Positions 1 through 64,000 of a stretch of 64,000 nucleotides of DNA are shown piece after piece. Position 1 is the first letter of the stretch. Each line of letters opens with the position of its first letter. The translations under genes and the position numbers were made by a program. The notes under the pieces are model-generated. The model was not told where the DNA came from. It did no database searches and worked only from the letters and a program-made list of their open reading frames with translations. The stretch spans positions 434,001-498,000 of the forward strand of contig CM039008.1 of the NCBI GenBank assembly GCA_017499595.2, in the 5' to 3' direction. The DNA comes from Psilocybe cubensis (taxonomy: Eukaryota).

Positions 1-40
1 CACCCTGTGTCATTTACCGAATGGATGGCTATTCAATCAG

Positions 41-1498
41 TGTCTTGACTATTGGACCATCTTTTGTGATTAATGGCCAAGCAACTGCAACATTGGACCT
101 GGACGTTGGGCTCACCGTTGGAATTAGCTATACCATTGATAATGCCCAGCTCACTTTCCCGCCAAACGGTCAGAAATCCTCAGGCGCGTTTAACATTGGG
201 GATACTCGTAAGTCTCCGAGTCGTTTGTTGCTCGAGTTGCATTGTGAATTGTACCTAATATCTTCCTAAATGTTCCTAGCTTTGAAAATTACAGCAGGCG
301 CAACGGGCAAGGCAACTGGGACCGTCGAAGCCCATCTCATTCCTACGCTCAACTTTGGCATTTCTGCCTTGGATGACACCGTCAGCGCTAATGTCTTTCT
401 TGAGCTTGATGCCAGTGCAACCATGTCATTGACTGTACAGGCCGAGGCAAATGCTTCTGCCACTGTCAAGACTAGAAGTGAATTAATGTCCAAGGCTCAG
501 TCTCGTCGTGGAAATTTCCTATTGAGCCCAGAATCTCTGAACGCCCGTAGACCGCAATCTGACGACAATGAAGATGATAGCGAAGCCGATTCCGGGTCCG
601 AGGACAATTCATCCTCTATAGATGAGGATGAAGATAGTGCAGATGGTGATGTGGGCGATGATACGAGTGATGCTGACGCGGATAGCGATGCTGACATTGA
701 TGCATCCAATGAAGACTCAGCAGACGCAAACGACAATTCTAGCTCCGCTGACGGTTCTGACTCTGTTGATGACAATGGCGATCCGAACCTCAATGATTCC
801 ACTACAGAGGATTTCTCTGACCCTTCTAGTGTCGATACCGATACAAACAATGAAGACAATGGCGACAATACTTCAAACATAGGCAATGATACTGACGCTG
901 ACGACACCGAAACGGAGGGCGAGACTGCTGTATCAGACAATGTCAATCCAGTATCGCCTACTAGTACTTCGGCCAACACAGATGATGCAGTCACCTCCAT
1001 TCCACCAAAATCCAGAGTGGCTTTGGCCAGTCCAAGTACTACGACATCTCTGGGCGGATGCTTCGATATCGAAGCTGCTCTGGACGTAAGCGCCGGAGCT
1101 GATGGAAGCTTCTTCGGGTTGTTTGATAAGAGTACTAAAGTGGACCTTTTCAACAAAAAATTCGAAATCTTGAAGGTCCGTATACCCCATCCTTGTTGGA
1201 ACCCTTTTTGATAAGTCGCATCTTTAGAAATGCTTCGGCTCTGGGGGGGATGCTGCACGCCGTGATTTGGCCAGCGTATCTGCTCTCCGTTCTCGCTCGG
1301 CCAGCCGCTTGTTCTTCTCACGTGACAACTTGGCTGTTAAGGCGCGCGACTCTGGTCTGACTTGCTCGCCTGTAGCAGACGCCCAACAGCAAGATATCGC
1401 TGATCAGACAGTAGCAGCTTCGGAGTACGTGCTTTGTTGATATTTTTATAAACACTCATGAACCTTCTTCCTAATAATATAGCATCAAACAGTTGTAG
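41..1498 (+). CDS. 3' part of a multi-exon fungal gene: beta-strand-rich domain interrupted by a long Asp/Ser/Asn-rich tract; probably a secreted or cell-surface protein (5' end outside window)
   Basis: ORFs 21..269 and 270..1211 can be joined through canonical introns (GTAAGT ~209..CTAG ~279; GTCCGT 1176..TTTAG ~1228; GTACGT ~1425..ATAG 1482). The frame ends ...DIKQL* at TAG 1496-1498. Acidic tract ~560-930. Family assignment is unverified. Confidence 0.7.
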
Positions 1499-1603
1499 AC
1501 TCGTTACCTCGAATGAAATAAAGCTGTTTTTCTCTCCTTTGCTATTCCCACCCGCTGGGTTGGTTTCAAATCTCGCTCATTTCTAATATTTCCTGATTTT
1601 GCA

Positions 1604-4600
1604 TTATGGTACATTGTGGAGTTCGTTTGGATCTAGTAGAATGCTCTCAGCATCGCCAATTACAGAATCCCATGAGTCAGGTATATCTCTAGCGGAAGGG
1701 AAATCGAGTGACGCATGCACGAAAGCGATTTGGCTTTCGAAGGGTGAGAGGGGACAACCGAATTCCTGTGACAAGAATCTCAGAGTCTCTTCATCTACTT
1801 GCTTGATTGTCTCCCAAATCTTTGAGAGAAAGTATTGTTTGCTATCTACGCATTCACATTCATTACTTCTCTGTATTGTTGACGCAGGTGGTGGACTCAC
1901 TGATTACGTTAAACATTGGAGCCAAAGGATGTACATTTTGCGATATGGCTTGATACAATGGTTTGATGATCTCGGGATGAATAATTTTTGGGTGAAGATC
2001 GCCTACGATTAAGTTTGGCATTAAGCGTAATCCCGTGCAGTGTAGTCCTTGTAACTCACGATACTGCATAATAGTTTCCAATGTATATACCAATTCGCTG
2101 AGTAAGAACGTTGCATCTCTGGTGTTTATGATATGTATGATAAGATCCATCAGAATAGTGATATCGATCTCATCCCTCAGATCGCCTACCACGACGCCGT
2201 ATTCAGATTTATTGAGCGGAAAGAGGGTAGTAAAATCACGCACCGTAGCCACACAGGTATCCAACCCCAGAAAGTACTGCTTGGGAGACATAATTGTCGG
2301 GAGAAGTGCCGAGCTTCATAATTCTTCCAAGAGCACTGCTCAACATAATAGTGCTCCGACCATCCTCTTAAAAACAGAGTTCAATGACTTTGAACGGCAT
2401 TGTGGAGTAGCATAGACAGTAACTAACTTGTTGTCGCTATCTCCAACACAATCTCAATGGTCGATAGCTGTATTGCAGAGTCATTACTTGCAAGATTAGC
2501 TGATAGTGTGTCCATGTATTCAAGGGTGAACATAGAGCAGGCAGATGATTCTTACGACAGAAAATTAGTTGTCTTTCTGTATTAATTAAACGAAATATTT
2601 TTACCGCATTTCAGAAGCTTTAGAAGAAGATTTAAAGCCGTCAACCTGAAGAGGCTGTCACTGCTCGTTGAGGCGTGTAAGAGTGACCGTACGAGACTTC
2701 CTAACACAATCAATTGACGAAGCTGGGCTAAATTTGAAGGATAAATTGTTAAATCGAACAAATAATAGTTGGAAAATGTTGTACCATGGTTAATTATGTG
2801 TTCCAATGCATTCATGACATTCTCTTGCACCTCGAGCTCGCTTGTCGAGTCAAAGATCTCAATGACACTCATGAAAATCTCTGTGGAAAGAAACTTTATG
2901 ATAGTACTACCTATATTACGAGTCAATGTCTGATGCACAAAGAAGGTTGCATTAGACATACAGCTTTTGCGGCGACTGCACTCAGCGCAGCGTGATATGA
3001 CAAGCAGGGCAGCCATAGTTTCATGATATCTCTTGGTCGACAATAGCTTGCTTAGTATGACAGGGGTCCAATCGGTAAGGCTCTCAATCGGATCTGTGTC
3101 TACGAAAAATGGGTAAGAATATGCCACAAGCGCCAGCTATGTAAGGAACATACTATATGGTTTTAGCATACAGGTTTCCAAGAGCTTCAATGCCATTTGG
3201 CTCATCCCAGATCGATCCGCCCAATCTCTCCAAATGATAGTCAATAATGAGTCAATAATACCGTTGGACTGCACAATGAGCGATTTCATATGGTCTTTAA
3301 AATGTAGTTGAGCCAGATAATTGCAGAGATATCTAACGAGGGCTTACCGTGCTCCATAAGACTGATCAACAGAGTAAGTGATGCTCGCTTAACAGACGGT
3401 TCTCCCAAGTCTAGACGTTGAAGTAGGCGAGGAACAATCGTCGAATCGCTTACTTCTTGTCGGAGATCCACTTGCAATATGTATCAGTATAATAAAATGC
3501 GGGAAAGTCTCGAAATGGATCATACAATACTTCAAACAATGCTTCAACAAGTCCATGGAGAGCATCTGTGATGATGGCTCTGGTCTTCCCAGTAAATAAA
3601 CCATGGTTTGTATGAAGCCCGCAGAGACAAGATGGTTCTTTATGTCGCTTCTTAGCAATGTCAAAAAGTTGTTGGTATCATGATCTAATGTGGAAAGGAA
3701 AGAAGACATTGTTTCAGAATGAAAGACTGAAGCAGAGGAGCAAGAAAGGAACGTACATTTATCCAGTATATTAATTAGTGAGTTGTATGTAATATCAATG
3801 GACCACGAATTAAACGCGTCCGTATTAGAAATTGTATTAAGCTGAAATAGAATAACGTCTGCGTTGAATAAACAGTCGTTGATTGAATCTGTATATTTGG
3901 GTAGTCAGAGTGGCCAGGTACAGCTCAGATATACACCGCATCACCCACCATCACACGAAATAACGTATAGAAGTAAGAATAATTTATCGGTGAACTCTGA
4001 CATCGATTTTCCAAATTTGAATATGTCAATCAGTGGGTCCATAATGGAAGGTATCAGAACCATCTTCAGCTCGTCTGTGTAAATATTAATCATAAGTATA
4101 GAAGAATCTGTACAATACGTCGAGCCCATACCAAATTGCAGGCACATGTGTACAAAGTCTATGATGTGCCGATGGATGCCTGCTTCAGATCTATTCTGGA
4201 TTAATGCTAATCCTACGGCCTTGCCCAAGTCAATTAATGTTTGTTTTGAACGAGAATCCTCTGTACAACACATTGTCAAGGCAATTCAAGATCATTTAAA
4301 GGACTATTTACCAAACTGTAGTATGACGATCAGGACTTTCATAGCCGCAATCTGCAAACTGTCGTCTCCAGTTTCGAGCATATTCAACAAGGCACTAGTG
4401 TGATTTAACTGGTTAAATTTGTCTCTTGGATAATCTGTCAAAAGCAATCACGAATCTACTATGGAACACTGGTAAAGGGACGTACTATGACGCAGAAATT
4501 GAGAAAGAACCATCACTGCCGCTTCCTGCACATTCAAGTGCTCGCTTTTCAGCATCCCAGCGAGGAATAAGGTAAGGATGGATTCAATGCAAGGTTCTAA

Positions 4601-6901
4601 CATTGACTGGCTGTAGAATACCTCTAAAAATACACTTTAGCTATCAAGGTTTGGATGGATTGGTTAAGGAGTACCTTGATTGTTGTCAGATTCGTCCGTG
4701 CCGTCAAACCGAAGGAAAACCGCAAATGTAAGAAGTGCTTCACATTGAAACTGGGAATCATTGCCTGGAATATGGTCGAGCAATAGGCCGACGATGCCCT
4801 GGTGGATCAGTGCTACACAACAAGACTCTAGGTATCATCAATTTCTGGAGTCACTGCCCATTGAAGCGAAATAGAAAGTACATACCATGGACACCTATGG
4901 CAGAAATGGAACTCAGTACTGCTCTTTGAACCCGTTTTTGTGGGTGTTTTATCATATTGGAAAGCGTGTTTCCGAGTTCAGGACCTAAAAGCATGGGATG
5001 CATGCGTTCTATTGCCGATATGAGACGACAATCGGATTATACAAAGCCACAGTACGCACCATTCAGAGCCAAACATTTGAGTGTAGATCCCTTATCCATC
5101 GCAGAGAGAATAAGAGAAGCGTCAATCAACCACTGTCGATGCAGAGGGTTTGTACAATTAGAAATCACTTCCGGAATACGATTGGTGAATTCGGCAGGTA
5201 TCAGAAATCCTGAGCGTATCCGCACATGGATGTGGATGCAAATAATCAATTCAAGAATATCGTCTTGGAACATATCCCAATTTGACAGGGTCCCTCCCGG
5301 TTGCAGAAAAGCTACGAGTGAGCTAGCGCTCCAATTTAAGGAAGAATGGGTGGTCTGGACAAGAGACAGCATAACTGTAAGGTATGCTCGAGTTACATCG
5401 GAAGAGGTTTCAGTCTTGTCTAGGGAGGATAGAAGCTCCGTGATGTTGCGGGTCAAGACTGGTAATGGGTCTGCAATATACAAAGCCTCCTGCAACCTTG
5501 ACGACATGGGTAGTCCCGCAATGGCACAGACTGGATCATCAAGTTTGAAGGTTCGCGCCAGTGAAAACAGACCAACGAGGACATCTGTCCTCAATTCGTC
5601 TGATGGGGGGTTTGAAACGAGCATGAGATGATATAAAGATGAGAATGTGTCGAAGATGCCCTTTGTCCATGTCCTACGAAGTTTGGTCGTGGACAAAAAG
5701 ACATGGTCGACATGTGTGTAAGAGCCGGTAACTCTCCGCGCCTTACGTCGGCGTTGGCGGGGAGTGAATACCAAGTGTCCAATCGCATCTGCCAGGAGAA
5801 TGAGAGGAATAAAGACGCCAGGAATCTAATAAGAGATATGTTGATGTCCTTCATAGAATTTAAAGACCATCGCTTACAATTGGCAGCAAGCCAGATATCG
5901 GAGTATTAAACGGGGAATTGGGATTGAGAAGCGGGCGAATGCTACATCCTAGGTAGAGGAGCATGGTGATGGCAATAAGCGTCGTCACAACTACCCCAAT
6001 TCGCGGGTTGTCCTGAAACAATAAAATGACGAGGCCGCCAAAGAAGAGGTAAAAGGCAATGTGCAAGGTTATTGGCAGGGCATGTATAACAGCTCGTAGA
6101 TGTCGTTGGTCGTCGCCAAAGAACCGTCGATGACGATTGCAGGCGTCGATTATGGGCAGTCCAGCTGATACAGGAATAAATTGGGATACCCACCCTTTCG
6201 CCAAGATTGTGCCAAAGGCACCCGTTAAGGCAAAAGTGAGGCTGACGAACCAGAGTCCATTCACCCATACCAAAGGTGATGAGGGTACAAAGGTTGTTGA
6301 TAGCAGGGAATTCTGATGACTTTCCGACGACAGGGTTTGAATGAGGTCTCTGATCAAATTATTCGTGATAGCCTGAGGGTCTTGTTGGAGATCTTTTCGT
6401 GTCTCGATAAGAAAGGCAGTCAAAATGGCAGAAAACAGGCCCGCCTATAAATTGACGTCAGAAACAAAATTGTGGAACAAGCAAAACATACAAATATCAA
6501 GATGGTATCCAAGTCACTGTTCCATATTCTCATCAACTCTTCGCCTTTTGATTTGGTCAAGTCGAGGTACATCGACCAGACCTTTGCATCATCTACTAGG
6601 TAGTCCGCGAATGGGTTTCGGAGGTCTGCATTGGAGGTTGCCACGTATTCCCTAGCTGCCGTTTCAATGGATGCTCTCGATGGTGGCCGGTAGACTAATA
6701 CGATTGTTGTTATTGGTCTTTTTCAGGCGCATCTGAGGTAAAAAACATACCCTTTGTGTCAGACAACCGTGATTCTGCCCTCTCCACGTCGCGGGGAAAT
6801 GGAAAACGATAAGCAAGCGCTGATAGAGTACTGGTCCCATTCCCTGATTGGATTCTCAGGCACCGTGCGACAATCTCCCAAAACGACGATTTCGCCTGCA
6901 T
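1604..6901 (-). CDS. Full-length DUF6535-like transmembrane-domain protein with C-terminal ARM/HEAT-like helical repeats (multi-exon)
   Basis: Manual splicing gives an open frame: ATG 6901, exons 6901-6751, 6694-6492, 6444-5878, 5825-5060, 5008-4886, then further short exons. The motif 'DAKVWSMY...WNSDLDTILIF/AGLFSAILTAFLIE...DLQQDP...VWVNGLWFVSL' is recognised as DUF6535-like. Downstream exons encode ~40-aa leucine-rich helical repeats (e.g. 'IVPRLLQRLDLGEPSVKRASLTLLISLMEH'). Stop inferred at 1604-1606; the 3' exon boundaries are not all resolved. Confidence 0.75.
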
Positions 6902-8047
6902 GTGTTGTTCTTGAAGGTTTTCGCGTCTATGCCTGAGCAAGGTCAACAAACACGTCGTCCTCCTCGCTGCTTATAGTGAAAAGGTTAGACACTCGTGAGT
7001 CATACGCACCATTGAATTTACGGTCGTGTGGCAATGCGAAGGGATTGGCACCCTGGCGGATTGGTTTTCCCAAATGATTTGCTGCCTCAAATAGAAATGC
7101 ACTGGTTTACATACATGAATTGACAGCGATAAGTATGTATCGGCAGTTGACTTACCCTTCAATTGCTTCGAATCCCAAATAGACGCTCATTTGCATCATT
7201 CAATCATTTGGGAAAGTTAGTTTGGAAGGACCGAGGTTCGGATGTTCGGATGTCATCTCTGATGGATTCCCTGTGAATGGAAACTCAATAGACATGTAAG
7301 TGGGTGCAATTTGCATGTTTAGAACAACTACGCCAATACGCACCTACACTTCCGAGTGGCGTGGCGGCCATTCGAAACGAGAACTTTTGAAAGTTGACGC
7401 CCCTTTTCAATTCCGGCTTTCCCATTTGTGACGAATTTGCTCATGTTTGGGTCAAAGGCTTAAGTATGCCGAATGATGGCCGATAGAAATATTTCATTTA
7501 CCGCGATGGCCGAGCATCTCACCAGGGTAATATCAGGATACAGTGGCTTGCGGAGTCCTCTTGTTCTTCCTGATGACTTTTCTCAACTTCAGAGTCTATT
7601 CCTTCGAATACCTCTCTCCTGCTTGATAGATTCCGACTGTGGCACCAATTTCTATTCACTCTGTTCGGCATGCCTGCTCTTCTGCCGAAGTGCTCCCTGC
7701 TAAGGGTTGAGGATAATCTGCGCAGTGCAGGTGTAGTGCATTCATCGTCTTTTATTTAAGCATGCAATGACATCTAAATGCTCTAGGATCATCCGGTGCA
7801 GACACCTCTTTCGACTCAGCTCGCACCTCGCTCTCCACCCGCAAACATTTACTCGCATTCCAAACCGCCATTGGCGCTCCAGAACGTGCCCCCTTCCCTG
7901 TAATTGCTGCAATTCACGGTCATTGTATCGTTGGTTCACGAGCTTACGTATACCGCTCGAGTCTTCTCATCGGACGAGGCTGGGGCTAGTTTCTCGCGTC
8001 GTTCTGCCTCTAAAAGGGAATTTTCTGGTGAGATGAGGGTCGGTTAA

Positions 8048-8275
8048 GTGTGTTTAGATGGTGAAATCTATTTATATCACAAAAAAACAGCCTAGTTCAT
8101 ACATTCCAACACCTTCAATTTATCGTACAAGCAGAGGTTAGCCCCGCCCGAAGGCCAGTGCGGGGCGTAACAGGTCTATCTACTACGGAAAGTGCTTACC
8201 TCTCTCTCCGAACACCTACTAACCTGACACGTCACGCATAGGTGCTGCTCCTAGCACTGGCAGAGTGGGCTTTGC
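8048..8275 (-). ncRNA. Candidate structured RNA, possibly the 3' end of a non-LTR retroelement (also at ~18091, ~34583, ~44626, ~61158)
   Basis: On the - strand: stem GUUA(C)GCCCC/GGGGCUAAC, inner GCC-UUCG-GGC tetraloop hairpin, and a GCACUG bulge complementary to upstream CAGUGC (+ strand 8254-8261 versus 8154-8161). Confidence 0.4.
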
Positions 8276-8574
8276 TGTTGCGTAAGTGATGCGCAAAGAC
8301 AAACGTCGATACATTGTGGAAAGGCTGGTTGCGGCTGGATACAAGTTCACGGTCCCGCGTGGCCATACGGGTGTGCGGATTGGTGAAGAGTAGGCGTCGA
8401 AATGCACGTTGCAGCTCAGTCGGTGGCATACACAGAGTGGGCTTGCGCACCAACACATGTGCAGATCGGTGTAGCGTCGTCAGCCAAGGTTACAAGGGAA
8501 TGACATGGTGGGGACAATATCAGATGGGTGGCCAAGGACACTTGAATCAGGTAAGAGTACATGCGCCGCGTGCG

Positions 8575-9720
8575 GGTCGGCGGACGTCAACTCATCCCTA
8601 GCAGTCCCCTTGTGCATACACTCCTGCGCCTCTGTTTACTGCTACGTTGCCTTGTCGGACATCGATGTAGAGCAGAATGTTATTGGGGATATAGGGCAAA
8701 AGGACATGGGTTGGCAGGCGTTGATACTGTGCATCACAGCATCCCCGGCACCTCTGGTCAGTGCAACGTCCCTACTCGTTCTTGCGCAACTTGGCGGATG
8801 GCGATACCACGCGTCAACGCAGATTGCGCAGCTCGGCGGACGTCGATATAGAGTGTCGGGGCATTGGCGTGGCGGGTGTCAACACATCCCTGGCCCTGGG
8901 CATTGGCAAACCATGGGGTGGCGGGCGTAGATGTCTGTTGGTCGGCGGGTGTCGATACATAGCGTCAACGCGCCCCACCCCGGAAGTCGATGAAGGGTGT
9001 CGAGGCAGAGTCCATCCCTCCTCCATGCTGGTCGGCGGACGTCAATACATGGCGTCAACGCATCCCCACCACCGGAACTCGATACAGAGTGTCGACGCCT
9101 AGTCAACGCCTCCACTAACAAGGCCCCGACACCTCCCCACCACGAGTATCAGCTGAACGTGCTGGTCGGCGGACGTTGATACATGGCGTCAGCGCATCCC
9201 ACCACTGGAAGTTGATACATCGTGTCGAGGTAGAGTCCATTCCCGGCATCACTCGAGGCTGAATGTGTTGGTCGGCGGACGTCGATACATGGCGTCAGCG
9301 CATTCCCGGAAGTCGATGCAGCGTGTCGAGGCAGAGTCCATCCCCGACACCACCCCACCTCGAGTCTGGGCTGAATGTGCTGGTCGGCGGACGTCGATAC
9401 ATCGTGTCCACGCGTCCCCACCACCGGAAGTCTACGTCACGTCAAACGGCACCTCCCCACCTCAAGTGTCGGCTGAATGTGTTGGTCGGCGGGCGTCAAT
9501 ACATAGCGTTAACGCGTCCCCAGGACCGGAAGTCAATACGTCGCGTCAAGGCAGAGTCAACGCCTCCACTAGCGCATGACCGCTGCCCTAAGACCACCCC
9601 ACCTTGAGCGTCGGCTGAATGTGCTGGTCGGCGGGCGTCGATACATAGTGTCGACGCAAACGCGACACATCCTATCGTGAACACATGTCGCCGGGCGTCA
9701 ATATATCGTGTTTGCGCATC
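8575..9720. repeat. GC-rich degenerate tandem repeat, core GGTCGGCGGACGTCGATACAT (also in units 2-5 at ~18618, ~35110, ~45153 split by element 2, ~61685)
   Basis: Core recurs at about 8575, 8940, 9029, 9164, 9270, 9382, 9484 and 9626, with spacing ~90-140 bp from 8940 onward. The intervening sequences are homologous to each other. Confidence 0.85.
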
Positions 9721-10857
9721 CGTGGGTAAACTCCTCAGGGTCGCAGACGCACACGGACCTATGTTCCGTCATCTGGAGACTAGAACCGTGTCAATACTTG
9801 TTTTTGGAAAGATATTAACTTGTACATACCTCGGGAACATACTTTCATGCCTTCAGGAGGATGGCTCTAGGATGTATTGGTGAACAACTGCAAGATAAAA
9901 AGGTCAGAATAAGCTGGTACAATGCACAGAGAGTACATACCAAAAACACAATGTCTGCACCCTCAGAAGCGCCCATGTGGCAGTCATATTGTAGCAAAAC
10001 TATTGAAAAAGGTCAGAAAAAGTGGAGGAACATCATGGAAAGACTTACAGAGTAGAGGGGACAGCAGAATGGAAAAGTCGAAAGCAAGGCAGCCGTGAAC
10101 TCCTGGAAATCAACTTTTAGTTTTTTGTTTGGCAGTACCACCATGCGCAAACATACCGAAAGGGAGGTCAACTTGGCTTCAGACACAACCACAACCATGA
10201 AAAGGCCAGGATACGGCCAGAAAGACACCCAGCATTATGGGCGCACATTGGTGGGTCCTCTCATTTGTACAAGCCTTTATATACTCATTTTCTGCCAAGA
10301 TATTACATGAATTGTTAGGTTTTGTTGACGCGTCGAGCATACGCGCCGCTGCGTTCAACAATCTTTGTTGATTCAAGGTACATTCTCTGCGCGTTTGAAG
10401 GTATGTTTTATTTCTCTCCGGTTGAACAGTACGCTATGTTGACGTTATCGGGTATGTTTGACTCCATTTTTTTCATTAGCTCCGGCACTTGATTGACTGA
10501 CGACTTCCTCACAAAAGATTTTAATGTAAGTTCTCTTTGCACAATTTTATTGGATTCATATTCCACTTCTCCATTTATCGACAGTAACGACGCGAATACG
10601 AACACTGCAACAGGACGCACGCTGCAAAAAATTGAAACCGGAGGGCGGCATCAATGGTCAGGGTAGCATTTGTTTGAATAATCGTACGTTGCCGATTCCC
10701 CGAGTCTCCGTGCTATCCTGACAAACCTGAATTTGCTGGCAATCAGAATCTTACCCTGACTCTTCTGTTTCACCCACCACCACGTCTTTTCCCCTCTCCA
10801 AATTCATCCCCTCACTTCCACATTTTCTCCCCATTTTCACGGAGGATTGGATACACA

Positions 10858-11340
10858 GTGAGTATTCTTCAATGGTACAACGTGCAACGTGCTTACAATC
10901 TTTCAGGAGCTTTTGAAGCTACGCGTTGCTCCTGCAAACTCTTGTCCAAGAGTCCGTGCTTACTGGAAGCCACAGACGATTTCCCGTGTCAGACACGAAC
11001 AGGCGCCTCATGTCTGCGACTCCCCATCGTATTGGACTCTCAGACTACGCAATACCAAACCGTCAGGGAAAGTTTACCAGAGGTCAAGGCGATTCAGGTT
11101 GTGAGTGGAGACTCTTCACGACAAGCAGAACTCACATTTTTGTCTGATAGTGTGCACGCGAACGCTGCTTTGTGAGTATCCTCTCGTCCTCAATTTTATT
11201 TGTCTGCTAACTTTATTGCAGCTTCAGAGAACCGTGAAGACTTGACGCAGTGTTCACGCGCACTCGTCCTCAATTCGATATGTCTGCTAAATTGATTGCA
11301 GCTTCAGAGAACCGTGAAGATTTGACGTGATATTTCTGGG
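10858..11340 (+). other. Possible small spliced transcript with a duplicated ~80-bp acceptor/exon module (units 1-4)
   Basis: Pyrimidine-rich leader ~10760-10840; GTGAGT donors at 10858, 11101 and ~11172; two copies of TGTCTGCTAA..TTGCAG|CTTCAGAGAACCGTGAAGA. No recognisable protein. Confidence 0.3.
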
Positions 11341-14263
11341 ACCGGTAGCTTGTATGTATCGACTAATTGAATTCTATGAATAACACTTGTAACTCTGCTG
11401 AAATAGCATCAAGGCATTACAATGGAGAACCTTCAGAATCCGGCTGTAGAATATCCACCACGTAACCTTTCCCCCATCCCCCCATATCCGCTACTGTCTA
11501 TTTCAACCTAGCATGTGGACATCGGCGACATCCTCGCGGCATACGTCAACTGTGATGCTACTCGGATGGTAAACGTAAAATAGCATTGGTTGATGCACGA
11601 ATTTTGGGGTTCAACGAGAAGGTACGGTTATTTCATTTAGGTTCCTTTGCTTCAACTTCATTTTATAAGGTTTCTGTAGTCAGTATCGAGCTAAATATCG
11701 TTAAGCGCCGTGAATTTGTTTTAATATGAATAACGTATTCTGCTCTTTTTTGACTCGAAAAAGCTCAAGTCAGTCTGGAATAATCTATAATTGCTCTAGC
11801 TACTACTCAGAGTCCGTAGTTAGCTCCACATTCGACGGAAAAAGTGCATTGAAATGACATATGGACATGTTCTCCTCGACCCCTTCAGTACACCTACCCT
11901 TATTTCCGAGAGTGAAAATCGACTGGGTGAGATATATATCTCAGATTTGCACCACTCAGTAATAGAACGATACATTTCTGGAAGGGAAAATGAGTTCATA
12001 CCGGAAGAAGTCACAAGGTCAACACGCACTCGTCAAGAATAACTACGCCAATTTCGGGTTAATCTGGCAAAAGGTCAATGTATTTCGGCCATTTGAGTGT
12101 CTAATTAGCGTGTCCTAGCTGGAATTCACATACCTGTAAAAAGATATGAAGCCCCATTCACGTTTTACGGCAAGACAAAAGTCGCACCACATTCATCTCC
12201 TCCTCCCCCAAATCACGGATTAACGCATTTCCAAACGTTCGCTGCATCTACTTGACATGTCAGCGCCACATCAATACATCCGGAGATATGAAAGGTGAGA
12301 TGTCGGCACTCTGAATGTCTGTAAAGTTTGGTTGAACATGATTGAACACCGAGTGCTTGGTTCATGCGTACCTGCCCGTTGAACGGAAAACTGGGATTAA
12401 TCTGTGCATAACCACTATTAACTCGAGTATGATATTTAATGGTGAGTATAAATAGAGTGTGTATTCGTACCATTTATGAGATTTGGAGAAGAATTGAGAC
12501 AGGCATTTGTTAAGCGCCCAAAGCGTCTAAAGAGCAATAACCACAAATTTTGCAGTCACAAATTCATTATATTGTACCAAGTACATGAGAGAGTCAATGT
12601 AAGTAGTATACCTAAATGATACGCACAGATCAAAGGACATACCACAATGTCAATCAATTTTGTGGAAGAGATAACAAATGAAAACGGATGCGCATGCATC
12701 TTGTTCTCCTGGTTCAGTTCTCCGTTTCCAACGCACCAAACATCTTTTCCTTGCATCTCGGGATAGCATCACGTCATGCTGTCACTGCTAGAGCAGATGC
12801 CGTCAATGTTCATGGAAGATTGGCAGAAATTGTTTGAGTGCGAACATACTTTGAATCGAGGGGACAGGGATGACATACCATGGCGCTATCGCTCAAATTG
12901 CATCTAGTGCGTCATTAACCACTGATTTACATGTATAGATACGGGGAGTATATGAAATTACACAAGAGGTTGAGTGATTTTGACGAATATAAAATTTACA
13001 ATGCACGCACTCATATATTTCTCAAATCCAATGTGTTCGTTTGCAGATGCCGTTTTAACGCCATAGCCACTAATATACCTGTAAATATCGTACACCGTCA
13101 GTTTACAGACGGATAATGACTCGAGAGACCACCAACAACTCACGAATGAATGACAACGCGAAATCACGACACAACCTCTCCTCCTCCCCCCATTCGCTCT
13201 AGCACTCGTTTCCAAACGTTTGCTTCGCTTGCACGTACCCTTCATTGCACCCATCACCCCTAGCTCCGATCACGGCATGTGTCAGTCGAGATGTAGTGGA
13301 ACAACTAGGTTGGATGAAGATGCGAGTTGGTAATTGAATACATGGAGAATGAAATATACCCAACGGTGTTCTGTGCGGAAACGAGGTAAACGTCCGTATG
13401 GGGGTTGGTTTCTGGGTATACCATGATCTATTTCAGAGTAGTTGGGTCGCATCGAATGCACAGTGACGATGACATTGGAAAACGAAACGTACATAGGTGT
13501 CCTGTGATGATTTTCAATGAAAACATTGAATTTGGGTTAATCGGAAAAGATGGGTGTGGGTGTTGCACATAGTTAACATGCACCATAATCCTTAGCATGC
13601 ACGATGAGTTTGGCAAAGATTTAGGATGGAAAAGTTGCGGGCAGGATAATGATACATGGATGCCGACATGCTCCCCATCCCCAAATTCGCCCGTTTCAAC
13701 GATTCAAACGCTCGTTTCTCTCGGACCTGAACATCTTGACATCACGGAGTTTTATTCTCCGTACCTGTTCTGTAATGCTGCGATGGAAATTAGACTGGTG
13801 AGCATGGAAGATGTTGGAATTGAATGAAAATACCGTGAATGCCCAGAGTGTAATTGCGCAGAGTCTAGCCTGGTTATCGTAAACGGGTTATGTTAATATG
13901 GCAACAGCTAGATCCTCCATGAATAGGCGATTCATCAAGTCCAGAGATGTGCAAAGAGGAAAGTTTGCAATGTTGAACAGCATCTAGAGCGAGTAATTCA
14001 AGGTTTACCACAGAAAAGCATCCATTCTTTACAGATCAAAAATCCAGAGTTGAACGAGTCATTGAACAGAGGTAATTCCAGCAGGCATACATTCAGATGA
14101 GGACGATTCGAATCTCATATTTCGAAATCTAATGAGCAGACGACGGCGCAGGTGAATGAAAGTCGAACCAAACATGTTGCTCAACCTCTCGCTTAGGTGG
14201 CGGACACACATTTCCCCCTTTGGACGGATATTCAACAGACATACGAATGCGGATACGAAAAGG

Positions 14264-14271
14264 TATAAAAG
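14264..14271 (+). promoter_or_regulatory. Putative TATA box followed by a pyrimidine-rich start region (units 1-4)
   Basis: TATAAAAG, then a CT-rich tract ~14290-14365 and a GTGAGT donor at 14393. Confidence 0.35.
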
Positions 14272-14523
14272 GAGGGTGGAGTTGACCTGGATTCCTCAGT
14301 TCGGTTCTCCCTCTCCTCCTGTTTTCCTCCTGCCTCGCCTCGCCTTGTCTGCCTACCCCGCCAGCCTTGACCACCTCGCTACGGTTGACAAAGTGAGTGC
14401 ATGGGAGAGGCCAGCTTGACGTGGCAAACGTCAAGCGTCAGCAGCTGGTAAGTCATTTGTGACGCGCTTGTTGAAAAAACCGACATTTTCCAGGCAGTTG
14501 CGCGGTGAAGGATGTGTCCCTTG

Positions 14524-14835
14524 CTGAGAATGTCAGTATTCGCGACGTTTTTGTTGACCGAATTAATGCTTACCTGGTTTGCACAGCAATGACCCCGCCC
14601 CATGCTCTGAGAGAGGTGTTCGCGCTCCACGCGCTTAGAGGTGTTGTGGGCCGGACGCGCTGAGGATGTGGGTACCCGCTACGTGTTTGTTGAGAGAATT
14701 GCTGCTCACCTGGTTTGCATAGCAATAACAGGGGTGTCATGAACCCATACACTGAAGAGGTGCCCAGTCGGCCGGACCCGATGCGCTGAGGATATCAGTA
14801 CGTGTGACACGTTTGTTGATATAACTACTACTCAC
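14524..14835 (-). repeat. Three tandem exon/intron modules, each with a 50-nt GT..AG intron (units 1-4)
   Basis: Introns at 14786-14835, 14660-14709 and 14524-14573. Each has TGCAAAC(C/T)AG|GT(A/G)AG at the donor and (C/T)CTCAG|C at the acceptor. Confidence 0.65.
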
Positions 14836-14918
14836 CTAGTTTGCATAGCAACGTTCGACAGCTCCTACACGCTTAGAGAGTCGTTGTAGATGCAGCGTCC
14901 CCCCATTCCTATCCCTTT

Positions 14919-17123
14919 TCATGTCCGAGCAATAACCGCCCCAAACCAAAGGAAAACCGCAAATGTAAGAAGTGCTTCGCATTGAAACTGGGAATCATTG
15001 CCTGGAATATGGTCGAGCAGTAGGCCGACAATGCCCTGGTTGATCAGCGCTACACGATAAGACTCTAATTATCATTAATTTCTGAAGTGAAACAGAGAGT
15101 GCATACCATGGACACCTATGGCAGAAATGGAACTCAGTACTGCTCTTTGAACCCGTTTTTGTGGGTGTTTTATCATATTGGAAAGTGTGTTTCCGAGTTC
15201 AGGACCTAAAAGCATGGGATGCATGCGTTCTATTGCCGATATGAGACGACAATCGGATTATACAAAGCCACAGTACGCACCATTCAGAGCCAAACATTTG
15301 AGTGTAGATCCCTTATCCATCGCAGAGAGAATAAGAGAAGCGTCAATCAACCACTGTCGATGCAGAGGGTTTGTACAATTAGAAATCACTTCCGGAATAT
15401 GATTGGTGAATTCGGCAGGTATCAGAAATCCTGAGCGTATCCGCACATGGATGTGGATGCAAATAATCAATTCAAGAATATCGTCTTGGAACATATCCCA
15501 ATTTGACAGGGTCCCTCCCGGTTGCAGAAAAGCTACGAGTGAGCTAGCGCTCCAATTTAAGGAAGAATGGGTGGTCTGGACAAGAGACAGCATAACTGTA
15601 AGGTATGCTCGAGTTACATCGGAAGAGGTTTCAGTCTTGTCTAGGGAGGATAGAAGCTCCGTGATGTTGCGGGTCAAGACTGGTAATGGGTCTGCAATAT
15701 ACAAAGCCTCCTGCAACCTTGACGACATGGGTAGTCCCGCAATGGCACAGACTGGATCATCAAGTTTGAAGGTTCGCGCCAGTGAAAACAGACCAACGAG
15801 GACATCTGTCCTCAATTCGTCTGATGGAGGGTTTGAAACGAGCATGAGATGATATAAAGATGAGAATGTGTCGAAGATGCCCTTTGTCCATGTCCTACGT
15901 AGCTTGGTGGTGGACAAAAGGACATGATCGAGGTGGGTGTAAGAGCTGGTAACTCTCCGCGCCTTACGTCGGCGTTGGCGGGGAGTGAATACCAAGTGTC
16001 CAATTGCATCTGCCAGGAGAATGAGAGGAATAAAGACGCCAGGAATCTAATAAGAGATATGTTGATGTCCTTCATAGAATTCAAAGACCATCGCTTACAA
16101 TTGGCAGCAAGCCAGATATCGGGGTATTAAATGGGGAATTGGGATTGAGAAGCGGGCGAATGCTACATCCTAGGTAGAGGAGCATGGTGATGGCAATAAG
16201 CGTCGTCACAACTACCCCAATTCGCGGGTCGTCCTGAAACAATAAAATGACGAGGCCGCCGAAGAAGAGGTAAAAGGCAATGTGCAAGGTTATTGGCAGG
16301 GCATGTATAACAGCTCGTAGATGTCGCTGGTCGTCGCCGAAGAACCGTCGATGACGATTGCAGGCGTCGATTATAGGCAGTCCAGCTGATACAGGAATAA
16401 ATTGGGATACCCACCCTTTCGCCAGGATTGTTCCAAAAGCACCCGTTAAGGCAAAGGTGAGGCTGACGAACCAGAGTCCATTCACCCATACCAAAGGTGA
16501 TGAGGGTACAAAGGTTGTTGATAGTAGGGAATTCTGACGAGTTTCCGACGACAAGGTTTGAATGAGGTCTCTGATCAAATTATTCGTGATAGCCTGAGGG
16601 TCTTGTTGGAGATCTTTTCGTGTCTCGATAAGAAAGGCAGTCAAAATGGCAGAAAACAGGCCCGCCTATAAATTGACGTCAGAAACAAAATTGTGGAACA
16701 AGCAAAACATACAAATATCAAGATGGTATCCAAGTCACAGTTCCATATTCTCATCAACTCTTCGCCTTTTGATTTGGTCAAGTCGAGGTACATCGACCAG
16801 ACCTTTGCATCATCTGCTAGGTAGTCCGCGAATGGGTTTCGGAGGTCTGCATTGGAGGTTGCCACGTATTCCCTAGCTGCCGTTTCAATGGATGCTCTCG
16901 ATGGTGGCCGGTAGACTAATACGATTGTTGTTATTGGTCTTTTTCAGGCGCATCTGAGGTAAAAAAACATACCCTTTGTGTCAGACAACCGTGATTCTGC
17001 CCTCTCCACGTCGCGGGGAAATGGAAAACGATAAGCAAGCGCTGATAGAGTACTGGTCCCATTCCCTGATTGGATTCTCAGGCACCGTGCGACAATCTCC
17101 CAAAACGACGATTTCGCCTGCAT
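14919..17123 (-). CDS. C-terminally truncated DUF6535 copy 2 (~651 aa, open frame, novel end ...AVFLWFGAVIART*)
   Basis: Same five introns as copy 1, with splice sites retained. Exon lengths sum to 1956 nt. The last exon crosses the array junction to TGA at 14919-14921. The 1-bp poly-A indel near 16961 lies inside intron 1. Confidence 0.7.
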
Positions 17124-20087
17124 GTGTTGTTCTTGAAGGTTTTCGCGTCTATGCCTGAGCAAGGTCAACAAACACGTCGTCCTCCTCGCTGCTTATAGTG
17201 AAAAGGTTAGACACTCGTGAGTCATACGCACCATTGAATTTACGGTCGTGTGGCAATGCGAAGGGATTGGCACCCTGGCGGATTGGTTTTCCCAAATGAT
17301 TTGCTGCCTCAAATAGAAATGCACTGGTTTACATACATGAATTGACAGCGATAAGTATGTATCGGCAGTTGACTTACCCTTCCATTGCTTCGAATCCCAA
17401 ATAGACGCTCATTTGCATCATTCAATCATCTGGGAAAGTTAGTTTGGAAGGACCGAGGTTCGGATACGTCTCTGACGGATTCCCTGTGAATAGAAACTCA
17501 ATAGACATGTAATTGGGTGCTATTTGCATGTTTAGAGCTGCGCCAATACGCACCTACACTTCCGAGTAGCATTGTGGCGGCCAGTCGAAACGAGAACTTT
17601 TGAAAGTTGACGCCCCTTTTCAATTCTTGAGTCATCTTAAGTATGCCGAATGATGGCCGATAAAAATATTTCATTTACCGCGATGGCCGAGCATCTCACC
17701 AGGGTAATATCAGGATACAGTGGCTTGCGGAGTCCTGTTGTTCTTCCTGATGGCTTTTCTCAACTTCAGAATCTATTCCCTCGAATACCTCTCTCCTCCT
17801 TGATAGATTCCGACTGTGGCACCAATTAAATGCTCTAGGATCATCCGGTGCAGACACCTCTCTCGACTCAGCTCGCGCCTCGCTCTCCACCCGCAAACAT
17901 TTACTCGCATTCCAAACCGCCATTGAACGTGCCCCCTTCCCTGTAATTGCTGCAATTCACGGTCATTGTATCGTTGGTTCACGAGCTTACGTATACCGCT
18001 CGAGTCTTCTCATCGGACGAGGCTGGGGCTAGTTTCTCGCGTCGTTCTGCCTCTAAAAGGGAATTTTCTGGTGAGATGAGGGTCGTTTAAGTGTGTTTAG
18101 ATGGTGAAATCTATTTATATCACAAAAAAACAGCCTAGTTCATACATTCCAACACCTTCAATTTATCGTACAAGCAGAGGTTAGCCCCGCCCGAAGGCCA
18201 GTGCGGGGCGTAACAGGTCTATCTACTACGGAAAGTGCTTACCTCTCTCTCCGAACACCTACTAACCTGACACGTCACGCATAGGTGCTGCTCCTAGCAC
18301 TGGCAGAGTGGGCTTTGCTGTTGCGTAAGTGATGCGCAAAGACAAACGTCGATACATTGTGGAAAGGCTGGTTGCGGCTGGATACAAGTTCACGGTCCCG
18401 CGTGGCCATACGGGTGTGCGGATTGGTGAAGAGTAGGCGTCGAAATGCACGTTGCAGCTCAGTCGGTGGCATACACAGAGTGGGCTTGCGCACCAACACA
18501 TGTGCAGATCGGTGTAGCGTCGTCAGCCAAGGTTACAAGGGAATGACATGGTGGGGACAATATCAGATGGGTGGCCAAGGACACTTGAATCAGGTAAGAG
18601 TACATGCGCCGCGTGCGGGTCGGCGGACGTCAACTCATCCCTAGCAGTCCCCTTGTGCATGCACTCCTGCGCCTCTGTTTACTGCTACGTTGCCTTGTCG
18701 GACATCGATGTAGAGCAGAATGTTATTGGGGATATAGGGCAAAAGGACATGGGTTGGCAGGCGTTGATACTGTGCATCACAGCATCCCCGGCACCTCTGG
18801 TCCGTGCGACGTCCCTACTCGTTCTTGCGCAACTCGGCGGATGGCAATACCACGCATAAATGCAGATTGCGCAGCTCGGCGGACATCGATATAGAGTGTC
18901 GGGGCATTGGCGTGGCGGGTGTCAACACATCCCTGGCCCTGGGCATTGGCGAACCATGGGGTGGCGGGCGTAGATGTCTGTTGGTCGGCGGGTGTCGATA
19001 TATAGCGTCAACGCGCCCCACCCCGGAAGTCGATGAAGGGTGTCGAGGCAGAGTCCATCCCTCCTCCATGCTGGTCGGCGGACGTCAATACATGGCGTCA
19101 ACGCATCCCCACCACCGGAACTCGATACAGAGTGTCGACGCCTAGTCGACGCCTCCACTAACAAGGCCCCGACACCTCCCCACCACGAGTATCGGCTGAA
19201 CGTGCTGGTCGGCGGACGTCGATACATGGCGTCAGCGCATCCCACCACCGGAAGTTGATACATCGTGTCGAGGTAGAGTCCATTCCCGGCATCACTCGAG
19301 GCTGAATGTGTTGGTCGGCGGACGTCGATACATGGCGTCAGCGCATTCCCGGAAGTCGATGCAGCGTGTCGAGGCAGAGTCCATCCCCGACACCACCCCA
19401 CCTCGAGTCTGGGCTGAATGTACTGGTCGGCGGACGTCGATACATCGTGTCCACGCGTCCCCACCACCGGAAGTCTACGTCACGTCAAACGGCACCTCCC
19501 CACCTCAAGTGTCGGCTGAATGTGTTGGTCGGCGGGCGTCAATACATAGCGTTAACGCGTCCCCAGGACCGGAAGTTGATACGTCGCGTCAAGGCAGAGT
19601 CAACGCCTCCACTAACGCATGAACGCTGCCTCGAGACCACCCCACCTCGAGTGTCGGGTAGATGAGCTGGTCGGCGGGCATCGATATATAGTGTCAACGC
19701 AAACGCGACACATCTCCCGTCGTGAACTCATACCGCCGGGCGTCGATATATCGTGTTCGCGCATCCGTGGGTAAACTCCTCAGGGTCGCAGACGCGCACG
19801 GACCTATGTTCCGTCATCTGGAGACTAGAACTGTGTCAATAGTTGTTTTTGGAAAGATATTAACTTGTACATACCTCGGGAACATACTTTCATGCCTTCA
19901 GGAGGATGGCTCTAGGATGTATTGGTGAACAACTGCAAGATAAAAAGGTCAGAATAAGCTAATACAATGCACAGAGAGTACATACCAAAAATACAACGTC
20001 TGCACCCTCAGAAGCGCCCATGTGGCAGTCATATTGTAGCAAAACTATTGAAAAAGGTCAGAAAAAGTGGAGGAACATCATGGAAAG

Positions 20088-20537
20088 TGTCAGGGTTTCT
20101 CCAGTTTCCCCTCTTTATCTTCACAGAATTATCTTATCCTTTCATTATCTTATCAATTATCTGATTAGATAGTTTATTTCTTTCATCACAGCCTTCTTGC
20201 TCCACTTCTTTCTAGTAAATTCTATATGATTCCTAGTCTTACTCATCCTTTTTCTATATGATGTCACTTTTATTCTTTAACCTTCCTTTATGATGTAATG
20301 TAGGGAATATTCTAGAATAGCTGTAGAGTATAAATACTGGACTTGTAGGTAGCTGTAGCTTCAGCTTCAATCTCTTAGGATATCCACTATCATTGGTGTG
20401 ATCTCTTAGAACCATTGAATCTCTCTCACTCTCTTATTCTCTCTTTGCTCTCTTACTCTCCCTCTGCTCTCTCTCTCTCTCTCTTGCTTAATCTTTGTTG
20501 GTGGCCTTGTCACACTGATTATAGTGTTGCCCTGACA
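20088..20537 (+). repeat. 5' LTR of element 1
   Basis: Direct repeat of 26027-26476 with no difference seen by eye; TATAAATA at 20329-20336. Confidence 0.95.
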
Positions 20538-20539
20538 GA

Positions 20540-20550
20540 AGATTGAAGCT
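20540..20550 (+). promoter_or_regulatory. Self-priming primer-binding site of element 1
   Basis: AGATTGAAGCT is the exact reverse complement of AGCTTCAATCT (20363-20373), ~30 nt after the LTR TATA box. No TGG tRNA-type PBS is present. Confidence 0.8.
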
Positions 20551-21041
20551 CTCTCAAGACAACTCCACCATCTCTCTTTCAACACCAAACTCTTCACCTC
20601 TTCAACCTCTTCAACACCATTACCTCAACCTTCTTCCTCCACTTTCAACCCACCAACCTCTTCATCAACCTCTTCACCAATCTTCTTACCAATCTCTACA
20701 TCTCCACCAATCTTCAACATCCTCCTCAAGACCTTTCCTCAAGACCTTTCCTCAAGACCTTTGGCTCATCATCTTTCCTACTCTCTGTTGTGTGCTGTGT
20801 GTGAACTTAGTAGATAGGGATACCAACTGTTGGGGCAGACACAGTCCTACTAGTGTTCTGTTTTTGGTGGTCTAGGAAATATCCAGTAACCCTGTGATCC
20901 TAGGTTTAGAGCCCTGAGTGGTGTGACAACTGGGTATCCAGTAGATAGATATTTTTTTAGAATACTTAGTATAGTTTCAAGGGCACTTTCAGTAGATAGC
21001 TTCTCCCACACACACATCAGAGAGCCTACCTACCCCTACCC

Positions 21042-22148
21042 ATGGACATGGACCCCTCCCAATTGCCTCCCACCACTCCTTCTGTGGAAGAGCTCATGCA
21101 TCAGGTCCAGCTCCTTACCCAAGAGTTGAATTTTCTTAGACAGCAGCAGCAGTCATTATCCACTCCACCACACCCTCAGCAACCAGTCAGTCAGTCACCA
21201 TCACCACCACCACCACCACCTGCTGCTCTAGATATTCACTCTTTCCCTACCCCTCATGTTGCCCCTTCCTGTTCACACTCTGCCATTAAAGTCTCACCTC
21301 CAGATCCATTTGATGGTTCTATGGAGAAGGCAGAAAACTTCCTCAGTCAGCTTAAATTATATTTCTATGGGAAAGGGATTACAGATGACTTTCAGAAAGT
21401 TATTTGTGCTCTATCTCATATGAAAGGAGGTACTGCTGGGAAGTGGGCATATGAGAAGACTAAAGTAATAGACAATGCTCAGTCCCAAGAAGGTCTTTGG
21501 GCTGACTTTGTTTATGAATTTAGGGAAGTATTTGCAGATCCAGACCCCTCCAACACAGCTAAGCATAAAATGCACATGCTCAAGCAAGGCAGACAGACTG
21601 CTGATGAGTATGTTGCTAGCTTTAGGGCTCTGATCTCAGATACTGGGTATAATGATGCTGCTTTGGTAGACCAATTCAAGGCTGGGCTTAATGAAAATCT
21701 CAGGAATGCAGTCTATTATGTTCCTGACATGCCCAAAACCTTGGATGGATGGATTAAATGGAGTACCAGGCTAGATAGGCAGTGGAGACAGAGTGAGGCC
21801 TTTACCAAGTCTCTTTCCTCCTCCTCTTCTTCTCCCTTCCTTAAAGCCCCAACTCCCAAGGCTGTTTCTAAGCCTACTCCAAATCCTCCAGTCTTTTCCA
21901 ATAGCAGCTCTAGGACCTTTGGTGCTCAGGCAAAGCAACCAGATGTAGTTCCCATGGAGGTTGACTCTGGATGGAAGTCAGTTAGGCCAATTGTTTGCTT
22001 CAAGTGCAGAAAGCCTGGTCATAAGGCTGTAAACTGCAGGTCATCAGTTAACATCAATGCTATAACCCATGAAGAACTGGCTGACTACTTTGGGAAATTA
22101 ATCTTGGAAGGCAAGGAGCAGAAAGATGAGGAAAAGAAAAATTTTTAG
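21042..22148 (+). CDS. gag: Gag of element 1 (retrotransposon gag domain plus CCHC zinc knuckle)
   Basis: 368-aa ORF with 'PDPFDGS', 'LKQGRQTADEY..F' and 'CFKCRKPGHKAVNC'. Confidence 0.93.
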   Translation: MDMDPSQLPPTTPSVEELMHQVQLLTQELNFLRQQQQSLSTPPHPQQPVSQSPSPPPPPPAALDIHSFPTPHVAPSCSHSAIKVSPPDPFDGSMEKAENFLSQLKLYFYGKGITDDFQKVICALSHMKGGTAGKWAYEKTKVIDNAQSQEGLWADFVYEFREVFADPDPSNTAKHKMHMLKQGRQTADEYVASFRALISDTGYNDAALVDQFKAGLNENLRNAVYYVPDMPKTLDGWIKWSTRLDRQWRQSEAFTKSLSSSSSSPFLKAPTPKAVSKPTPNPPVFSNSSSRTFGAQAKQPDVVPMEVDSGWKSVRPIVCFKCRKPGHKAVNCRSSVNINAITHEELADYFGKLILEGKEQKDEEKKNF

Positions 22149-25100
22149 AAGCACCATTGGTGAAAGACATGTCCCAATGGAATAGATTTAATGTACTAGA
22201 AAATGAAATTGACAGACTTGATCCTCAGTCTTCAGATTCTGGTGCAGAAATCATGTCTTCTTCTTCCTCTCTTTCTACCTTCCCTGAAAAGATCTACATC
22301 CTCAACCATAATCCTAAAACCTCTACCCATTTGTCTGTCATCTTAAAGACAATGGACACAGAGAAAAGGTTATCTGTTGATGCTTTGCTTGATTCTGGAG
22401 CTACTGGCCTCTTTCTGCATTCTGGTTTTGTGAAGTATCATAATCTCAACACAAGGAAACTTCCTAGAGCCATTCCAGTCTATAATGTTGATGGTACTCT
22501 CAACAAGAGTGGCTCTATCCATGAGGAAGTAGACTTAATTATGGTACACAAAAACCATACAGAAAGGGCCACCTTTGCTGTTTGTGACTTGGGAGACAAA
22601 TCTGCTATCATTGGACATACTTGGCTTTGGCACCATAATCCAGATGTTGATTGGAAGACAGGGGATGTCCAGTTTATTAGATGTCCCTCTGACTGCCAAA
22701 TGGAAGCCAAAAGAGCCAGAAGAAAGAGGCAGAGAATAGCTGCAGTCAAAAGGAGGAAACTCCCTCAATTTGATGAAGAAGAAGATGATTCTATTGAAGA
22801 TTCTTCTGATTCTGAGATTGAGCCTGAGGATAGAATTTTTATCTCATACCTTCATCCTCAGAAGCAGTCTATTAATGCTACTTCTACTATGTCTCAAAGA
22901 TTAGCAGAAGAGTCTCATCAGCAAGCTGATTCCCTTAAGAAAACCTTTGAAGAAACTGTTCCTAAGCACTATCATCAGTTTAAAGGTGTTTTTTCAAAGG
23001 AATCTTTTGATAGGCTACCAGACAGAAAGCCTTGGGATCATGCTATTGAGCTGAAACCTGGTTCTGAACCTTACAGATCCAAGATTTATCCTCTTTCTCC
23101 CAATGAACAAAAGGAACTTGATGCCTTTTTAGAGGAAAATCTGAAGTCTGGCAGGATTAGACCCTCCAAGTCACCTATGGCCTCCCCTGTATTCTTTGTC
23201 AAGAAGAAGGATGGATCTCTTAGGCTTGTCCAGGACTATAGGAAACTGAATGAAATGACCATCAAGAACTCCTACCCCCTTCCATTGATTTCTGACATCA
23301 TCACCAAACTCAGCAAAGCCAAATACTTCACCAAACTTGATGTTAGGTGGGGATTTAACAATGTCAGAATCAAAAAGGGAGATGAATGGAAAGCAGCCTT
23401 TAGAACCAATAGAGGGCTGTTTGAACCATTGGTCATGTTCTTTGGTTTAACCAATAGTCCTGCTACCTTCCAAACTATGATGAATGATATCTTTATTGAG
23501 CTCATTGATGGAAATGTTGTCATTGTCTACATGGATGACATTTTAATTTTCACTGAGACTCTTGATCATCATAGAGAGGTAGTCAAGCAAGTTCTGCAAA
23601 TCCTAGAACAGAACAAACTCTACCTTAAAGCAGAGAAATGTGAATTTGAAAAGGAAAAGATTGAATATCTTGGACTAATCATTTCACAAGGCAGGATTGA
23701 GATGGATCCTGTCAAGGTAGAGGGAGTTTCTAAATGGCCTGAACCTGAAAATGTCAAGGATGTCCAATCATTCTTGGGATTTGTTAATTTTTATAGAAGG
23801 TTCATAGAGGATTTTGCAGACATTGCTAAGCCCCTTCATGAATTGACAAAGAAAGGAACAGTCTGGAGATGGAGTCTTAGACAGCAGGAAGCCTTTGACC
23901 AGTTAAAGAAGAAAGTCACTTCTTCACCTGTCTTGATTTTCCCTGATGATAACAAGCCATATAAAGTTGAAGCAGACAGTTCAGATTATGCTACTGGGGC
24001 TGTTTTATCTCAGGAAGGATCAGATGGGAAATGGCATCCTGTAGCCTTTATGTCTAAGAGTCTATCTGAAGTAGAAAGGAATTATGAGATCCATGACAAA
24101 GAGATGCTGGCTATTATCAGAGCACTAGATGAATGGAGACATTATCTTGAAGGAACCCAACATTCCTTTGAGATTTGGACAGACCACAAAAACTTAGAGT
24201 ACTTTATGGTTGCCCAAAAGCTCAGCAGAAGGCAAGCCAGATGGTCACTCTTCCTGTCCAGATTTGATTTTACTCTTCATCATAGGCCTGGTAAAAGATC
24301 TCTTAAGCCAGATGCTTTGTCTAGGAGACCAGATCATAAAAAGGGAGAGAATGATAACCAAAATGTAGTTCTCCTCAAACCTTCCTACTTTAAAATCCAG
24401 GCTCTCAAGCAGGGTCATGCTACCATTACTGGTGCAGAAAATGATCTTCTTAAGAAGATTAGAGAAGCTAAGGAGATGGATGAAAAGGTGGTCAAGGCAG
24501 TTCAGGAGCTCAAGAAATCTTCTACCAAGAAGATTGAAGGACAGGAATGGTCAGAAGAACAAGGCCTTATTCTCTACAGGGGGAAGGTGTATGTTCCCAA
24601 GGACAAAGATCTTAGAAGAAAGATTGTGGAACTGCACCATGATGCCTTCATTGCTGGACATCCAGGGAAATGGAAGACAATTGAGCTAGTCTCTAGGAAT
24701 TATTGGTGGCCAGGAATGTCACATTTTATTGCAGCCTATACCAGAGGTTGTGATAGATGCAACAGAACCAAAACCTTTCCAGCCAAACCTCTTGGCCTTT
24801 TAATTCCTACTGAGATTCCCTCTGATGTCTGGCAATGCATCTCTGTGGACTTTATTATGGGGTTACCAGAATGTCAAGGGTATAATGCCATTATGGTGGT
24901 TGTGGATAGACTTAGTAAAATGATCCACATTATCCCTACTACAGATGAAGTCACTTCTGAAGGGACAGCCAGACTATACAGAGATTATGTCTGGAAACAC
25001 CATGGCTTACCCATTAAAATTCTGTGTGATAGAGGTCCACAGTTTGTCTCAAGGTTTATGAAAGAACTCAACTCAATACTTGGTATCCAGACAGCCTCAT

Positions 25101-26026
25101 CTACAGCCTACCATCCCCAAACTGATGGTCAGACTGAAAGAGTTAACCAAGAAATTGAGCAGTATCTTAGACTCTTTATAAACCATAGACAAGATGATTG
25201 GGTTGAATGGTTAGCTCTAGCTGAATTCTCTTATAACAATAGAGTTCAGGCTTCAACCAGGCAGACACCATTCATGCTCAATAATGGCAGACATCCCAGA
25301 ATGGGCACTGAACCCCTTAGAGATAGTAAAATGGACACTGTGGATACCTTTGTGAAAAATATGGAAGAAGCCAGGAAAGAAGCAGAGTCTGCACTTAGAA
25401 AAGCTGCTGATGATATGGCTAAATTCTATAATAGACACAGAGGTACTCCAACTCAGTACAAAGTTGGGGATTTGGTATGGTTAGATGGCAAGGACCTCAA
25501 AACTGATAGGCCCTCCAAGAAATTGGATGATAAAAGATATGGGCCTTACAAAATTACCAAAGTTATTAGCCCTAATGCCTATGAGCTTAAGCTGCCATCT
25601 ACCATGAAAATCCATCCAGTGTTCAATGTGGTTAAACTTCTACCTTATCACTCAGATATTGTAGGAAGAAAGCCTCCTTCTAGACCACCTCCTGTCATTC
25701 AAGGAGAAAATCCTGAGTGGGAAGTTGAATTTATCAAGGACAGCAGACTTTTTAGAAACAAACTTCAATATTTGGTCAAGTGGAAGAACTATCCTAATGA
25801 AGAATGCACTTGGGAGCCTGCAGAGCATTTGAAAAATGCTTCTAAGGCTATCAAGGACTTCCATGCCAAACATCCTTCAGCACCTAGAAGGATTTCTGCT
25901 GTGACCTTTGATAGACTTTCTTTCACTCCTATTATTAACTTTACTGAACCTCCTCCTCTTCTTAAACCCTCTAAACTAACCCATCCATGTGCACATTGTG
26001 GAAAATGTGCCTTAGAGAGGGGGTGA
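22139..26026 (+). CDS. pol: Pol of element 1 (protease, RT, RNase H, integrase, chromodomain), reached by predicted -1 frameshift
   Basis: LLDSGAT, YMDD, ADSSDYATGAVL, integrase HHCC and core, chromodomain 'EWEVEFI...YLVKWKNYPNEECTWEP'. Slippery heptamer A AAT TTT at 22139-22145 just before the gag stop. Confidence 0.95.
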   Translation, partial: KFLEAPLVKDMSQWNRFNVLENEIDRLDPQSSDSGAEIMSSSSSLSTFPEKIYILNHNPKTSTHLSVILKTMDTEKRLSVDALLDSGATGLFLHSGFVKYHNLNTRKLPRAIPVYNVDGTLNKSGSIHEEVDLIMVHKNHTERATFAVCDLGDKSAIIGHTWLWHHNPDVDWKTGDVQFIRCPSDCQMEAKRARRKRQRIAAVKRRKLPQFDEEEDDSIEDSSDSEIEPEDRIFISYLHPQKQSINATSTMSQRLAEESHQQADSLKKTFEETVPKHYHQFKGVFSKESFDRLPDRKPWDHAIELKPGSEPYRSKIYPLSPNEQKELDAFLEENLKSGRIRPSKSPMASPVFFVKKKDGSLRLVQDYRKLNEMTIKNSYPLPLISDIITKLSKAKYFTKLDVRWGFNNVRIKKGDEWKAAFRTNRGLFEPLVMFFGLTNSPATFQTMMNDIFIELIDGNVVIVYMDDILIFTETLDHHREVVKQVLQILEQNKLYLKAEKCEFEKEKIEYLGLIISQGRIEMDPVKVEGVSKWPEPENVKDVQSFLGFVNFYRRFIEDFADIAKPLHELTKKGTVWRWSLRQQEAFDQLKKKVTSSPVLIFPDDNKPYKVEADSSDYATGAVLSQEGSDGKWHPVAFMSKSLSEVERNYEIHDKEMLAIIRALDEWRHYLEGTQHSFEIWTDHKNLEYFMVAQKLSRRQARWSLFLSRFDFTLHHRPGKRSLKPDALSRRPDHKKGENDNQNVVLLKPSYFKIQALKQGHATITGAENDLLKKIREAKEMDEKVVKAVQELKKSSTKKIEGQEWSEEQGLILYRGKVYVPKDKDLRRKIVELHHDAFIAGHPGKWKTIELVSRNYWWPGMSHFIAAYTRGCDRCNRTKTFPAKPLGLLIPTEIPSDVWQCISVDFIMGLPECQGYNAIMVVVDRLSKMIHIIPTTDEVTSEGTARLYRDYVWKHHGLPIKILCDRGPQFVSRFMKELNSILGIQTASSTAYHPQTDGQTERVNQEIEQYLRLFINHRQDDWVEWLALAEFSYNNRVQASTRQTPFMLNNGRHPRMGTEPLRDSKMDTVDTFVKNMEEARKEAESALRKAADDMAKFYNRHRGTPTQYKVGDLVWLDGKDLKTDRPSKKLDDKRYGPYKITKVISPNAYELKLPSTMKIHPVFNVVKLLPYHSDIVGRKPPSRPPPVIQGENPEWEVEFIKDSRLFRNKLQYLVKWKNYPNEECTWEPAEHLKNASKAIKDFHAKHPSAPRRISAVTFDRLSFTPIINFTEPPPLLKPSKLTHPCAHCGKCALERG

Positions 26027-26476
26027 TGTCAGGGTTTCTCCAGTTTCCCCTCTTTATCTTCACAGAATTATCTTATCCTTTCATTATCTTATCAATTATC
26101 TGATTAGATAGTTTATTTCTTTCATCACAGCCTTCTTGCTCCACTTCTTTCTAGTAAATTCTATATGATTCCTAGTCTTACTCATCCTTTTTCTATATGA
26201 TGTCACTTTTATTCTTTAACCTTCCTTTATGATGTAATGTAGGGAATATTCTAGAATAGCTGTAGAGTATAAATACTGGACTTGTAGGTAGCTGTAGCTT
26301 CAGCTTCAATCTCTTAGGATATCCACTATCATTGGTGTGATCTCTTAGAACCATTGAATCTCTCTCACTCTCTTATTCTCTCTTTGCTCTCTTACTCTCC
26401 CTCTGCTCTCTCTCTCTCTCTCTTGCTTAATCTTTGTTGGTGGCCTTGTCACACTGATTATAGTGTTGCCCTGACA
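26027..26476 (+). repeat. 3' LTR of element 1
   Basis: Follows the PPT, ends CCCTGACA and is followed by GAAAG. Confidence 0.95.
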
Positions 26477-29400
26477 GAAAGACGCCCAGCATTATGGGCG
26501 CACATTGGTGGGTTCTCTCATTTGTACAAGCCTTTATATACTCATTTTCTGCCAAGATATTACATGAATTGTTAGGTTTTGTTGACGCGTCGAGCATACG
26601 CGCTGCGTTCAACAATCTTTGTTGATTCAAGGTACATTCTCTGCGCGTTTGAAGGTATGTTTTATTTCTCTCCGGTTGAACAGTACGCTATGTTGACGTT
26701 ATCGGGTATGTTTGACTCCATTTTTTTCATTAGCTCCGGCACTTGATTGACTGACGACTTCCTCACAAAAGATTTTAATGTAAGTTCTCTTTGCACAATT
26801 TTATTGGATTCATATTCCACTTCTCCATTTATCGACAGTAACGACGCGAATACGAACACTGCAACAGGACGCACGCTGCAAAAAATTGAAACCGGAGGGC
26901 GGCGTCAATGGTCAGGGTAGCATTTGTTTGAATAATCGTACGTTGCCGATTCCCCGAGTCTCCGTGCTATCCTGACAAACCTGAATTTGCTGGCAATCAG
27001 AATCTTACCCTGACTCTTCTGTTTCACCCACCACCACGTCTTTTCCCCTCTCCAAATTCATCCCCTCACTTCCACATTTTCTCCCCATTTTCACGGAGGA
27101 TTGGATACACAGTGAGTATTCTTCAATGGTACAACGTGCAACGTGCTTACAATCTTTCAGGAGCTTTTGAAGCTACGCGTTGCTCCTGCAAACTCTTGTC
27201 CAAGAGTCCGTGCTTACTGGAAGCCACAGACGATTTCCCGTGTCAGACACGAACAGGCGCCTCATGTCTGCGACTCCCCATCGTATTGGACTCTCAGACT
27301 ACGCAATACCGAACCGTCAGGGAAAGTTTACCAGAGGTCAAGGCGATTCAGGTTGTGAGTGGAGACTCTTCACGACAAGCAGAACTCACATTTTTGTCTG
27401 ACAGTGTGCACGCGAACGCTGCTTTGTGAGTATCCTCTTGTCCTCAATTTTATTTGTCTGCTAACTTTATTGCAGCTTCAGAGAACCGTGAAGACTTGAC
27501 GCAGTGTTCACGCGCACTCGTCCTCAATTCGATATGTCTGCTAAATTGATTGCAGCTTCAGAACCGTAAAGATTTGACGTGATATTGCTGGGACCGGTAG
27601 CTTGTACGTATCCACAATTTAATCCTATGAATAACACTGCATCATCCCTCTTGTTTAGGACATTATCGACCCTACTAACATCGCGTGTAACTCTCCAGAA
27701 ATAACATCGAGGCATTACAATGGAGAATCTTCAGAATTCGGCCGTAGAATTTCCACCACATAACCTTTCCCCCATCCCCCATATCCGCTACTGTCCATTT
27801 CAAACACTTCTCTTGAGTTCCTGGCATGTGGACATCGGCTACATCCTCCCGGCATACGTCAACTGTGATGCTACTTGGGTGGTAAACGTAAAATAGCATT
27901 GGTTGATGCACAAATTTCGGGGTTCAACGAGAAGGTACGGTTATTTCATTTAGGTTCCTTCGCTTCAACTTCATTTTATAAGGTTTCTGTAGTCAGTATC
28001 GAGCTAAATATCGTTAAGCGCCGTGAATTTGTTTTAATATGAATAACGTATTCTGCTCTTTTTTGACTCAACAAAGCTCGATTCAGTCTGGAATAATGTA
28101 TAATTGCTCTAGCTACTACTCAGGGTCCGTAGATAGCTCCAAAATCGACGGAAAAAGTGCTTTGAAATGACATACGGACATGTTCTCCTCGCCTCCTTTA
28201 ACACACTCACCCTCGTTTCCGAGGGCAAAATCGACTGGTAGGGCTTTAGACCTCGGCATCACTTCACTGACAATTAGCACCATACATTTCTGGAAGAGAA
28301 TATGAGGTCATACCGGATACACAAGTCACAAGGCAAACATGCACTCTTCAAGATTAACTATGCCAAATTCGGGTTAATCTGGCAAACGGTCAATGTATTT
28401 CGGCCATGTCAGTGTCTAGTTAGCGTGTGCCAGCTGGAATACACGTACCTGTAAAAAACATGAAGCCCCATTCACGTTTTACGGCAAGACAAAAGTCGCA
28501 CCACATTCATCTCCTCCTCCCCCAAATCACGGATTAACGCATTTCCAAACGTTCGCTGCATCTACTTGACATGTCAGCGCCACATCAATACATCCGGAGA
28601 TATGAAAGGTGAGATGTCGGCACTCTGAATGTCTGTAAAGTTTGGTTGAACATGATTGAACACCGAGTGCTTGGTTCATGCGTACCTGCCCGTTGAACGG
28701 AAAACTGGGATTAATCTGTGCATAACCACTATTAACTCGAGTATGATATTTAATGGTGAGTATAAATAGAGTGTGTATTCGTACCATTTATGAGATTTGG
28801 AGAAGAATTGAGACAGGCATTTGTTAAGCGCCCAAAGCGTCTAAAGAGCAATAACCACAAATTTTGCAGTCACAAATTCATTATATTGTACCAAGTACAT
28901 GAGAGAGTCAATGTAAGTAGTATACCTAAATGATACGCACAGATCAAAGGACATACCACAATGTCAATCAATTTTGTGGAAGAGATAACAAATGAAAACG
29001 GATGCGCATGCATCTTGTTCTCCTGGTTCAGTTCTCCGTTTCCAACGCACCAAACATCTTTTCCTTGCATCTCGGGATAGCATCACGTCATGCTGTCACT
29101 GCTAGAGCAGATGCCGTCAATGTTCATGGAAGATTGGCAGAAATTGTTTGAGTGCGAACATACTTTGAATCGAGGGGACAGGGATGACATACCATGGCGC
29201 TATCGCTCAAATTGCATCTAGTGCGTCATTAACCACTGATTTACATGTATAGATACGGGGAGTATATGAAATTACACAAGAGGTTGAGTGATTTTGACGA
29301 ATATAAAATTTACAATGCACGCACTCATATATTTCTCAAATCCAATGTGTTCGTTTGCAGATGCCGTTTTAACGCCATAGCCACTAATATACCTGTAAAT

Positions 29401-31232
29401 ATCGTACACCGTCAGTTTACAGACGGATAATGACTCGAGAGACCACCAACAACTCACGAATGAATGACAACGCGAAATCACGACACAACCTCTCCTCCTC
29501 CCCCCATTCGCTCTAGCACTCGTTTCCAAACGTTTGCTTCGCTTGCACGTACCCTTCATTGCACCCATCACCCCTAGCTCCGATCACGGCATGTGTCAGT
29601 CGAGATGTAGTGGAACAACTAGGTTGGATGAAGATGCGAGTTGGTAATTGAATACATGGAGAATGAAATATACCCAACGGTGTTCTGTGCGGAAACGAGG
29701 TAAACGTCCGTATGGGGGTTGGTTTCTGGGTATACCATGATCTATTTCAGAGTAGTTGGGTCGCATCGAATGCACAGTGACGATGACATTGGAAAACGAA
29801 ACGTACATAGGTGTCCTGTGATGATTTTCAATGAAAACATTGAATTTGGGTTAATCGGAAAAGATGGGTGTGGGTGTTGCACATAGTTAACATGCACCAT
29901 AATCCTTAGCATGCACGATGAGTTTGGCAAAGATTTAGGATGGAAAAGTTGCGGGCAGGATAATGATACATGGATGCCGACATGCTCCCCATCCCCAAAT
30001 TCGCCCGTTTCAACGATTCAAACGCTCGTTTCTCTCGGACCTGAACATCTTGACATCACGGAGTTTTATTCTCCGTACCTGTTCTGTAATGCTGCGATGG
30101 AAATTAGACTGGTGAGCATGGAAGATGTTGGAATTGAATGAAAATACCGTGAATGCCCAGAGTGTAATTGCGCAGAGTCTAGCCTGGTTATCGTAAACGG
30201 GTTATGTTAATATGGCAACAGCTAGATCCTCCATGAATAGGCGATTCATCAAGTCCAGAGATGTGCAAAGAGGAAAGTTTGCAATGTTGAACAGCATCTA
30301 GAGCGAGTAATTCAAGGTTTACCACAGAAAAGCATCCATTCTTTACAGATCAAAAATCCAGAGTTGAACGAGTCATTGAACAGAGGTAATTCCAGCAGGC
30401 ATACATTCAGATGAGGACGATTCGAATCTCATATTTCGAAATCTAATGAGCAGACGACGGCGCAGGTGAATGAAAGTCGAACCAAACATGTTGCTCAACC
30501 TCTCGCTTAGGTGGCGGACACACATTTCCCCCTTTGGACGGATATTCAACAGACATACGAATGCGGATACGAAAAGGTATAAAAGGAGGGTGGAGTTGAC
30601 CTGGATTCCTCAGTTCGGTTCTCCCTCTCCTCCTGTTTTCCTCCTGCCTCGCCTCGCCTTGTCTGCCTACCCCGCCAGCCTTGACCACCTCGCTACGGTT
30701 GACAAAGTGAGTGCATGGGAGAGGCCAGCTTGACGTGGCAAACGTCAAGCGTCAGCAGCTGGTAAGTCATTTGTGACGCGCTTGTTGAAAAAACCGACAT
30801 TTTCCAGGCAGTTGCGCGGTGAAGGATGTGTCCCTTGCTGAGAATGTCAGTATTCGCGACGTTTTTGTTGACCGAATTAATGCTTACCTGGTTTGCACAG
30901 CAATGACCCCGCCCCATGCTCTGAGAGAGGTGTTCGCGCTCCACGCGCTTAGAGGTGTTGTGGGCCGGACGCGCTGAGGATGTGGGTACCCGCTACGTGT
31001 TTGTTGAGAGAATTGCTGCTCACCTGGTTTGCATAGCAATAACAGGGGTGTCATGAACCCATACACTGAAGAGGTGCCCAGTCGGCCGGACCCGATGCGC
31101 TGAGGATATCAGTACGTGTGACACGTTTGTTGATATAACTACTACTCACCTAGTTTGCATAGCAACGTTCGACAGCTCCTACACGCTTAGAGAGTCGTTG
31201 TAGATGCAGCGTCCCCCCATTCCTATCCCTTT

Positions 31233-33436
31233 TCATGTCCGAGCAATAACCGCCCCAAACCAAAGGAAAACCGCAAATGTAAGAAGTGCTTCGCATTGAA
31301 ACTGGGAATCATTGCCTGGAATATGGTCGAGCAGTAGGCCGACAATGCCCTGGTTGATCAGCGCTACACGATAAGACTCTAATTATCATTAATTTCTGAA
31401 GTGAAACAGAGAGTGCATACCATGGACACCTATGGCAGAAATGGAACTCAGTACTGCTCTTTGAACCCGTTTTTGTGGGTGTTTTATCATATTGGAAAGT
31501 GTGTTTCCGAGTTCAGGACCTAAAAGCATGGGATGCATGCGTTCTATTGCCGATATGAGACGACAATCGGATTATACAAAGCCACAGTACGCACCATTCA
31601 GAGCCAAACATTTGAGTGTAGATCCCTTATCCATCGCAGAGAGAATAAGAGAAGCGTCAATCAACCACTGTCGATGCAGAGGGTTTGTACAATTAGAAAT
31701 CACTTCCGGAATATGATTGGTGAATTCGGCAGGTATCAGAAATCCTGAGCGTATCCGCACATGGATGTGGATGCAAATAATCAATTCAAGAATATCGTCT
31801 TGGAACATATCCCAATTTGACAGGGTCCCTCCCGGTTGCAGAAAAGCTACGAGTGAGCTAGCGCTCCAATTTAAGGAAGAATGGGTGGTCTGGACAAGAG
31901 ACAGCATAACTGTAAGGTATGCTCGAGTTACATCGGAAGAGGTTTCAGTCTTGTCTAGGGAGGATAGAAGCTCCGTGATGTTGCGGGTCAAGACTGGTAA
32001 TGGGTCTGCAATATACAAAGCCTCCTGCAACCTTGACGACATGGGTAGTCCCGCAATGGCACAGACTGGATCATCAAGTTTGAAGGTTCGCGCCAGTGAA
32101 AACAGACCAACGAGGACATCTGTCCTCAATTCGTCTGATGGAGGGTTTGAAACGAGCATGAGATGATATAAAGATGAGAATGTGTCGAAGATGCCCTTTG
32201 TCCATGTCCTACGTAGCTTGGTGGTGGACAAAAGGACATGATCGAGGTGGGTGTAAGAGCTGGTAACTCTCCGCGCCTTACGTCGGCGTTGGCGGGGAGT
32301 GAATACCAAGTGTCCAATTGCATCTGCCAGGAGAATGAGAGGAATAAAGACGCCAGGAATCTAATAAGAGATATGTTGATGTCCTTCATAGAATTCAAAG
32401 ACCATCGCTTACAATTGGCAGCAAGCCAGATATCGGGGTATTAAATGGGGAATTGGGATTGAGAAGCGGGCGAATGCTACATCCTAGGTAGAGGAGCATG
32501 GTGATGGCAATAAGCGTCGTCACAACTACCCCAATTCGCGGGTCGTCCTGAAACAATAAAATGACGAGGCCGCCGAAGAAGAGGTAAAAGGCAATGTGCA
32601 AGGTTATTGGCAGGGCATGTATAACAGCTCGTAGATGTCGCTGGTCGTCGCCGAAGAACCGTCGATGACGATTGCAGGCGTCGATTATAGGCAGTCCAGC
32701 TGATACAGGAATAAATTGGGATACCCACCCTTTCGCCAGGATTGTTCCAAAAGCACCCGTTAAGGCAAAGGTGAGGCTGACGAACCAGAGTCCATTCACC
32801 CATACCAAAGGTGATGAGGGTACAAAGGTTGTTGATAGTAGGGAATTCTGACGAGTTTCCGACGACAAGGTTTGAATGAGGTCTCTGATCAAATTATTCG
32901 TGATAGCCTGAGGGTCTTGTTGGAGATCTTTTCGTGTCTCGATAAGAAAGGCAGTCAAAATGGCAGAAAACAGGCCCGCCTATAAATTGACGTCAGAAAC
33001 AAAATTGTGGAACAAGCAAAACATACAAATATCAAGATGGTATCCAAGTCACAGTTCCATATTCTCATCAACTCTTCGCCTTTTGATTTGGTCAAGTCGA
33101 GGTACATCGACCAGACCTTTGCATCATCTGCTAGGTAGTCCGCGAATGGGTTTCGGAGGTCTGCATTGGAGGTTGCCACGTATTCCCTAGCTGCCGTTTC
33201 AATGGATGCTCTCGATGGTGGCCGGTAGACTAATACGATTGTTGTTATTGGTCTTTTTCAGGCGCATCTGAGGTAAAAAACATACCCTTTGTGTCAGACA
33301 ACCGTGATTCTGCCCTCTCCACGTCGCGGGGAAATGGAAAACGATAAGCAAGCGCTGATAGAGTACTGGTCCCATTCCCTGATTGGATTCTCAGGCACCG
33401 TGCGACAATCTCCCAAAACGACGATTTCGCCTGCAT
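31233..33436 (-). CDS. C-terminally truncated DUF6535 copy 3 (~651 aa)
   Basis: ORFs 31572..32309, 32395..32958 and 32955..33179 are identical to copy 2; same junction stop. Confidence 0.7.
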
Positions 33437-36400
33437 GTGTTGTTCTTGAAGGTTTTCGCGTCTATGCCTGAGCAAGGTCAACAAACACGTCGTCCTCCTC
33501 GCTGCTTATAGTGAAAAGGTTAGACACTCGTGAGTCATACGCACCATTGAATTTACGGTCGTGTGGCAATGCGAAGGGATTGGCACCCTGGCGGATTGGT
33601 TTTCCCAAATGATTTGCTGCCTCAAATAGAAATGCACTGGTTTACATACATGAATTGACAGCGATAAGTATGTATCGGCAGTTGACTTACCCTTCAATTG
33701 CTTCGAATCCCAAATAGACGCTCATTTGCATCATTCAATCATTTGGGAAAGTTAGTTTGGAAGGACCGAGGTTCGGATGTTCGGATGTCATCTCTGATGG
33801 ATTCCCTGTGAATGGAAACTCAATAGACATGTAAGTGGGTGCAATTTGCATGTTTAGAACAACTACGCCAATACGCACCTACACTTCCGAGTGGCGTGGC
33901 GGCCATTCGAAACGAGAACTTTTGAAAGTTGACGCCCCTTTTCAATTCCGGCTTTCCCATTTGTGACGAATTTGCTCATGTTTGGGTCAAAGGCTTAAGT
34001 ATGCCGAATGATGGCCGATAGAAATATTTCATTTACCGCGATGGCCGAGCATCTCACCAGGGTAATATCAGGATACAGTGGCTTGCGGAGTCCTCTTGTT
34101 CTTCCTGATGACTTTTCTCAACTTCAGAGTCTATTCCTTCGAATACCTCTCTCCTGCTTGATAGATTCCGACTGTGGCACCAATTTCTATTCACTCTGTT
34201 CGGCATGCCTGCTCTTCTGCCGAAGTGCTCCCTGCTAAGGGTTGAGGATAATCTGCGCAGTGCAGGTGTAGTGCATTCATCGTCTTTTATTTAAGCATGC
34301 AATGACATCTAAATGCTCTAGGATCATCCGGTGCAGACACCTCTTTCGACTCAGCTCGCACCTCGCTCTCCACCCGCAAACATTTACTCGCATTCCAAAC
34401 CGCCATTGGCGCTCCAGAACGTGCCCCCTTCCCTGTAATTGCTGCAATTCACGGTCATTGTATCGTTGGTTCACGAGCTTACGTATACCGCTCGAGTCTT
34501 CTCATCGGACGAGGCTGGGGCTAGTTTCTCGCGTCGTTCTGCCTCTAAAAGGGAATTTTCTGGTGAGATGAGGGTCGGTTAAGTGTGTTTAGATGGTGAA
34601 ATCTATTTATATCACAAAAAAACAGCCTAGTTCATACATTCCAACACCTTCAATTTATCGTACAAGCAGAGGTTAGCCCCGCCCGAAGGCCAGTGCGGGG
34701 CGTAACAGGTCTATCTACTACGGAAAGTGCTTACCTCTCTCTCCGAACACCTACTAACCTGACACGTCACGCATAGGTGCTGCTCCTAGCACTGGCAGAG
34801 TGGGCTTTGCTGTTGCGTAAGTGATGCGCAAAGACAAACGTCGATACATTGTGGAAAGGCTGGTTGCGGCTGGATACAAGTTCACGGTCCCGCGTGGCCA
34901 TACGGGTGTGCGGATTGGTGAAGAGTAGGCGTCGAAATGCACGTTGCAGCTCAGTCGGTGGCATACACAGAGTGGGCTTGCGCACCAACACATGTGCAGA
35001 TCGGTGTAGCGTCGTCAGCCAAGGTTACAAGGGAATGACATGGTGGGGACAATATCAGATGGGTGGCCAAGGACACTTGAATCAGGTAAGAGTACATGCG
35101 CCGCGTGCGGGTCGGCGGACGTCAACTCATCCCTAGCAGTCCCCTTGTGCATGCACTCCTGCGCCTCTGTTTACTGCTACGTTGCCTTGTCGGACATCGA
35201 TGTAGAGCAGAATGTTATTGGGGATATAGGGCAAAAGGACATGGGTTGGCAGGCGTTGATACTGTGCATCACAGCATCCCCGGCACCTCTGGTCAGTGCA
35301 ACGTCCCTACTCGTTCTTGCGCAACTTGGCGGATGGCGATACCACGCGTCAACGCAGATTGCGCAGCTCGGCGGACGTCGATATAGAGTGTCGGGGCATT
35401 GGCGTGGCGGGTGTCAACACATCCCTGGCCCTGGGCATTGGCAAACCATGGGGTGGCGGGCGTAGATGTCTGTTGGTCGGCGGGTGTCGATACATAGCGT
35501 CAACGCGCCCCACCCCGGAAGTCGATGAAGGGTGTCGAGGCAGAGTCCATCCCTCCTCCATGCTGGTCGGCGGACGTCAATACATGGCGTCAACGCATCC
35601 CCACCACCGGAACTCGATACAGAGTGTCGACGCCTAGTCAACGCCTCCACTAACAAGGCCCCGACACCTCCCCACCACGAGTATCAGCTGAACGTGCTGG
35701 TCGGCGGACGTTGATACATGGCGTCAGCGCATCCCACCACCGGAAGTTGATACATCGTGTCGAGGTAGAGTCCATTCCCGGCATCACTCGAGGCTGAATG
35801 TGTTGGTCGGCGGACGTCGATACATGGCGTCAGCGCATTCCCGGAAGTCGATGCAGCGTGTCGAGGCAGAGTCCATCCCCGACACCACCCCACCTCGAGT
35901 CTGGGCTGAATGTGCTGGTCGGCGGACGTCGATACATCGTGTCCACGCGTCCCCACCACCGGAAGTCTACGTCACGTCAAACGGCACCTCCCCACCTCAA
36001 GTGTCGGCTGAATGTGTTGGTCGGCGGGCGTCAATACATAGCGTTAACGCGTCCCCAGGACCGGAAGTCAATACGTCGCGTCAAGGCAGAGTCAACGCCT
36101 CCACTAGCGCATGACCGCTGCCCTAAGACCACCCCACCTTGAGCGTCGGCTGAATGTGCTGGTCGGCGGGCGTCGATACATAGTGTCGACGCAAACGCGA
36201 CACATCCTATCGTGAACACATGTCGCCGGGCGTCAATATATCGTGTTTGCGCATCCGTGGGTAAACTCCTCAGGGTCGCAGACGCGCACGGACCTATGTT
36301 CCGTCATCTGGAGACTAGAACCGTGTCAATACTTGTTTTTGGAAAGATATTAACTTGTACATACCTCGGGAACATACTTTCATGCCTTCAGGAGGATGGC

Positions 36401-39400
36401 TCTAGGATGTATTGGTGAACAACTGCAAGATAAAAAGGTCAGAATAAGCTGGTACAATGCACAGAGAGTACATACCAAAAACACAATGTCTGCACCCTCA
36501 GAAGCGCCCATGTGGCAGTCATATTGTAGCAAAACTATTGAAAAAGGTCAGAAAAAGTGGAGGAACATCATGGAAAGACTTACAGAGTAGAGGGGACAGC
36601 AGAATGGAAAAGTCAAAAGCAAGGCAGCCGTGAACTCCTGGAAATCAACTTTTAGTTTTTTGTTTGGCAGTACCACCATGCGCAAACATACCGAAAGGGA
36701 GGTCAACTTGGCTTCAGACACAACCACAACCATGAAAAGGCCAGGATACGGCCAGAAAGACACCCAGCATTATGGGCGCACATTGGTGGGTCCTCTCATT
36801 TGTACAAGCCTTTATATACTCATTTTCTGCCAAGATATTACATGAATTGTTAGGTTTTGTTGACGCGTCGAGCATACGCGCCGCTGCGTTCAACAATCTT
36901 TGTTGATTCAAGGTACATTCTCTGCGCGTTTGAAGGTATGTTTTATTTCTCTCCGGTTGAACAGTACGCTATGTTGACGTTATCGGGTATGTTTGACTCC
37001 ATTTTTTTCATTAGCTCCGGCACTTGATTGACTGACGACTTCCTCACAAAAGATTTTAATGTAAGTTCTCTTTGCACAATTTTATTGGATTCATATTCCA
37101 CTTCTCCATTTATCGACAGTAACGACGCGAATACGAACACTGCAACAGGACGCACGCTGCAAAAAATTGAAACCGGAGGGCGGCGTCAATGGTCAGGGTA
37201 GCATTTGTTTGAATAATCGTACGTTGCCGATTCCCCGAGTCTCCGTGCTATCCTGACAAACCTGAATTTGCTGGCAATCAGAATCTTACCCTGACTCTTC
37301 TGTTTCACCCACCACCACGTCTTTTCCCCTCTCCAAATTCATCCCCTCACTTCCACATTTTCTCCCCATTTTCACGGAGGATTGGATACACAGTGAGTAT
37401 TCTTCAATGGTACAACGTGCAACGTGCTTACAATCTTTCAGGAGCTTTTGAAGCTACGCGTTGCTCCTGCAAACTCTTGTCCAAGAGTCCGTGCTTACTG
37501 GAAGCCACAGACGATTTCCCGTGTCAGACACGAACAGGCGCCTCATGTCTGCGACTCCCCATCGTATTGGACTCTCAGACTACGCAATACCAAACCGTCA
37601 GGGAAAGTTTACCAGAGGTCAAGGCGATTCAGGTTGTGAGTGGAGACTCTTCACGACAAGCAGAACTCACATTTTTGTCTGATAGTGTGCACGCGAACGC
37701 TGCTTTGTGAGTATCCTCTCGTCCTCAATTTTATTTGTCTGCTAACTTTATTGCAGCTTCAGAGAACCGTGAAGACTTGACGCAGTGTTCACGCGCACTC
37801 GTCCTCAATTCGATATGTCTGCTAAATTGATTGCAGCTTCAGAGAACCGTGAAGATTTGACGTGATATTTCTGGGACCGGTAGCTTGTATGTATCGACTA
37901 ATTGAATTCTATGAATAACACTTGTAACTCTGCTGAAATAGCATCAAGGCATTACAATGGAGAACCTTCAGAATCCGGCTGTAGAATATCCACCACGTAA
38001 CCTTTCCCCCATCCCCCCATATCCGCTACTGTCTATTTCAACCTAGCATGTGGACATCGGCGACATCCTCGCGGCATACGTCAACTGTGATGCTACTCGG
38101 ATGGTAAACGTAAAATAGCATTGGTTGATGCACGAATTTTGGGGTTCAACGAGAAGGTACGGTTATTTCATTTAGGTTCCTTTGCTTCAACTTCATTTTA
38201 TAAGGTTTCTGTAGTCAGTATCGAGCTAAATATCGTTAAGCGCCGTGAATTTGTTTTAATATGAATAACGTATTCTGCTCTTTTTTGACTCGAAAAAGCT
38301 CAAGTCAGTCTGGAATAATCTATAATTGCTCTAGCTACTACTCAGAGTCCGTAGTTAGCTCCACATTCGACGGAAAAAGTGCATTGAAATGACATATGGA
38401 CATGTTCTCCTCGACCCCTTCAGTACACCTACCCTTATTTCCGAGAGTGAAAATCGACTGGGTGAGATATATATCTCAGATTTGCACCACTCAGTAATAG
38501 AACGATACATTTCTGGAAGGGAAAATGAGTTCATACCGGAAGAAGTCACAAGGTCAACACGCACTCGTCAAGAATAACTACGCCAATTTCGGGTTAATCT
38601 GGCAAAAGGTCAATGTATTTCGGCCATTTGAGTGTCTAATTAGCGTGTCCTAGCTGGAATTCACATACCTGTAAAAAGATATGAAGCCCCATTCACGTTT
38701 TACGGCAAGACAAAAGTCGCACCACATTCATCTCCTCCTCCCCCAAATCACGGATTAACGCATTTCCAAACGTTCGCTGCATCTACTTGACATGTCAGCG
38801 CCACATCAATACATCCGGAGATATGAAAGGTGAGATGTCGGCACTCTGAATGTCTGTAAAGTTTGGTTGAACATGATTGAACACCGAGTGCTTGGTTCAT
38901 GCGTACCTGCCCGTTGAACGGAAAACTGGGATTAATCTGTGCATAACCACTATTAACTCGAGTATGATATTTAATGGTGAGTATAAATAGAGTGTGTATT
39001 CGTACCATTTATGAGATTTGGAGAAGAATTGAGACAGGCATTTGTTAAGCGCCCAAAGCGTCTAAAGAGCAATAACCACAAATTTTGCAGTCACAAATTC
39101 ATTATATTGTACCAAGTACATGAGAGAGTCAATGTAAGTAGTATACCTAAATGATACGCACAGATCAAAGGACATACCACAATGTCAATCAATTTTGTGG
39201 AAGAGATAACAAATGAAAACGGATGCGCATGCATCTTGTTCTCCTGGTTCAGTTCTCCGTTTCCAACGCACCAAACATCTTTTCCTTGCATCTCGGGATA
39301 GCATCACGTCATGCTGTCACTGCTAGAGCAGATGCCGTCAATGTTCATGGAAGATTGGCAGAAATTGTTTGAGTGCGAACATACTTTGAATCGAGGGGAC

Positions 39401-41476
39401 AGGGATGACATACCATGGCGCTATCGCTCAAATTGCATCTAGTGCGTCATTAACCACTGATTTACATGTATAGATACGGGGAGTATATGAAATTACACAA
39501 GAGGTTGAGTGATTTTGACGAATATAAAATTTACAATGCACGCACTCATATATTTCTCAAATCCAATGTGTTTGTTTGCAGATGCCGTTTTAACGCCATA
39601 GCCACTAATATACCTGTAAATATCGTACACCGTCAGTTTACAGACGGATAATGACTCGAGAGACCACCAACAACTCACGAATGAATGACAACGCGAAATC
39701 ACGACACAACCTCTCCTCCTCCCCCCATTCGCTCTAGCACTCGTTTCCAAACGTTTGCTTCGCTTGCACGTACCCTTCATTGCACCCATCACCCCTAGCT
39801 CCGATCACGGCATGTGTCAGTCGAGATGTAGTGGAACAACTAGGTTGGATGAAGATGCGAGTTGGTAATTGAATACATGGAGAATGAAATATACCCAACG
39901 GTGTTCTGTGCGGAAACGAGGTAAACGTCCGTATGGGGGTTGGTTTCTGGGTATACCATGATCTATTTCAGAGTAGTTGGGTCGCATCGAATGCACAGTG
40001 ACGATGACATTGGAAAACGAAACGTACATAGGTGTCCTGTGATGATTTTCAATGAAAACATTGAATTTGGGTTAATCGGAAAAGATGGGTGTGGGTGTTG
40101 CACATAGTTAACATGCACCATAATCCTTAGCATGCACGATGAGTTTGGCAAAGATTTAGGATGGAAAAGTTGCGGGCAGGATAATGATACATGGATGCCG
40201 ACATGCTCCCCATCCCCAAATTCGCCCGTTTCAACGATTCAAACGCTCGTTTCTCTCGGACCTGAACATCTTGACATCACGGAGTTTTATTCTCCGTACC
40301 TGTTCTGTAATGCTGCGATGGAAATTAGACTGGTGAGCATGGAAGATGTTGGAATTGAATGAAAATACCGTGAATGCCCAGAGTGTAATTGCGCAGAGTC
40401 TAGCCTGGTTATCGTAAACGGGTTATGTTAATATGGCAACAGCTAGATCCTCCATGAATAGGCGATTCATCAAGTCCAGAGATGTGCAAAGAGGAAAGTT
40501 TGCAATGTTGAACAGCATCTAGAGCGAGTAATTCAAGGTTTACCACAGAAAAGCATCCATTCTTTACAGATCAAAAATCCAGAGTTGAACGAGTCATTGA
40601 ACAGAGGTAATTCCAGCAGGCATACATTCAGATGAGGACGATTCGAATCTCATATTTCGAAATCTAATGAGCAGACGACGGCGCAGGTGAATGAAAGTCG
40701 AACCAAACATGTTGCTCAACCTCTCGCTTAGGTGGCGGACACACATTTCCCCCTTTGGACGGATATTCAACAGACATACGAATGCGGATACGAAAAGGTA
40801 TAAAAGGAGGGTGGAGTTGACCTGGATTCCTCAGTTCGGTTCTCCCTCTCCTCCTGTTTTCCTCCTGCCTCGCCTCGCCTTGTCTGCCTACCCCGCCAGC
40901 CTTGACCACCTCGCTACGGTTGACAAAGTGAGTGCATGGGAGAGGCCAGCTTGACGTGGCAAACGTCAAGCGTCAGCAGCTGGTAAGTCATTTGTGACGC
41001 GCTTGTTGAAAAAACCGACATTTTCCAGGCAGTTGCGCGGTGAAGGATGTGTCCCTTGCTGAGAATGTCAGTATTCGCGACGTTTTTGTTGACCGAATTA
41101 ATGCTTACCTGGTTTGCACAGCAATGACCCCGCCCCATGCTCTGAGAGAGGTGTTCGCGCTCCACGCGCTTAGAGGTGTTGTGGGCCGGACGCGCTGAGG
41201 ATGTGGGTACCCGCTACGTGTTTGTTGAGAGAATTGCTGCTCACCTGGTTTGCATAGCAATAACAGGGGTGTCATGAACCCATACACTGAAGAGGTGCCC
41301 AGTCGGCCGGACCCGATGCGCTGAGGATATCAGTACGTGTGACACGTTTGTTGATATAACTACTACTCACCTAGTTTGCATAGCAACGTTCGACAGCTCC
41401 TACACGCTTAGAGAGTCGTTGTAGATGCAGCGTCCCCCCATTCCTATCCCTTTTCATGTCCGAGCAATAACCGCCC
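31256..41476. repeat. Tandem array unit 3 (B-type DUF6535 coding part, A-type remainder), 10221 bp
   Basis: ORFs 31492-33190 match unit 2; ORFs from 33245 onward match unit 1. Confidence 0.95.
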
Positions 41477-43658
41477 CAAACCAAAGGAAAACCGCAAATG
41501 TAAGAAGTGCTTCGCATTGAAACTGGGAATCATTGCCTGGAATATGGTCGAGCAGTAGGCCGACAATGCCCTGGTTGATCAGCGCTACACGATAAGACTC
41601 TAATTATCATTAATTTCTGAAGTGAAACAGAGAGTGCATACCATGGACACCTATGGCAGAAATGGAACTCAGTACTGCTCTTTGAACCCGTTTTTGTGGG
41701 TGTTTTATCATATTGGAAAGTGTGTTTCCGAGTTCAGGACCTAAAAGCATGGGATGCATGCGTTCTATTGCCGATATGAGACGACAATCGGATTATACAA
41801 AGCCACAGTACGCACCATTCAGAGCCAAACATTTGAGTGTAGATCCCTTATCCATCGCAGAGAGAATAAGAGAAGCGTCAATCAACCACTGTCGATGCAG
41901 AGGGTTTGTACAATTAGAAATCACTTCCGGAATATGATTGGTGAATTCGGCAGGTATCAGAAATCCTGAGCGTATCCGCACATGGATGTGGATGCAAATA
42001 ATCAATTCAAGAATATCGTCTTGGAACATATCCCAATTTGACAGGGTCCCTCCCGGTTGCAGAAAAGCTACGAGTGAGCTAGCGCTCCAATTTAAGGAAG
42101 AATGGGTGGTCTGGACAAGAGACAGCATAACTGTAAGGTATGCTCGAGTTACATCGGAAGAGGTTTCAGTCTTGTCTAGGGAGGATAGAAGCTCCGTGAT
42201 GTTGCGGGTCAAGACTCGTAATGGGTCTGCAATATACAAAGCCTCCTGCAACCTTGACGACATGGGTAGTCCCGCAATGGCACAGACTGGATCATCAAGT
42301 TTGAAGGTTCACGCCAGTGAAAACAGACCAACGAGGACATCTGTCCTCAATTCGTCTGATGGAGGGTTTGAAACGAGCATGAGATGATATAAAGATGAGA
42401 ATGTGTCGAAGATGCCCTTTGTCCATGTCCTACGTAGCTTGGTGGTGGACAAAAGGACATGATCGAGGTGGGTGTAAGAGCTGGTAACTCTCCGCGCCTT
42501 ACGTCGGCGTTGGCGGGGAGTGAATACCAAGTGTCCAATTGCATCTGCCAGGAGAATGAGAGGAATAAAGACGCCAGGAATCTAATAAGAGATATGTTGA
42601 TGTCCTTCATAGAATTCAAAGACCATCGCTTACAATTGGCAGCAAGCCAGATATCGGGGTATTAAATGGGGAATTGGGATTGAGAAGCGGGCGAATGCTA
42701 CATCCTAGGTAGAGGAGCATGGTGATGGCAATAAGCGTCGTCACAACTACCCCAATTCGCGGGTCGTCCTGAAACAATAAAATGACGAGGCCGCCGAAGA
42801 AGAGGTAAAAGGCAATGTGCAAGGTTATTGGCAGGGCATGTATAACAGCTCGTAGATGTCGCTGGTCGTCGCCGAAGAACCGTCGATGACGATTGCAGGC
42901 GTCGATTATAGGCAGTCCAGCTGATACAGGAATAAATTGGGATACCCACCCTTTCGCCAGGATTGTTCCAAAAGCACCCGTTAAGGCAAAGGTGAGGCTG
43001 ACGAACCAGAGTCCATTCACCCATACCAAAGGTGATGAGGGTACAAAGGTTGTTGATAGTAGGGAATTCTGACGAGTTTCCGACGACAAGGTTTGAATGA
43101 GGTCTCTGATCAAATTATTCGTGATAGCCTGAGGGTCTTGTTGGAGATCTTTTCGTGTCTCGATAAGAAAGGCAGTCAAAATGGCAGAAAACAGGCCCGC
43201 CTATAAATTGACGTCAGAAACAAAATTGTGGAACAAGCAAAACATACAAATATCAAGATGGTATCCAAGTCACAGTTCCATATTCTCATCAACTCTTCGC
43301 CTTTTGATTTGGTCAAGTCGAGGTACATCGACCAGACCTTTGCATCATCTGCTAGGTAGTCCGCGAATGGGTTTCGGAGGTCTGCATTGGAGGTTGCCAC
43401 GTATTCCCTAGCTGCCGTTTCAATGGATGCTCTCGATGGTGGCCGGTAGACTAATACGATTGTTGTTATTGGTCTTTTTCAGGCGCATCTGAGGTAAAAA
43501 AACATACCCTTTGTGTCAGACAACCGTGATTCTGCCCTCTCCACGTCGCGGGGAAATGGAAAACGATAAGCAAGCGCTGATAGAGTACTGGTCCCATTCC
43601 CTGATTGGATTCTCAGGCACCGTGCGACAATCTCCCAAAACGACGATTTCGCCTGCAT
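41454..43658 (-). pseudogene. Truncated DUF6535 copy 4 with premature stop (CGA>TGA)
   Basis: G>A at 42311 (+ strand, within a CpG) ends ORF 42309..42530 at ...LFSLA*. There is also a P>R change in ORF 41793..42263. Confidence 0.75.
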
Positions 43659-45794
43659 GTGTTGTTCTTGAAGGTTTTCGCGTCTATGCCTGAGCAAGGT
43701 CGATAAATACGCCGTCCTCCTCGTTGCTTATAGTGAAAAAGTTAGACACTCGTGAGTCATACGCACCATTGAATTTACGGTCGTGTGGCAATGCGAAGGG
43801 ATTGGCACCCTGGCGGATTGGTTTTCCCAAATGATTTGCTGCCTCAAATAGAAATGCACTGGTTTACATACATGAATTGACAGCGATAAGTATGTATCGG
43901 CAGTTGACTTACCCTTCCATTGCTTCGAATCCCAAATAGACGCTCATTTGCATCATTCAATCATCTGGGAAAGTTAGTTTGGAAGGACCGAGGTTCGGAT
44001 ACGTCTCTGACGGATTCCCTGTGAATAGAAACTCAATAGACATGTAATTGGGTGCTATTTGCATGTTTAGAGCTGCGCCAATACGCACCTACACTTCCGA
44101 GTAGCATTGTGGCGGCCAGTCGAAACGAGAACTTTTGAAAGTTGACGCCCCTTTTCAATTCTTGAGTCATCTTAAGTATGCCGAATGATGGCCGATAAAA
44201 ATATTTCATTTACCGCGATGGCCGAGCATCTCACCAGGGTAATATCAGGATACAGTGGCTTGCGGAGTCCTGTTGTTCTTCCTGATGGCTTTTCTCAACT
44301 TCAGAATCTATTCCCTCGAATACCTCTCTCCTCCTTGATAGATTCCGACTGTGGCACCAATTAAATGCTCTAGGATCATCCGGTGCAGACACCTCTCTCG
44401 ACTCAGCTCGCGCCTCGCTCTCCACCCGCAAACATTTACTCGCATTCCAAACCGCCATTGAACGTGCCCCCTTCCCTGTAATTGCTGCAATTCACGGTCA
44501 TTGTATCGTTGGTTCACGAGCTTACGTATACCGCTCGAGTCTTCTCATCGGACGAGGCTGGGGCTAGTTTCTCGCGTCGTTCTGCCTCTAAAAGGGAATT
44601 TTCTGGTGAGATGAGGGTCGTTTAAGTGTGTTTAGATGGTGAAATCTATTTATATCACAAAAAAACAGCCTAGTTCATACATTCCAACACCTTCAATTTA
44701 TCGTACAAGCAGAGGTTAGCCCCGCCCGAAGGCCAGTGCGGGGCGTAACAGGTCTATCTACTACGGAAAGTGCTTACCTCTCTCTCCGAACACCTACTAA
44801 CCTGACACGTCACGCATAGGTGCTGCTCCTAGCACTGGCAGAGTGGGCTTTGCTGTTGCGTAAGTGATGCGCAAAGACAAACGTCGATACATTGTGGAAA
44901 GGCTGGTTGCGGCTGGATACAAGTTCACGGTCCCGCGTGGCCATACGGGTGTGCGGATTGGTGAAGAGTAGGCGTCGAAATGCACGTTGCAGCTCAGTCG
45001 GTGGCATACACAGAGTGGGCTTGCGCACCAACACATGTGCAGATCGGTGTAGCGTCGTCAGCCAAGGTTACAAGGGAATGACATGGTGGGGACAATATCA
45101 GATGGGTGGCCAAGGACACTTGAATCAGGTAAGAGTACATGCGCCGCGTGCGGGTCGGCGGACGTCAACTCATCCCTAGCAGTCCCCTTGTGCATGCACT
45201 CCTGCGCCTCTGTTTACTGCTACGTTGCCTTGTCGGACATCGATGTAGAGCAGAATGTTATTGGGGATATAGGGCAAAAGGACATGGGTTGGCAGGCGTT
45301 GATACTGTGCATCACAGCATCCCCGGCACCTCTGGTCCGTGCGACGTCCCTACTCGTTCTTGCGCAACTCGGCGGATGGCAATACCACGCATAAATGCAG
45401 ATTGCGCAGCTCGGCGGACATCGATATAGAGTGTCGGGGCATTGGCGTGGCGGGTGTCAACACATCCCTGGCCCTGGGCATTGGCGAACCATGGGGTGGC
45501 GGGCGTAGATGTCTGTTGGTCGGCGGGTGTCGATATATAGCGTCAACGCGCCCCACCCCGGAAGTCGATGAAGGGTGTCGAGGCAGAGTCCATCCCTCCT
45601 CCATGCTGGTCGGCGGACGTCAATACATGGCGTCAACGCATCCCCACCACCGGAACTCGATACAGAGTGTCGACGCCTAGTCGACGCCTCCACTAACAAG
45701 GCCCCGACACCTCCCCACCACGAGTATCGGCTGAACGTGCTGGTCGGCGGACGTCGATACATGGCGTCAGCGCATCCCACCACCGGAAGTTGAT

Positions 45795-45967
45795 TGTTAG
45801 AGTTCCCTCTAACGTAGACACACACACGTGCCTGTAGTCACATATCACACAGTATTTGTAGACACACCCGTAGCTACGTAGCCTCAGTTCCTTCTTTGTT
45901 AGCACACCCAACACGTTCTGGTCCTTCGTCTCTCTCTCCCGCCTCGTCTCCGGGTCTCCTCCTAACA
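45795..45967 (+). repeat. 5' LTR of element 2
   Basis: Direct repeat of 52048-52220 with no difference seen by eye. Confidence 0.95.
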
Positions 45968-46514
45968 TCAAGAAGGAACTCTAACACATTCAAAACATCC
46001 TCTCTCATCGCCTTTTGGCATTTCAATACCACCGTTTCCCAAACTGCCTGGACTACCTCGTTCCCCTTCGATCCTGCCCATCCAGCAGGATATCGAAGCC
46101 TGTACCGACACTTGTGACCGCTACTCTTGGCAATTATTTTTTTTGCAAAGAGACCTCTTGTTGCACGAAGAAACCCTGCGTATTGCTTCCAACCAGGGTG
46201 CATCTTTTGATACCCTTCGGCGACTTACTGCTGCTGTTATAGACTGTCAACGGTCAATCTCACATACCAGAGACCTTCTCGCTTCCGCTGAAAGACAGTT
46301 GCGTTACCTACACGACCAGGCTGATCGCGTTCGCGACCTACAAGATTGTCTGGCTACTCTGTCTCGCCGCATTGATAATCTGGCTTTTACCACCTCTCTT
46401 AGCCCTGCTATTTTGTCTGGACTTCACGCCCGCCTTGACGATATTCTCAGCTCTCCTCTCTTCTCCAGGTCCTCTACCCCAGACAGCTTACCTGACCTTG
46501 AACCCTCCGATTAG
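45966..46514 (+). other. ATG-less open frame upstream of gag in element 2, coiled-coil-like
   Basis: The frame of ORF 46143..46514 stays open back to TAA 45963-45965 and contains a heptad-like stretch 'LLASAERQLRYLHDQADRVRDLQDCLATLSRRIDNL'. No in-frame ATG. Confidence 0.4.
45970..45980 (+). promoter_or_regulatory. Self-priming primer-binding site of element 2
   Basis: AAGAAGGAACT is the exact reverse complement of AGTTCCTTCTT (45886-45896) in the LTR; no tRNA-type PBS is present. Confidence 0.8.
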
Positions 46515-46610
46515 AAGCGCATATATTCACCCTTTTGGCGCATACACCCACCCTCTCTGTTTTTTTCTCTTTCCTTTTTTTAATTCGCTTCTCGCTTATC
46601 GTTTGCACTC

Positions 46611-47795
46611 ATGCCTCCCGGAAAAAGTAAAGGTCGTTCGGTCTCCCCCCGTCGTGGTCGTGACGGTAGTGATGACGACACTGTGTCCCGAATTGACCCT
46701 GCCATTATCGCTCTCATTAAGGCTAGCCAGGAATCCAATAAAGAAACTATGAAAGATATTCTCGAACTGTCGCGTATACAAGCCGAAACTATGTTCAAAT
46801 CATTCCTCGCGTTACCCCAACTCCAAACCTCTACCCACTCCTCTGCGACTACCTCTACCGCCCGCTCTGGTGATTCACGCGCTTATAAGGTGCCCTTTCC
46901 AGGTGCCTTCGACGGCTCCTCTGATACTGTCGAAGACTTGCTGGCCTCATGGCGTAACTTTTTTCACTCCGACCCCGAAGCATACAAAACCACTGATTCC
47001 AAAGTACGCACCGCTCTCAGTTCTTTCAAGACCGGCACGCCCGCTGTCTGGCGTAACCAGCTCATTGAAGAGCTAGAGTCTGGGCAATGCGTCTTAACCA
47101 ACTGGTCCGACTTTGAGGAGCGCGTGAAAGACTCCTTCCTGTTCCATTTCTCGCAACAACGCGCGGCACGCGAGATCATGTGCATCCGTCAGAACTCCAC
47201 GCCCACTCAAGAGTTCATTATTATCTTCGAGAACCTTGCCTTTCGCTCCAAGTTTAACGACGAAGCGTTGATCCAATGCTTCAAAATGGCCTTGGATAAG
47301 CGTATTATGGAGGAGATTGGACGAACACACCGTGAGATGCCCACATTCGCGGAATGGAAGAGTGCCGCAATCTTGATGGCTCACAGACTGCGTGAGACTG
47401 ATGCCACGGTGACTCCGGTCGTCAACACCACCGCCACCTGGCGTCCTCCCCCTTCTTTCACCTCCACCCCTTCCACTGTTCAAAAGTCTAGCAACCCCCG
47501 CCCCGCTGCTCCTGCCCCCAACGCGACTCTACCTGCAAACATCTCCGCTGCTCCGAATCGACGTGCCGCCCTGCCCTGCTTTAACTGCGGCGTATTTGGC
47601 CACTTCATGCGAGTCTGCCCCAAACCCAAAGATCTCGAATTCCAACGCAAATCACGCGCAAAACTGGAACGAGCTCGGGCCGTCCTCGAGTGCTTTGATG
47701 CTTTGCCTGATGACGACAAGCATGAGATTCGATGCGTTGATGTTGACGAAAGTGCCTTGTTTGATGATTCGGATTTTGTTTCTTGCGTCGAGTGA
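46611..47795 (+). CDS. gag: Gag of element 2
   Basis: 394-aa ORF with 'FPGAFDGS', 'IRQNSTPTQEFIIIF' and zinc knuckle 'CFNCGVFGHFMRVC'. Confidence 0.92.
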   Translation: MPPGKSKGRSVSPRRGRDGSDDDTVSRIDPAIIALIKASQESNKETMKDILELSRIQAETMFKSFLALPQLQTSTHSSATTSTARSGDSRAYKVPFPGAFDGSSDTVEDLLASWRNFFHSDPEAYKTTDSKVRTALSSFKTGTPAVWRNQLIEELESGQCVLTNWSDFEERVKDSFLFHFSQQRAAREIMCIRQNSTPTQEFIIIFENLAFRSKFNDEALIQCFKMALDKRIMEEIGRTHREMPTFAEWKSAAILMAHRLRETDATVTPVVNTTATWRPPPSFTSTPSTVQKSSNPRPAAPAPNATLPANISAAPNRRAALPCFNCGVFGHFMRVCPKPKDLEFQRKSRAKLERARAVLECFDALPDDDKHEIRCVDVDESALFDDSDFVSCVE

Positions 47796-50700
47796 GTAGT
47801 ACGTCCTCGCCGCTTCTGTACAACAACCCTGTAATTACTCCCAAATTGCATGTTGCATTGTCTCCAAAATCCGTACCTCTGCCCGTGTTACCTGTTTACG
47901 CGACCCCTCAACCTTCATTATCCAATTCTGTATTGACTCCTGACAAGCCCTCTTCTTCAACAACATCACCCAACTCCGACTACCCGACACCAACACTCCT
48001 GCCCGCGCACCCACAACCTCCAACTATGGCACCCGATTGCATTCCATATTCAGACCTCTTTTTATCCTGTCCTGAGGATGATCCACCAGAGCTGCAAGCC
48101 CCAGATGCCTCTGATGATTCGGATGAAGATTCGCCAACCAAGCCTGCTCAACAAACCTCCGCCCACGATGATGCATCTGTCTCTATGACACACGATGCAA
48201 GTCCACCACCGGCCCCACGCGACTCTCTACTTTGCAGCCCGCCCGTCGCTGACCACACAGACTGCCCGCCTTCAATCCCTACACCTGTCCGCACCGTCCT
48301 GTGCAACTTGCGCCGATTACGCAGCACGCCTTGGCGAACCGAGAGCCTGCTCAAATCCTGGGCCCCAAAGGAGCGTTGGGACGACATTGACGATGATCTG
48401 ATTGCTGCTCTTTGCGATCTCCCCTGGACCGACGCCGCCAAAGTCCTCCAGCAGCTCAAGAAGCCCCGCGACTACATCTCCCGCATGGGGAGTAAATGCC
48501 TTGACATTCCAATGTCGGCTGCACCCCCAGGCTCGACCTCTTTGGTGTCGCTGAAAGCGCTCTTAGACAGCGGTGCCACTGGTTGTTACGTGCACTCCGA
48601 TTTTGTCAAACTCAATGGATGGGTGACTGAGCGGCTGCCCCACCCCGTTAGCGTTTACAATGCAGACGGAACTCGCAATGCCAACGGTGCTATCACAGAT
48701 GTTGTTTACCTTGTCATCCGCATTGAAAACCATGTTGAGCGACTCCGCCTTTCAGTCACCAACACGGGATCATCTTCCCTCATCCTCGGGCACTCCTGGC
48801 TCTGGTTCCATAATCCGCTTGTTGACTGGCGAGAGGCCAAGCTCTGCTTTGCACGCTGCCCCACGTCCTGTGGTGCTGACGTGCTGCCGACTTCGCACCC
48901 TGATGGCGAAACCGTGAATGTTTGCCGCGAAGGACCCCAGCTCCGTGAAGACGACATCTTTGATGACAGCCCGGGCCCCTTCACGCCGGTCTCTGCTGCG
49001 GAATGGGCTGACGCCTTTGCTGGTGAACTTGCCGATGGTGAATCGATGTGCGCGGTTGACCTCAATGAGTTCACGTCCGAACAAGTCCATGGCTCATGCG
49101 ACCACCGCATTTCTCACTTTTTGCGAACTCAACGTGAAGCAGCTTCATATCCCGACCGCTACCTGAAGGAATTTGCACCTGTTTTCTCCAAAGAGGAGTT
49201 TGACGAGCTCCCACCCCGTCGCCCATGGGATCATGCTATTAACCTGAAACCAGATGCAAAGTCGTTCAAAGCAAAGCCGTACCGTCTGTCGCCCGCTGAA
49301 ACCTCGAAGGTCAAGGAATGGATAGAAGAGGAAAAACGCACTGGCCGTATACGGGACTCCATCTCTCCCTATGCCGCCCCTTTCTTCTTCATCCAGAAAA
49401 AGGATGGCTCACTGCGCCCTGTGCAAGACTACCGACGCCTGAACGATATCACGATCAAGAACCGCTATCCATTGCCGCTCATCTCTGACCTCATGGACAA
49501 GCTTAAAGGCGCGAAAGTATTCACCAAACTTGACGTCCGCTGGGGTTTCAATAACATTCGTATCAGGGAAGGCGATGAGCACAAGGCTGCCTTTATCACG
49601 GAGTTTGGACTTTTTGAGCCTCTTGTAATGTTCTTTGGATTGACAAACTCACCAGCTACCTTCCAGAATATGATGAACGATCTGTTCAAGGATCTCATTG
49701 CTGGCGGCCATGTCGTGATATATATGGATGACATCCTCATCTTCACTGATGATGTCCAGTCCCATCGACATCTTGTCCGCAATGTCTTGCAGATTCTGGA
49801 GGACAACAAGCTTTATCTGCGGCCAGAAAAGTGCTGTTTTGAGCAGGACCGTGTGGAATACTTGGGCGTCATTGTCGGCCACGGGAAAATGTCCATGGAT
49901 CCCAAGAAAGTTGACGCTATCACCTCTTGGCCAATCCCGCGCTGTCGTAAGGACGTCCAACAGTTCCTCGGTTTCGTCAACTTCTACCGTAGGTTTATCA
50001 AGAACTTCTCCCGCATTGCCGCTCCCCTGCATGCCCTGGGTGGTTCGGCGCCTTGGGTATGGGACAATTTGTCAACATCCGCCTTCAACGAGCTCAAATC
50101 CGCCTGCGCTTCACACCCGGTGCTACTTCTTCCCCGCGACGGTGCCCCATTCCGCATAGAGGCAGACAGCTCTGGATACGCAACCGGCGCGGTGCTCAGC
50201 CAATTTGTTGACAATTCCTGGCAACCGGTCGCGTTTGCTTCAAAAGCCCTCAGTCCCGTTGAGCGCAACTACGAGATACATGACCGCGAACTACTGTCAA
50301 TCATGAGGTCTCTCGATGACTGGCGACGCTACCTCCACGGCTCCGATTCTCCTGTTGAGATCCACACCGATCACAAGAACCTTCAGTATTTCATGACCGC
50401 TCAGAAATTGAACCGTCGTCAGGCTCGCTGGTCCCTGCAGCTCGCTGAATTCGATTTCGTACTCGTCCACAAGCCAGGCCCGACCATGATCTGCGCAGAC
50501 TCGTTGTCCCGCCGCCCCGACTACGATAAAGGTGTTGGCGACAACGAAAACGTCACCTTACTGCGCCCAGAACACATTCGACGTACTGCTGAATGCTCAA
50601 TTGGGGATGACCCCGTCCTGGCTGACATTCGAACTCACCAGCACCAAATCACTGAAATGTGGGAAAAGCACAAGAACCTGCCTGGCTGGTCCCTCCACGA

Positions 50701-52036
50701 CGGCTTGCTTTCATGGCATAACCGAATCTTTGTGCCAAACAAAGGCAACTTGCGTCAACGAATACTCGCCGACTGTCATGATCACCAATCCGTAGGCCAC
50801 CCTGGCCGGATGAAGACCATGGAACTCGTCCTGCGCGACTATTGGTGGCCGTCACTATCAAAAGACGCGAAGCGTTACGTTGATGGATGCCCCACCTGTC
50901 AATCAACTAAGCCTCTGAGGATGGCGCCCGCGGGCCTACTGACCCCCAACGAAATCCCTTCCTCCAATTGGGAGATCATTTCCTGTGATCTCATCGTGGA
51001 CTTACCTAAATCTCGCGGCTTCGATTCGATCTTTGTCGTCGTCGATAGACTCTCAAAAATGGTTCGTATCATCCCATGCAAAAAGTCAATCACTTCTGAG
51101 GGTCTCGCGCGCCTCTTCCGCGACCATGTCTGGAAAGACTTCGGACTGCCACGACGCATCATCTCCGACCGTGGTTCAATCTTCCTGTCAAACTTTACTC
51201 GGGCCCTCAACGACCTGCTAGGCATTTCACAGAACGCGTCCACCGCATTTCGACCTCAAACAGACGGACAAACTGAGCGCGTCAATCAAGAAATCGAACA
51301 ATACCTACGGATCTTTGTGAATAACAGGCAAAATGATTGGGTGGAATGGCTTGCATGCGCCGAATTTGCTATCAACAATAAGATTCACTCGTCCACTGGC
51401 TTCTCGCCCTTCTTCCTAAACTATGGCTCCAACCCCCGCCGAACCCTGCAACCCGCACGCCTCTCGGACGACCGTGTCCCCAAAGCTCTTGAATTCGCCT
51501 CTCAAATGGATTCCCTCGCGAAGGAATCCGCTTCAGCGCTAAACCTCGCCGCTGATGCAATGAAGCGATCCTATGACACCTCTCACCGCGCTCCACCCGT
51601 CTTCAATGTTGGCGACATGGTGATGCTCAGCGCCTCCGACATCAAGTCCTCACGTCCGTCTAAAAAGCTCGATGTTAAGCGTCACGGACCTTTTCCTGTG
51701 ACGAAACGCGTTGGCATCCAGTCTTACACCCTCGACCTACCGGCCTCGTGGTCGATCCACCCTACTTTCCATGTCTCTAAACTCTCCCGTTTCATACCAG
51801 CAGAATTCGATTCCCAAACTTCACCCGCGACACCAACACCTCCCCCCGCGTTACCACCCCCAGACATTGCAAGTGTGCTCGGCCACAGGGCCCTGCGCAG
51901 TGGAACACAGTTCCTCGTGCTGCTCGATGGCTGCACAGAGGAAGACGCTTCGTGGTCAAGCCACTCATCCTTCCCTAACTCTGAAGTACTAAACAATTAC
52001 ATACGCCTCCACAACATCCCGGACGCCCACCTTTAA
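47771..52036 (+). CDS. pol: Pol of element 2 (long Pro/Ser-rich leader, protease, RT, RNase H, integrase, degenerate chromodomain), predicted -1 frameshift
   Basis: LLDSGAT, YMDD, ADSSGYATGAVL, integrase. The -1 frame opens after TGA 47765-47767 and contains G GAT TTT at 47771-47777, within the gag overlap. Confidence 0.95.
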   Translation, partial: GFCFLRRVSSTSSPLLYNNPVITPKLHVALSPKSVPLPVLPVYATPQPSLSNSVLTPDKPSSSTTSPNSDYPTPTLLPAHPQPPTMAPDCIPYSDLFLSCPEDDPPELQAPDASDDSDEDSPTKPAQQTSAHDDASVSMTHDASPPPAPRDSLLCSPPVADHTDCPPSIPTPVRTVLCNLRRLRSTPWRTESLLKSWAPKERWDDIDDDLIAALCDLPWTDAAKVLQQLKKPRDYISRMGSKCLDIPMSAAPPGSTSLVSLKALLDSGATGCYVHSDFVKLNGWVTERLPHPVSVYNADGTRNANGAITDVVYLVIRIENHVERLRLSVTNTGSSSLILGHSWLWFHNPLVDWREAKLCFARCPTSCGADVLPTSHPDGETVNVCREGPQLREDDIFDDSPGPFTPVSAAEWADAFAGELADGESMCAVDLNEFTSEQVHGSCDHRISHFLRTQREAASYPDRYLKEFAPVFSKEEFDELPPRRPWDHAINLKPDAKSFKAKPYRLSPAETSKVKEWIEEEKRTGRIRDSISPYAAPFFFIQKKDGSLRPVQDYRRLNDITIKNRYPLPLISDLMDKLKGAKVFTKLDVRWGFNNIRIREGDEHKAAFITEFGLFEPLVMFFGLTNSPATFQNMMNDLFKDLIAGGHVVIYMDDILIFTDDVQSHRHLVRNVLQILEDNKLYLRPEKCCFEQDRVEYLGVIVGHGKMSMDPKKVDAITSWPIPRCRKDVQQFLGFVNFYRRFIKNFSRIAAPLHALGGSAPWVWDNLSTSAFNELKSACASHPVLLLPRDGAPFRIEADSSGYATGAVLSQFVDNSWQPVAFASKALSPVERNYEIHDRELLSIMRSLDDWRRYLHGSDSPVEIHTDHKNLQYFMTAQKLNRRQARWSLQLAEFDFVLVHKPGPTMICADSLSRRPDYDKGVGDNENVTLLRPEHIRRTAECSIGDDPVLADIRTHQHQITEMWEKHKNLPGWSLHDGLLSWHNRIFVPNKGNLRQRILADCHDHQSVGHPGRMKTMELVLRDYWWPSLSKDAKRYVDGCPTCQSTKPLRMAPAGLLTPNEIPSSNWEIISCDLIVDLPKSRGFDSIFVVVDRLSKMVRIIPCKKSITSEGLARLFRDHVWKDFGLPRRIISDRGSIFLSNFTRALNDLLGISQNASTAFRPQTDGQTERVNQEIEQYLRIFVNNRQNDWVEWLACAEFAINNKIHSSTGFSPFFLNYGSNPRRTLQPARLSDDRVPKALEFASQMDSLAKESASALNLAADAMKRSYDTSHRAPPVFNVGDMVMLSASDIKSSRPSKKLDVKRHGPFPVTKRVGIQSYTLDLPASWSIHPTFHVSKLSRFIPAEFDSQTSPATPTPPPALPPPDIASVLGHRALRSGTQFLVLLDGCTEEDASWSSHSSFPNSEVLNNYIRLHNIPDAHL

Positions 52037-52047
52037 GAGGGGGGTGA

Positions 52048-52220
52048 TGTTAGAGTTCCCTCTAACGTAGACACACACACGTGCCTGTAGTCACATATCA
52101 CACAGTATTTGTAGACACACCCGTAGCTACGTAGCCTCAGTTCCTTCTTTGTTAGCACACCCAACACGTTCTGGTCCTTCGTCTCTCTCTCCCGCCTCGT
52201 CTCCGGGTCTCCTCCTAACA
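52048..52220 (+). repeat. 3' LTR of element 2
   Basis: Follows the PPT and is followed by TSD TTGAT. Confidence 0.95.
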
Positions 52221-55200
52221 TTGATACATCGTGTCGAGGTAGAGTCCATTCCCGGCATCACTCGAGGCTGAATGTGTTGGTCGGCGGACGTCGATACATG
52301 GCATCAGCGCATTCCCGGAAGTCGATGCAGCGTGTCGAGGCAGAGTCCATCCCCGACACCACCCCACCTCGAGTCTGGGCTGAATGTACTGGTCGGCGGA
52401 CGTCGATACATCGTGTCCACGCGTCCCCACCACCGGAAGTCTACGTCACGTCAAACGGCACCTCCCCACCTCAAGTGTCGGCTGAATGTGTTGGTCGGCG
52501 GGCGTCAATACATAGCGTTAACGCGTCCCCAGGACCGGAAGTTGATACGTCGCGTCAAGGCAGAGTCAACGCCTCCACTAACGCATGAACGCTGCCTCGA
52601 GACCACCCCACCTCGAGTGTCGGGTAGATGAGCTGGTCGGCGGGCATCGATATATAGTGTCAACGCAAACGCGACACATCTCCCGTCGTGAACTCATACC
52701 GCCGGGCGTCGATATATCGTGTTCGCGCATCCGTGGGTAAACTCCTCAGGGTCGCAGACGCGCACGGACCTATGTTCCGTCATCTGGAGACTAGAACTGT
52801 GTCAATAGTTGTTTTTGGAAAGATATTAACTTGTACATACCTCGGGAACATACTTTCATGCCTTCAGGAGGATGGCTCTAGGATGTATTGGTGAACAACT
52901 GCAAGATAAAAAGGTCAGAATAAGCTAATACAATGCACAGAGAGTACATACCAAAAATACAACGTCTGCACCCTCAGAAGCGCCCATGTGGCAGTCATAT
53001 TGTAGCAAAACTATTGAAAAAGGTCAGAAAAAGTGGAGGAACATCATGGAAAGACTTACAGAGAAGAGGGGACAGCAGAATGGAAAAGTCGAAAGCAAGG
53101 CAGCCGTGAACTCCTGGAATCAACTTTTAGTTTTTTGTTTGGCAGCACCACCATGAGCAAACATACCGACAAGGAGCTCAACTTGGCTTCAGACGCAACC
53201 ACGACCATGAAAAGGCCAGGATACGGCCAGAAAGACGCCCAGCATTATGGGCGCACATTGGTGGGTTCTCTCATTTGTACAAGCCTTTATATACTCATTT
53301 TCTGCCAAGATATTACATGAATTGTTAGGTTTTGTTGACGCGTCGAGCATACGCGCTGCGTTCAACAATCTTTGTTGATTCAAGGTACATTCTCTGCGCG
53401 TTTGAAGGTATGTTTTATTTCTCTCCGGTTGAACAGTACGCTATGTTGACGTTATCGGGTATGTTTGACTCCATTTTTTTCATTAGCTCCGGCACTTGAT
53501 TGACTGACGACTTCCTCACAAAAGATTTTAATGTAAGTTCTCTTTGCACAATTTTATTGGATTCATATTCCACTTCTCCATTTATCGACAGTAACGACGC
53601 GAATACGAACACTGCAACAGGACGCACGCTGCAAAAAATTGAAACCGGAGGGCGGCGTCAATGGTCAGGGTAGCATTTGTTTGAATAATCGTACGTTGCC
53701 GATTCCCCGAGTCTCCGTGCTATCCTGACAAACCTGAATTTGCTGGCAATCAGAATCTTACCCTGACTCTTCTGTTTCACCCACCACCACGTCTTTTCCC
53801 CTCTCCAAATTCATCCCCTCACTTCCACATTTTCTCCCCATTTTCACGGAGGATTGGATACACAGTGAGTATTCTTCAATGGTACAACGTGCAACGTGCT
53901 TACAATCTTTCAGGAGCTTTTGAAGCTACGCGTTGCTCCTGCAAACTCTTGTCCAAGAGTCCGTGCTTACTGGAAGCCACAGACGATTTCCCGTGTCAGA
54001 CACGAACAGGCGCCTCATGTCTGCGACTCCCCATCGTATTGGACTCTCAGACTACGCAATACCGAACCGTCAGGGAAAGTTTACCAGAGGTCAAGGCGAT
54101 TCAGGTTGTGAGTGGAGACTCTTCACGACAAGCAGAACTCACATTTTTGTCTGACAGTGTGCACGCGAACGCTGCTTTGTGAGTATCCTCTTGTCCTCAA
54201 TTTTATTTGTCTGCTAACTTTATTGCAGCTTCAGAGAACCGTGAAGACTTGACGCAGTGTTCACGCGCACTCGTCCTCAATTCGATATGTCTGCTAAATT
54301 GATTGCAGCTTCAGAACCGTAAAGATTTGACGTGATATTGCTGGGACCGGTAGCTTGTACGTATCCACAATTTAATCCTATGAATAACACTGCATCATCC
54401 CTCTTGTTTAGGACATTATCGACCCTACTAACATCGCGTGTAACTCTCCAGAAATAACATCGAGGCATTACAATGGAGAATCTTCAGAATTCGGCCGTAG
54501 AATTTCCACCACATAACCTTTCCCCCATCCCCCATATCCGCTACTGTCCATTTCAAACACTTCTCTTGAGTTCCTGGCATGTGGACATCGGCTACATCCT
54601 CCCGGCATACGTCAACTGTGATGCTACTTGGGTGGTAAACGTAAAATAGCATTGGTTGATGCACAAATTTCGGGGTTCAACGAGAAGGTACGGTTATTTC
54701 ATTTAGGTTCCTTCGCTTCAACTTCATTTTATAAGGTTTCTGTAGTCAGTATCGAGCTAAATATCGTTAAGCGCCGTGAATTTGTTTTAATATGAATAAC
54801 GTATTCTGCTCTTTTTTGACTCAACAAAGCTCGATTCAGTCTGGAATAATGTATAATTGCTCTAGCTACTACTCAGGGTCCGTAGATAGCTCCAAAATCG
54901 ACGGAAAAAGTGCTTTGAAATGACATACGGACATGTTCTCCTCGCCTCCTTTAACACACTCACCCTCGTTTCCGAGGGCAAAATCGACTGGTAGGGCTTT
55001 AGACCTCGGCATCACTTCACTGACAATTAGCACCATACATTTCTGGAAGAGAATATGAGGTCATACCGGATACACAAGTCACAAGGCAAACATGCACTCT
55101 TCAAGATTAACTATGCCAAATTCGGGTTAATCTGGCAAACGGTCAATGTATTTCGGCCATGTCAGTGTCTAGTTAGCGTGTGCCAGCTGGAATACACGTA

Positions 55201-57985
55201 CCTGTAAAAAACATGAAGCCCCATTCACGTTTTACGGCAAGACAAAAGTCGCACCACATTCATCTCCTCCTCCCCCAAATCACGGATTAACACAATTCCA
55301 AACGTTTGCTGCATCTACCTGACATGTCAGCGCCGCATCAGTACATCCGGAGATAAGGAAGGTGAGATGTCGGCACTCTGGATGGCTGTAAAGTGTGGTT
55401 GAAAATGGTTTAACACCGAGTGTTCGGTTCATACGTATCTGCCCGTTGAACGGAAAACTGGGATTAATCTGCGCATAATCACTGTTGAATCGAGTATGAT
55501 ATTTAGTAGTGGGTATAAATAGAGTGTAAGCTCGTACTCTTGTTGAGATTTGGAGAAAATTTGAGACAGGCATTTGTTAAGCGCCCAAAGCGTCTTGAGA
55601 GCAATAACCACAAATTTTGCAGTCATAAAGTCATTATATTGTACCAAGTACATCAGAGAGTCAATGTAAGTGGTATACCTAAATGATACACACAGAGCAA
55701 AGGACATACCACAATGTCAATCAATTTTGTGGAAGAGATAACAAATGAAAACGGATGCGCATGCATCTTGTTCTCCTGGTTCAGTTCTCCGTTTCCAACG
55801 CACCAAACATCTTTTCCTTGCATCTCGGGATAGCATCACGTCATGCTGTCACTGCTAGAGCAGATGCCGTCAATGTTCATGGAAGATTGGCAGAAATTGT
55901 TTGAGTGCGAACATACTTTGAATCGAGGGGACAGGGATGACATACCATGGCGCTATCGCTCAAATTGCATCTAGTGCGTCATTAACCACTGATTTACATG
56001 TATAGATACGGGGAGTATATGAAATTACACAAGAGGTTGAGTGATTTTGACGAATATAAAATTTACAATGCACGCACTCATATATTTCTCAAATCCAATG
56101 TGTTCGTTTGCAGATGCCGTTTTAACGCCATAGCCACTAATATACCTGTAAATATCGTACACCGTCAGTTTACAGACGGATAATGACTCGAGAGACCACC
56201 AACAACTCACGAATGAATGACAACGCGAAATCACGACACAACCTCTCCTCCTCCCCCCATTCGCTCTAGCACTCGTTTCCAAACGTTTGCTTCGCTTGCA
56301 CGTACCCTTCATTGCACCCATCACCCCTAGCTCCGATCACGGCATGTGTCAGTCGAGATGTAGTGGAACAACTAGGTTGGATGAAGATGCGAGTTGGTAA
56401 TTGAATACATGGAGAATGAAATATACCCAACGGTGTTCTGTGCGGAAACGAGGTAAACGTCCGTATGGGGGTTGGTTTCTGGGTATACCATGATCTATTT
56501 CAGAGTAGTTGGGTCGCATCGAATGCACAGTGACGATGACATTGGAAAACGAAACGTACATAGGTGTCCTGTGATGATTTTCAATGAAAACATTGAATTT
56601 GGGTTAATCGGAAAAGATGGGTGTGGGTGTTGCACATAGTTAACATGCACCATAATCCTTAGCATGCACGATGAGTTTGGCAAAGATTTAGGATGGAAAA
56701 GTTGCGGGCAGGATAATGATACATGGATGCCGACATGCTCCCCATCCCCAAATTCGCCCGTTTCAACGATTCAAACGCTCGTTTCTCTCGGACCTGAACA
56801 TCTTGACATCACGGAGTTTTATTCTCCGTACCTGTTCTGTAATGCTGCGATGGAAATTAGACTGGTGAGCATGGAAGATGTTGGAATTGAATGAAAATAC
56901 CGTGAATGCCCAGAGTGTAATTGCGCAGAGTCTAGCCTGGTTATCGTAAACGGGTTATGTTAATATGGCAACAGCTAGATCCTCCATGAATAGGCGATTC
57001 ATCAAGTCCAGAGATGTGCAAAGAGGAAAGTTTGCAATGTTGAACAGCATCTAGAGCGAGTAATTCAAGGTTTACCACAGAAAAGCATCCATTCTTTACA
57101 GATCAAAAATCCAGAGTTGAACGAGTCATTGAACAGAGGTAATTCCAGCAGGCATACATTCAGATGAGGACGATTCGAATCTCATATTTCGAAATCTAAT
57201 GAGCAGACGACGGCGCAGGTGAATGAAAGTCGAACCAAACATGTTGCTCAACCTCTCGCTTAGGTGGCGGACACACATTTCCCCCTTTGGACGGATATTC
57301 AACAGACATACGAATGCGGATACGAAAAGGTATAAAAGGAGGGTGGAGTTGACCTGGATTCCTCAGTTCGGTTCTCCCTCTCCTCCTGTTTTCCTCCTGC
57401 CTCGCCTCGCCTTGTCTGCCTACCCCGCCAGCCTTGACCACCTCGCTACGGTTGACAAAGTGAGTGCATGGGAGAGGCCAGCTTGACGTGGCAAACGTCA
57501 AGCGTCAGCAGCTGGTAAGTCATTTGTGACGCGCTTGTTGAAAAAACCGACATTTTCCAGGCAGTTGCGCGGTGAAGGATGTGTCCCTTGCTGAGAATGT
57601 CAGTATTCGCGACGTTTTTGTTGACCGAATTAATGCTTACCTGGTTTGCACAGCAATGACCCCGCCCCATGCTCTGAGAGAGGTGTTCGCGCTCCACGCG
57701 CTTAGAGGTGTTGTGGGCCGGACGCGCTGAGGATGTGGGTACCCGCTACGTGTTTGTTGAGAGAATTGCTGCTCACCTGGTTTGCATAGCAATAACAGGG
57801 GTGTCATGAACCCATACACTGAAGAGGTGCCCAGTCGGCCGGACCCGATGCGCTGAGGATATCAGTACGTGTGACACGTTTGTTGATATAACTACTACTC
57901 ACCTAGTTTGCATAGCAACGTTCGACAGCTCCTACACGCTTAGAGAGTCGTTGTAGATGCAGCGTCCCCCCATTCCTATCCCTTT

Positions 57986-60190
57986 TCATGTCCGAGCAAT
58001 AACCGCCCCAAACCAAAGGAAAACCGCAAATGTAAGAAGTGCTTCGCATTGAAACTGGGAATCATTGCCTGGAATATGGTCGAGCAGTAGGCCGACAATG
58101 CCCTGGTTGATCAGCGCTACACGATAAGACTCTAATTATCATTAATTTCTGAAGTGAAACAGAGAGTGCATACCATGGACACCTATGGCAGAAATGGAAC
58201 TCAGTACTGCTCTTTGAACCCGTTTTTGTGGGTGTTTTATCATATTGGAAAGTGTGTTTCCGAGTTCAGGACCTAAAAGCATGGGATGCATGCGTTCTAT
58301 TGCCGATATGAGACGACAATCGGATTATACAAAGCCACAGTACGCACCATTCAGAGCCAAACATTTGAGTGTAGATCCCTTATCCATCGCAGAGAGAATA
58401 AGAGAAGCGTCAATCAACCACTGTCGATGCAGAGGGTTTGTACAATTAGAAATCACTTCCGGAATATGATTGGTGAATTCGGCAGGTATCAGAAATCCTG
58501 AGCGTATCCGCACATGGATGTGGATGCAAATAATCAATTCAAGAATATCGTCTTGGAACATATCCCAATTTGACAGGGTCCCTCCCGGTTGCAGAAAAGC
58601 TACGAGTGAGCTAGCGCTCCAATTTAAGGAAGAATGGGTGGTCTGGACAAGAGACAGCATAACTGTAAGGTATGCTCGAGTTACATCGGAAGAGGTTTCA
58701 GTCTTGTCTAGGGAGGATAGAAGCTCCGTGATGTTGCGGGTCAAGACTGGTAATGGGTCTGCAATATACAAAGCCTCCTGCAACCTTGACGACATGGGTA
58801 GTCCCGCAATGGCACAGACTGGATCATCAAGTTTGAAGGTTCGCGCCAGTGAAAACAGACCAACGAGGACATCTGTCCTCAATTCGTCTGATGGAGGGTT
58901 TAAAACGAGCATGAGATGATATAAAGATGAGAATGTGTCGAAGATGCCCTTTGTCCATGTCCTACGTAGCTTGGTGGTGGACAAAAGGACATGATCGAGG
59001 TGGGTGTAAGAGCTGGTAACTCTCCGCGCCTTACGTCGGCGTTGGCGGGGAGTGAATACCAAGTGTCCAATTGCATCTGCCAGGAGAATGAGAGGAATAA
59101 AGACGCCAGGAATCTAATAAGAGATATGTTGATGTCCTTCATAGAATTCAAAGACCATCGCTTACAATTGGCAGCAAGCCAGATATCGGGGTATTAAATG
59201 GGGAATTGGGATTGAGAAGCGGGCGAATGCTACATCCTAGGTAGAGGAGCATGGTGATGGCAATAAGCGTCGTCACAACTACCCCAATTCGCGGGTCGTC
59301 CTGAAACAATAAAATGACGAGGCCGCCGAAGAAGAGGTAAAAGGCAATGTGCAAGGTTATTGGCAGGGCATGTATAACAGCTCGTAGATGTCGCTGGTCG
59401 TCGCCGAAGAACCGTCGATGACGATTGCAGGCGTCGATTATAGGCAGTCCAGCTGATACAGGAATAAATTGGGATACCCACCCTTTCGCCAGGATTGTTC
59501 CAAAAGCACCCGTTAAGGCAAAGGTGAGGCTGACGAACCAGAGTCCATTCACCCATACCAAAGGTGATGAGGGTACAAAGGTTGTTGATAGTAGGGAATT
59601 CTGACGAGTTTCCGACGACAAGGTTTGAATGAGGTCTCTGATCAAATTATTCGTGATAGCCTGAGGGTCTTGTTGGAGATCTTTTCGTGTCTTGATAAGA
59701 AAGGCAGTCAAAATGGCAGAAAACAGGCCCGCCTATAAATTGACGTCAGAAACAAAATTGTGGAACAAGCAAAACATACAAATATCAAGATGGTATCCAA
59801 GTCACAGTTCCATATTCTCATCAACTCTTCGCCTTTTGATTTGGTCAAGTCGAGGTACATCGACCAGACCTTTGCATCATCTGCTAGGTAGTCCGCGAAT
59901 GGGTTTCGGAGGTCTGCATTGGAGGTTGCCACGTATTCCCTAGCTGCCGTTTCAATGGATGCTCTCGATGGTGGCCGGTAGACTAATACGATTGTTGTTA
60001 TTGGTCTTTTTCAGGCGCATCTGAGGTAAAAAAACATACCCTTTGTGTCAGACAACCGTGATTCTGCCCTCTCCACGTCGCGGGGAAATGGAAAACGATA
60101 AGCAAGCGCTGATAGAGTACTGGTCCCATTCCCTGATTGGATTCTCAGGCACCGTGCGACAATCTCCCAAAACGACGATTTCGCCTGCAT
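57986..60190 (-). CDS. C-terminally truncated DUF6535 copy 5 (~651 aa; E>K and S>L substitutions)
   Basis: ORFs 58325..59062, 59148..59711 and 59708..59932 are open; same junction stop at 57986-57988. Confidence 0.7.
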
Positions 60191-63100
60191 GTGTTGTTCT
60201 TGAAGGTTTTCGCGTCTATGCCTGAGCAAGGTCGATAAATACGCCGTCCTCCTCGTTGCTTATAGTGAAAAAGTTAGACACTCGTGAGTCATACGCACCA
60301 TTGAATTTACGGTCGTGTGGCAATGCGAAGGGATTGGCACCCTGGCGGATTGGTTTTCCCAAATGATTTGCTGCCTCAAATAGAAATGCACTGGTTTACA
60401 TACATGAATTGACAGCGATAAGTATGTATCGGCAGTTGACTTACCCTTCCATTGCTTCGAATCCCAAATAGACGCTCATTTGCATCATTCAATCATCTGG
60501 GAAAGTTAGTTTGGAAGGACCGAGGTTCGGATACGTCTCTGACGGATTCCCTGTGAATAGAAACTCAATAGACATGTAATTGGGTGCTATTTGCATGTTT
60601 AGAGCTGCGCCAATACGCACCTACACTTCCGAGTAGCATTGTGGCGGCCAGTCGAAACGAGAACTTTTGAAAGTTGACGCCCCTTTTCAATTCTTGAGTC
60701 ATCTTAAGTATGCCGAATGATGGCCGATAAAAATATTTCATTTACCGCGATGGCCGAGCATCTCACCAGGGTAATATCAGGATACAGTGGCTTGCGGAGT
60801 CCTGTTGTTCTTCCTGATGGCTTTTCTCAACTTCAGAATCTATTCCCTCGAATACCTCTCTCCTCCTTGATAGATTCCGACTGTGGCACCAATTAAATGC
60901 TCTAGGATCATCCGGTGCAGACACCTCTCTCGACTCAGCTCGCGCCTCGCTCTCCACCCGCAAACATTTACTCGCATTCCAAACCGCCATTGAACGTGCC
61001 CCCTTCCCTGTAATTGCTGCAATTCACGGTCATTGTATCGTTGGTTCACGAGCTTACGTATACCGCTCGAGTCTTCTCATCGGACGAGGCTGGGGCTAGT
61101 TTCTCGCGTCGTTCTGCCTCTAAAAGGGAATTTTCTGGTGAGATGAGGGTCGTTTAAGTGTGTTTAGATGGTGAAATCTATTTATATCACAAAAAAACAG
61201 CCTAGTTCATACATTCCAACACCTTCAATTTATCGTACAAGCAGAGGTTAGCCCCGCCCGAAGGCCAGTGCGGGGCGTAACAGGTCTATCTACTACGGAA
61301 AGTGCTTACCTCTCTCTCCGAACACCTACTAACCTGACACGTCACGCATAGGTGCTGCTCCTAGCACTGGCAGAGTGGGCTTTGCTGTTGCGTAAGTGAT
61401 GCGCAAAGACAAACGTCGATACATTGTGGAAAGGCTGGTTGCGGCTGGATACAAGTTCACGGTCCCGCGTGGCCATACGGGTGTGCGGATTGGTGAAGAG
61501 TAGGCGTCGAAATGCACGTTGCAGCTCAGTCGGTGGCATACACAGAGTGGGCTTGCGCACCAACACATGTGCAGATCGGTGTAGCGTCGTCAGCCAAGGT
61601 TACAAGGGAATGACATGGTGGGGACAATATCAGATGGGTGGCCAAGGACACTTGAATCAGGTAAGAGTACATGCGCCGCGTGCGGGTCGGCGGACGTCAA
61701 CTCATCCCTAGCAGTCCCCTTGTGCATGCACTCCTGCGCCTCTGTTTACTGCTACGTTGCCTTGTCGGACATCGATGTAGAGCAGAATGTTATTGGGGAT
61801 ATAGGGCAAAAGGACATGGGTTGGCAGGCGTTGATACTGTGCATCACAGCATCCCCGGCACCTCTGGTCCGTGCGACGTCCCTACTCGTTCTTGCGCAAC
61901 TCGGCGGATGGCAATACCACGCATAAATGCAGATTGCGCAGCTCGGCGGACATCGATATAGAGTGTCGGGGCATTGGCGTGGCGGGTGTCAACACATCCC
62001 TGGCCCTGGGCATTGGCGAACCATGGGGTGGCGGGCGTAGATGTCTGTTGGTCGGCGGGTGTCAATATATAGCGTCAACGCGCCCCACCCCGGAAGTCGA
62101 TGAAGGGTGTCGAGGCAGAGTCCATCCCTCCTCCATGCTGGTCGGCGGACGTCAATACATGGCGTCAACGCATCCCCACCACCGGAACTCGATACAGAGT
62201 GTCGACGCCTAGTCGACGCCTCCACTAACAAGGCCCCGACACCTCCCCACCACGAGTATCGGCTGAACGTGCTGGTCGGCGGACGTCGATACATGGCGTC
62301 AGCGCATCCCACCACCGGAAGTTGATACATCGTGTCGAGGTAGAGTCCATTCCCGGCATCACTCGAGGCTGAATGTGTTGGTCGGCGGACGTCGATACAT
62401 GGCGTCAGCGCATTCCCGGAAGTCGATGCAGCGTGTCGAGGCAGAGTCCATCCCCGACACCACCCCACCTCGAGTCTGGGCTGAATGTGCTGGTCGGCGG
62501 ACGTCGATACATCGTGTCCACGCGTCCCCACCACCGGAAGTCTACGTCACGTCAAACGGCACCTCCCCACCTCAAGTGTCGGCTGAATGTGTTGGTCGGC
62601 GGGCGTCAATACATAGCGTTAACGCGTCCCCAGGACCGGAAGTTGATACGTCGCGTCAAGGCAGAGTCAACGCCTCCACTAACGCATGAACGCTGCCTCG
62701 AGACCACCCCACCTCGAGTGTCGGGTAGATGAGCTGGTCGGCGGGCATCGATATATAGTGTCAACGCAAACGCGACACATCTCCCGTCGTGAACTCATAC
62801 CGCCGGGCGTCGATATATCGTGTTCGCGCATCCGTGGGTAAACTCCTCAGGGTCGCAGACGCGCACGGACCTATGTTCCGTCATCTGGAGACTAGAACTG
62901 TGTCAATAGTTGTTTTTGGAAAGATATTAACTTGTACATACCTCGGGAACATACTTTCATGCCTTCAGGAGGATGGCTCTAGGATGTATTGGTGAACAAC
63001 TGCAAGATAAAAAGGTCAGAATAAGCTAATACAATGCACAGAGAGTACATACCAAAAATACAACGTCTGCACCCTCAGAAGCGCCCATGTGGCAGTCATA

Positions 63101-64000
63101 TTGTAGCAAAACTATTGAAAAAGGTCAGAAAAAGTGGAGGAACATCATGGAAAGACTTACAGAGTAGAGGGGACAGCAGAATGGAAAAGTCGAAAGCAAG
63201 GCAGCCGTGAACTCCTGGAATCAACTTTTAGTTTTTTGTTTGGCAGCACCACCATGAGCAAACATACCGACAAGGAGCTCAACTTGGCTTCAGACGCAAC
63301 CACGACCATGAAAAGGCCAGGATACGGCCAGAAAGACGCCCAGCATTATGGGCGCACATTGGTGGGTTCTCTCATTTGTACAAGCCTTTATATACTCATT
63401 TTCTGCCAAGATATTACATGAATTGTTAGGTTTTGTTGACGCGTCGAGCATACGCGCTGCGTTCAACAATCTTTGTTGATTCAAGGTACATTCTCTGCGC
63501 GTTTGAAGGTATGTTTTATTTCTCTCCGGTTGAACAGTACGCTATGTTGACGTTATCGGGTATGTTTGACTCCATTTTTTTCATTAGCTCCGGCACTTGA
63601 TTGACTGACGACTTCCTCACAAAAGATTTTAATGTAAGTTCTCTTTGCACAATTTTATTGGATTCATATTCCACTTCTCCATTTATCGACAGTAACGACG
63701 CGAATACGAACACTGCAACAGGACGCACGCTGCAAAAAATTGAAACCGGAGGGCGGCGTCAATGGTCAGGGTAGCATTTGTTTGAATAATCGTACGTTGC
63801 CGATTCCCCGAGTCTCTGTGCTATCCTGACAAACCTGAATTTGCTGGCAATCAGAATCTTACCCTGACTCTTCTGTTTCACCCACCACCACGTCTTTTCC
63901 CCTCTCCAAATTCATCCCCTCACTTCCACATTTTCTCCCCATTTTCACGGAGGATTGGATACACAGTGAGTATTCTTCAATGGTACAACGTGCAACGTGC
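58009..64000. repeat. Tandem array unit 5 (type B), cut off by the window end; empty at both retrotransposon sites
   Basis: The ORF set matches unit 4 at +16532 up to the element-2 site. Empty sites read GGAAGTTGATACATC and CATGGAAAGACTTAC. Confidence 0.95.

Follow-up and report, generated by a model that had tools for sequence, protein, structure and literature searches.

Here we describe a locus of Psilocybe cubensis within a 64-kb window, by which we mean the whole stretch of DNA that was analysed. The window contains one full-length gene, which encodes in order an N-terminal tail, a DUF6535 membrane domain with five hydrophobic helices and an ARM/HEAT-like solenoid. It also contains an array of head-to-tail units of ~10.2 kb, five of which were placed within the window by self-BLAST (c1 to c5; Table 1). 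Units c2 to c5 each hold a truncated copy of the gene. The sequence-only reading had described the locus as a full-length DUF6535-ARM/HEAT gene with an array of truncated copies, and the 1,378-aa model presented here, with its 17 one-repeat exons, agrees with that description.

Table 1. Features of the locus, in window coordinates
Feature	Position	Strand	Details
Full-length gene	1604..6901	minus	22 exons, 1,378 aa; ATG 6901, stop 1604-1606
DUF6535 coding region	6013..6578	minus	Residues 90-262; intron 6491-6445 inside; Pfam PF20153
One-repeat exons 5-21 (n = 17)	1901..5008	minus	Phase-1/phase-1, 102-159 nt, 34-53 aa each
Array left boundary	4705		Inside exon 6 (4827-4675) of the minus-strand gene
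Array unit c1	4705-14941		10,237 bp; self-BLAST
Array unit c2	14942-31255		Self-BLAST
Array unit c3	31256-41476		Self-BLAST
Array unit c4	41477-58008		Self-BLAST
Array unit c5	58009 to window end		Self-BLAST
Truncated copy c2	14919..17123	minus	Open, 646-651 aa; junction 14941/14942
Truncated copy c3	31233..33436	minus	Open, CDS identical to c2; junction 31255/31256
Truncated copy c4	41477..43658	minus	Nonsense CGA>TGA at codon 398 (42201-42203); P429R
Truncated copy c5	57986..60190	minus	Open, E132K and S378L; junction 58008/58009
Ty3/gypsy chromovirus, intact, in c2	20088..26479	plus	453-bp LTRs 100% identical; TSD GAAAG
Second, different Ty3/gypsy element in c4	45795..52221	plus	174-bp LTRs 100% identical; TSD TTGAT

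The gene is encoded on the minus strand, a point that the earlier reading had left unstated. Its model was built from RNA joints and inspected splice sites, and the rebuilt exon table yields a single open spliced frame through to the stop. The 21 introns differ in their support: 10 are contig joints of run X1, which its spliced contigs mark as RNA (the count takes minus-strand joints that have GT..AG ends), 5 come from annotation only, and 6 were placed using splice signals, one continuous reading frame and indels of run X3 that fall inside them. At least five of the six X3 indels within 1604-6901 lie inside modelled introns, the intron at the sixth (2772) having been placed partly because of that indel. 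The full-length form is transcribed and spliced, as seen from the 10 joints in X1, and X1 record 3 spans position 4705. Annotated P. cubensis proteins fit the window exactly; among them, P0004 (738 aa) matches exons 1-8 of c1 letter for letter. This public model ends too early, at 4307; the corrected protein of ~1,378 aa, with a solenoid of 17 exons and one repeat per exon, includes ~640 aa that are publicly unannotated.

The DUF6535 assignment is strong. P0004 matches PF20153 with 162.9 bits (cut-off 23.9; E 9.1e-48), the truncated-type protein P0005 reaches 162.2 bits, and exon 5860-6444 alone matches Pfam DUF6535 with an E of 1.4e-37. Hydropathy peaks of 19 residues each (score 1.7-2.3) are located at residues 113-131, 182-200, 243-261, 267-285 and 301-319, and the AF2 models display long helices (pLDDT ~84-94). 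The core fold has no Foldseek match at E ≤ 0.001, and its best VIA rows (NINJ2 filament, Z 8.7; ORAI, 7.8; WeiTsing, 7.6; SipB, 7.6) are in the common helical-bundle range. DUF6535 proteins form a large family of mushroom-forming fungi without tested function; the portions of the literature available to us mention DUF6535 or PF20153 in passing and report no tested function for any member.

The solenoid that follows comprises ~1,030 aa. Its 17 distal repeats correspond to one exon each, and the peptides of these exons share one alignable pattern, mostly of ~41-53 aa per ARM/HEAT-like repeat. On P0004, the corresponding Pfam families remain below their gathering scores (HEAT, 18.2 versus 23.5 bits; Arm, 17.1 versus 20.6; HEAT_2, 16.4 versus 27.7), V-ATPase_H also matches below threshold, and none of four C-terminal ORFs has any Pfam match at E ≤ 0.1. 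Of the two parts named from sequence, profiles identify the DUF6535 domain and leave the HEAT/Arm part sub-threshold. The AF2 model of the solenoid is all-helical, with helix pairs and triplets, the pLDDT of residues 570-738 being only 45-82. For residues ~345-738, the top Foldseek rows are designed ARM proteins, importin-alpha3 and APC-ARM (best E 7.9e-4; TM 0.17-0.27). The best VIA row has Z 13.1 and an r.m.s.d. of 2.8 Å over 116 residues, a Z reachable by helical-repeat arrangement alone, and the Atlas neighbours Vac8, importin-alpha and beta-catenin lie at TM ~0.5, where unrelated helical repeats often score alike. ARM/HEAT proteins fill the top rows of all three fold comparisons. An Atlas search by features gave no usable match. 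An exhaustive search of 1.84 billion representatives with the 171-aa C-terminal ORF returned one relative (P0011, unnamed, 266 aa, 41% identity), and no homologues of the 184-aa C-terminal ORF were found among longer proteins.

The closest architectural relatives are DUF6535 proteins with HEAT/ARM repeats, such as P0017 ('armadillo-type protein [Mycena sp. CBHHK59/15]', 1,212 aa) and P0024 (Favolaschia claudopus), in which the same N-terminal DUF6535 domain precedes long helical repeats. P0017 passes the Pfam HEAT cut-off (DUF6535, 2.7e-51; HEAT, 1.4e-44) and shares 35% identity with P0004 across 67% of the latter. The part of P0017 that matches HEAT can be aligned to residues 884-1281 of the 1,378-aa model (i-E 2e-7 in a 57-protein set). 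By contrast, the Psilocybe repeats are too diverged for the Pfam HEAT/Arm cut-offs. The models tentatively suggest a fold-level likeness of residues ~345-738 to ARM adaptors attached to membranes and to soluble ARM/HEAT scaffolds, such as Vac8, importin-alpha, beta-catenin/APC and PP2A-A, but significant sequence similarity to these proteins is absent. Vac8 is attached to membranes by lipid anchors, whereas the Psilocybe protein has five transmembrane helices. The solenoid is most likely a membrane-tethered binding platform, which would lie on the cytosolic side.

The array begins in the second of the 17 one-repeat exons, in keeping with the earlier placement of the breakpoint 4705 in an early helical-repeat exon. 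Bases 1-4704 have no second copy in the window, even at word size 11. Unit c1 begins with the 5′ 2.2 kb of the gene, and its other ~7.9 kb lie upstream of that gene. In this upstream part the ORF list, Pfam, Rfam and a tRNA scan revealed no further genes; no Rfam families were found in bases 1-20100 and no tRNAs in the whole window. All four junctions in the window have identical sequence. Between 12633 and 14941, c1 to c4 differ at no more than one site per 500-column bin, and between 4705 and 6700, c2 to c5 differ at no more than three; ~4.3 kb around every junction is therefore nearly identical. The units can also be told apart by private SNPs and by blocks of A-type and B-type, between which substitutions reach 62 per 500 bp. 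Two classes of unit spacing, ~10.2 and ~16.4 kb, are observed because LTR retrotransposons inserted in c2 and c4. A chromodomain is carried by one of these two elements, and CpG is entirely absent from the c2 chromovirus. Both retrotransposons inserted after the amplification.

As the sequence-only reading had claimed, copies 2-5 retain the upstream region, the ATG, five introns and the whole membrane region; the upstream region measures ~7.9 kb, and the GT..AG ends of the introns are intact. Each is cut in the second one-repeat exon, continues for nine codons into foreign sequence and then stops. The loss of most repeats, also claimed, amounts to about two thirds of them: the distal 15 are missing, and solenoid residues ~345-640, corresponding to about six proximal repeats, are kept. 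The read-through to a new tail (...FLWFGAVIART, then stop) was correctly anticipated for c2, c3 and c5, the stops of which end at 14919, 31233 and 57986. These three of the four copies are open, at 646 aa with the annotated acceptor or, matching the ~651 aa given earlier, at 651 aa with the acceptor 4828 used by the RNA contigs. The fourth, c4, is interrupted by its nonsense codon and corresponds to NCBI model P0003 (397 aa). Public annotation carries the truncated copies into a retained intron, where the models end. A sixth copy, P0006, is still open and combines E132K with a Pro-to-Arg change without S378L. This combination is absent from all window copies; the array therefore appears to extend past the window, with a sixth unit and the right end of the array outside it.

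Over the shared CDS, c1 and c2 are separated by 25 synonymous and 11 nonsynonymous differences (dS 0.055; dN/dS 0.14). Judged from these substitutions, the divergence between c1 and the array is allele-like and under purifying selection. Among c2 to c5, the 1,918-nt shared CDS displays four differences, of which none is synonymous, three are missense and one is nonsense. The probability of this pattern is P = 0.008 if dN/dS is 0.14 and P = 0.32 if evolution is neutral, and a Fisher test of these changes against those between c1 and c2 gives P = 0.015. The pattern suggests relaxed constraint among the truncated copies, four changes being too few to separate neutrality from positive selection. 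At the sites diagnostic for c1 versus the array, runs X1 and X3 show mosaic patterns.

Sequencing runs from other strains were used to follow the junction. DNA run X2 is distinct from the window at several sites of the flank and contains the back-joint 14941>4705, in a 2,348-nt contig at depth 161, compared with 78-84 on unique flank (contig depth ratios do not equal copy numbers). In DNA run X3, a single 10.6-kb contig covers 1300-7398 at a flat depth of 25.4 with the full-length gene uninterrupted; the 14941>4705 joint is absent and 8580-14941 is almost uncovered. Variation between strains, which the sequence-only reading had proposed to survey, is thus observed, the junction being present in X2 and a single gene without it in X3. 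The variants of run X1 follow the pattern of the array-free X3, and among the loose ends and back-joints listed for X1 none lies at 4705; its haplotype is without sign of the array in the stretches that X1 covers, those without cover (for example, 6760-7669) being uninformative. The RNA-like run X5 covers almost none of the gene. One segment, 7779-8158, stands out by high depth in X1 and X5, which both behave like RNA, and each of the four runs has loose ends at either side of it. The array is most likely a structural variant that differs between strains.

Our preferred reading, held with moderate confidence, is that of a young and probably neutral amplification with the truncated copies as its by-products; we infer that these copies lack a function of their own. 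The starting point would be one working gene for a multi-pass DUF6535 membrane protein with a long ARM/HEAT-type solenoid tail. A 10.2-kb segment comprising the promoter, the 5′ 2.2 kb and 7.9 kb of upstream DNA would have been duplicated in tandem once, a single original duplication being suggested because all junctions have the same sequence, and unequal crossing-over would have raised the number of units to at least six. As the segment ends inside the gene, each extra unit generated by unequal exchange would hold a cut gene copy. The truncated copies would be very young, varying in number by strain, with no sign of purifying selection and with decay already begun. The c1 gene body would represent another allele, an old one, which probably became linked to the array through an ordinary crossover near 6700. 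That three of the four window copies and P0006 are open, each with the full upstream region, runs counter to neutrality. Of the two readings offered from sequence, a receptor plus an amplified truncated partner or decoy system and a neutral recent amplification, the latter is the better fit to the near-identical copies, to the strain difference (one DNA run lacks the array and another has it at lower depth) and to the retrotransposon insertions.

The truncated copies might nevertheless be expressed and act, as membrane modules with the DUF6535 anchor and the proximal third of the solenoid. They would be decoys or dominant modifiers that compete with the full-length protein for partners, or deregulated forms of it, the array then being a selected dosage device. 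We regard this as unlikely, although each copy keeps its ATG, five intact introns and ~7.9 kb of upstream DNA, and most frames are open. The changes among copies are solely replacements, as positive selection would also give, and the C-terminal region, with its one relative in the exhaustive search, appears to be fast-evolving, as is typical of recognition-type proteins. However, in copies of such recent origin open frames are to be expected by chance, a nonsense codon has already arisen in c4, the array is absent from the strain of run X3, and retrotransposons, one with a chromodomain, have settled inside it. No junction-spanning transcript was seen, the sole gene-holding RNA-like run (X1) being without sign of the array. 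It is very improbable that the array was amplified for other content of the 10.2-kb unit (a regulatory element, a non-coding RNA or the dispersed repeat 7779-8158) with the gene as a passenger. Although ~7.9 kb of each unit is not gene and 7779-8158 is deep in X1 and X5, three tested ORFs, out of those of at least 55 aa listed in 6900-14941, matched no Pfam family, no Rfam family or tRNA was found, and the loose ends flanking 7779-8158 are the behaviour of a dispersed repeat copied elsewhere. An assembly artefact, through a collapsed or over-expanded repeat, has next to no likelihood and was rejected. The exact P0004 match indicates that the window is probably from the same assembly as that annotation, but the private SNPs and A/B blocks, two different retrotransposons with clean TSDs marking single units, and the junction in X2 at about twice the flank depth all argue against an artefact.

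HET-E/HET-D-type fungal NLRs consist of an N-terminal effector, NACHT/NB-ARC and C-terminal WD40/ANK/TPR repeats. The proteins described here resemble them in having an N-terminal module, long fast-evolving repeats, a lineage-expanded family and a strain-variable locus, but differ in the ARM/HEAT type of the repeats and in an N-terminal module that is integral to the membrane. NACHT or NB-ARC was detected neither on P0004 (Pfam, E ≤ 10) nor on the four C-terminal ORFs (E ≤ 0.1), and an NLR-type receptor was rejected as no NOD domain was detected on them. For the same reason, the analogy to non-self recognition drawn by the sequence-only reading is weak; nothing points to incompatibility or cell death at this locus. 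The array is more akin to ordinary tandem copy-number variants, with which it shares head-to-tail units, one junction sequence, a strain-variable number and homogenization by unequal exchange. Nothing essential differs from ordinary gene-truncating tandem duplications; what stands out is the presence of at least six copies, each with a complete promoter and membrane domain. In the parts of the literature retrieved, tandem arrays of truncated copies are not described for the DUF6535 family.

The array could, improbably in our judgement, be a strain-variable dosage set of dominant 'headless' receptors, each a DUF6535 membrane module with the proximal ARM repeats alone, that titrate partners of the full-length protein or signal without the distal sensor repeats. 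If so, copy number (1, ~3 and at least 6 in the three genomes seen) would modulate how mushroom-forming fungi respond to self and non-self or during development, and the locus would provide the first functional handle on the large, unstudied DUF6535 family. As they stand, the findings call for no more than an ordinary structural variant. It is a clean, young copy-number variant in P. cubensis, whose history can be traced through its allele mosaics and the retrotransposons inserted in it, and a natural series of strains with one, few or many promoter-bearing truncated copies would be suited to the study of the membrane module without the distal repeats.

A head-to-tail repeat with a unit length of about 10.2 kb (self-BLAST) dominates the window, its left boundary (4705) lying inside exon 6 of a full-length minus-strand gene. 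Unit c1 includes the 5' part of this gene, and c2-c5 carry truncated copies; the two longer unit spacings arise because LTR retrotransposons have inserted in c2 and c4. Self-comparison of the window found no second copy of bases 1-4704, even with 11-base words. When array, gene and truncated copies were re-derived, the sequence-only reading, which had described this arrangement, proved correct in nearly every detail. The public protein P0006 combines E132K with a Pro-to-Arg change without S378L, a combination present in no window copy, so at least one further (sixth) copy lies off the window.

Features of the array, the full-length gene and the inserted elements
Feature	Position	Strand	Details
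Array unit c1	4705-14941		self-BLAST
Array unit c2	14942-31255		self-BLAST
Array unit c3	31256-41476		self-BLAST
Array unit c4	41477-58008		self-BLAST
Array unit c5	58009 to window end		self-BLAST
Full-length gene	ATG 6901, stop 1604-1606	minus	22 exons, 1,378 aa, single open frame
X1-supported intron	5877-5826	minus	contig joint, GT..AG
X1-supported intron	4885-4828	minus	contig joint, GT..AG
X1-supported intron	4674-4624	minus	contig joint, GT..AG
X1-supported intron	3948-3889	minus	contig joint, GT..AG
X1-supported intron	3756-3685	minus	contig joint, GT..AG
X1-supported intron	3525-3471	minus	contig joint, GT..AG
X1-supported intron	2427-2367	minus	contig joint, GT..AG
X1-supported intron	2243-2186	minus	contig joint, GT..AG
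X1-supported intron	2059-2003	minus	contig joint, GT..AG
X1-supported intron	1900-1846	minus	contig joint, GT..AG
Mosaic block	4705-6700		c1 alone; c2 = c3 = c4 = c5
Mosaic block	6700-12130		type A (c1, c3) vs type B (c2, c4, c5); up to 62 substitutions/500 columns
Mosaic block	12133-12633		c4 distinct
Mosaic block	12633-14941		all units alike
Ty3/gypsy chromovirus, intact, 6.4 kb	20088-26479		unit c2; 453-bp LTRs 100% identical; target-site duplication GAAAG
Second, different Ty3/gypsy element	45795-52221		unit c4; 174-bp LTRs 100% identical; target-site duplication TTGAT

A search with the 262-aa exon that follows the membrane domain found a single cluster, made up of ten proteins of Psilocybe cubensis. 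P0004 (738 aa, source name JR316_0011310), the public model of the c1 gene, matches c1 letter for letter and terminates ...QFGK* at 4307 because the GTAAAT donor at 4311 was missed; models of array copies have 569, 624-625, 453 or 397 aa. Splicing was assessed from contigs of four public runs aligned on 1300-14941. The contigs of run X1, which behaves like RNA, skip ten short segments with GT..AG ends on the minus strand, and one of 684 nt (5365...4827 | 4675...4623 and on to ~4522) crosses the array boundary at 4705 into the unique flank. To these ten introns the 1,378-aa model adds five further annotated and six inferred ones, the latter having good donors, measuring 51-57 nt and keeping one frame open throughout. 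At least five of the six indels of run X3 (DNA) inside the gene fall within modelled introns, two of the six inferred introns among them; the sixth (2772) lies inside an intron whose placement partly relied on that indel. About 640 aa of the gene are missing from the public protein sets searched. Adjoining its 3' end is a 313-aa open frame (270-1211, plus strand) with a long Asp/Ser/Asn-rich acidic middle, in which no Pfam family was found.

The DUF6535 assignment holds, with a Pfam match over residues 90-262 (E 9.1e-48). By hydropathy, residues 113-319 contain five membrane helices, and the Arg/Lys-rich stretch that comes after them makes a cytosolic solenoid probable. Seventeen exons in a row (5-21), each 102-159 nt long and in phase 1 at both ends, encode peptides that share a single alignable pattern, a small polar turn set between hydrophobic helices; the solenoid they form has one repeat per exon. 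As a whole, the solenoid starts soon after the last membrane helix and so takes in the 262-aa 'middle' exon. The earlier label of ARM/HEAT-like repeats is supported by fold likeness and by a HEAT-bearing relative, but the window repeats score below the Pfam cut-offs (HEAT 18.2 bits vs 23.5, Arm 17.1 vs 20.6). That relative is P0017, a 1,212-aa protein of Mycena sp. that bears the name 'armadillo-type protein'; it matches DUF6535 (2.7e-51) and HEAT (1.4e-44), its HEAT region being alignable to residues 884-1281 of our model. An AlphaFold2 model of P0004 (31 sequences, mean pLDDT 74.7) is all-helical. Its best Foldseek rows were designed armadillo proteins, importin-alpha3 and APC-ARM (best E 7.9e-4, TM 0.17-0.27), VIA-align gave Z up to 13.1 (rmsd 2.8 Å, 116 residues), most rows covering residues 377-738, and the ESM Atlas model neighbours Vac8, importin-alpha, PP2A-A and beta-catenin clusters (TM ~0.5, roughly residues 340-738). 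Unrelated helical repeats can attain such scores, and we therefore term the fold ARM/HEAT-like, with no proven family membership. For the DUF6535 core, folded by itself (pLDDT 83.9), no solved structure was a convincing match. P0013 and P0014, the two closest relatives in Psilocybe cf. subviscida, are encoded on the same contig with locus tags that differ by two; a related species thus also has paralogues of the gene as neighbours.

The exon structure of the c1 gene was transferred to the other units. As the sequence-only reading had it, three of the four truncated copies are open: c2, c3 and c5 retain the ATG start, the entire membrane domain and five introns whose ends are intact, and read 9 codons beyond the junction to a new stop (...FLWFGAVIART*), whereas c4 carries a nonsense change (CGA>TGA, codon 398). 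Its claim that most repeats are lost is right for 15 complete one-repeat exons, which are gone together with the exon 6 end and the C-terminal exon, but roughly residues 345-640 of the solenoid are kept. Intron 5 of all array copies has a 16-bp deletion (window 4852-4867) that leaves a 42-nt intron with the RNA-seen acceptor 4828, so the next acceptor, 15 nt on, may be used; both choices preserve the frame, giving 651 aa (acceptor used in X1) or 646 aa (annotated acceptor). The public 569-aa models terminate NGAYCGFV*, a read-through of retained intron 4 (site 5037-5059 and equivalents). At ~7161 (c1) and equivalents, a T/G difference gives ATT in c1 and c3 and ATG, then GAAGG|GTAAGT, in c2, c4 and c5; this ATG gives rise to 'MEG', the additional upstream start exon of the 624-625-aa UniProt models, a start that the full-length copy lacks.

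DNA run X2, unlike the window at several flank sites, shows the flank continuing uninterrupted into the gene (3329-4741 in one contig) and also, in a contig of 2,348 nt, the joint 14941>4705; depths of 78-84 (flank), 161 (junction contig) and 175-223 (4940-7214) suggest a few copies, contig depth being no copy number. In DNA run X3 a single contig of 10,592 nt spans 1300-7398, its depth flat at 25.4; no back-joint was found and 8580-14941 is almost uncovered, so this run carries one full-length gene and lacks the array. The array is a real copy-number variant, young and differing between strains; an assembly artefact as its source was weighed and rejected, its odds being small. In all four runs, RNA-like ones included, 7779-8158 shows very high contig depth with loose ends on both sides, as a fragment of a repeat that is dispersed and transcribed would.

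A mosaic scan of the aligned units (500 columns; see table) found near-identity over ~4.3 kb around every junction, which points to a single founding junction and recent spread. The diverged blocks hold more differences than could have built up since that spread and must stem from exchange with other haplotypes; since the sites separating c1 from array copies are mixed in X1 and X3, they are old alleles. The simplest course of events, we infer, would begin with one tandem duplication, amplified through unequal exchange; an ordinary crossover near 6700 would then have joined the array to a flank with a different allele, and both retrotransposon insertions would have come last. Both elements have gag and pol frames with Ty3/gypsy domains, the c2 element also a chromodomain. 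The c2 element contains no CpG (267 expected; GpC = 216); CpG content is normal in the c4 element (observed/expected 1.0). Both insertion sites lie in one GC-rich unit block (c1 equivalent 7775-10042) that contains degenerate repeats of ~51 and ~102 bp.

Over the shared 1,918-nt CDS, synonymous changes between c1 and c2 number 25 and nonsynonymous ones 11 (dS 0.055, dN/dS 0.14). The c2 and c3 CDS are identical, and c2-c5 differ by four changes only (E132K, S378L, R398*, P429R), none synonymous, a pattern with P = 0.008 under the old constraint and P = 0.32 under neutrality (Fisher P = 0.015 against the c1 comparison). We consider the truncated copies probably neutral by-products: their few changes are all replacements, one copy is already broken, and open frames are expected anyway in copies so young. 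That they are expressed and acting is unlikely. X1, which has the variant pattern of X3, does not bear on their transcription. A truncated gene travelling as a passenger of the array has small odds. The full-length gene is real and expressed, and its architecture, DUF6535 followed by an ARM/HEAT-like solenoid, is catalogued already but unstudied; what full-text searches returned of the literature mentions DUF6535 only in passing. Its public models are wrong twice, the full-length protein being cut at 738 aa and the truncated copies ended inside retained intron 4.

Follow-up and report, generated by a model that had tools for sequence, protein, structure and literature searches.

Element 1, a retrotransposon in the stretch of Psilocybe cubensis DNA analysed here (64 kb, hereafter the window), falls within an old clade of retrotransposons of agarics (Agaricales); members of this clade are essentially without CpG in their long terminal repeats (LTRs), leader and coding sequence. 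We lean towards the reading that this old, widespread and still active chromovirus clade has purged all of its CpG, and that the trait is a heritable stealth adaptation kept by selection among copies. What is new here is that freedom from CpG is a property of a clade. No description of a CpG-free fungal retrotransposon or clade was found in the literature searched; the supplements of agaric genome papers could contain one.

Element 1 is a young autonomous Ty3/gypsy chromovirus, which shares a host tandem array with a second retrotransposon, element 2. Features are given by position in the window, with plus for the forward strand and o/e for the observed/expected ratio.

4705 to 64000, no strand: host tandem array, units of about 10.1 kb, CpG o/e about 0.95; both elements are inserted in it
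20083 to 20087, plus: target-site duplication GAAAG, left copy, a 5-bp flanking direct repeat
20088 to 20537, plus: 5' LTR, 450 bp, TGTCAG...CTGACA, no CpG, 100% identical to 26027-26476
20329 to 20336, plus: TATA box TATAAATA in U3 of the LTR, 34 nt upstream of the putative transcript start at 20363
20363 to 20373, plus: self-primer arm AGCTTCAATCT, the putative first 11 nt of the transcript, perfect complement of 20540-20550
20538 to 21041, plus: untranslated leader, CT-rich, no CpG
20540 to 20550, plus: predicted primer-binding site AGATTGAAGCT, 2 nt past the LTR end
21042 to 22148, plus: gag, 368 aa, uninterrupted; Ty3 capsid-like, retrotransposon gag and CCHC zinc knuckle domains
22130 to 26026, plus: pol, first ATG at 22169, 1285 aa, uninterrupted; protease motif, reverse transcriptase (RT), RNase H, integrase, SH3 and chromodomain
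22139 to 22145, plus: heptamer A_AAT_TTT, putative frameshift site, abutting the gag stop TAG
26014 to 26026, plus: polypurine tract AGAGAGGGGGTGA, adjoining the 3' LTR
26027 to 26476, plus: 3' LTR, 450 bp, no CpG
26477 to 26481, plus: target-site duplication GAAAG, right copy, flank sequence
45795 to 52220, plus: element 2, a CpG-rich chromovirus, intact; LTRs of about 173-178 bp, 99.4% identical; target-site duplication TTGAT

Between positions 20088 and 26476 (6389 bp, GC 41.0%) there is no CpG, against 267.4 expected from base composition (Poisson log10 P ~ -116); GpC occurs 216 times (o/e 0.81). The span without CpG runs from 20016 to 26482 (6467 bp) and thus matches the borders of the element, and the second-longest CpG-free run in the window measures 161 bp. 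CpG is absent as well from the 954 non-coding bases of the 5' LTR and leader. In the coding sequence all 91 arginine codons are AGA or AGG, none of the codons TCG, ACG, CCG and GCG is used, no codon ending in C is followed by one starting with G, and recoding of the proteins with the codon usage of element 2 produced 266-350 CpG (mean 311, 1000 draws). The flanks have a CpG o/e of 0.95 on the left and 0.97 on the right, and element 2 contains 430 CpG (o/e 1.00). An earlier note, made by eye from the letters alone, had described a 6.4-kb element without CpG at exactly these coordinates, with AGA/AGG arginine codons, uninterrupted reading frames, identical LTRs, and CpG in plenty in the flanks and in element 2; the counts bear out each of these observations, with an o/e far below the roughly 0.95 of the flanks.

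In composition the element also departs from the surrounding DNA in GC content (41% versus 47-48%) and in AG/CT o/e (1.39 versus 0.90-0.91). Its TpG and CpA o/e (1.21 and 1.14) show no deamination excess over the remaining window (1.18 and 1.16), and its TpA o/e is 0.69 versus 0.70 there. A hypermutated relic of the RIP type was considered and rejected, as the frames are open and none of TpA, TpG and CpA is elevated. An artefact of assembly or chemical conversion was likewise rejected: GpC is present at the ratio given above, C makes up 22% of the bases, independent sequencing runs under several organism labels contain 77-93% of the words of element 1, and raw reads cover it evenly along its length.

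The trait extends well beyond this copy. In a comparison of 80 related loci from metagenomes, CpG o/e was 0-0.076 in all 12 with a pol identity of at least 68% and 0.27-1.33 in all 68 with an identity of at most 65% (Fisher p 1.7e-14, for a split that is phylogenetically a single event). Element 1 and these 12 relatives together contain 31 CpG in 60,237 bp versus 2783 expected (o/e 0.011). In an RT-integrase tree of 76 rows, built by a quick method (LG+G4), the 11 CpG-free rows group as a single clade (SH-aLRT 95) nested among CpG-bearing chromoviruses; the trait changes once on this tree, and none of 500 shuffles gave a number as low. Element 1 falls in the clade both by its o/e, below 0.08, and by its placement, with L016 as the nearest row (90% identity). 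Six loci of one sister group show partial depletion (o/e 0.27-0.64), and many related families have kept an o/e of about 1. The earlier note's suggestion of a CpG-free lineage, as opposed to a single copy, is upheld by these 12 of 12 close relatives in one clade. Its assumption of a basidiomycete source agrees with the nearest named proteins to element 1, from Psilocybe cf. subviscida, a species with at least 6 full-length proteins in the closest cluster, and with an open reading frame flanking the element, whose named matches are only Agaricomycete proteins.

Between element 1 and its relatives, dS was 1.5-2.1 for four, 4.0 for L007 and not computable (saturated) for three more, with dN of 0.13-0.23 in the comparisons made; the pol frames were open in all eight relatives compared. 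At locus L033 the first 923 bp, which are flank, contain 35 CpG and the following 3858 bp contain 3, and L006 has 13 CpG inside the element between CpG-dense flanks. The lack of CpG is thus specific to the element in other hosts too.

Assignment of element 1 to Ty3/gypsy follows from direct LTRs (TG...CA) with a short target-site duplication, from a gag with capsid and zinc knuckle, and from the pol order protease, RT, RNase H, integrase (PR-RT-RNase H-IN). The chromodomain (PF00385, pol residues 1184-1233, E 2.5e-15) identifies it as a chromovirus. In gag the Pfam matches were PF19259 (3e-10), PF03732 (3.5e-9) and PF00098 (3.3e-4). Those in pol were RVT_1 (residues 344-505, E 1.1e-37), RT_RNaseH (568-699, 5.3e-39), Integrase_H2C2 (the integrase zinc domain, 812-869, 6.9e-20), rve (889-983, 3.4e-10) and SH3_Tf2-1 (3.7e-18). 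The protease is seen solely as the motif LLDSGATG at pol residues 73-80, read from the translation; no protease Pfam match was obtained in this pol at E<=0.001, and relatives carry PF08284 or PF13975. The identical LTR run is 453 nt long because it includes 3 nt of the flanking repeat. The word GAAAG also occurs in empty units of the host array, and the 181 bp that separate two GAAAG words in other units are missing at the element 1 site, a caveat to reading the flanking pair as a target duplication.

The primer-binding site pairs at 11 of 11 nt with the element's own LTR and not with the 3' end of a tRNA, which suggests that element 1 uses Tf1-like self-priming. The self-primer pair is retained in 5 of the 8 CpG-free relatives searched, one of which (L004) is without sequence upstream of gag; in L003 and L008 one arm of the pair carries A>G and the other T>C. 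Relative to gag, pol lies in the -1 frame, which is open from 22130. Slippery heptamers for -1 frameshifting follow the rule X_XXY_YYZ, and the A_AAT_TTT heptamer is the putative -1 ribosomal frameshift site.

Several observations speak for recent activity. The insertion is absent from a sister unit that is 99.9% identical, and units U2-U5 of the array are 98.3-99.9% identical to one another. In raw DNA reads of run X19 the depth was about 1490 on element 1 versus about 67 on the flanks; the ratio to flank, about 22x, is the solid figure, the flank itself being repeated in the window. At least 99% identity was found in 45,876 of the 70,695 aligned reads, and the loose read ends at the LTR edges agreed with their consensus at only 0.34-0.42, that is, they lead into many different flanks. 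The family is therefore of high copy number and recently inserted. Together with the identical LTRs and open frames, these reads support the recent mobility that the earlier note had proposed. Two further runs, guessed to be RNA but possibly with DNA present, carry no weight here: from X14 came 6 contigs (152-231 nt, depth 2.4-4.5), and from X21 a single contig of 153 nt on the element. Among T>C and A>G variants in the family, 0 of 12 independent ones created a CpG, versus about 24% expected (p 0.037), a weak test that covered 40 of 110 variant places, 24 of those 40 inside element 1. The other array units always supply an empty site for element 1, so that polymorphism of the empty site tells nothing here. 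An rDNA identity of the array was rejected, with 0 Rfam families at the gathering score.

The explanation that we hold to be probable is that copies are under a selection which keeps CpG, the sole target of agaric DNA methylation, out of the lineage. On this account, 5-methylcytosine (5mC) in agarics would lie almost only at CpG and be concentrated on repeats. In Pleurotus 5mC was reported at 4.0% in CpG versus 0.5-0.6% in CHG/CHH, in transposable elements (TEs) and linked to silencing (PMC6191308). In Agaricomycotina TEs an excess of CpG transitions was ascribed to 5mC deamination, with, by that account, no RIP (PMC3318451), and basidiomycetes are reported to carry only a Masc2-like Dnmt1, linked to CpG signatures (PMC4352252). 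Since it contains no CpG, the element could not carry such a mark; the host probably methylates CpG in its repeats, and element 1 is probably unmethylated and expressed. A CpG-free element would thus escape transcriptional silencing linked to methylation, and with it the C-to-T decay to which methylated sites are prone. A copy in which CpG arose would acquire the mark, be silenced or mutate, and so contribute fewer descendants; in this way the active lineage would stay CpG-free, and the proteins would remain intact through synonymous choice (AGR for arginine, NNT before G). What selection acts on would be the absence of CpG itself.

Mutation could in principle produce the same pattern unaided, if full methylation or a CpG-specific repeat hypermutation outpaced CpG gain while selection acted on the proteins only, with no benefit from CpG loss; we consider this unlikely. 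The host's repeat units do show CpG hypermutability, with transitions at 27 of 1018 CpG sites versus 19 of 3394 non-CpG C/G sites (4.7-fold by rate; odds ratio 4.8, p 1.9e-7). The partly depleted sister group resembles a gradient, and CpG-biased C-to-T change has been described in TEs of Tricholoma and other basidiomycetes (PMC6980582, PMC4352252). However, in a neutral simulation CpG o/e fell to 0.30 at 5-fold hypermutability, 0.12 at 20-fold and 0.03 at 60-fold, and the pooled o/e of 0.011 would require CpG decay well over 60 times background, against the 4.7-fold measured. An o/e of about 0.95 in the host array means that methylation-driven decay is mild there; TE copies could be far more methylated than the array, in which case mutational pressure would exceed the measured value. 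Also against mutation alone, neither element 2 in the same array nor the 68 other relatives have been stripped, TpG and CpA show no excess, and the 91 AGR arginine codons would each need a C-to-A transversion if they came from CGR, which is not a deamination product. Mutation pressure alone thus looks too weak for the CpG-free state.

Selection against CpG might instead act on the RNA or cDNA, through a ZAP-like transcript sensor, a CpG-directed cDNA nuclease or deaminase, or a bias of the clade's RT, but this is quite improbable. It would fit a depletion that spans the whole transcript plus the non-transcribed U3, and a trait tied to a clade with one common replication machinery, and ZAP-type CpG sensing has been described in vertebrates (PMC12582503, PMC11670115). 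On the other hand, we know of no CpG-sensing factor at the RNA or cDNA stage in fungi. The strand asymmetry of single-strand cDNA deamination is missing (CpA 1.14 versus TpG 1.21), and CpG is missing also from U3, which lies upstream of the putative transcript start; even so, in each cycle all bases of an LTR element go through an RNA stage. Least credible, and disfavoured, is a compositional heritage, that is, horizontal transfer from a CpG-poor donor genome without re-equilibration so far. The composition unlike that of the surroundings would suit it, but the clade has stayed CpG-free through synonymous saturation in at least three different settings with CpG-rich flanks, namely the window, L033 and L006. 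To our knowledge no bulk genome has a CpG o/e near 0.01.

Selection among copies would account for this persistence. The earlier note had pictured a lineage that has run out of targets, a wording that suggests passive exhaustion by mutation, and this wording is not borne out: synonymous sites are saturated yet free of CpG, and a hypermutability of only 4.7-fold would leave a neutral o/e of about 0.3, not 0, which points to active maintenance. Element 2, whose gag (394 aa) and pol (1336 aa) frames are open and whose pol shares 48% identity with the element 1 pol, is equally intact and young while keeping its CpG, so CpG loss is unnecessary for recent transposition in this genome. CpG loss can therefore bring no absolute benefit, since CpG-rich elements have also moved recently.

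CpG methylation is the main heritable mark on transposons in fungi, animals and plants. The usual argument over whether transposons can escape it draws on partial depletion, for which mutation is a sufficient explanation; element 1 and its diverged clade, at about 1% of expected CpG in CpG-normal genomes, offer an all-or-nothing case. If the reading is right, the methylation-based genome defence of mushrooms can be escaped outright, and hosts would need some other means, such as RNAi or H3K9 methylation, to restrain such elements, if they restrain them at all. Elements 1 and 2 in the same array form a natural matched pair for the effects of CpG methylation on fungal retrotransposons, namely on silencing, mutation load and persistence through meiosis. 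The results also suggest a simple way to screen genomes for further escape lineages, namely by the CpG o/e of each TE family, and promoters and coding sequences without CpG, taken from such elements, could be of use in mushroom genetics as parts that resist silencing.

Among the closest known systems, element 1 resembles Tf1 and Tf2 of Schizosaccharomyces pombe and the sushi-like chromoviruses, with the same PR-RT-RH-IN order, a C-terminal chromodomain, a Tf2-type SH3 domain, a 5-bp target duplication and a predicted 11-nt primer-binding site directed at its own transcript start instead of a tRNA. Named homologues are annotated as 'Tf2 155 kDa protein type 1-like'. Tf1 is a single open reading frame, whereas in element 1 gag and pol are split by the putative -1 frameshift; the relative L003 also has one frame. 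We know of no CpG avoidance in Tf1/Tf2, and S. pombe is not known to have 5mC.

In ZAP evasion, vertebrate RNA viruses and retroviruses likewise are genetic parasites that lower CpG synonymously against a CpG-reading defence, but there the sensor is a vertebrate RNA-binding protein and suppression is partial. In Microbotryum (Pucciniomycotina), Horns et al. reported a paucity of TpCpG where C-to-T change would be nonsynonymous (PMC3318451); there too the sequence of a basidiomycete TE lineage seems to have been moulded by avoidance of a host mutation target centred on CpG. That paucity is partial and position-specific, in a subphylum with RIP-like hypermutation, while in element 1 CpG is absent at all positions, in Agaricomycotina, for which the same source gives no RIP-like process. 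The ONSEN element (ATCOPIA78) of Arabidopsis thaliana is also an LTR retrotransposon whose promoter is reported to be without symmetric methylation sites, and its authors argued that maintenance methylation and heterochromatin reinforcement are thereby circumvented (PMC3907296). ONSEN is a plant Ty1/copia element, and the absence of CG and CHG is reported in the passages on it (PMC3907296) for the LTR only, which at 28% GC would be expected to hold few sites anyway. In element 1, by contrast, CpG is absent from all 6389 bp, of which 4.9 kb are coding, and the trait is common to a diverged clade.

Element 1, the retrotransposon at window positions 20088-26476 (6389 bp, GC 41.0%), contains no CpG dinucleotide where 267.4 are expected from its base composition, and the Poisson probability of such a zero is ~10^-116. 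GpC occurs 216 times, an observed/expected ratio (o/e) of 0.81. The CpG-free run extends from 20016 to 26482, so that its limits coincide with the borders of the element; the second-longest such run in the 64-kb window is 161 bp. An earlier note had recorded this absence by eye, with the same coordinates, and had proposed that the CpG o/e be computed. It is 0 in element 1 vs 0.95 in the left and 0.97 in the right flank, and the flanks are indeed CpG-rich, as the note had stated. The parts of element 1, and the position of a second retrotransposon in the window (element 2), are as follows.

Features of element 1 and element 2 (window positions)
20088-20537: 5' LTR of element 1, 450 bp, TGTCAG...CTGACA ends, 100% identical to the 3' LTR
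26027-26476: 3' LTR of element 1, 450 bp, TGTCAG...CTGACA ends, 100% identical to the 5' LTR
20083-20087 and 26477-26481: GAAAG at both ends of element 1, apparent target-site duplication
20329: TATAAATA, inside the LTR
20363-20373: AGCTTCAATCT, 34 nt downstream of TATAAATA
20540-20550: AGATTGAAGCT, perfect complement of AGCTTCAATCT, 2 nt past the LTR at the expected primer-binding-site position
21042-22148: gag, 368 aa, matching Ty3_capsid, Retrotrans_gag and zf-CCHC
open from 22130: pol, -1 frame of gag, 1285 aa from the first ATG, with LLDSGATG protease motif, RVT_1, RNase H, integrase zinc and core domains, Tf2-type SH3 and chromodomain
adjoining the 3' LTR: polypurine tract AGAGAGGGGGTGA
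45795-52220: element 2, intact chromovirus, target-site duplication TTGAT, gag 394 aa, pol 1336 aa

With LTRs, gag, the pol domains, a priming site and a polypurine tract all there, element 1 is a complete, autonomous Ty3/gypsy chromovirus. The AGCTTCAATCT/AGATTGAAGCT pair has the same layout as in Tf1 self-priming and was found in five of eight CpG-free relatives searched. In two of these five, the metagenome loci L003 and L008, each arm of the pair is altered, one by A>G and the other by T>C; L004, one of the three relatives without it, has no sequence upstream of gag. The heptamer A_AAT_TTT (22139-22145) immediately precedes the gag stop, and since it conforms to the slippery-site rule X_XXY_YYZ, pol would be reached from gag by a -1 frameshift.

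All 91 arginine codons of element 1 are AGA or AGG, like those that the earlier note had checked. TCG, ACG, CCG and GCG codons are absent, no C|G falls across a codon boundary, and CpG is likewise missing from the 5' LTR and leader, 954 non-coding bases in all. When the element 1 proteins were recoded with the codon usage of the neighbouring element 2, in keeping with the codon-usage comparison that the note had suggested, 266-350 CpG resulted (mean 311, 1000 draws). Element 2, whose pol shares 48% identity with the element 1 pol, is as CpG-rich as described, with a GC content of 53%, 430 CpG (o/e 1.00), and 116 CGN vs 8 AGR arginine codons. Its LTRs (~173-178 bp) are 99.4% identical. A self-complementary pair lies at its LTR end as well, from which element 2 probably self-primes too.

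The note had further proposed a CpG-free lineage and the collection of family copies. The candidates scored in a protein search included 4375 relatives; the best of these are 84-85% identical, and most are on contigs about as long as one element. At least six full-length proteins from Psilocybe cf. subviscida belong to the closest 90% cluster. A metagenome DNA search, based on an alignment of the element 1 query with 23 of the closest protein matches, confirmed 501 candidates, of which the best 80 were retained. The 12 loci with pol identity of at least 68% have 0, 0, 0, 0, 0, 1, 2, 2, 2, 3, 3 and 14 CpG in the match (o/e 0-0.076, GC 38-47%), and the 68 loci with identity of 65% or less have 33-383 (o/e 0.27-1.33, GC 39-57%). 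Pooling element 1 with the element portions of these 12 loci gives 31 CpG in 60,237 bp vs 2783 expected (o/e 0.011). Depletion ends at the element edge in other hosts too: in L033 the first 923 bp contain 35 CpG and the following 3858 bp only 3, and L006 has CpG-dense flanks and 13 CpG within the element. In a quick-method LG+G4 tree of 76 RT-to-integrase rows (6 of 82 were removed for coverage <60%, including the CpG-free L033 and L041), the 11 CpG-free rows fall into a single clade (SH-aLRT 95) with one state change, and none of 500 label shuffles gave as low a count. This clade, a solid though not final result, is nested inside chromoviruses that do contain CpG; among its neighbouring groups, one shows partial depletion (o/e 0.27-0.64) and a second shows none (0.68-1.09).

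Gag and pol form one ORF of 1690-1698 aa in some CpG-free relatives (L003 at 898-5991, and the protein cluster of the search match P0023) and are separate and overlapping in element 1, L001, L006 and L033, so that the mode of gag-pol expression varies inside the clade. The contigs of L002, L005 and L008 are circularly permuted (pol, LTR, gag), with the ends of L005 identical over 127 bp. Such an order is the assembler product of a multi-copy LTR element, and these contigs are therefore family collapses and no single insertions.

The CpG-free state is old and has been maintained. Relative to element 1, dS is 1.5-2.1 for L001, L002, L005 and L027, 4.0 for L007, and saturated beyond computation for L003, L004 and L006, and dN across these eight relatives is 0.13-0.23 with open pol frames. 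Synonymous sites have thus been fully turned over without CpG persisting, and the proteins are under purifying selection. The observation is thereby confirmed and extended from a single copy to an old clade.

The copy in the window is young. Both elements lie in a host tandem array that runs from 4705 to 64000 in at least five units of ~10.1 kb, of which U2-U5 are 98.3-99.9% identical, with a two-unit block duplicated at 99.5% identity. Within the units lie gene-like minus-strand fragments (e.g. 31572-33257) and a GC-rich block of ~100-140 bp subrepeats (e.g. 19033-19705). An rDNA identity was ruled out, as no Rfam family reaches its gathering score. Both insertions are missing from otherwise 99.5-99.9% identical sister units and are therefore younger than that duplication; with identical LTRs and open frames, this agrees with the recent, intact insertion described in the note. 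The insertion site of element 1 lacks 181 bp that other units (10038-10222, 36573-36757, 53049-53232) have between two GAAAG words, so a deletion between direct repeats of 5 bp coincides with the apparent target-site duplication. Either element 1 entered an already deleted unit variant, or a microhomology deletion came after insertion. The site of element 2 is ~830 bp upstream in unit coordinates, both being in or adjoining the GC-rich block, and this closeness may reflect a shared integration preference. The unique left flank of the window contains an ORF at 270-1211 (313 aa). Its named matches are Agaricomycete proteins only, mostly of Agaricales plus two other Agaricomycete genera, many carrying PF23865 (UniRef name DUF7223), and the best is 39% identical across 97% of the query.

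In X19, a sequencing run whose raw DNA reads carry the family, reads placed at ≥90% likeness gave a depth of ~60-78 in the flanks and ~1310-1730 in the interior of element 1, a ratio of ~22, which is a relative measure of the copy number the note had asked for. Of 70,695 placed reads, 45,876 reach a likeness of at least 99%. Reads at the LTR edges continue into many different sequences (loose-end consensus agreement 0.34-0.42), and 77-93% of the element's 31-mers occur in runs under several organism labels. Together with the identical LTRs and open frames, this makes the family high-copy, young and dispersed. Length variants in X19 include a 13-bp leader deletion at 20723 (590/1409 reads), leader deletions of 104-139 bp in CT-rich repeats (20583-20688), and, in 15 reads, a 1387-bp internal pol deletion (22874-24262) that would mark a non-autonomous derivative.

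How readily CpG mutates in this host can be gauged from the host array. In U2-U5 (11388-64000 minus both elements), singleton transitions affect 27/1018 CpG sites vs 19/3394 non-CpG C/G sites, a 4.7-fold hypermutability by rate (odds ratio 4.8, p 1.9e-7). This is the expected signature of 5mC deamination, and the host therefore probably methylates CpG in the array, whose CpG o/e is still ~0.95 despite it. Mutation pressure alone is the less favoured explanation of the CpG-free clade. Under a simple neutral model, the simulated equilibrium o/e is 0.30 at 5-fold decay over background, 0.12 at 20-fold and 0.03 at 60-fold, so the clade value of 0.011 demands a far higher rate. Moreover, TpG and CpA are not in excess in element 1 (1.21/1.14 vs 1.18/1.16 in the rest of the window), and reaching its AGR codons from CGR would need a transversion and not deamination. 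Neither element 2 nor the 68 other relatives were stripped of CpG. The read variants of the family include 12 independent transitions of the T>C or A>G type, none of which makes a CpG vs ~24% expected (p 0.037; 40/110 variant places covered, 24 inside the element). These patterns favour selection among copies against CpG, short of proof because transposon copies might be methylated far more fully than the array, in which case mutation pressure could exceed 4.7-fold.

In Coprinus, premeiotic repeat methylation is restricted to CpG. For the agaric Pleurotus ostreatus, 5mC is described as nearly confined to CpG (4.0% vs 0.5-0.6% at CHG/CHH), concentrated in transposons and associated with silencing (PMC6191308). 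A CpG transition excess in Agaricomycotina transposons was ascribed to 5mC deamination with no RIP-like process (PMC3318451), and in a further study the basidiomycetes analysed had only a Masc2-like Dnmt1, which was connected with CpG signatures and with a process 'similar to MIP' (PMC4352252). A CpG-free element would offer no substrate to such a system, and a CpG-free master copy, presumably unmethylated and active, could be transcribed from its own LTR. The transcript would self-prime, frameshift into pol and then integrate, perhaps guided by the chromodomain to repeat chromatin such as the host array. Copies gaining CpG would become methylatable, be silenced or decay, and so be lost from the replicating lineage. 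The main objection to any simple account of methylation escape is element 2, which is CpG-rich, intact and equally young; CpG loss is thus one strategy and no requirement.

Among known systems, element 1 shares all structural features tested with Ty3/gypsy chromoviruses with Tf1-like self-priming. In the part of the literature that was searched, no wholly CpG-free retrotransposon or clade was found in fungi or elsewhere. LTR retrotransposons and methylation-site avoidance are already known. Vertebrate viruses are described as suppressing CpG against ZAP, and Microbotryum transposons as TpCpG-poor at nonsynonymous positions under RIP-like hypermutation, a partial effect (PMC3318451). The nearest functional analogue is ONSEN of Arabidopsis, for which the accessible text claims absence of methylation sites in the short AT-rich LTR only, whereas element 1 has zero CpG over its whole length. 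What appears to be new is the degree of the absence, its persistence and its clade-wide spread.
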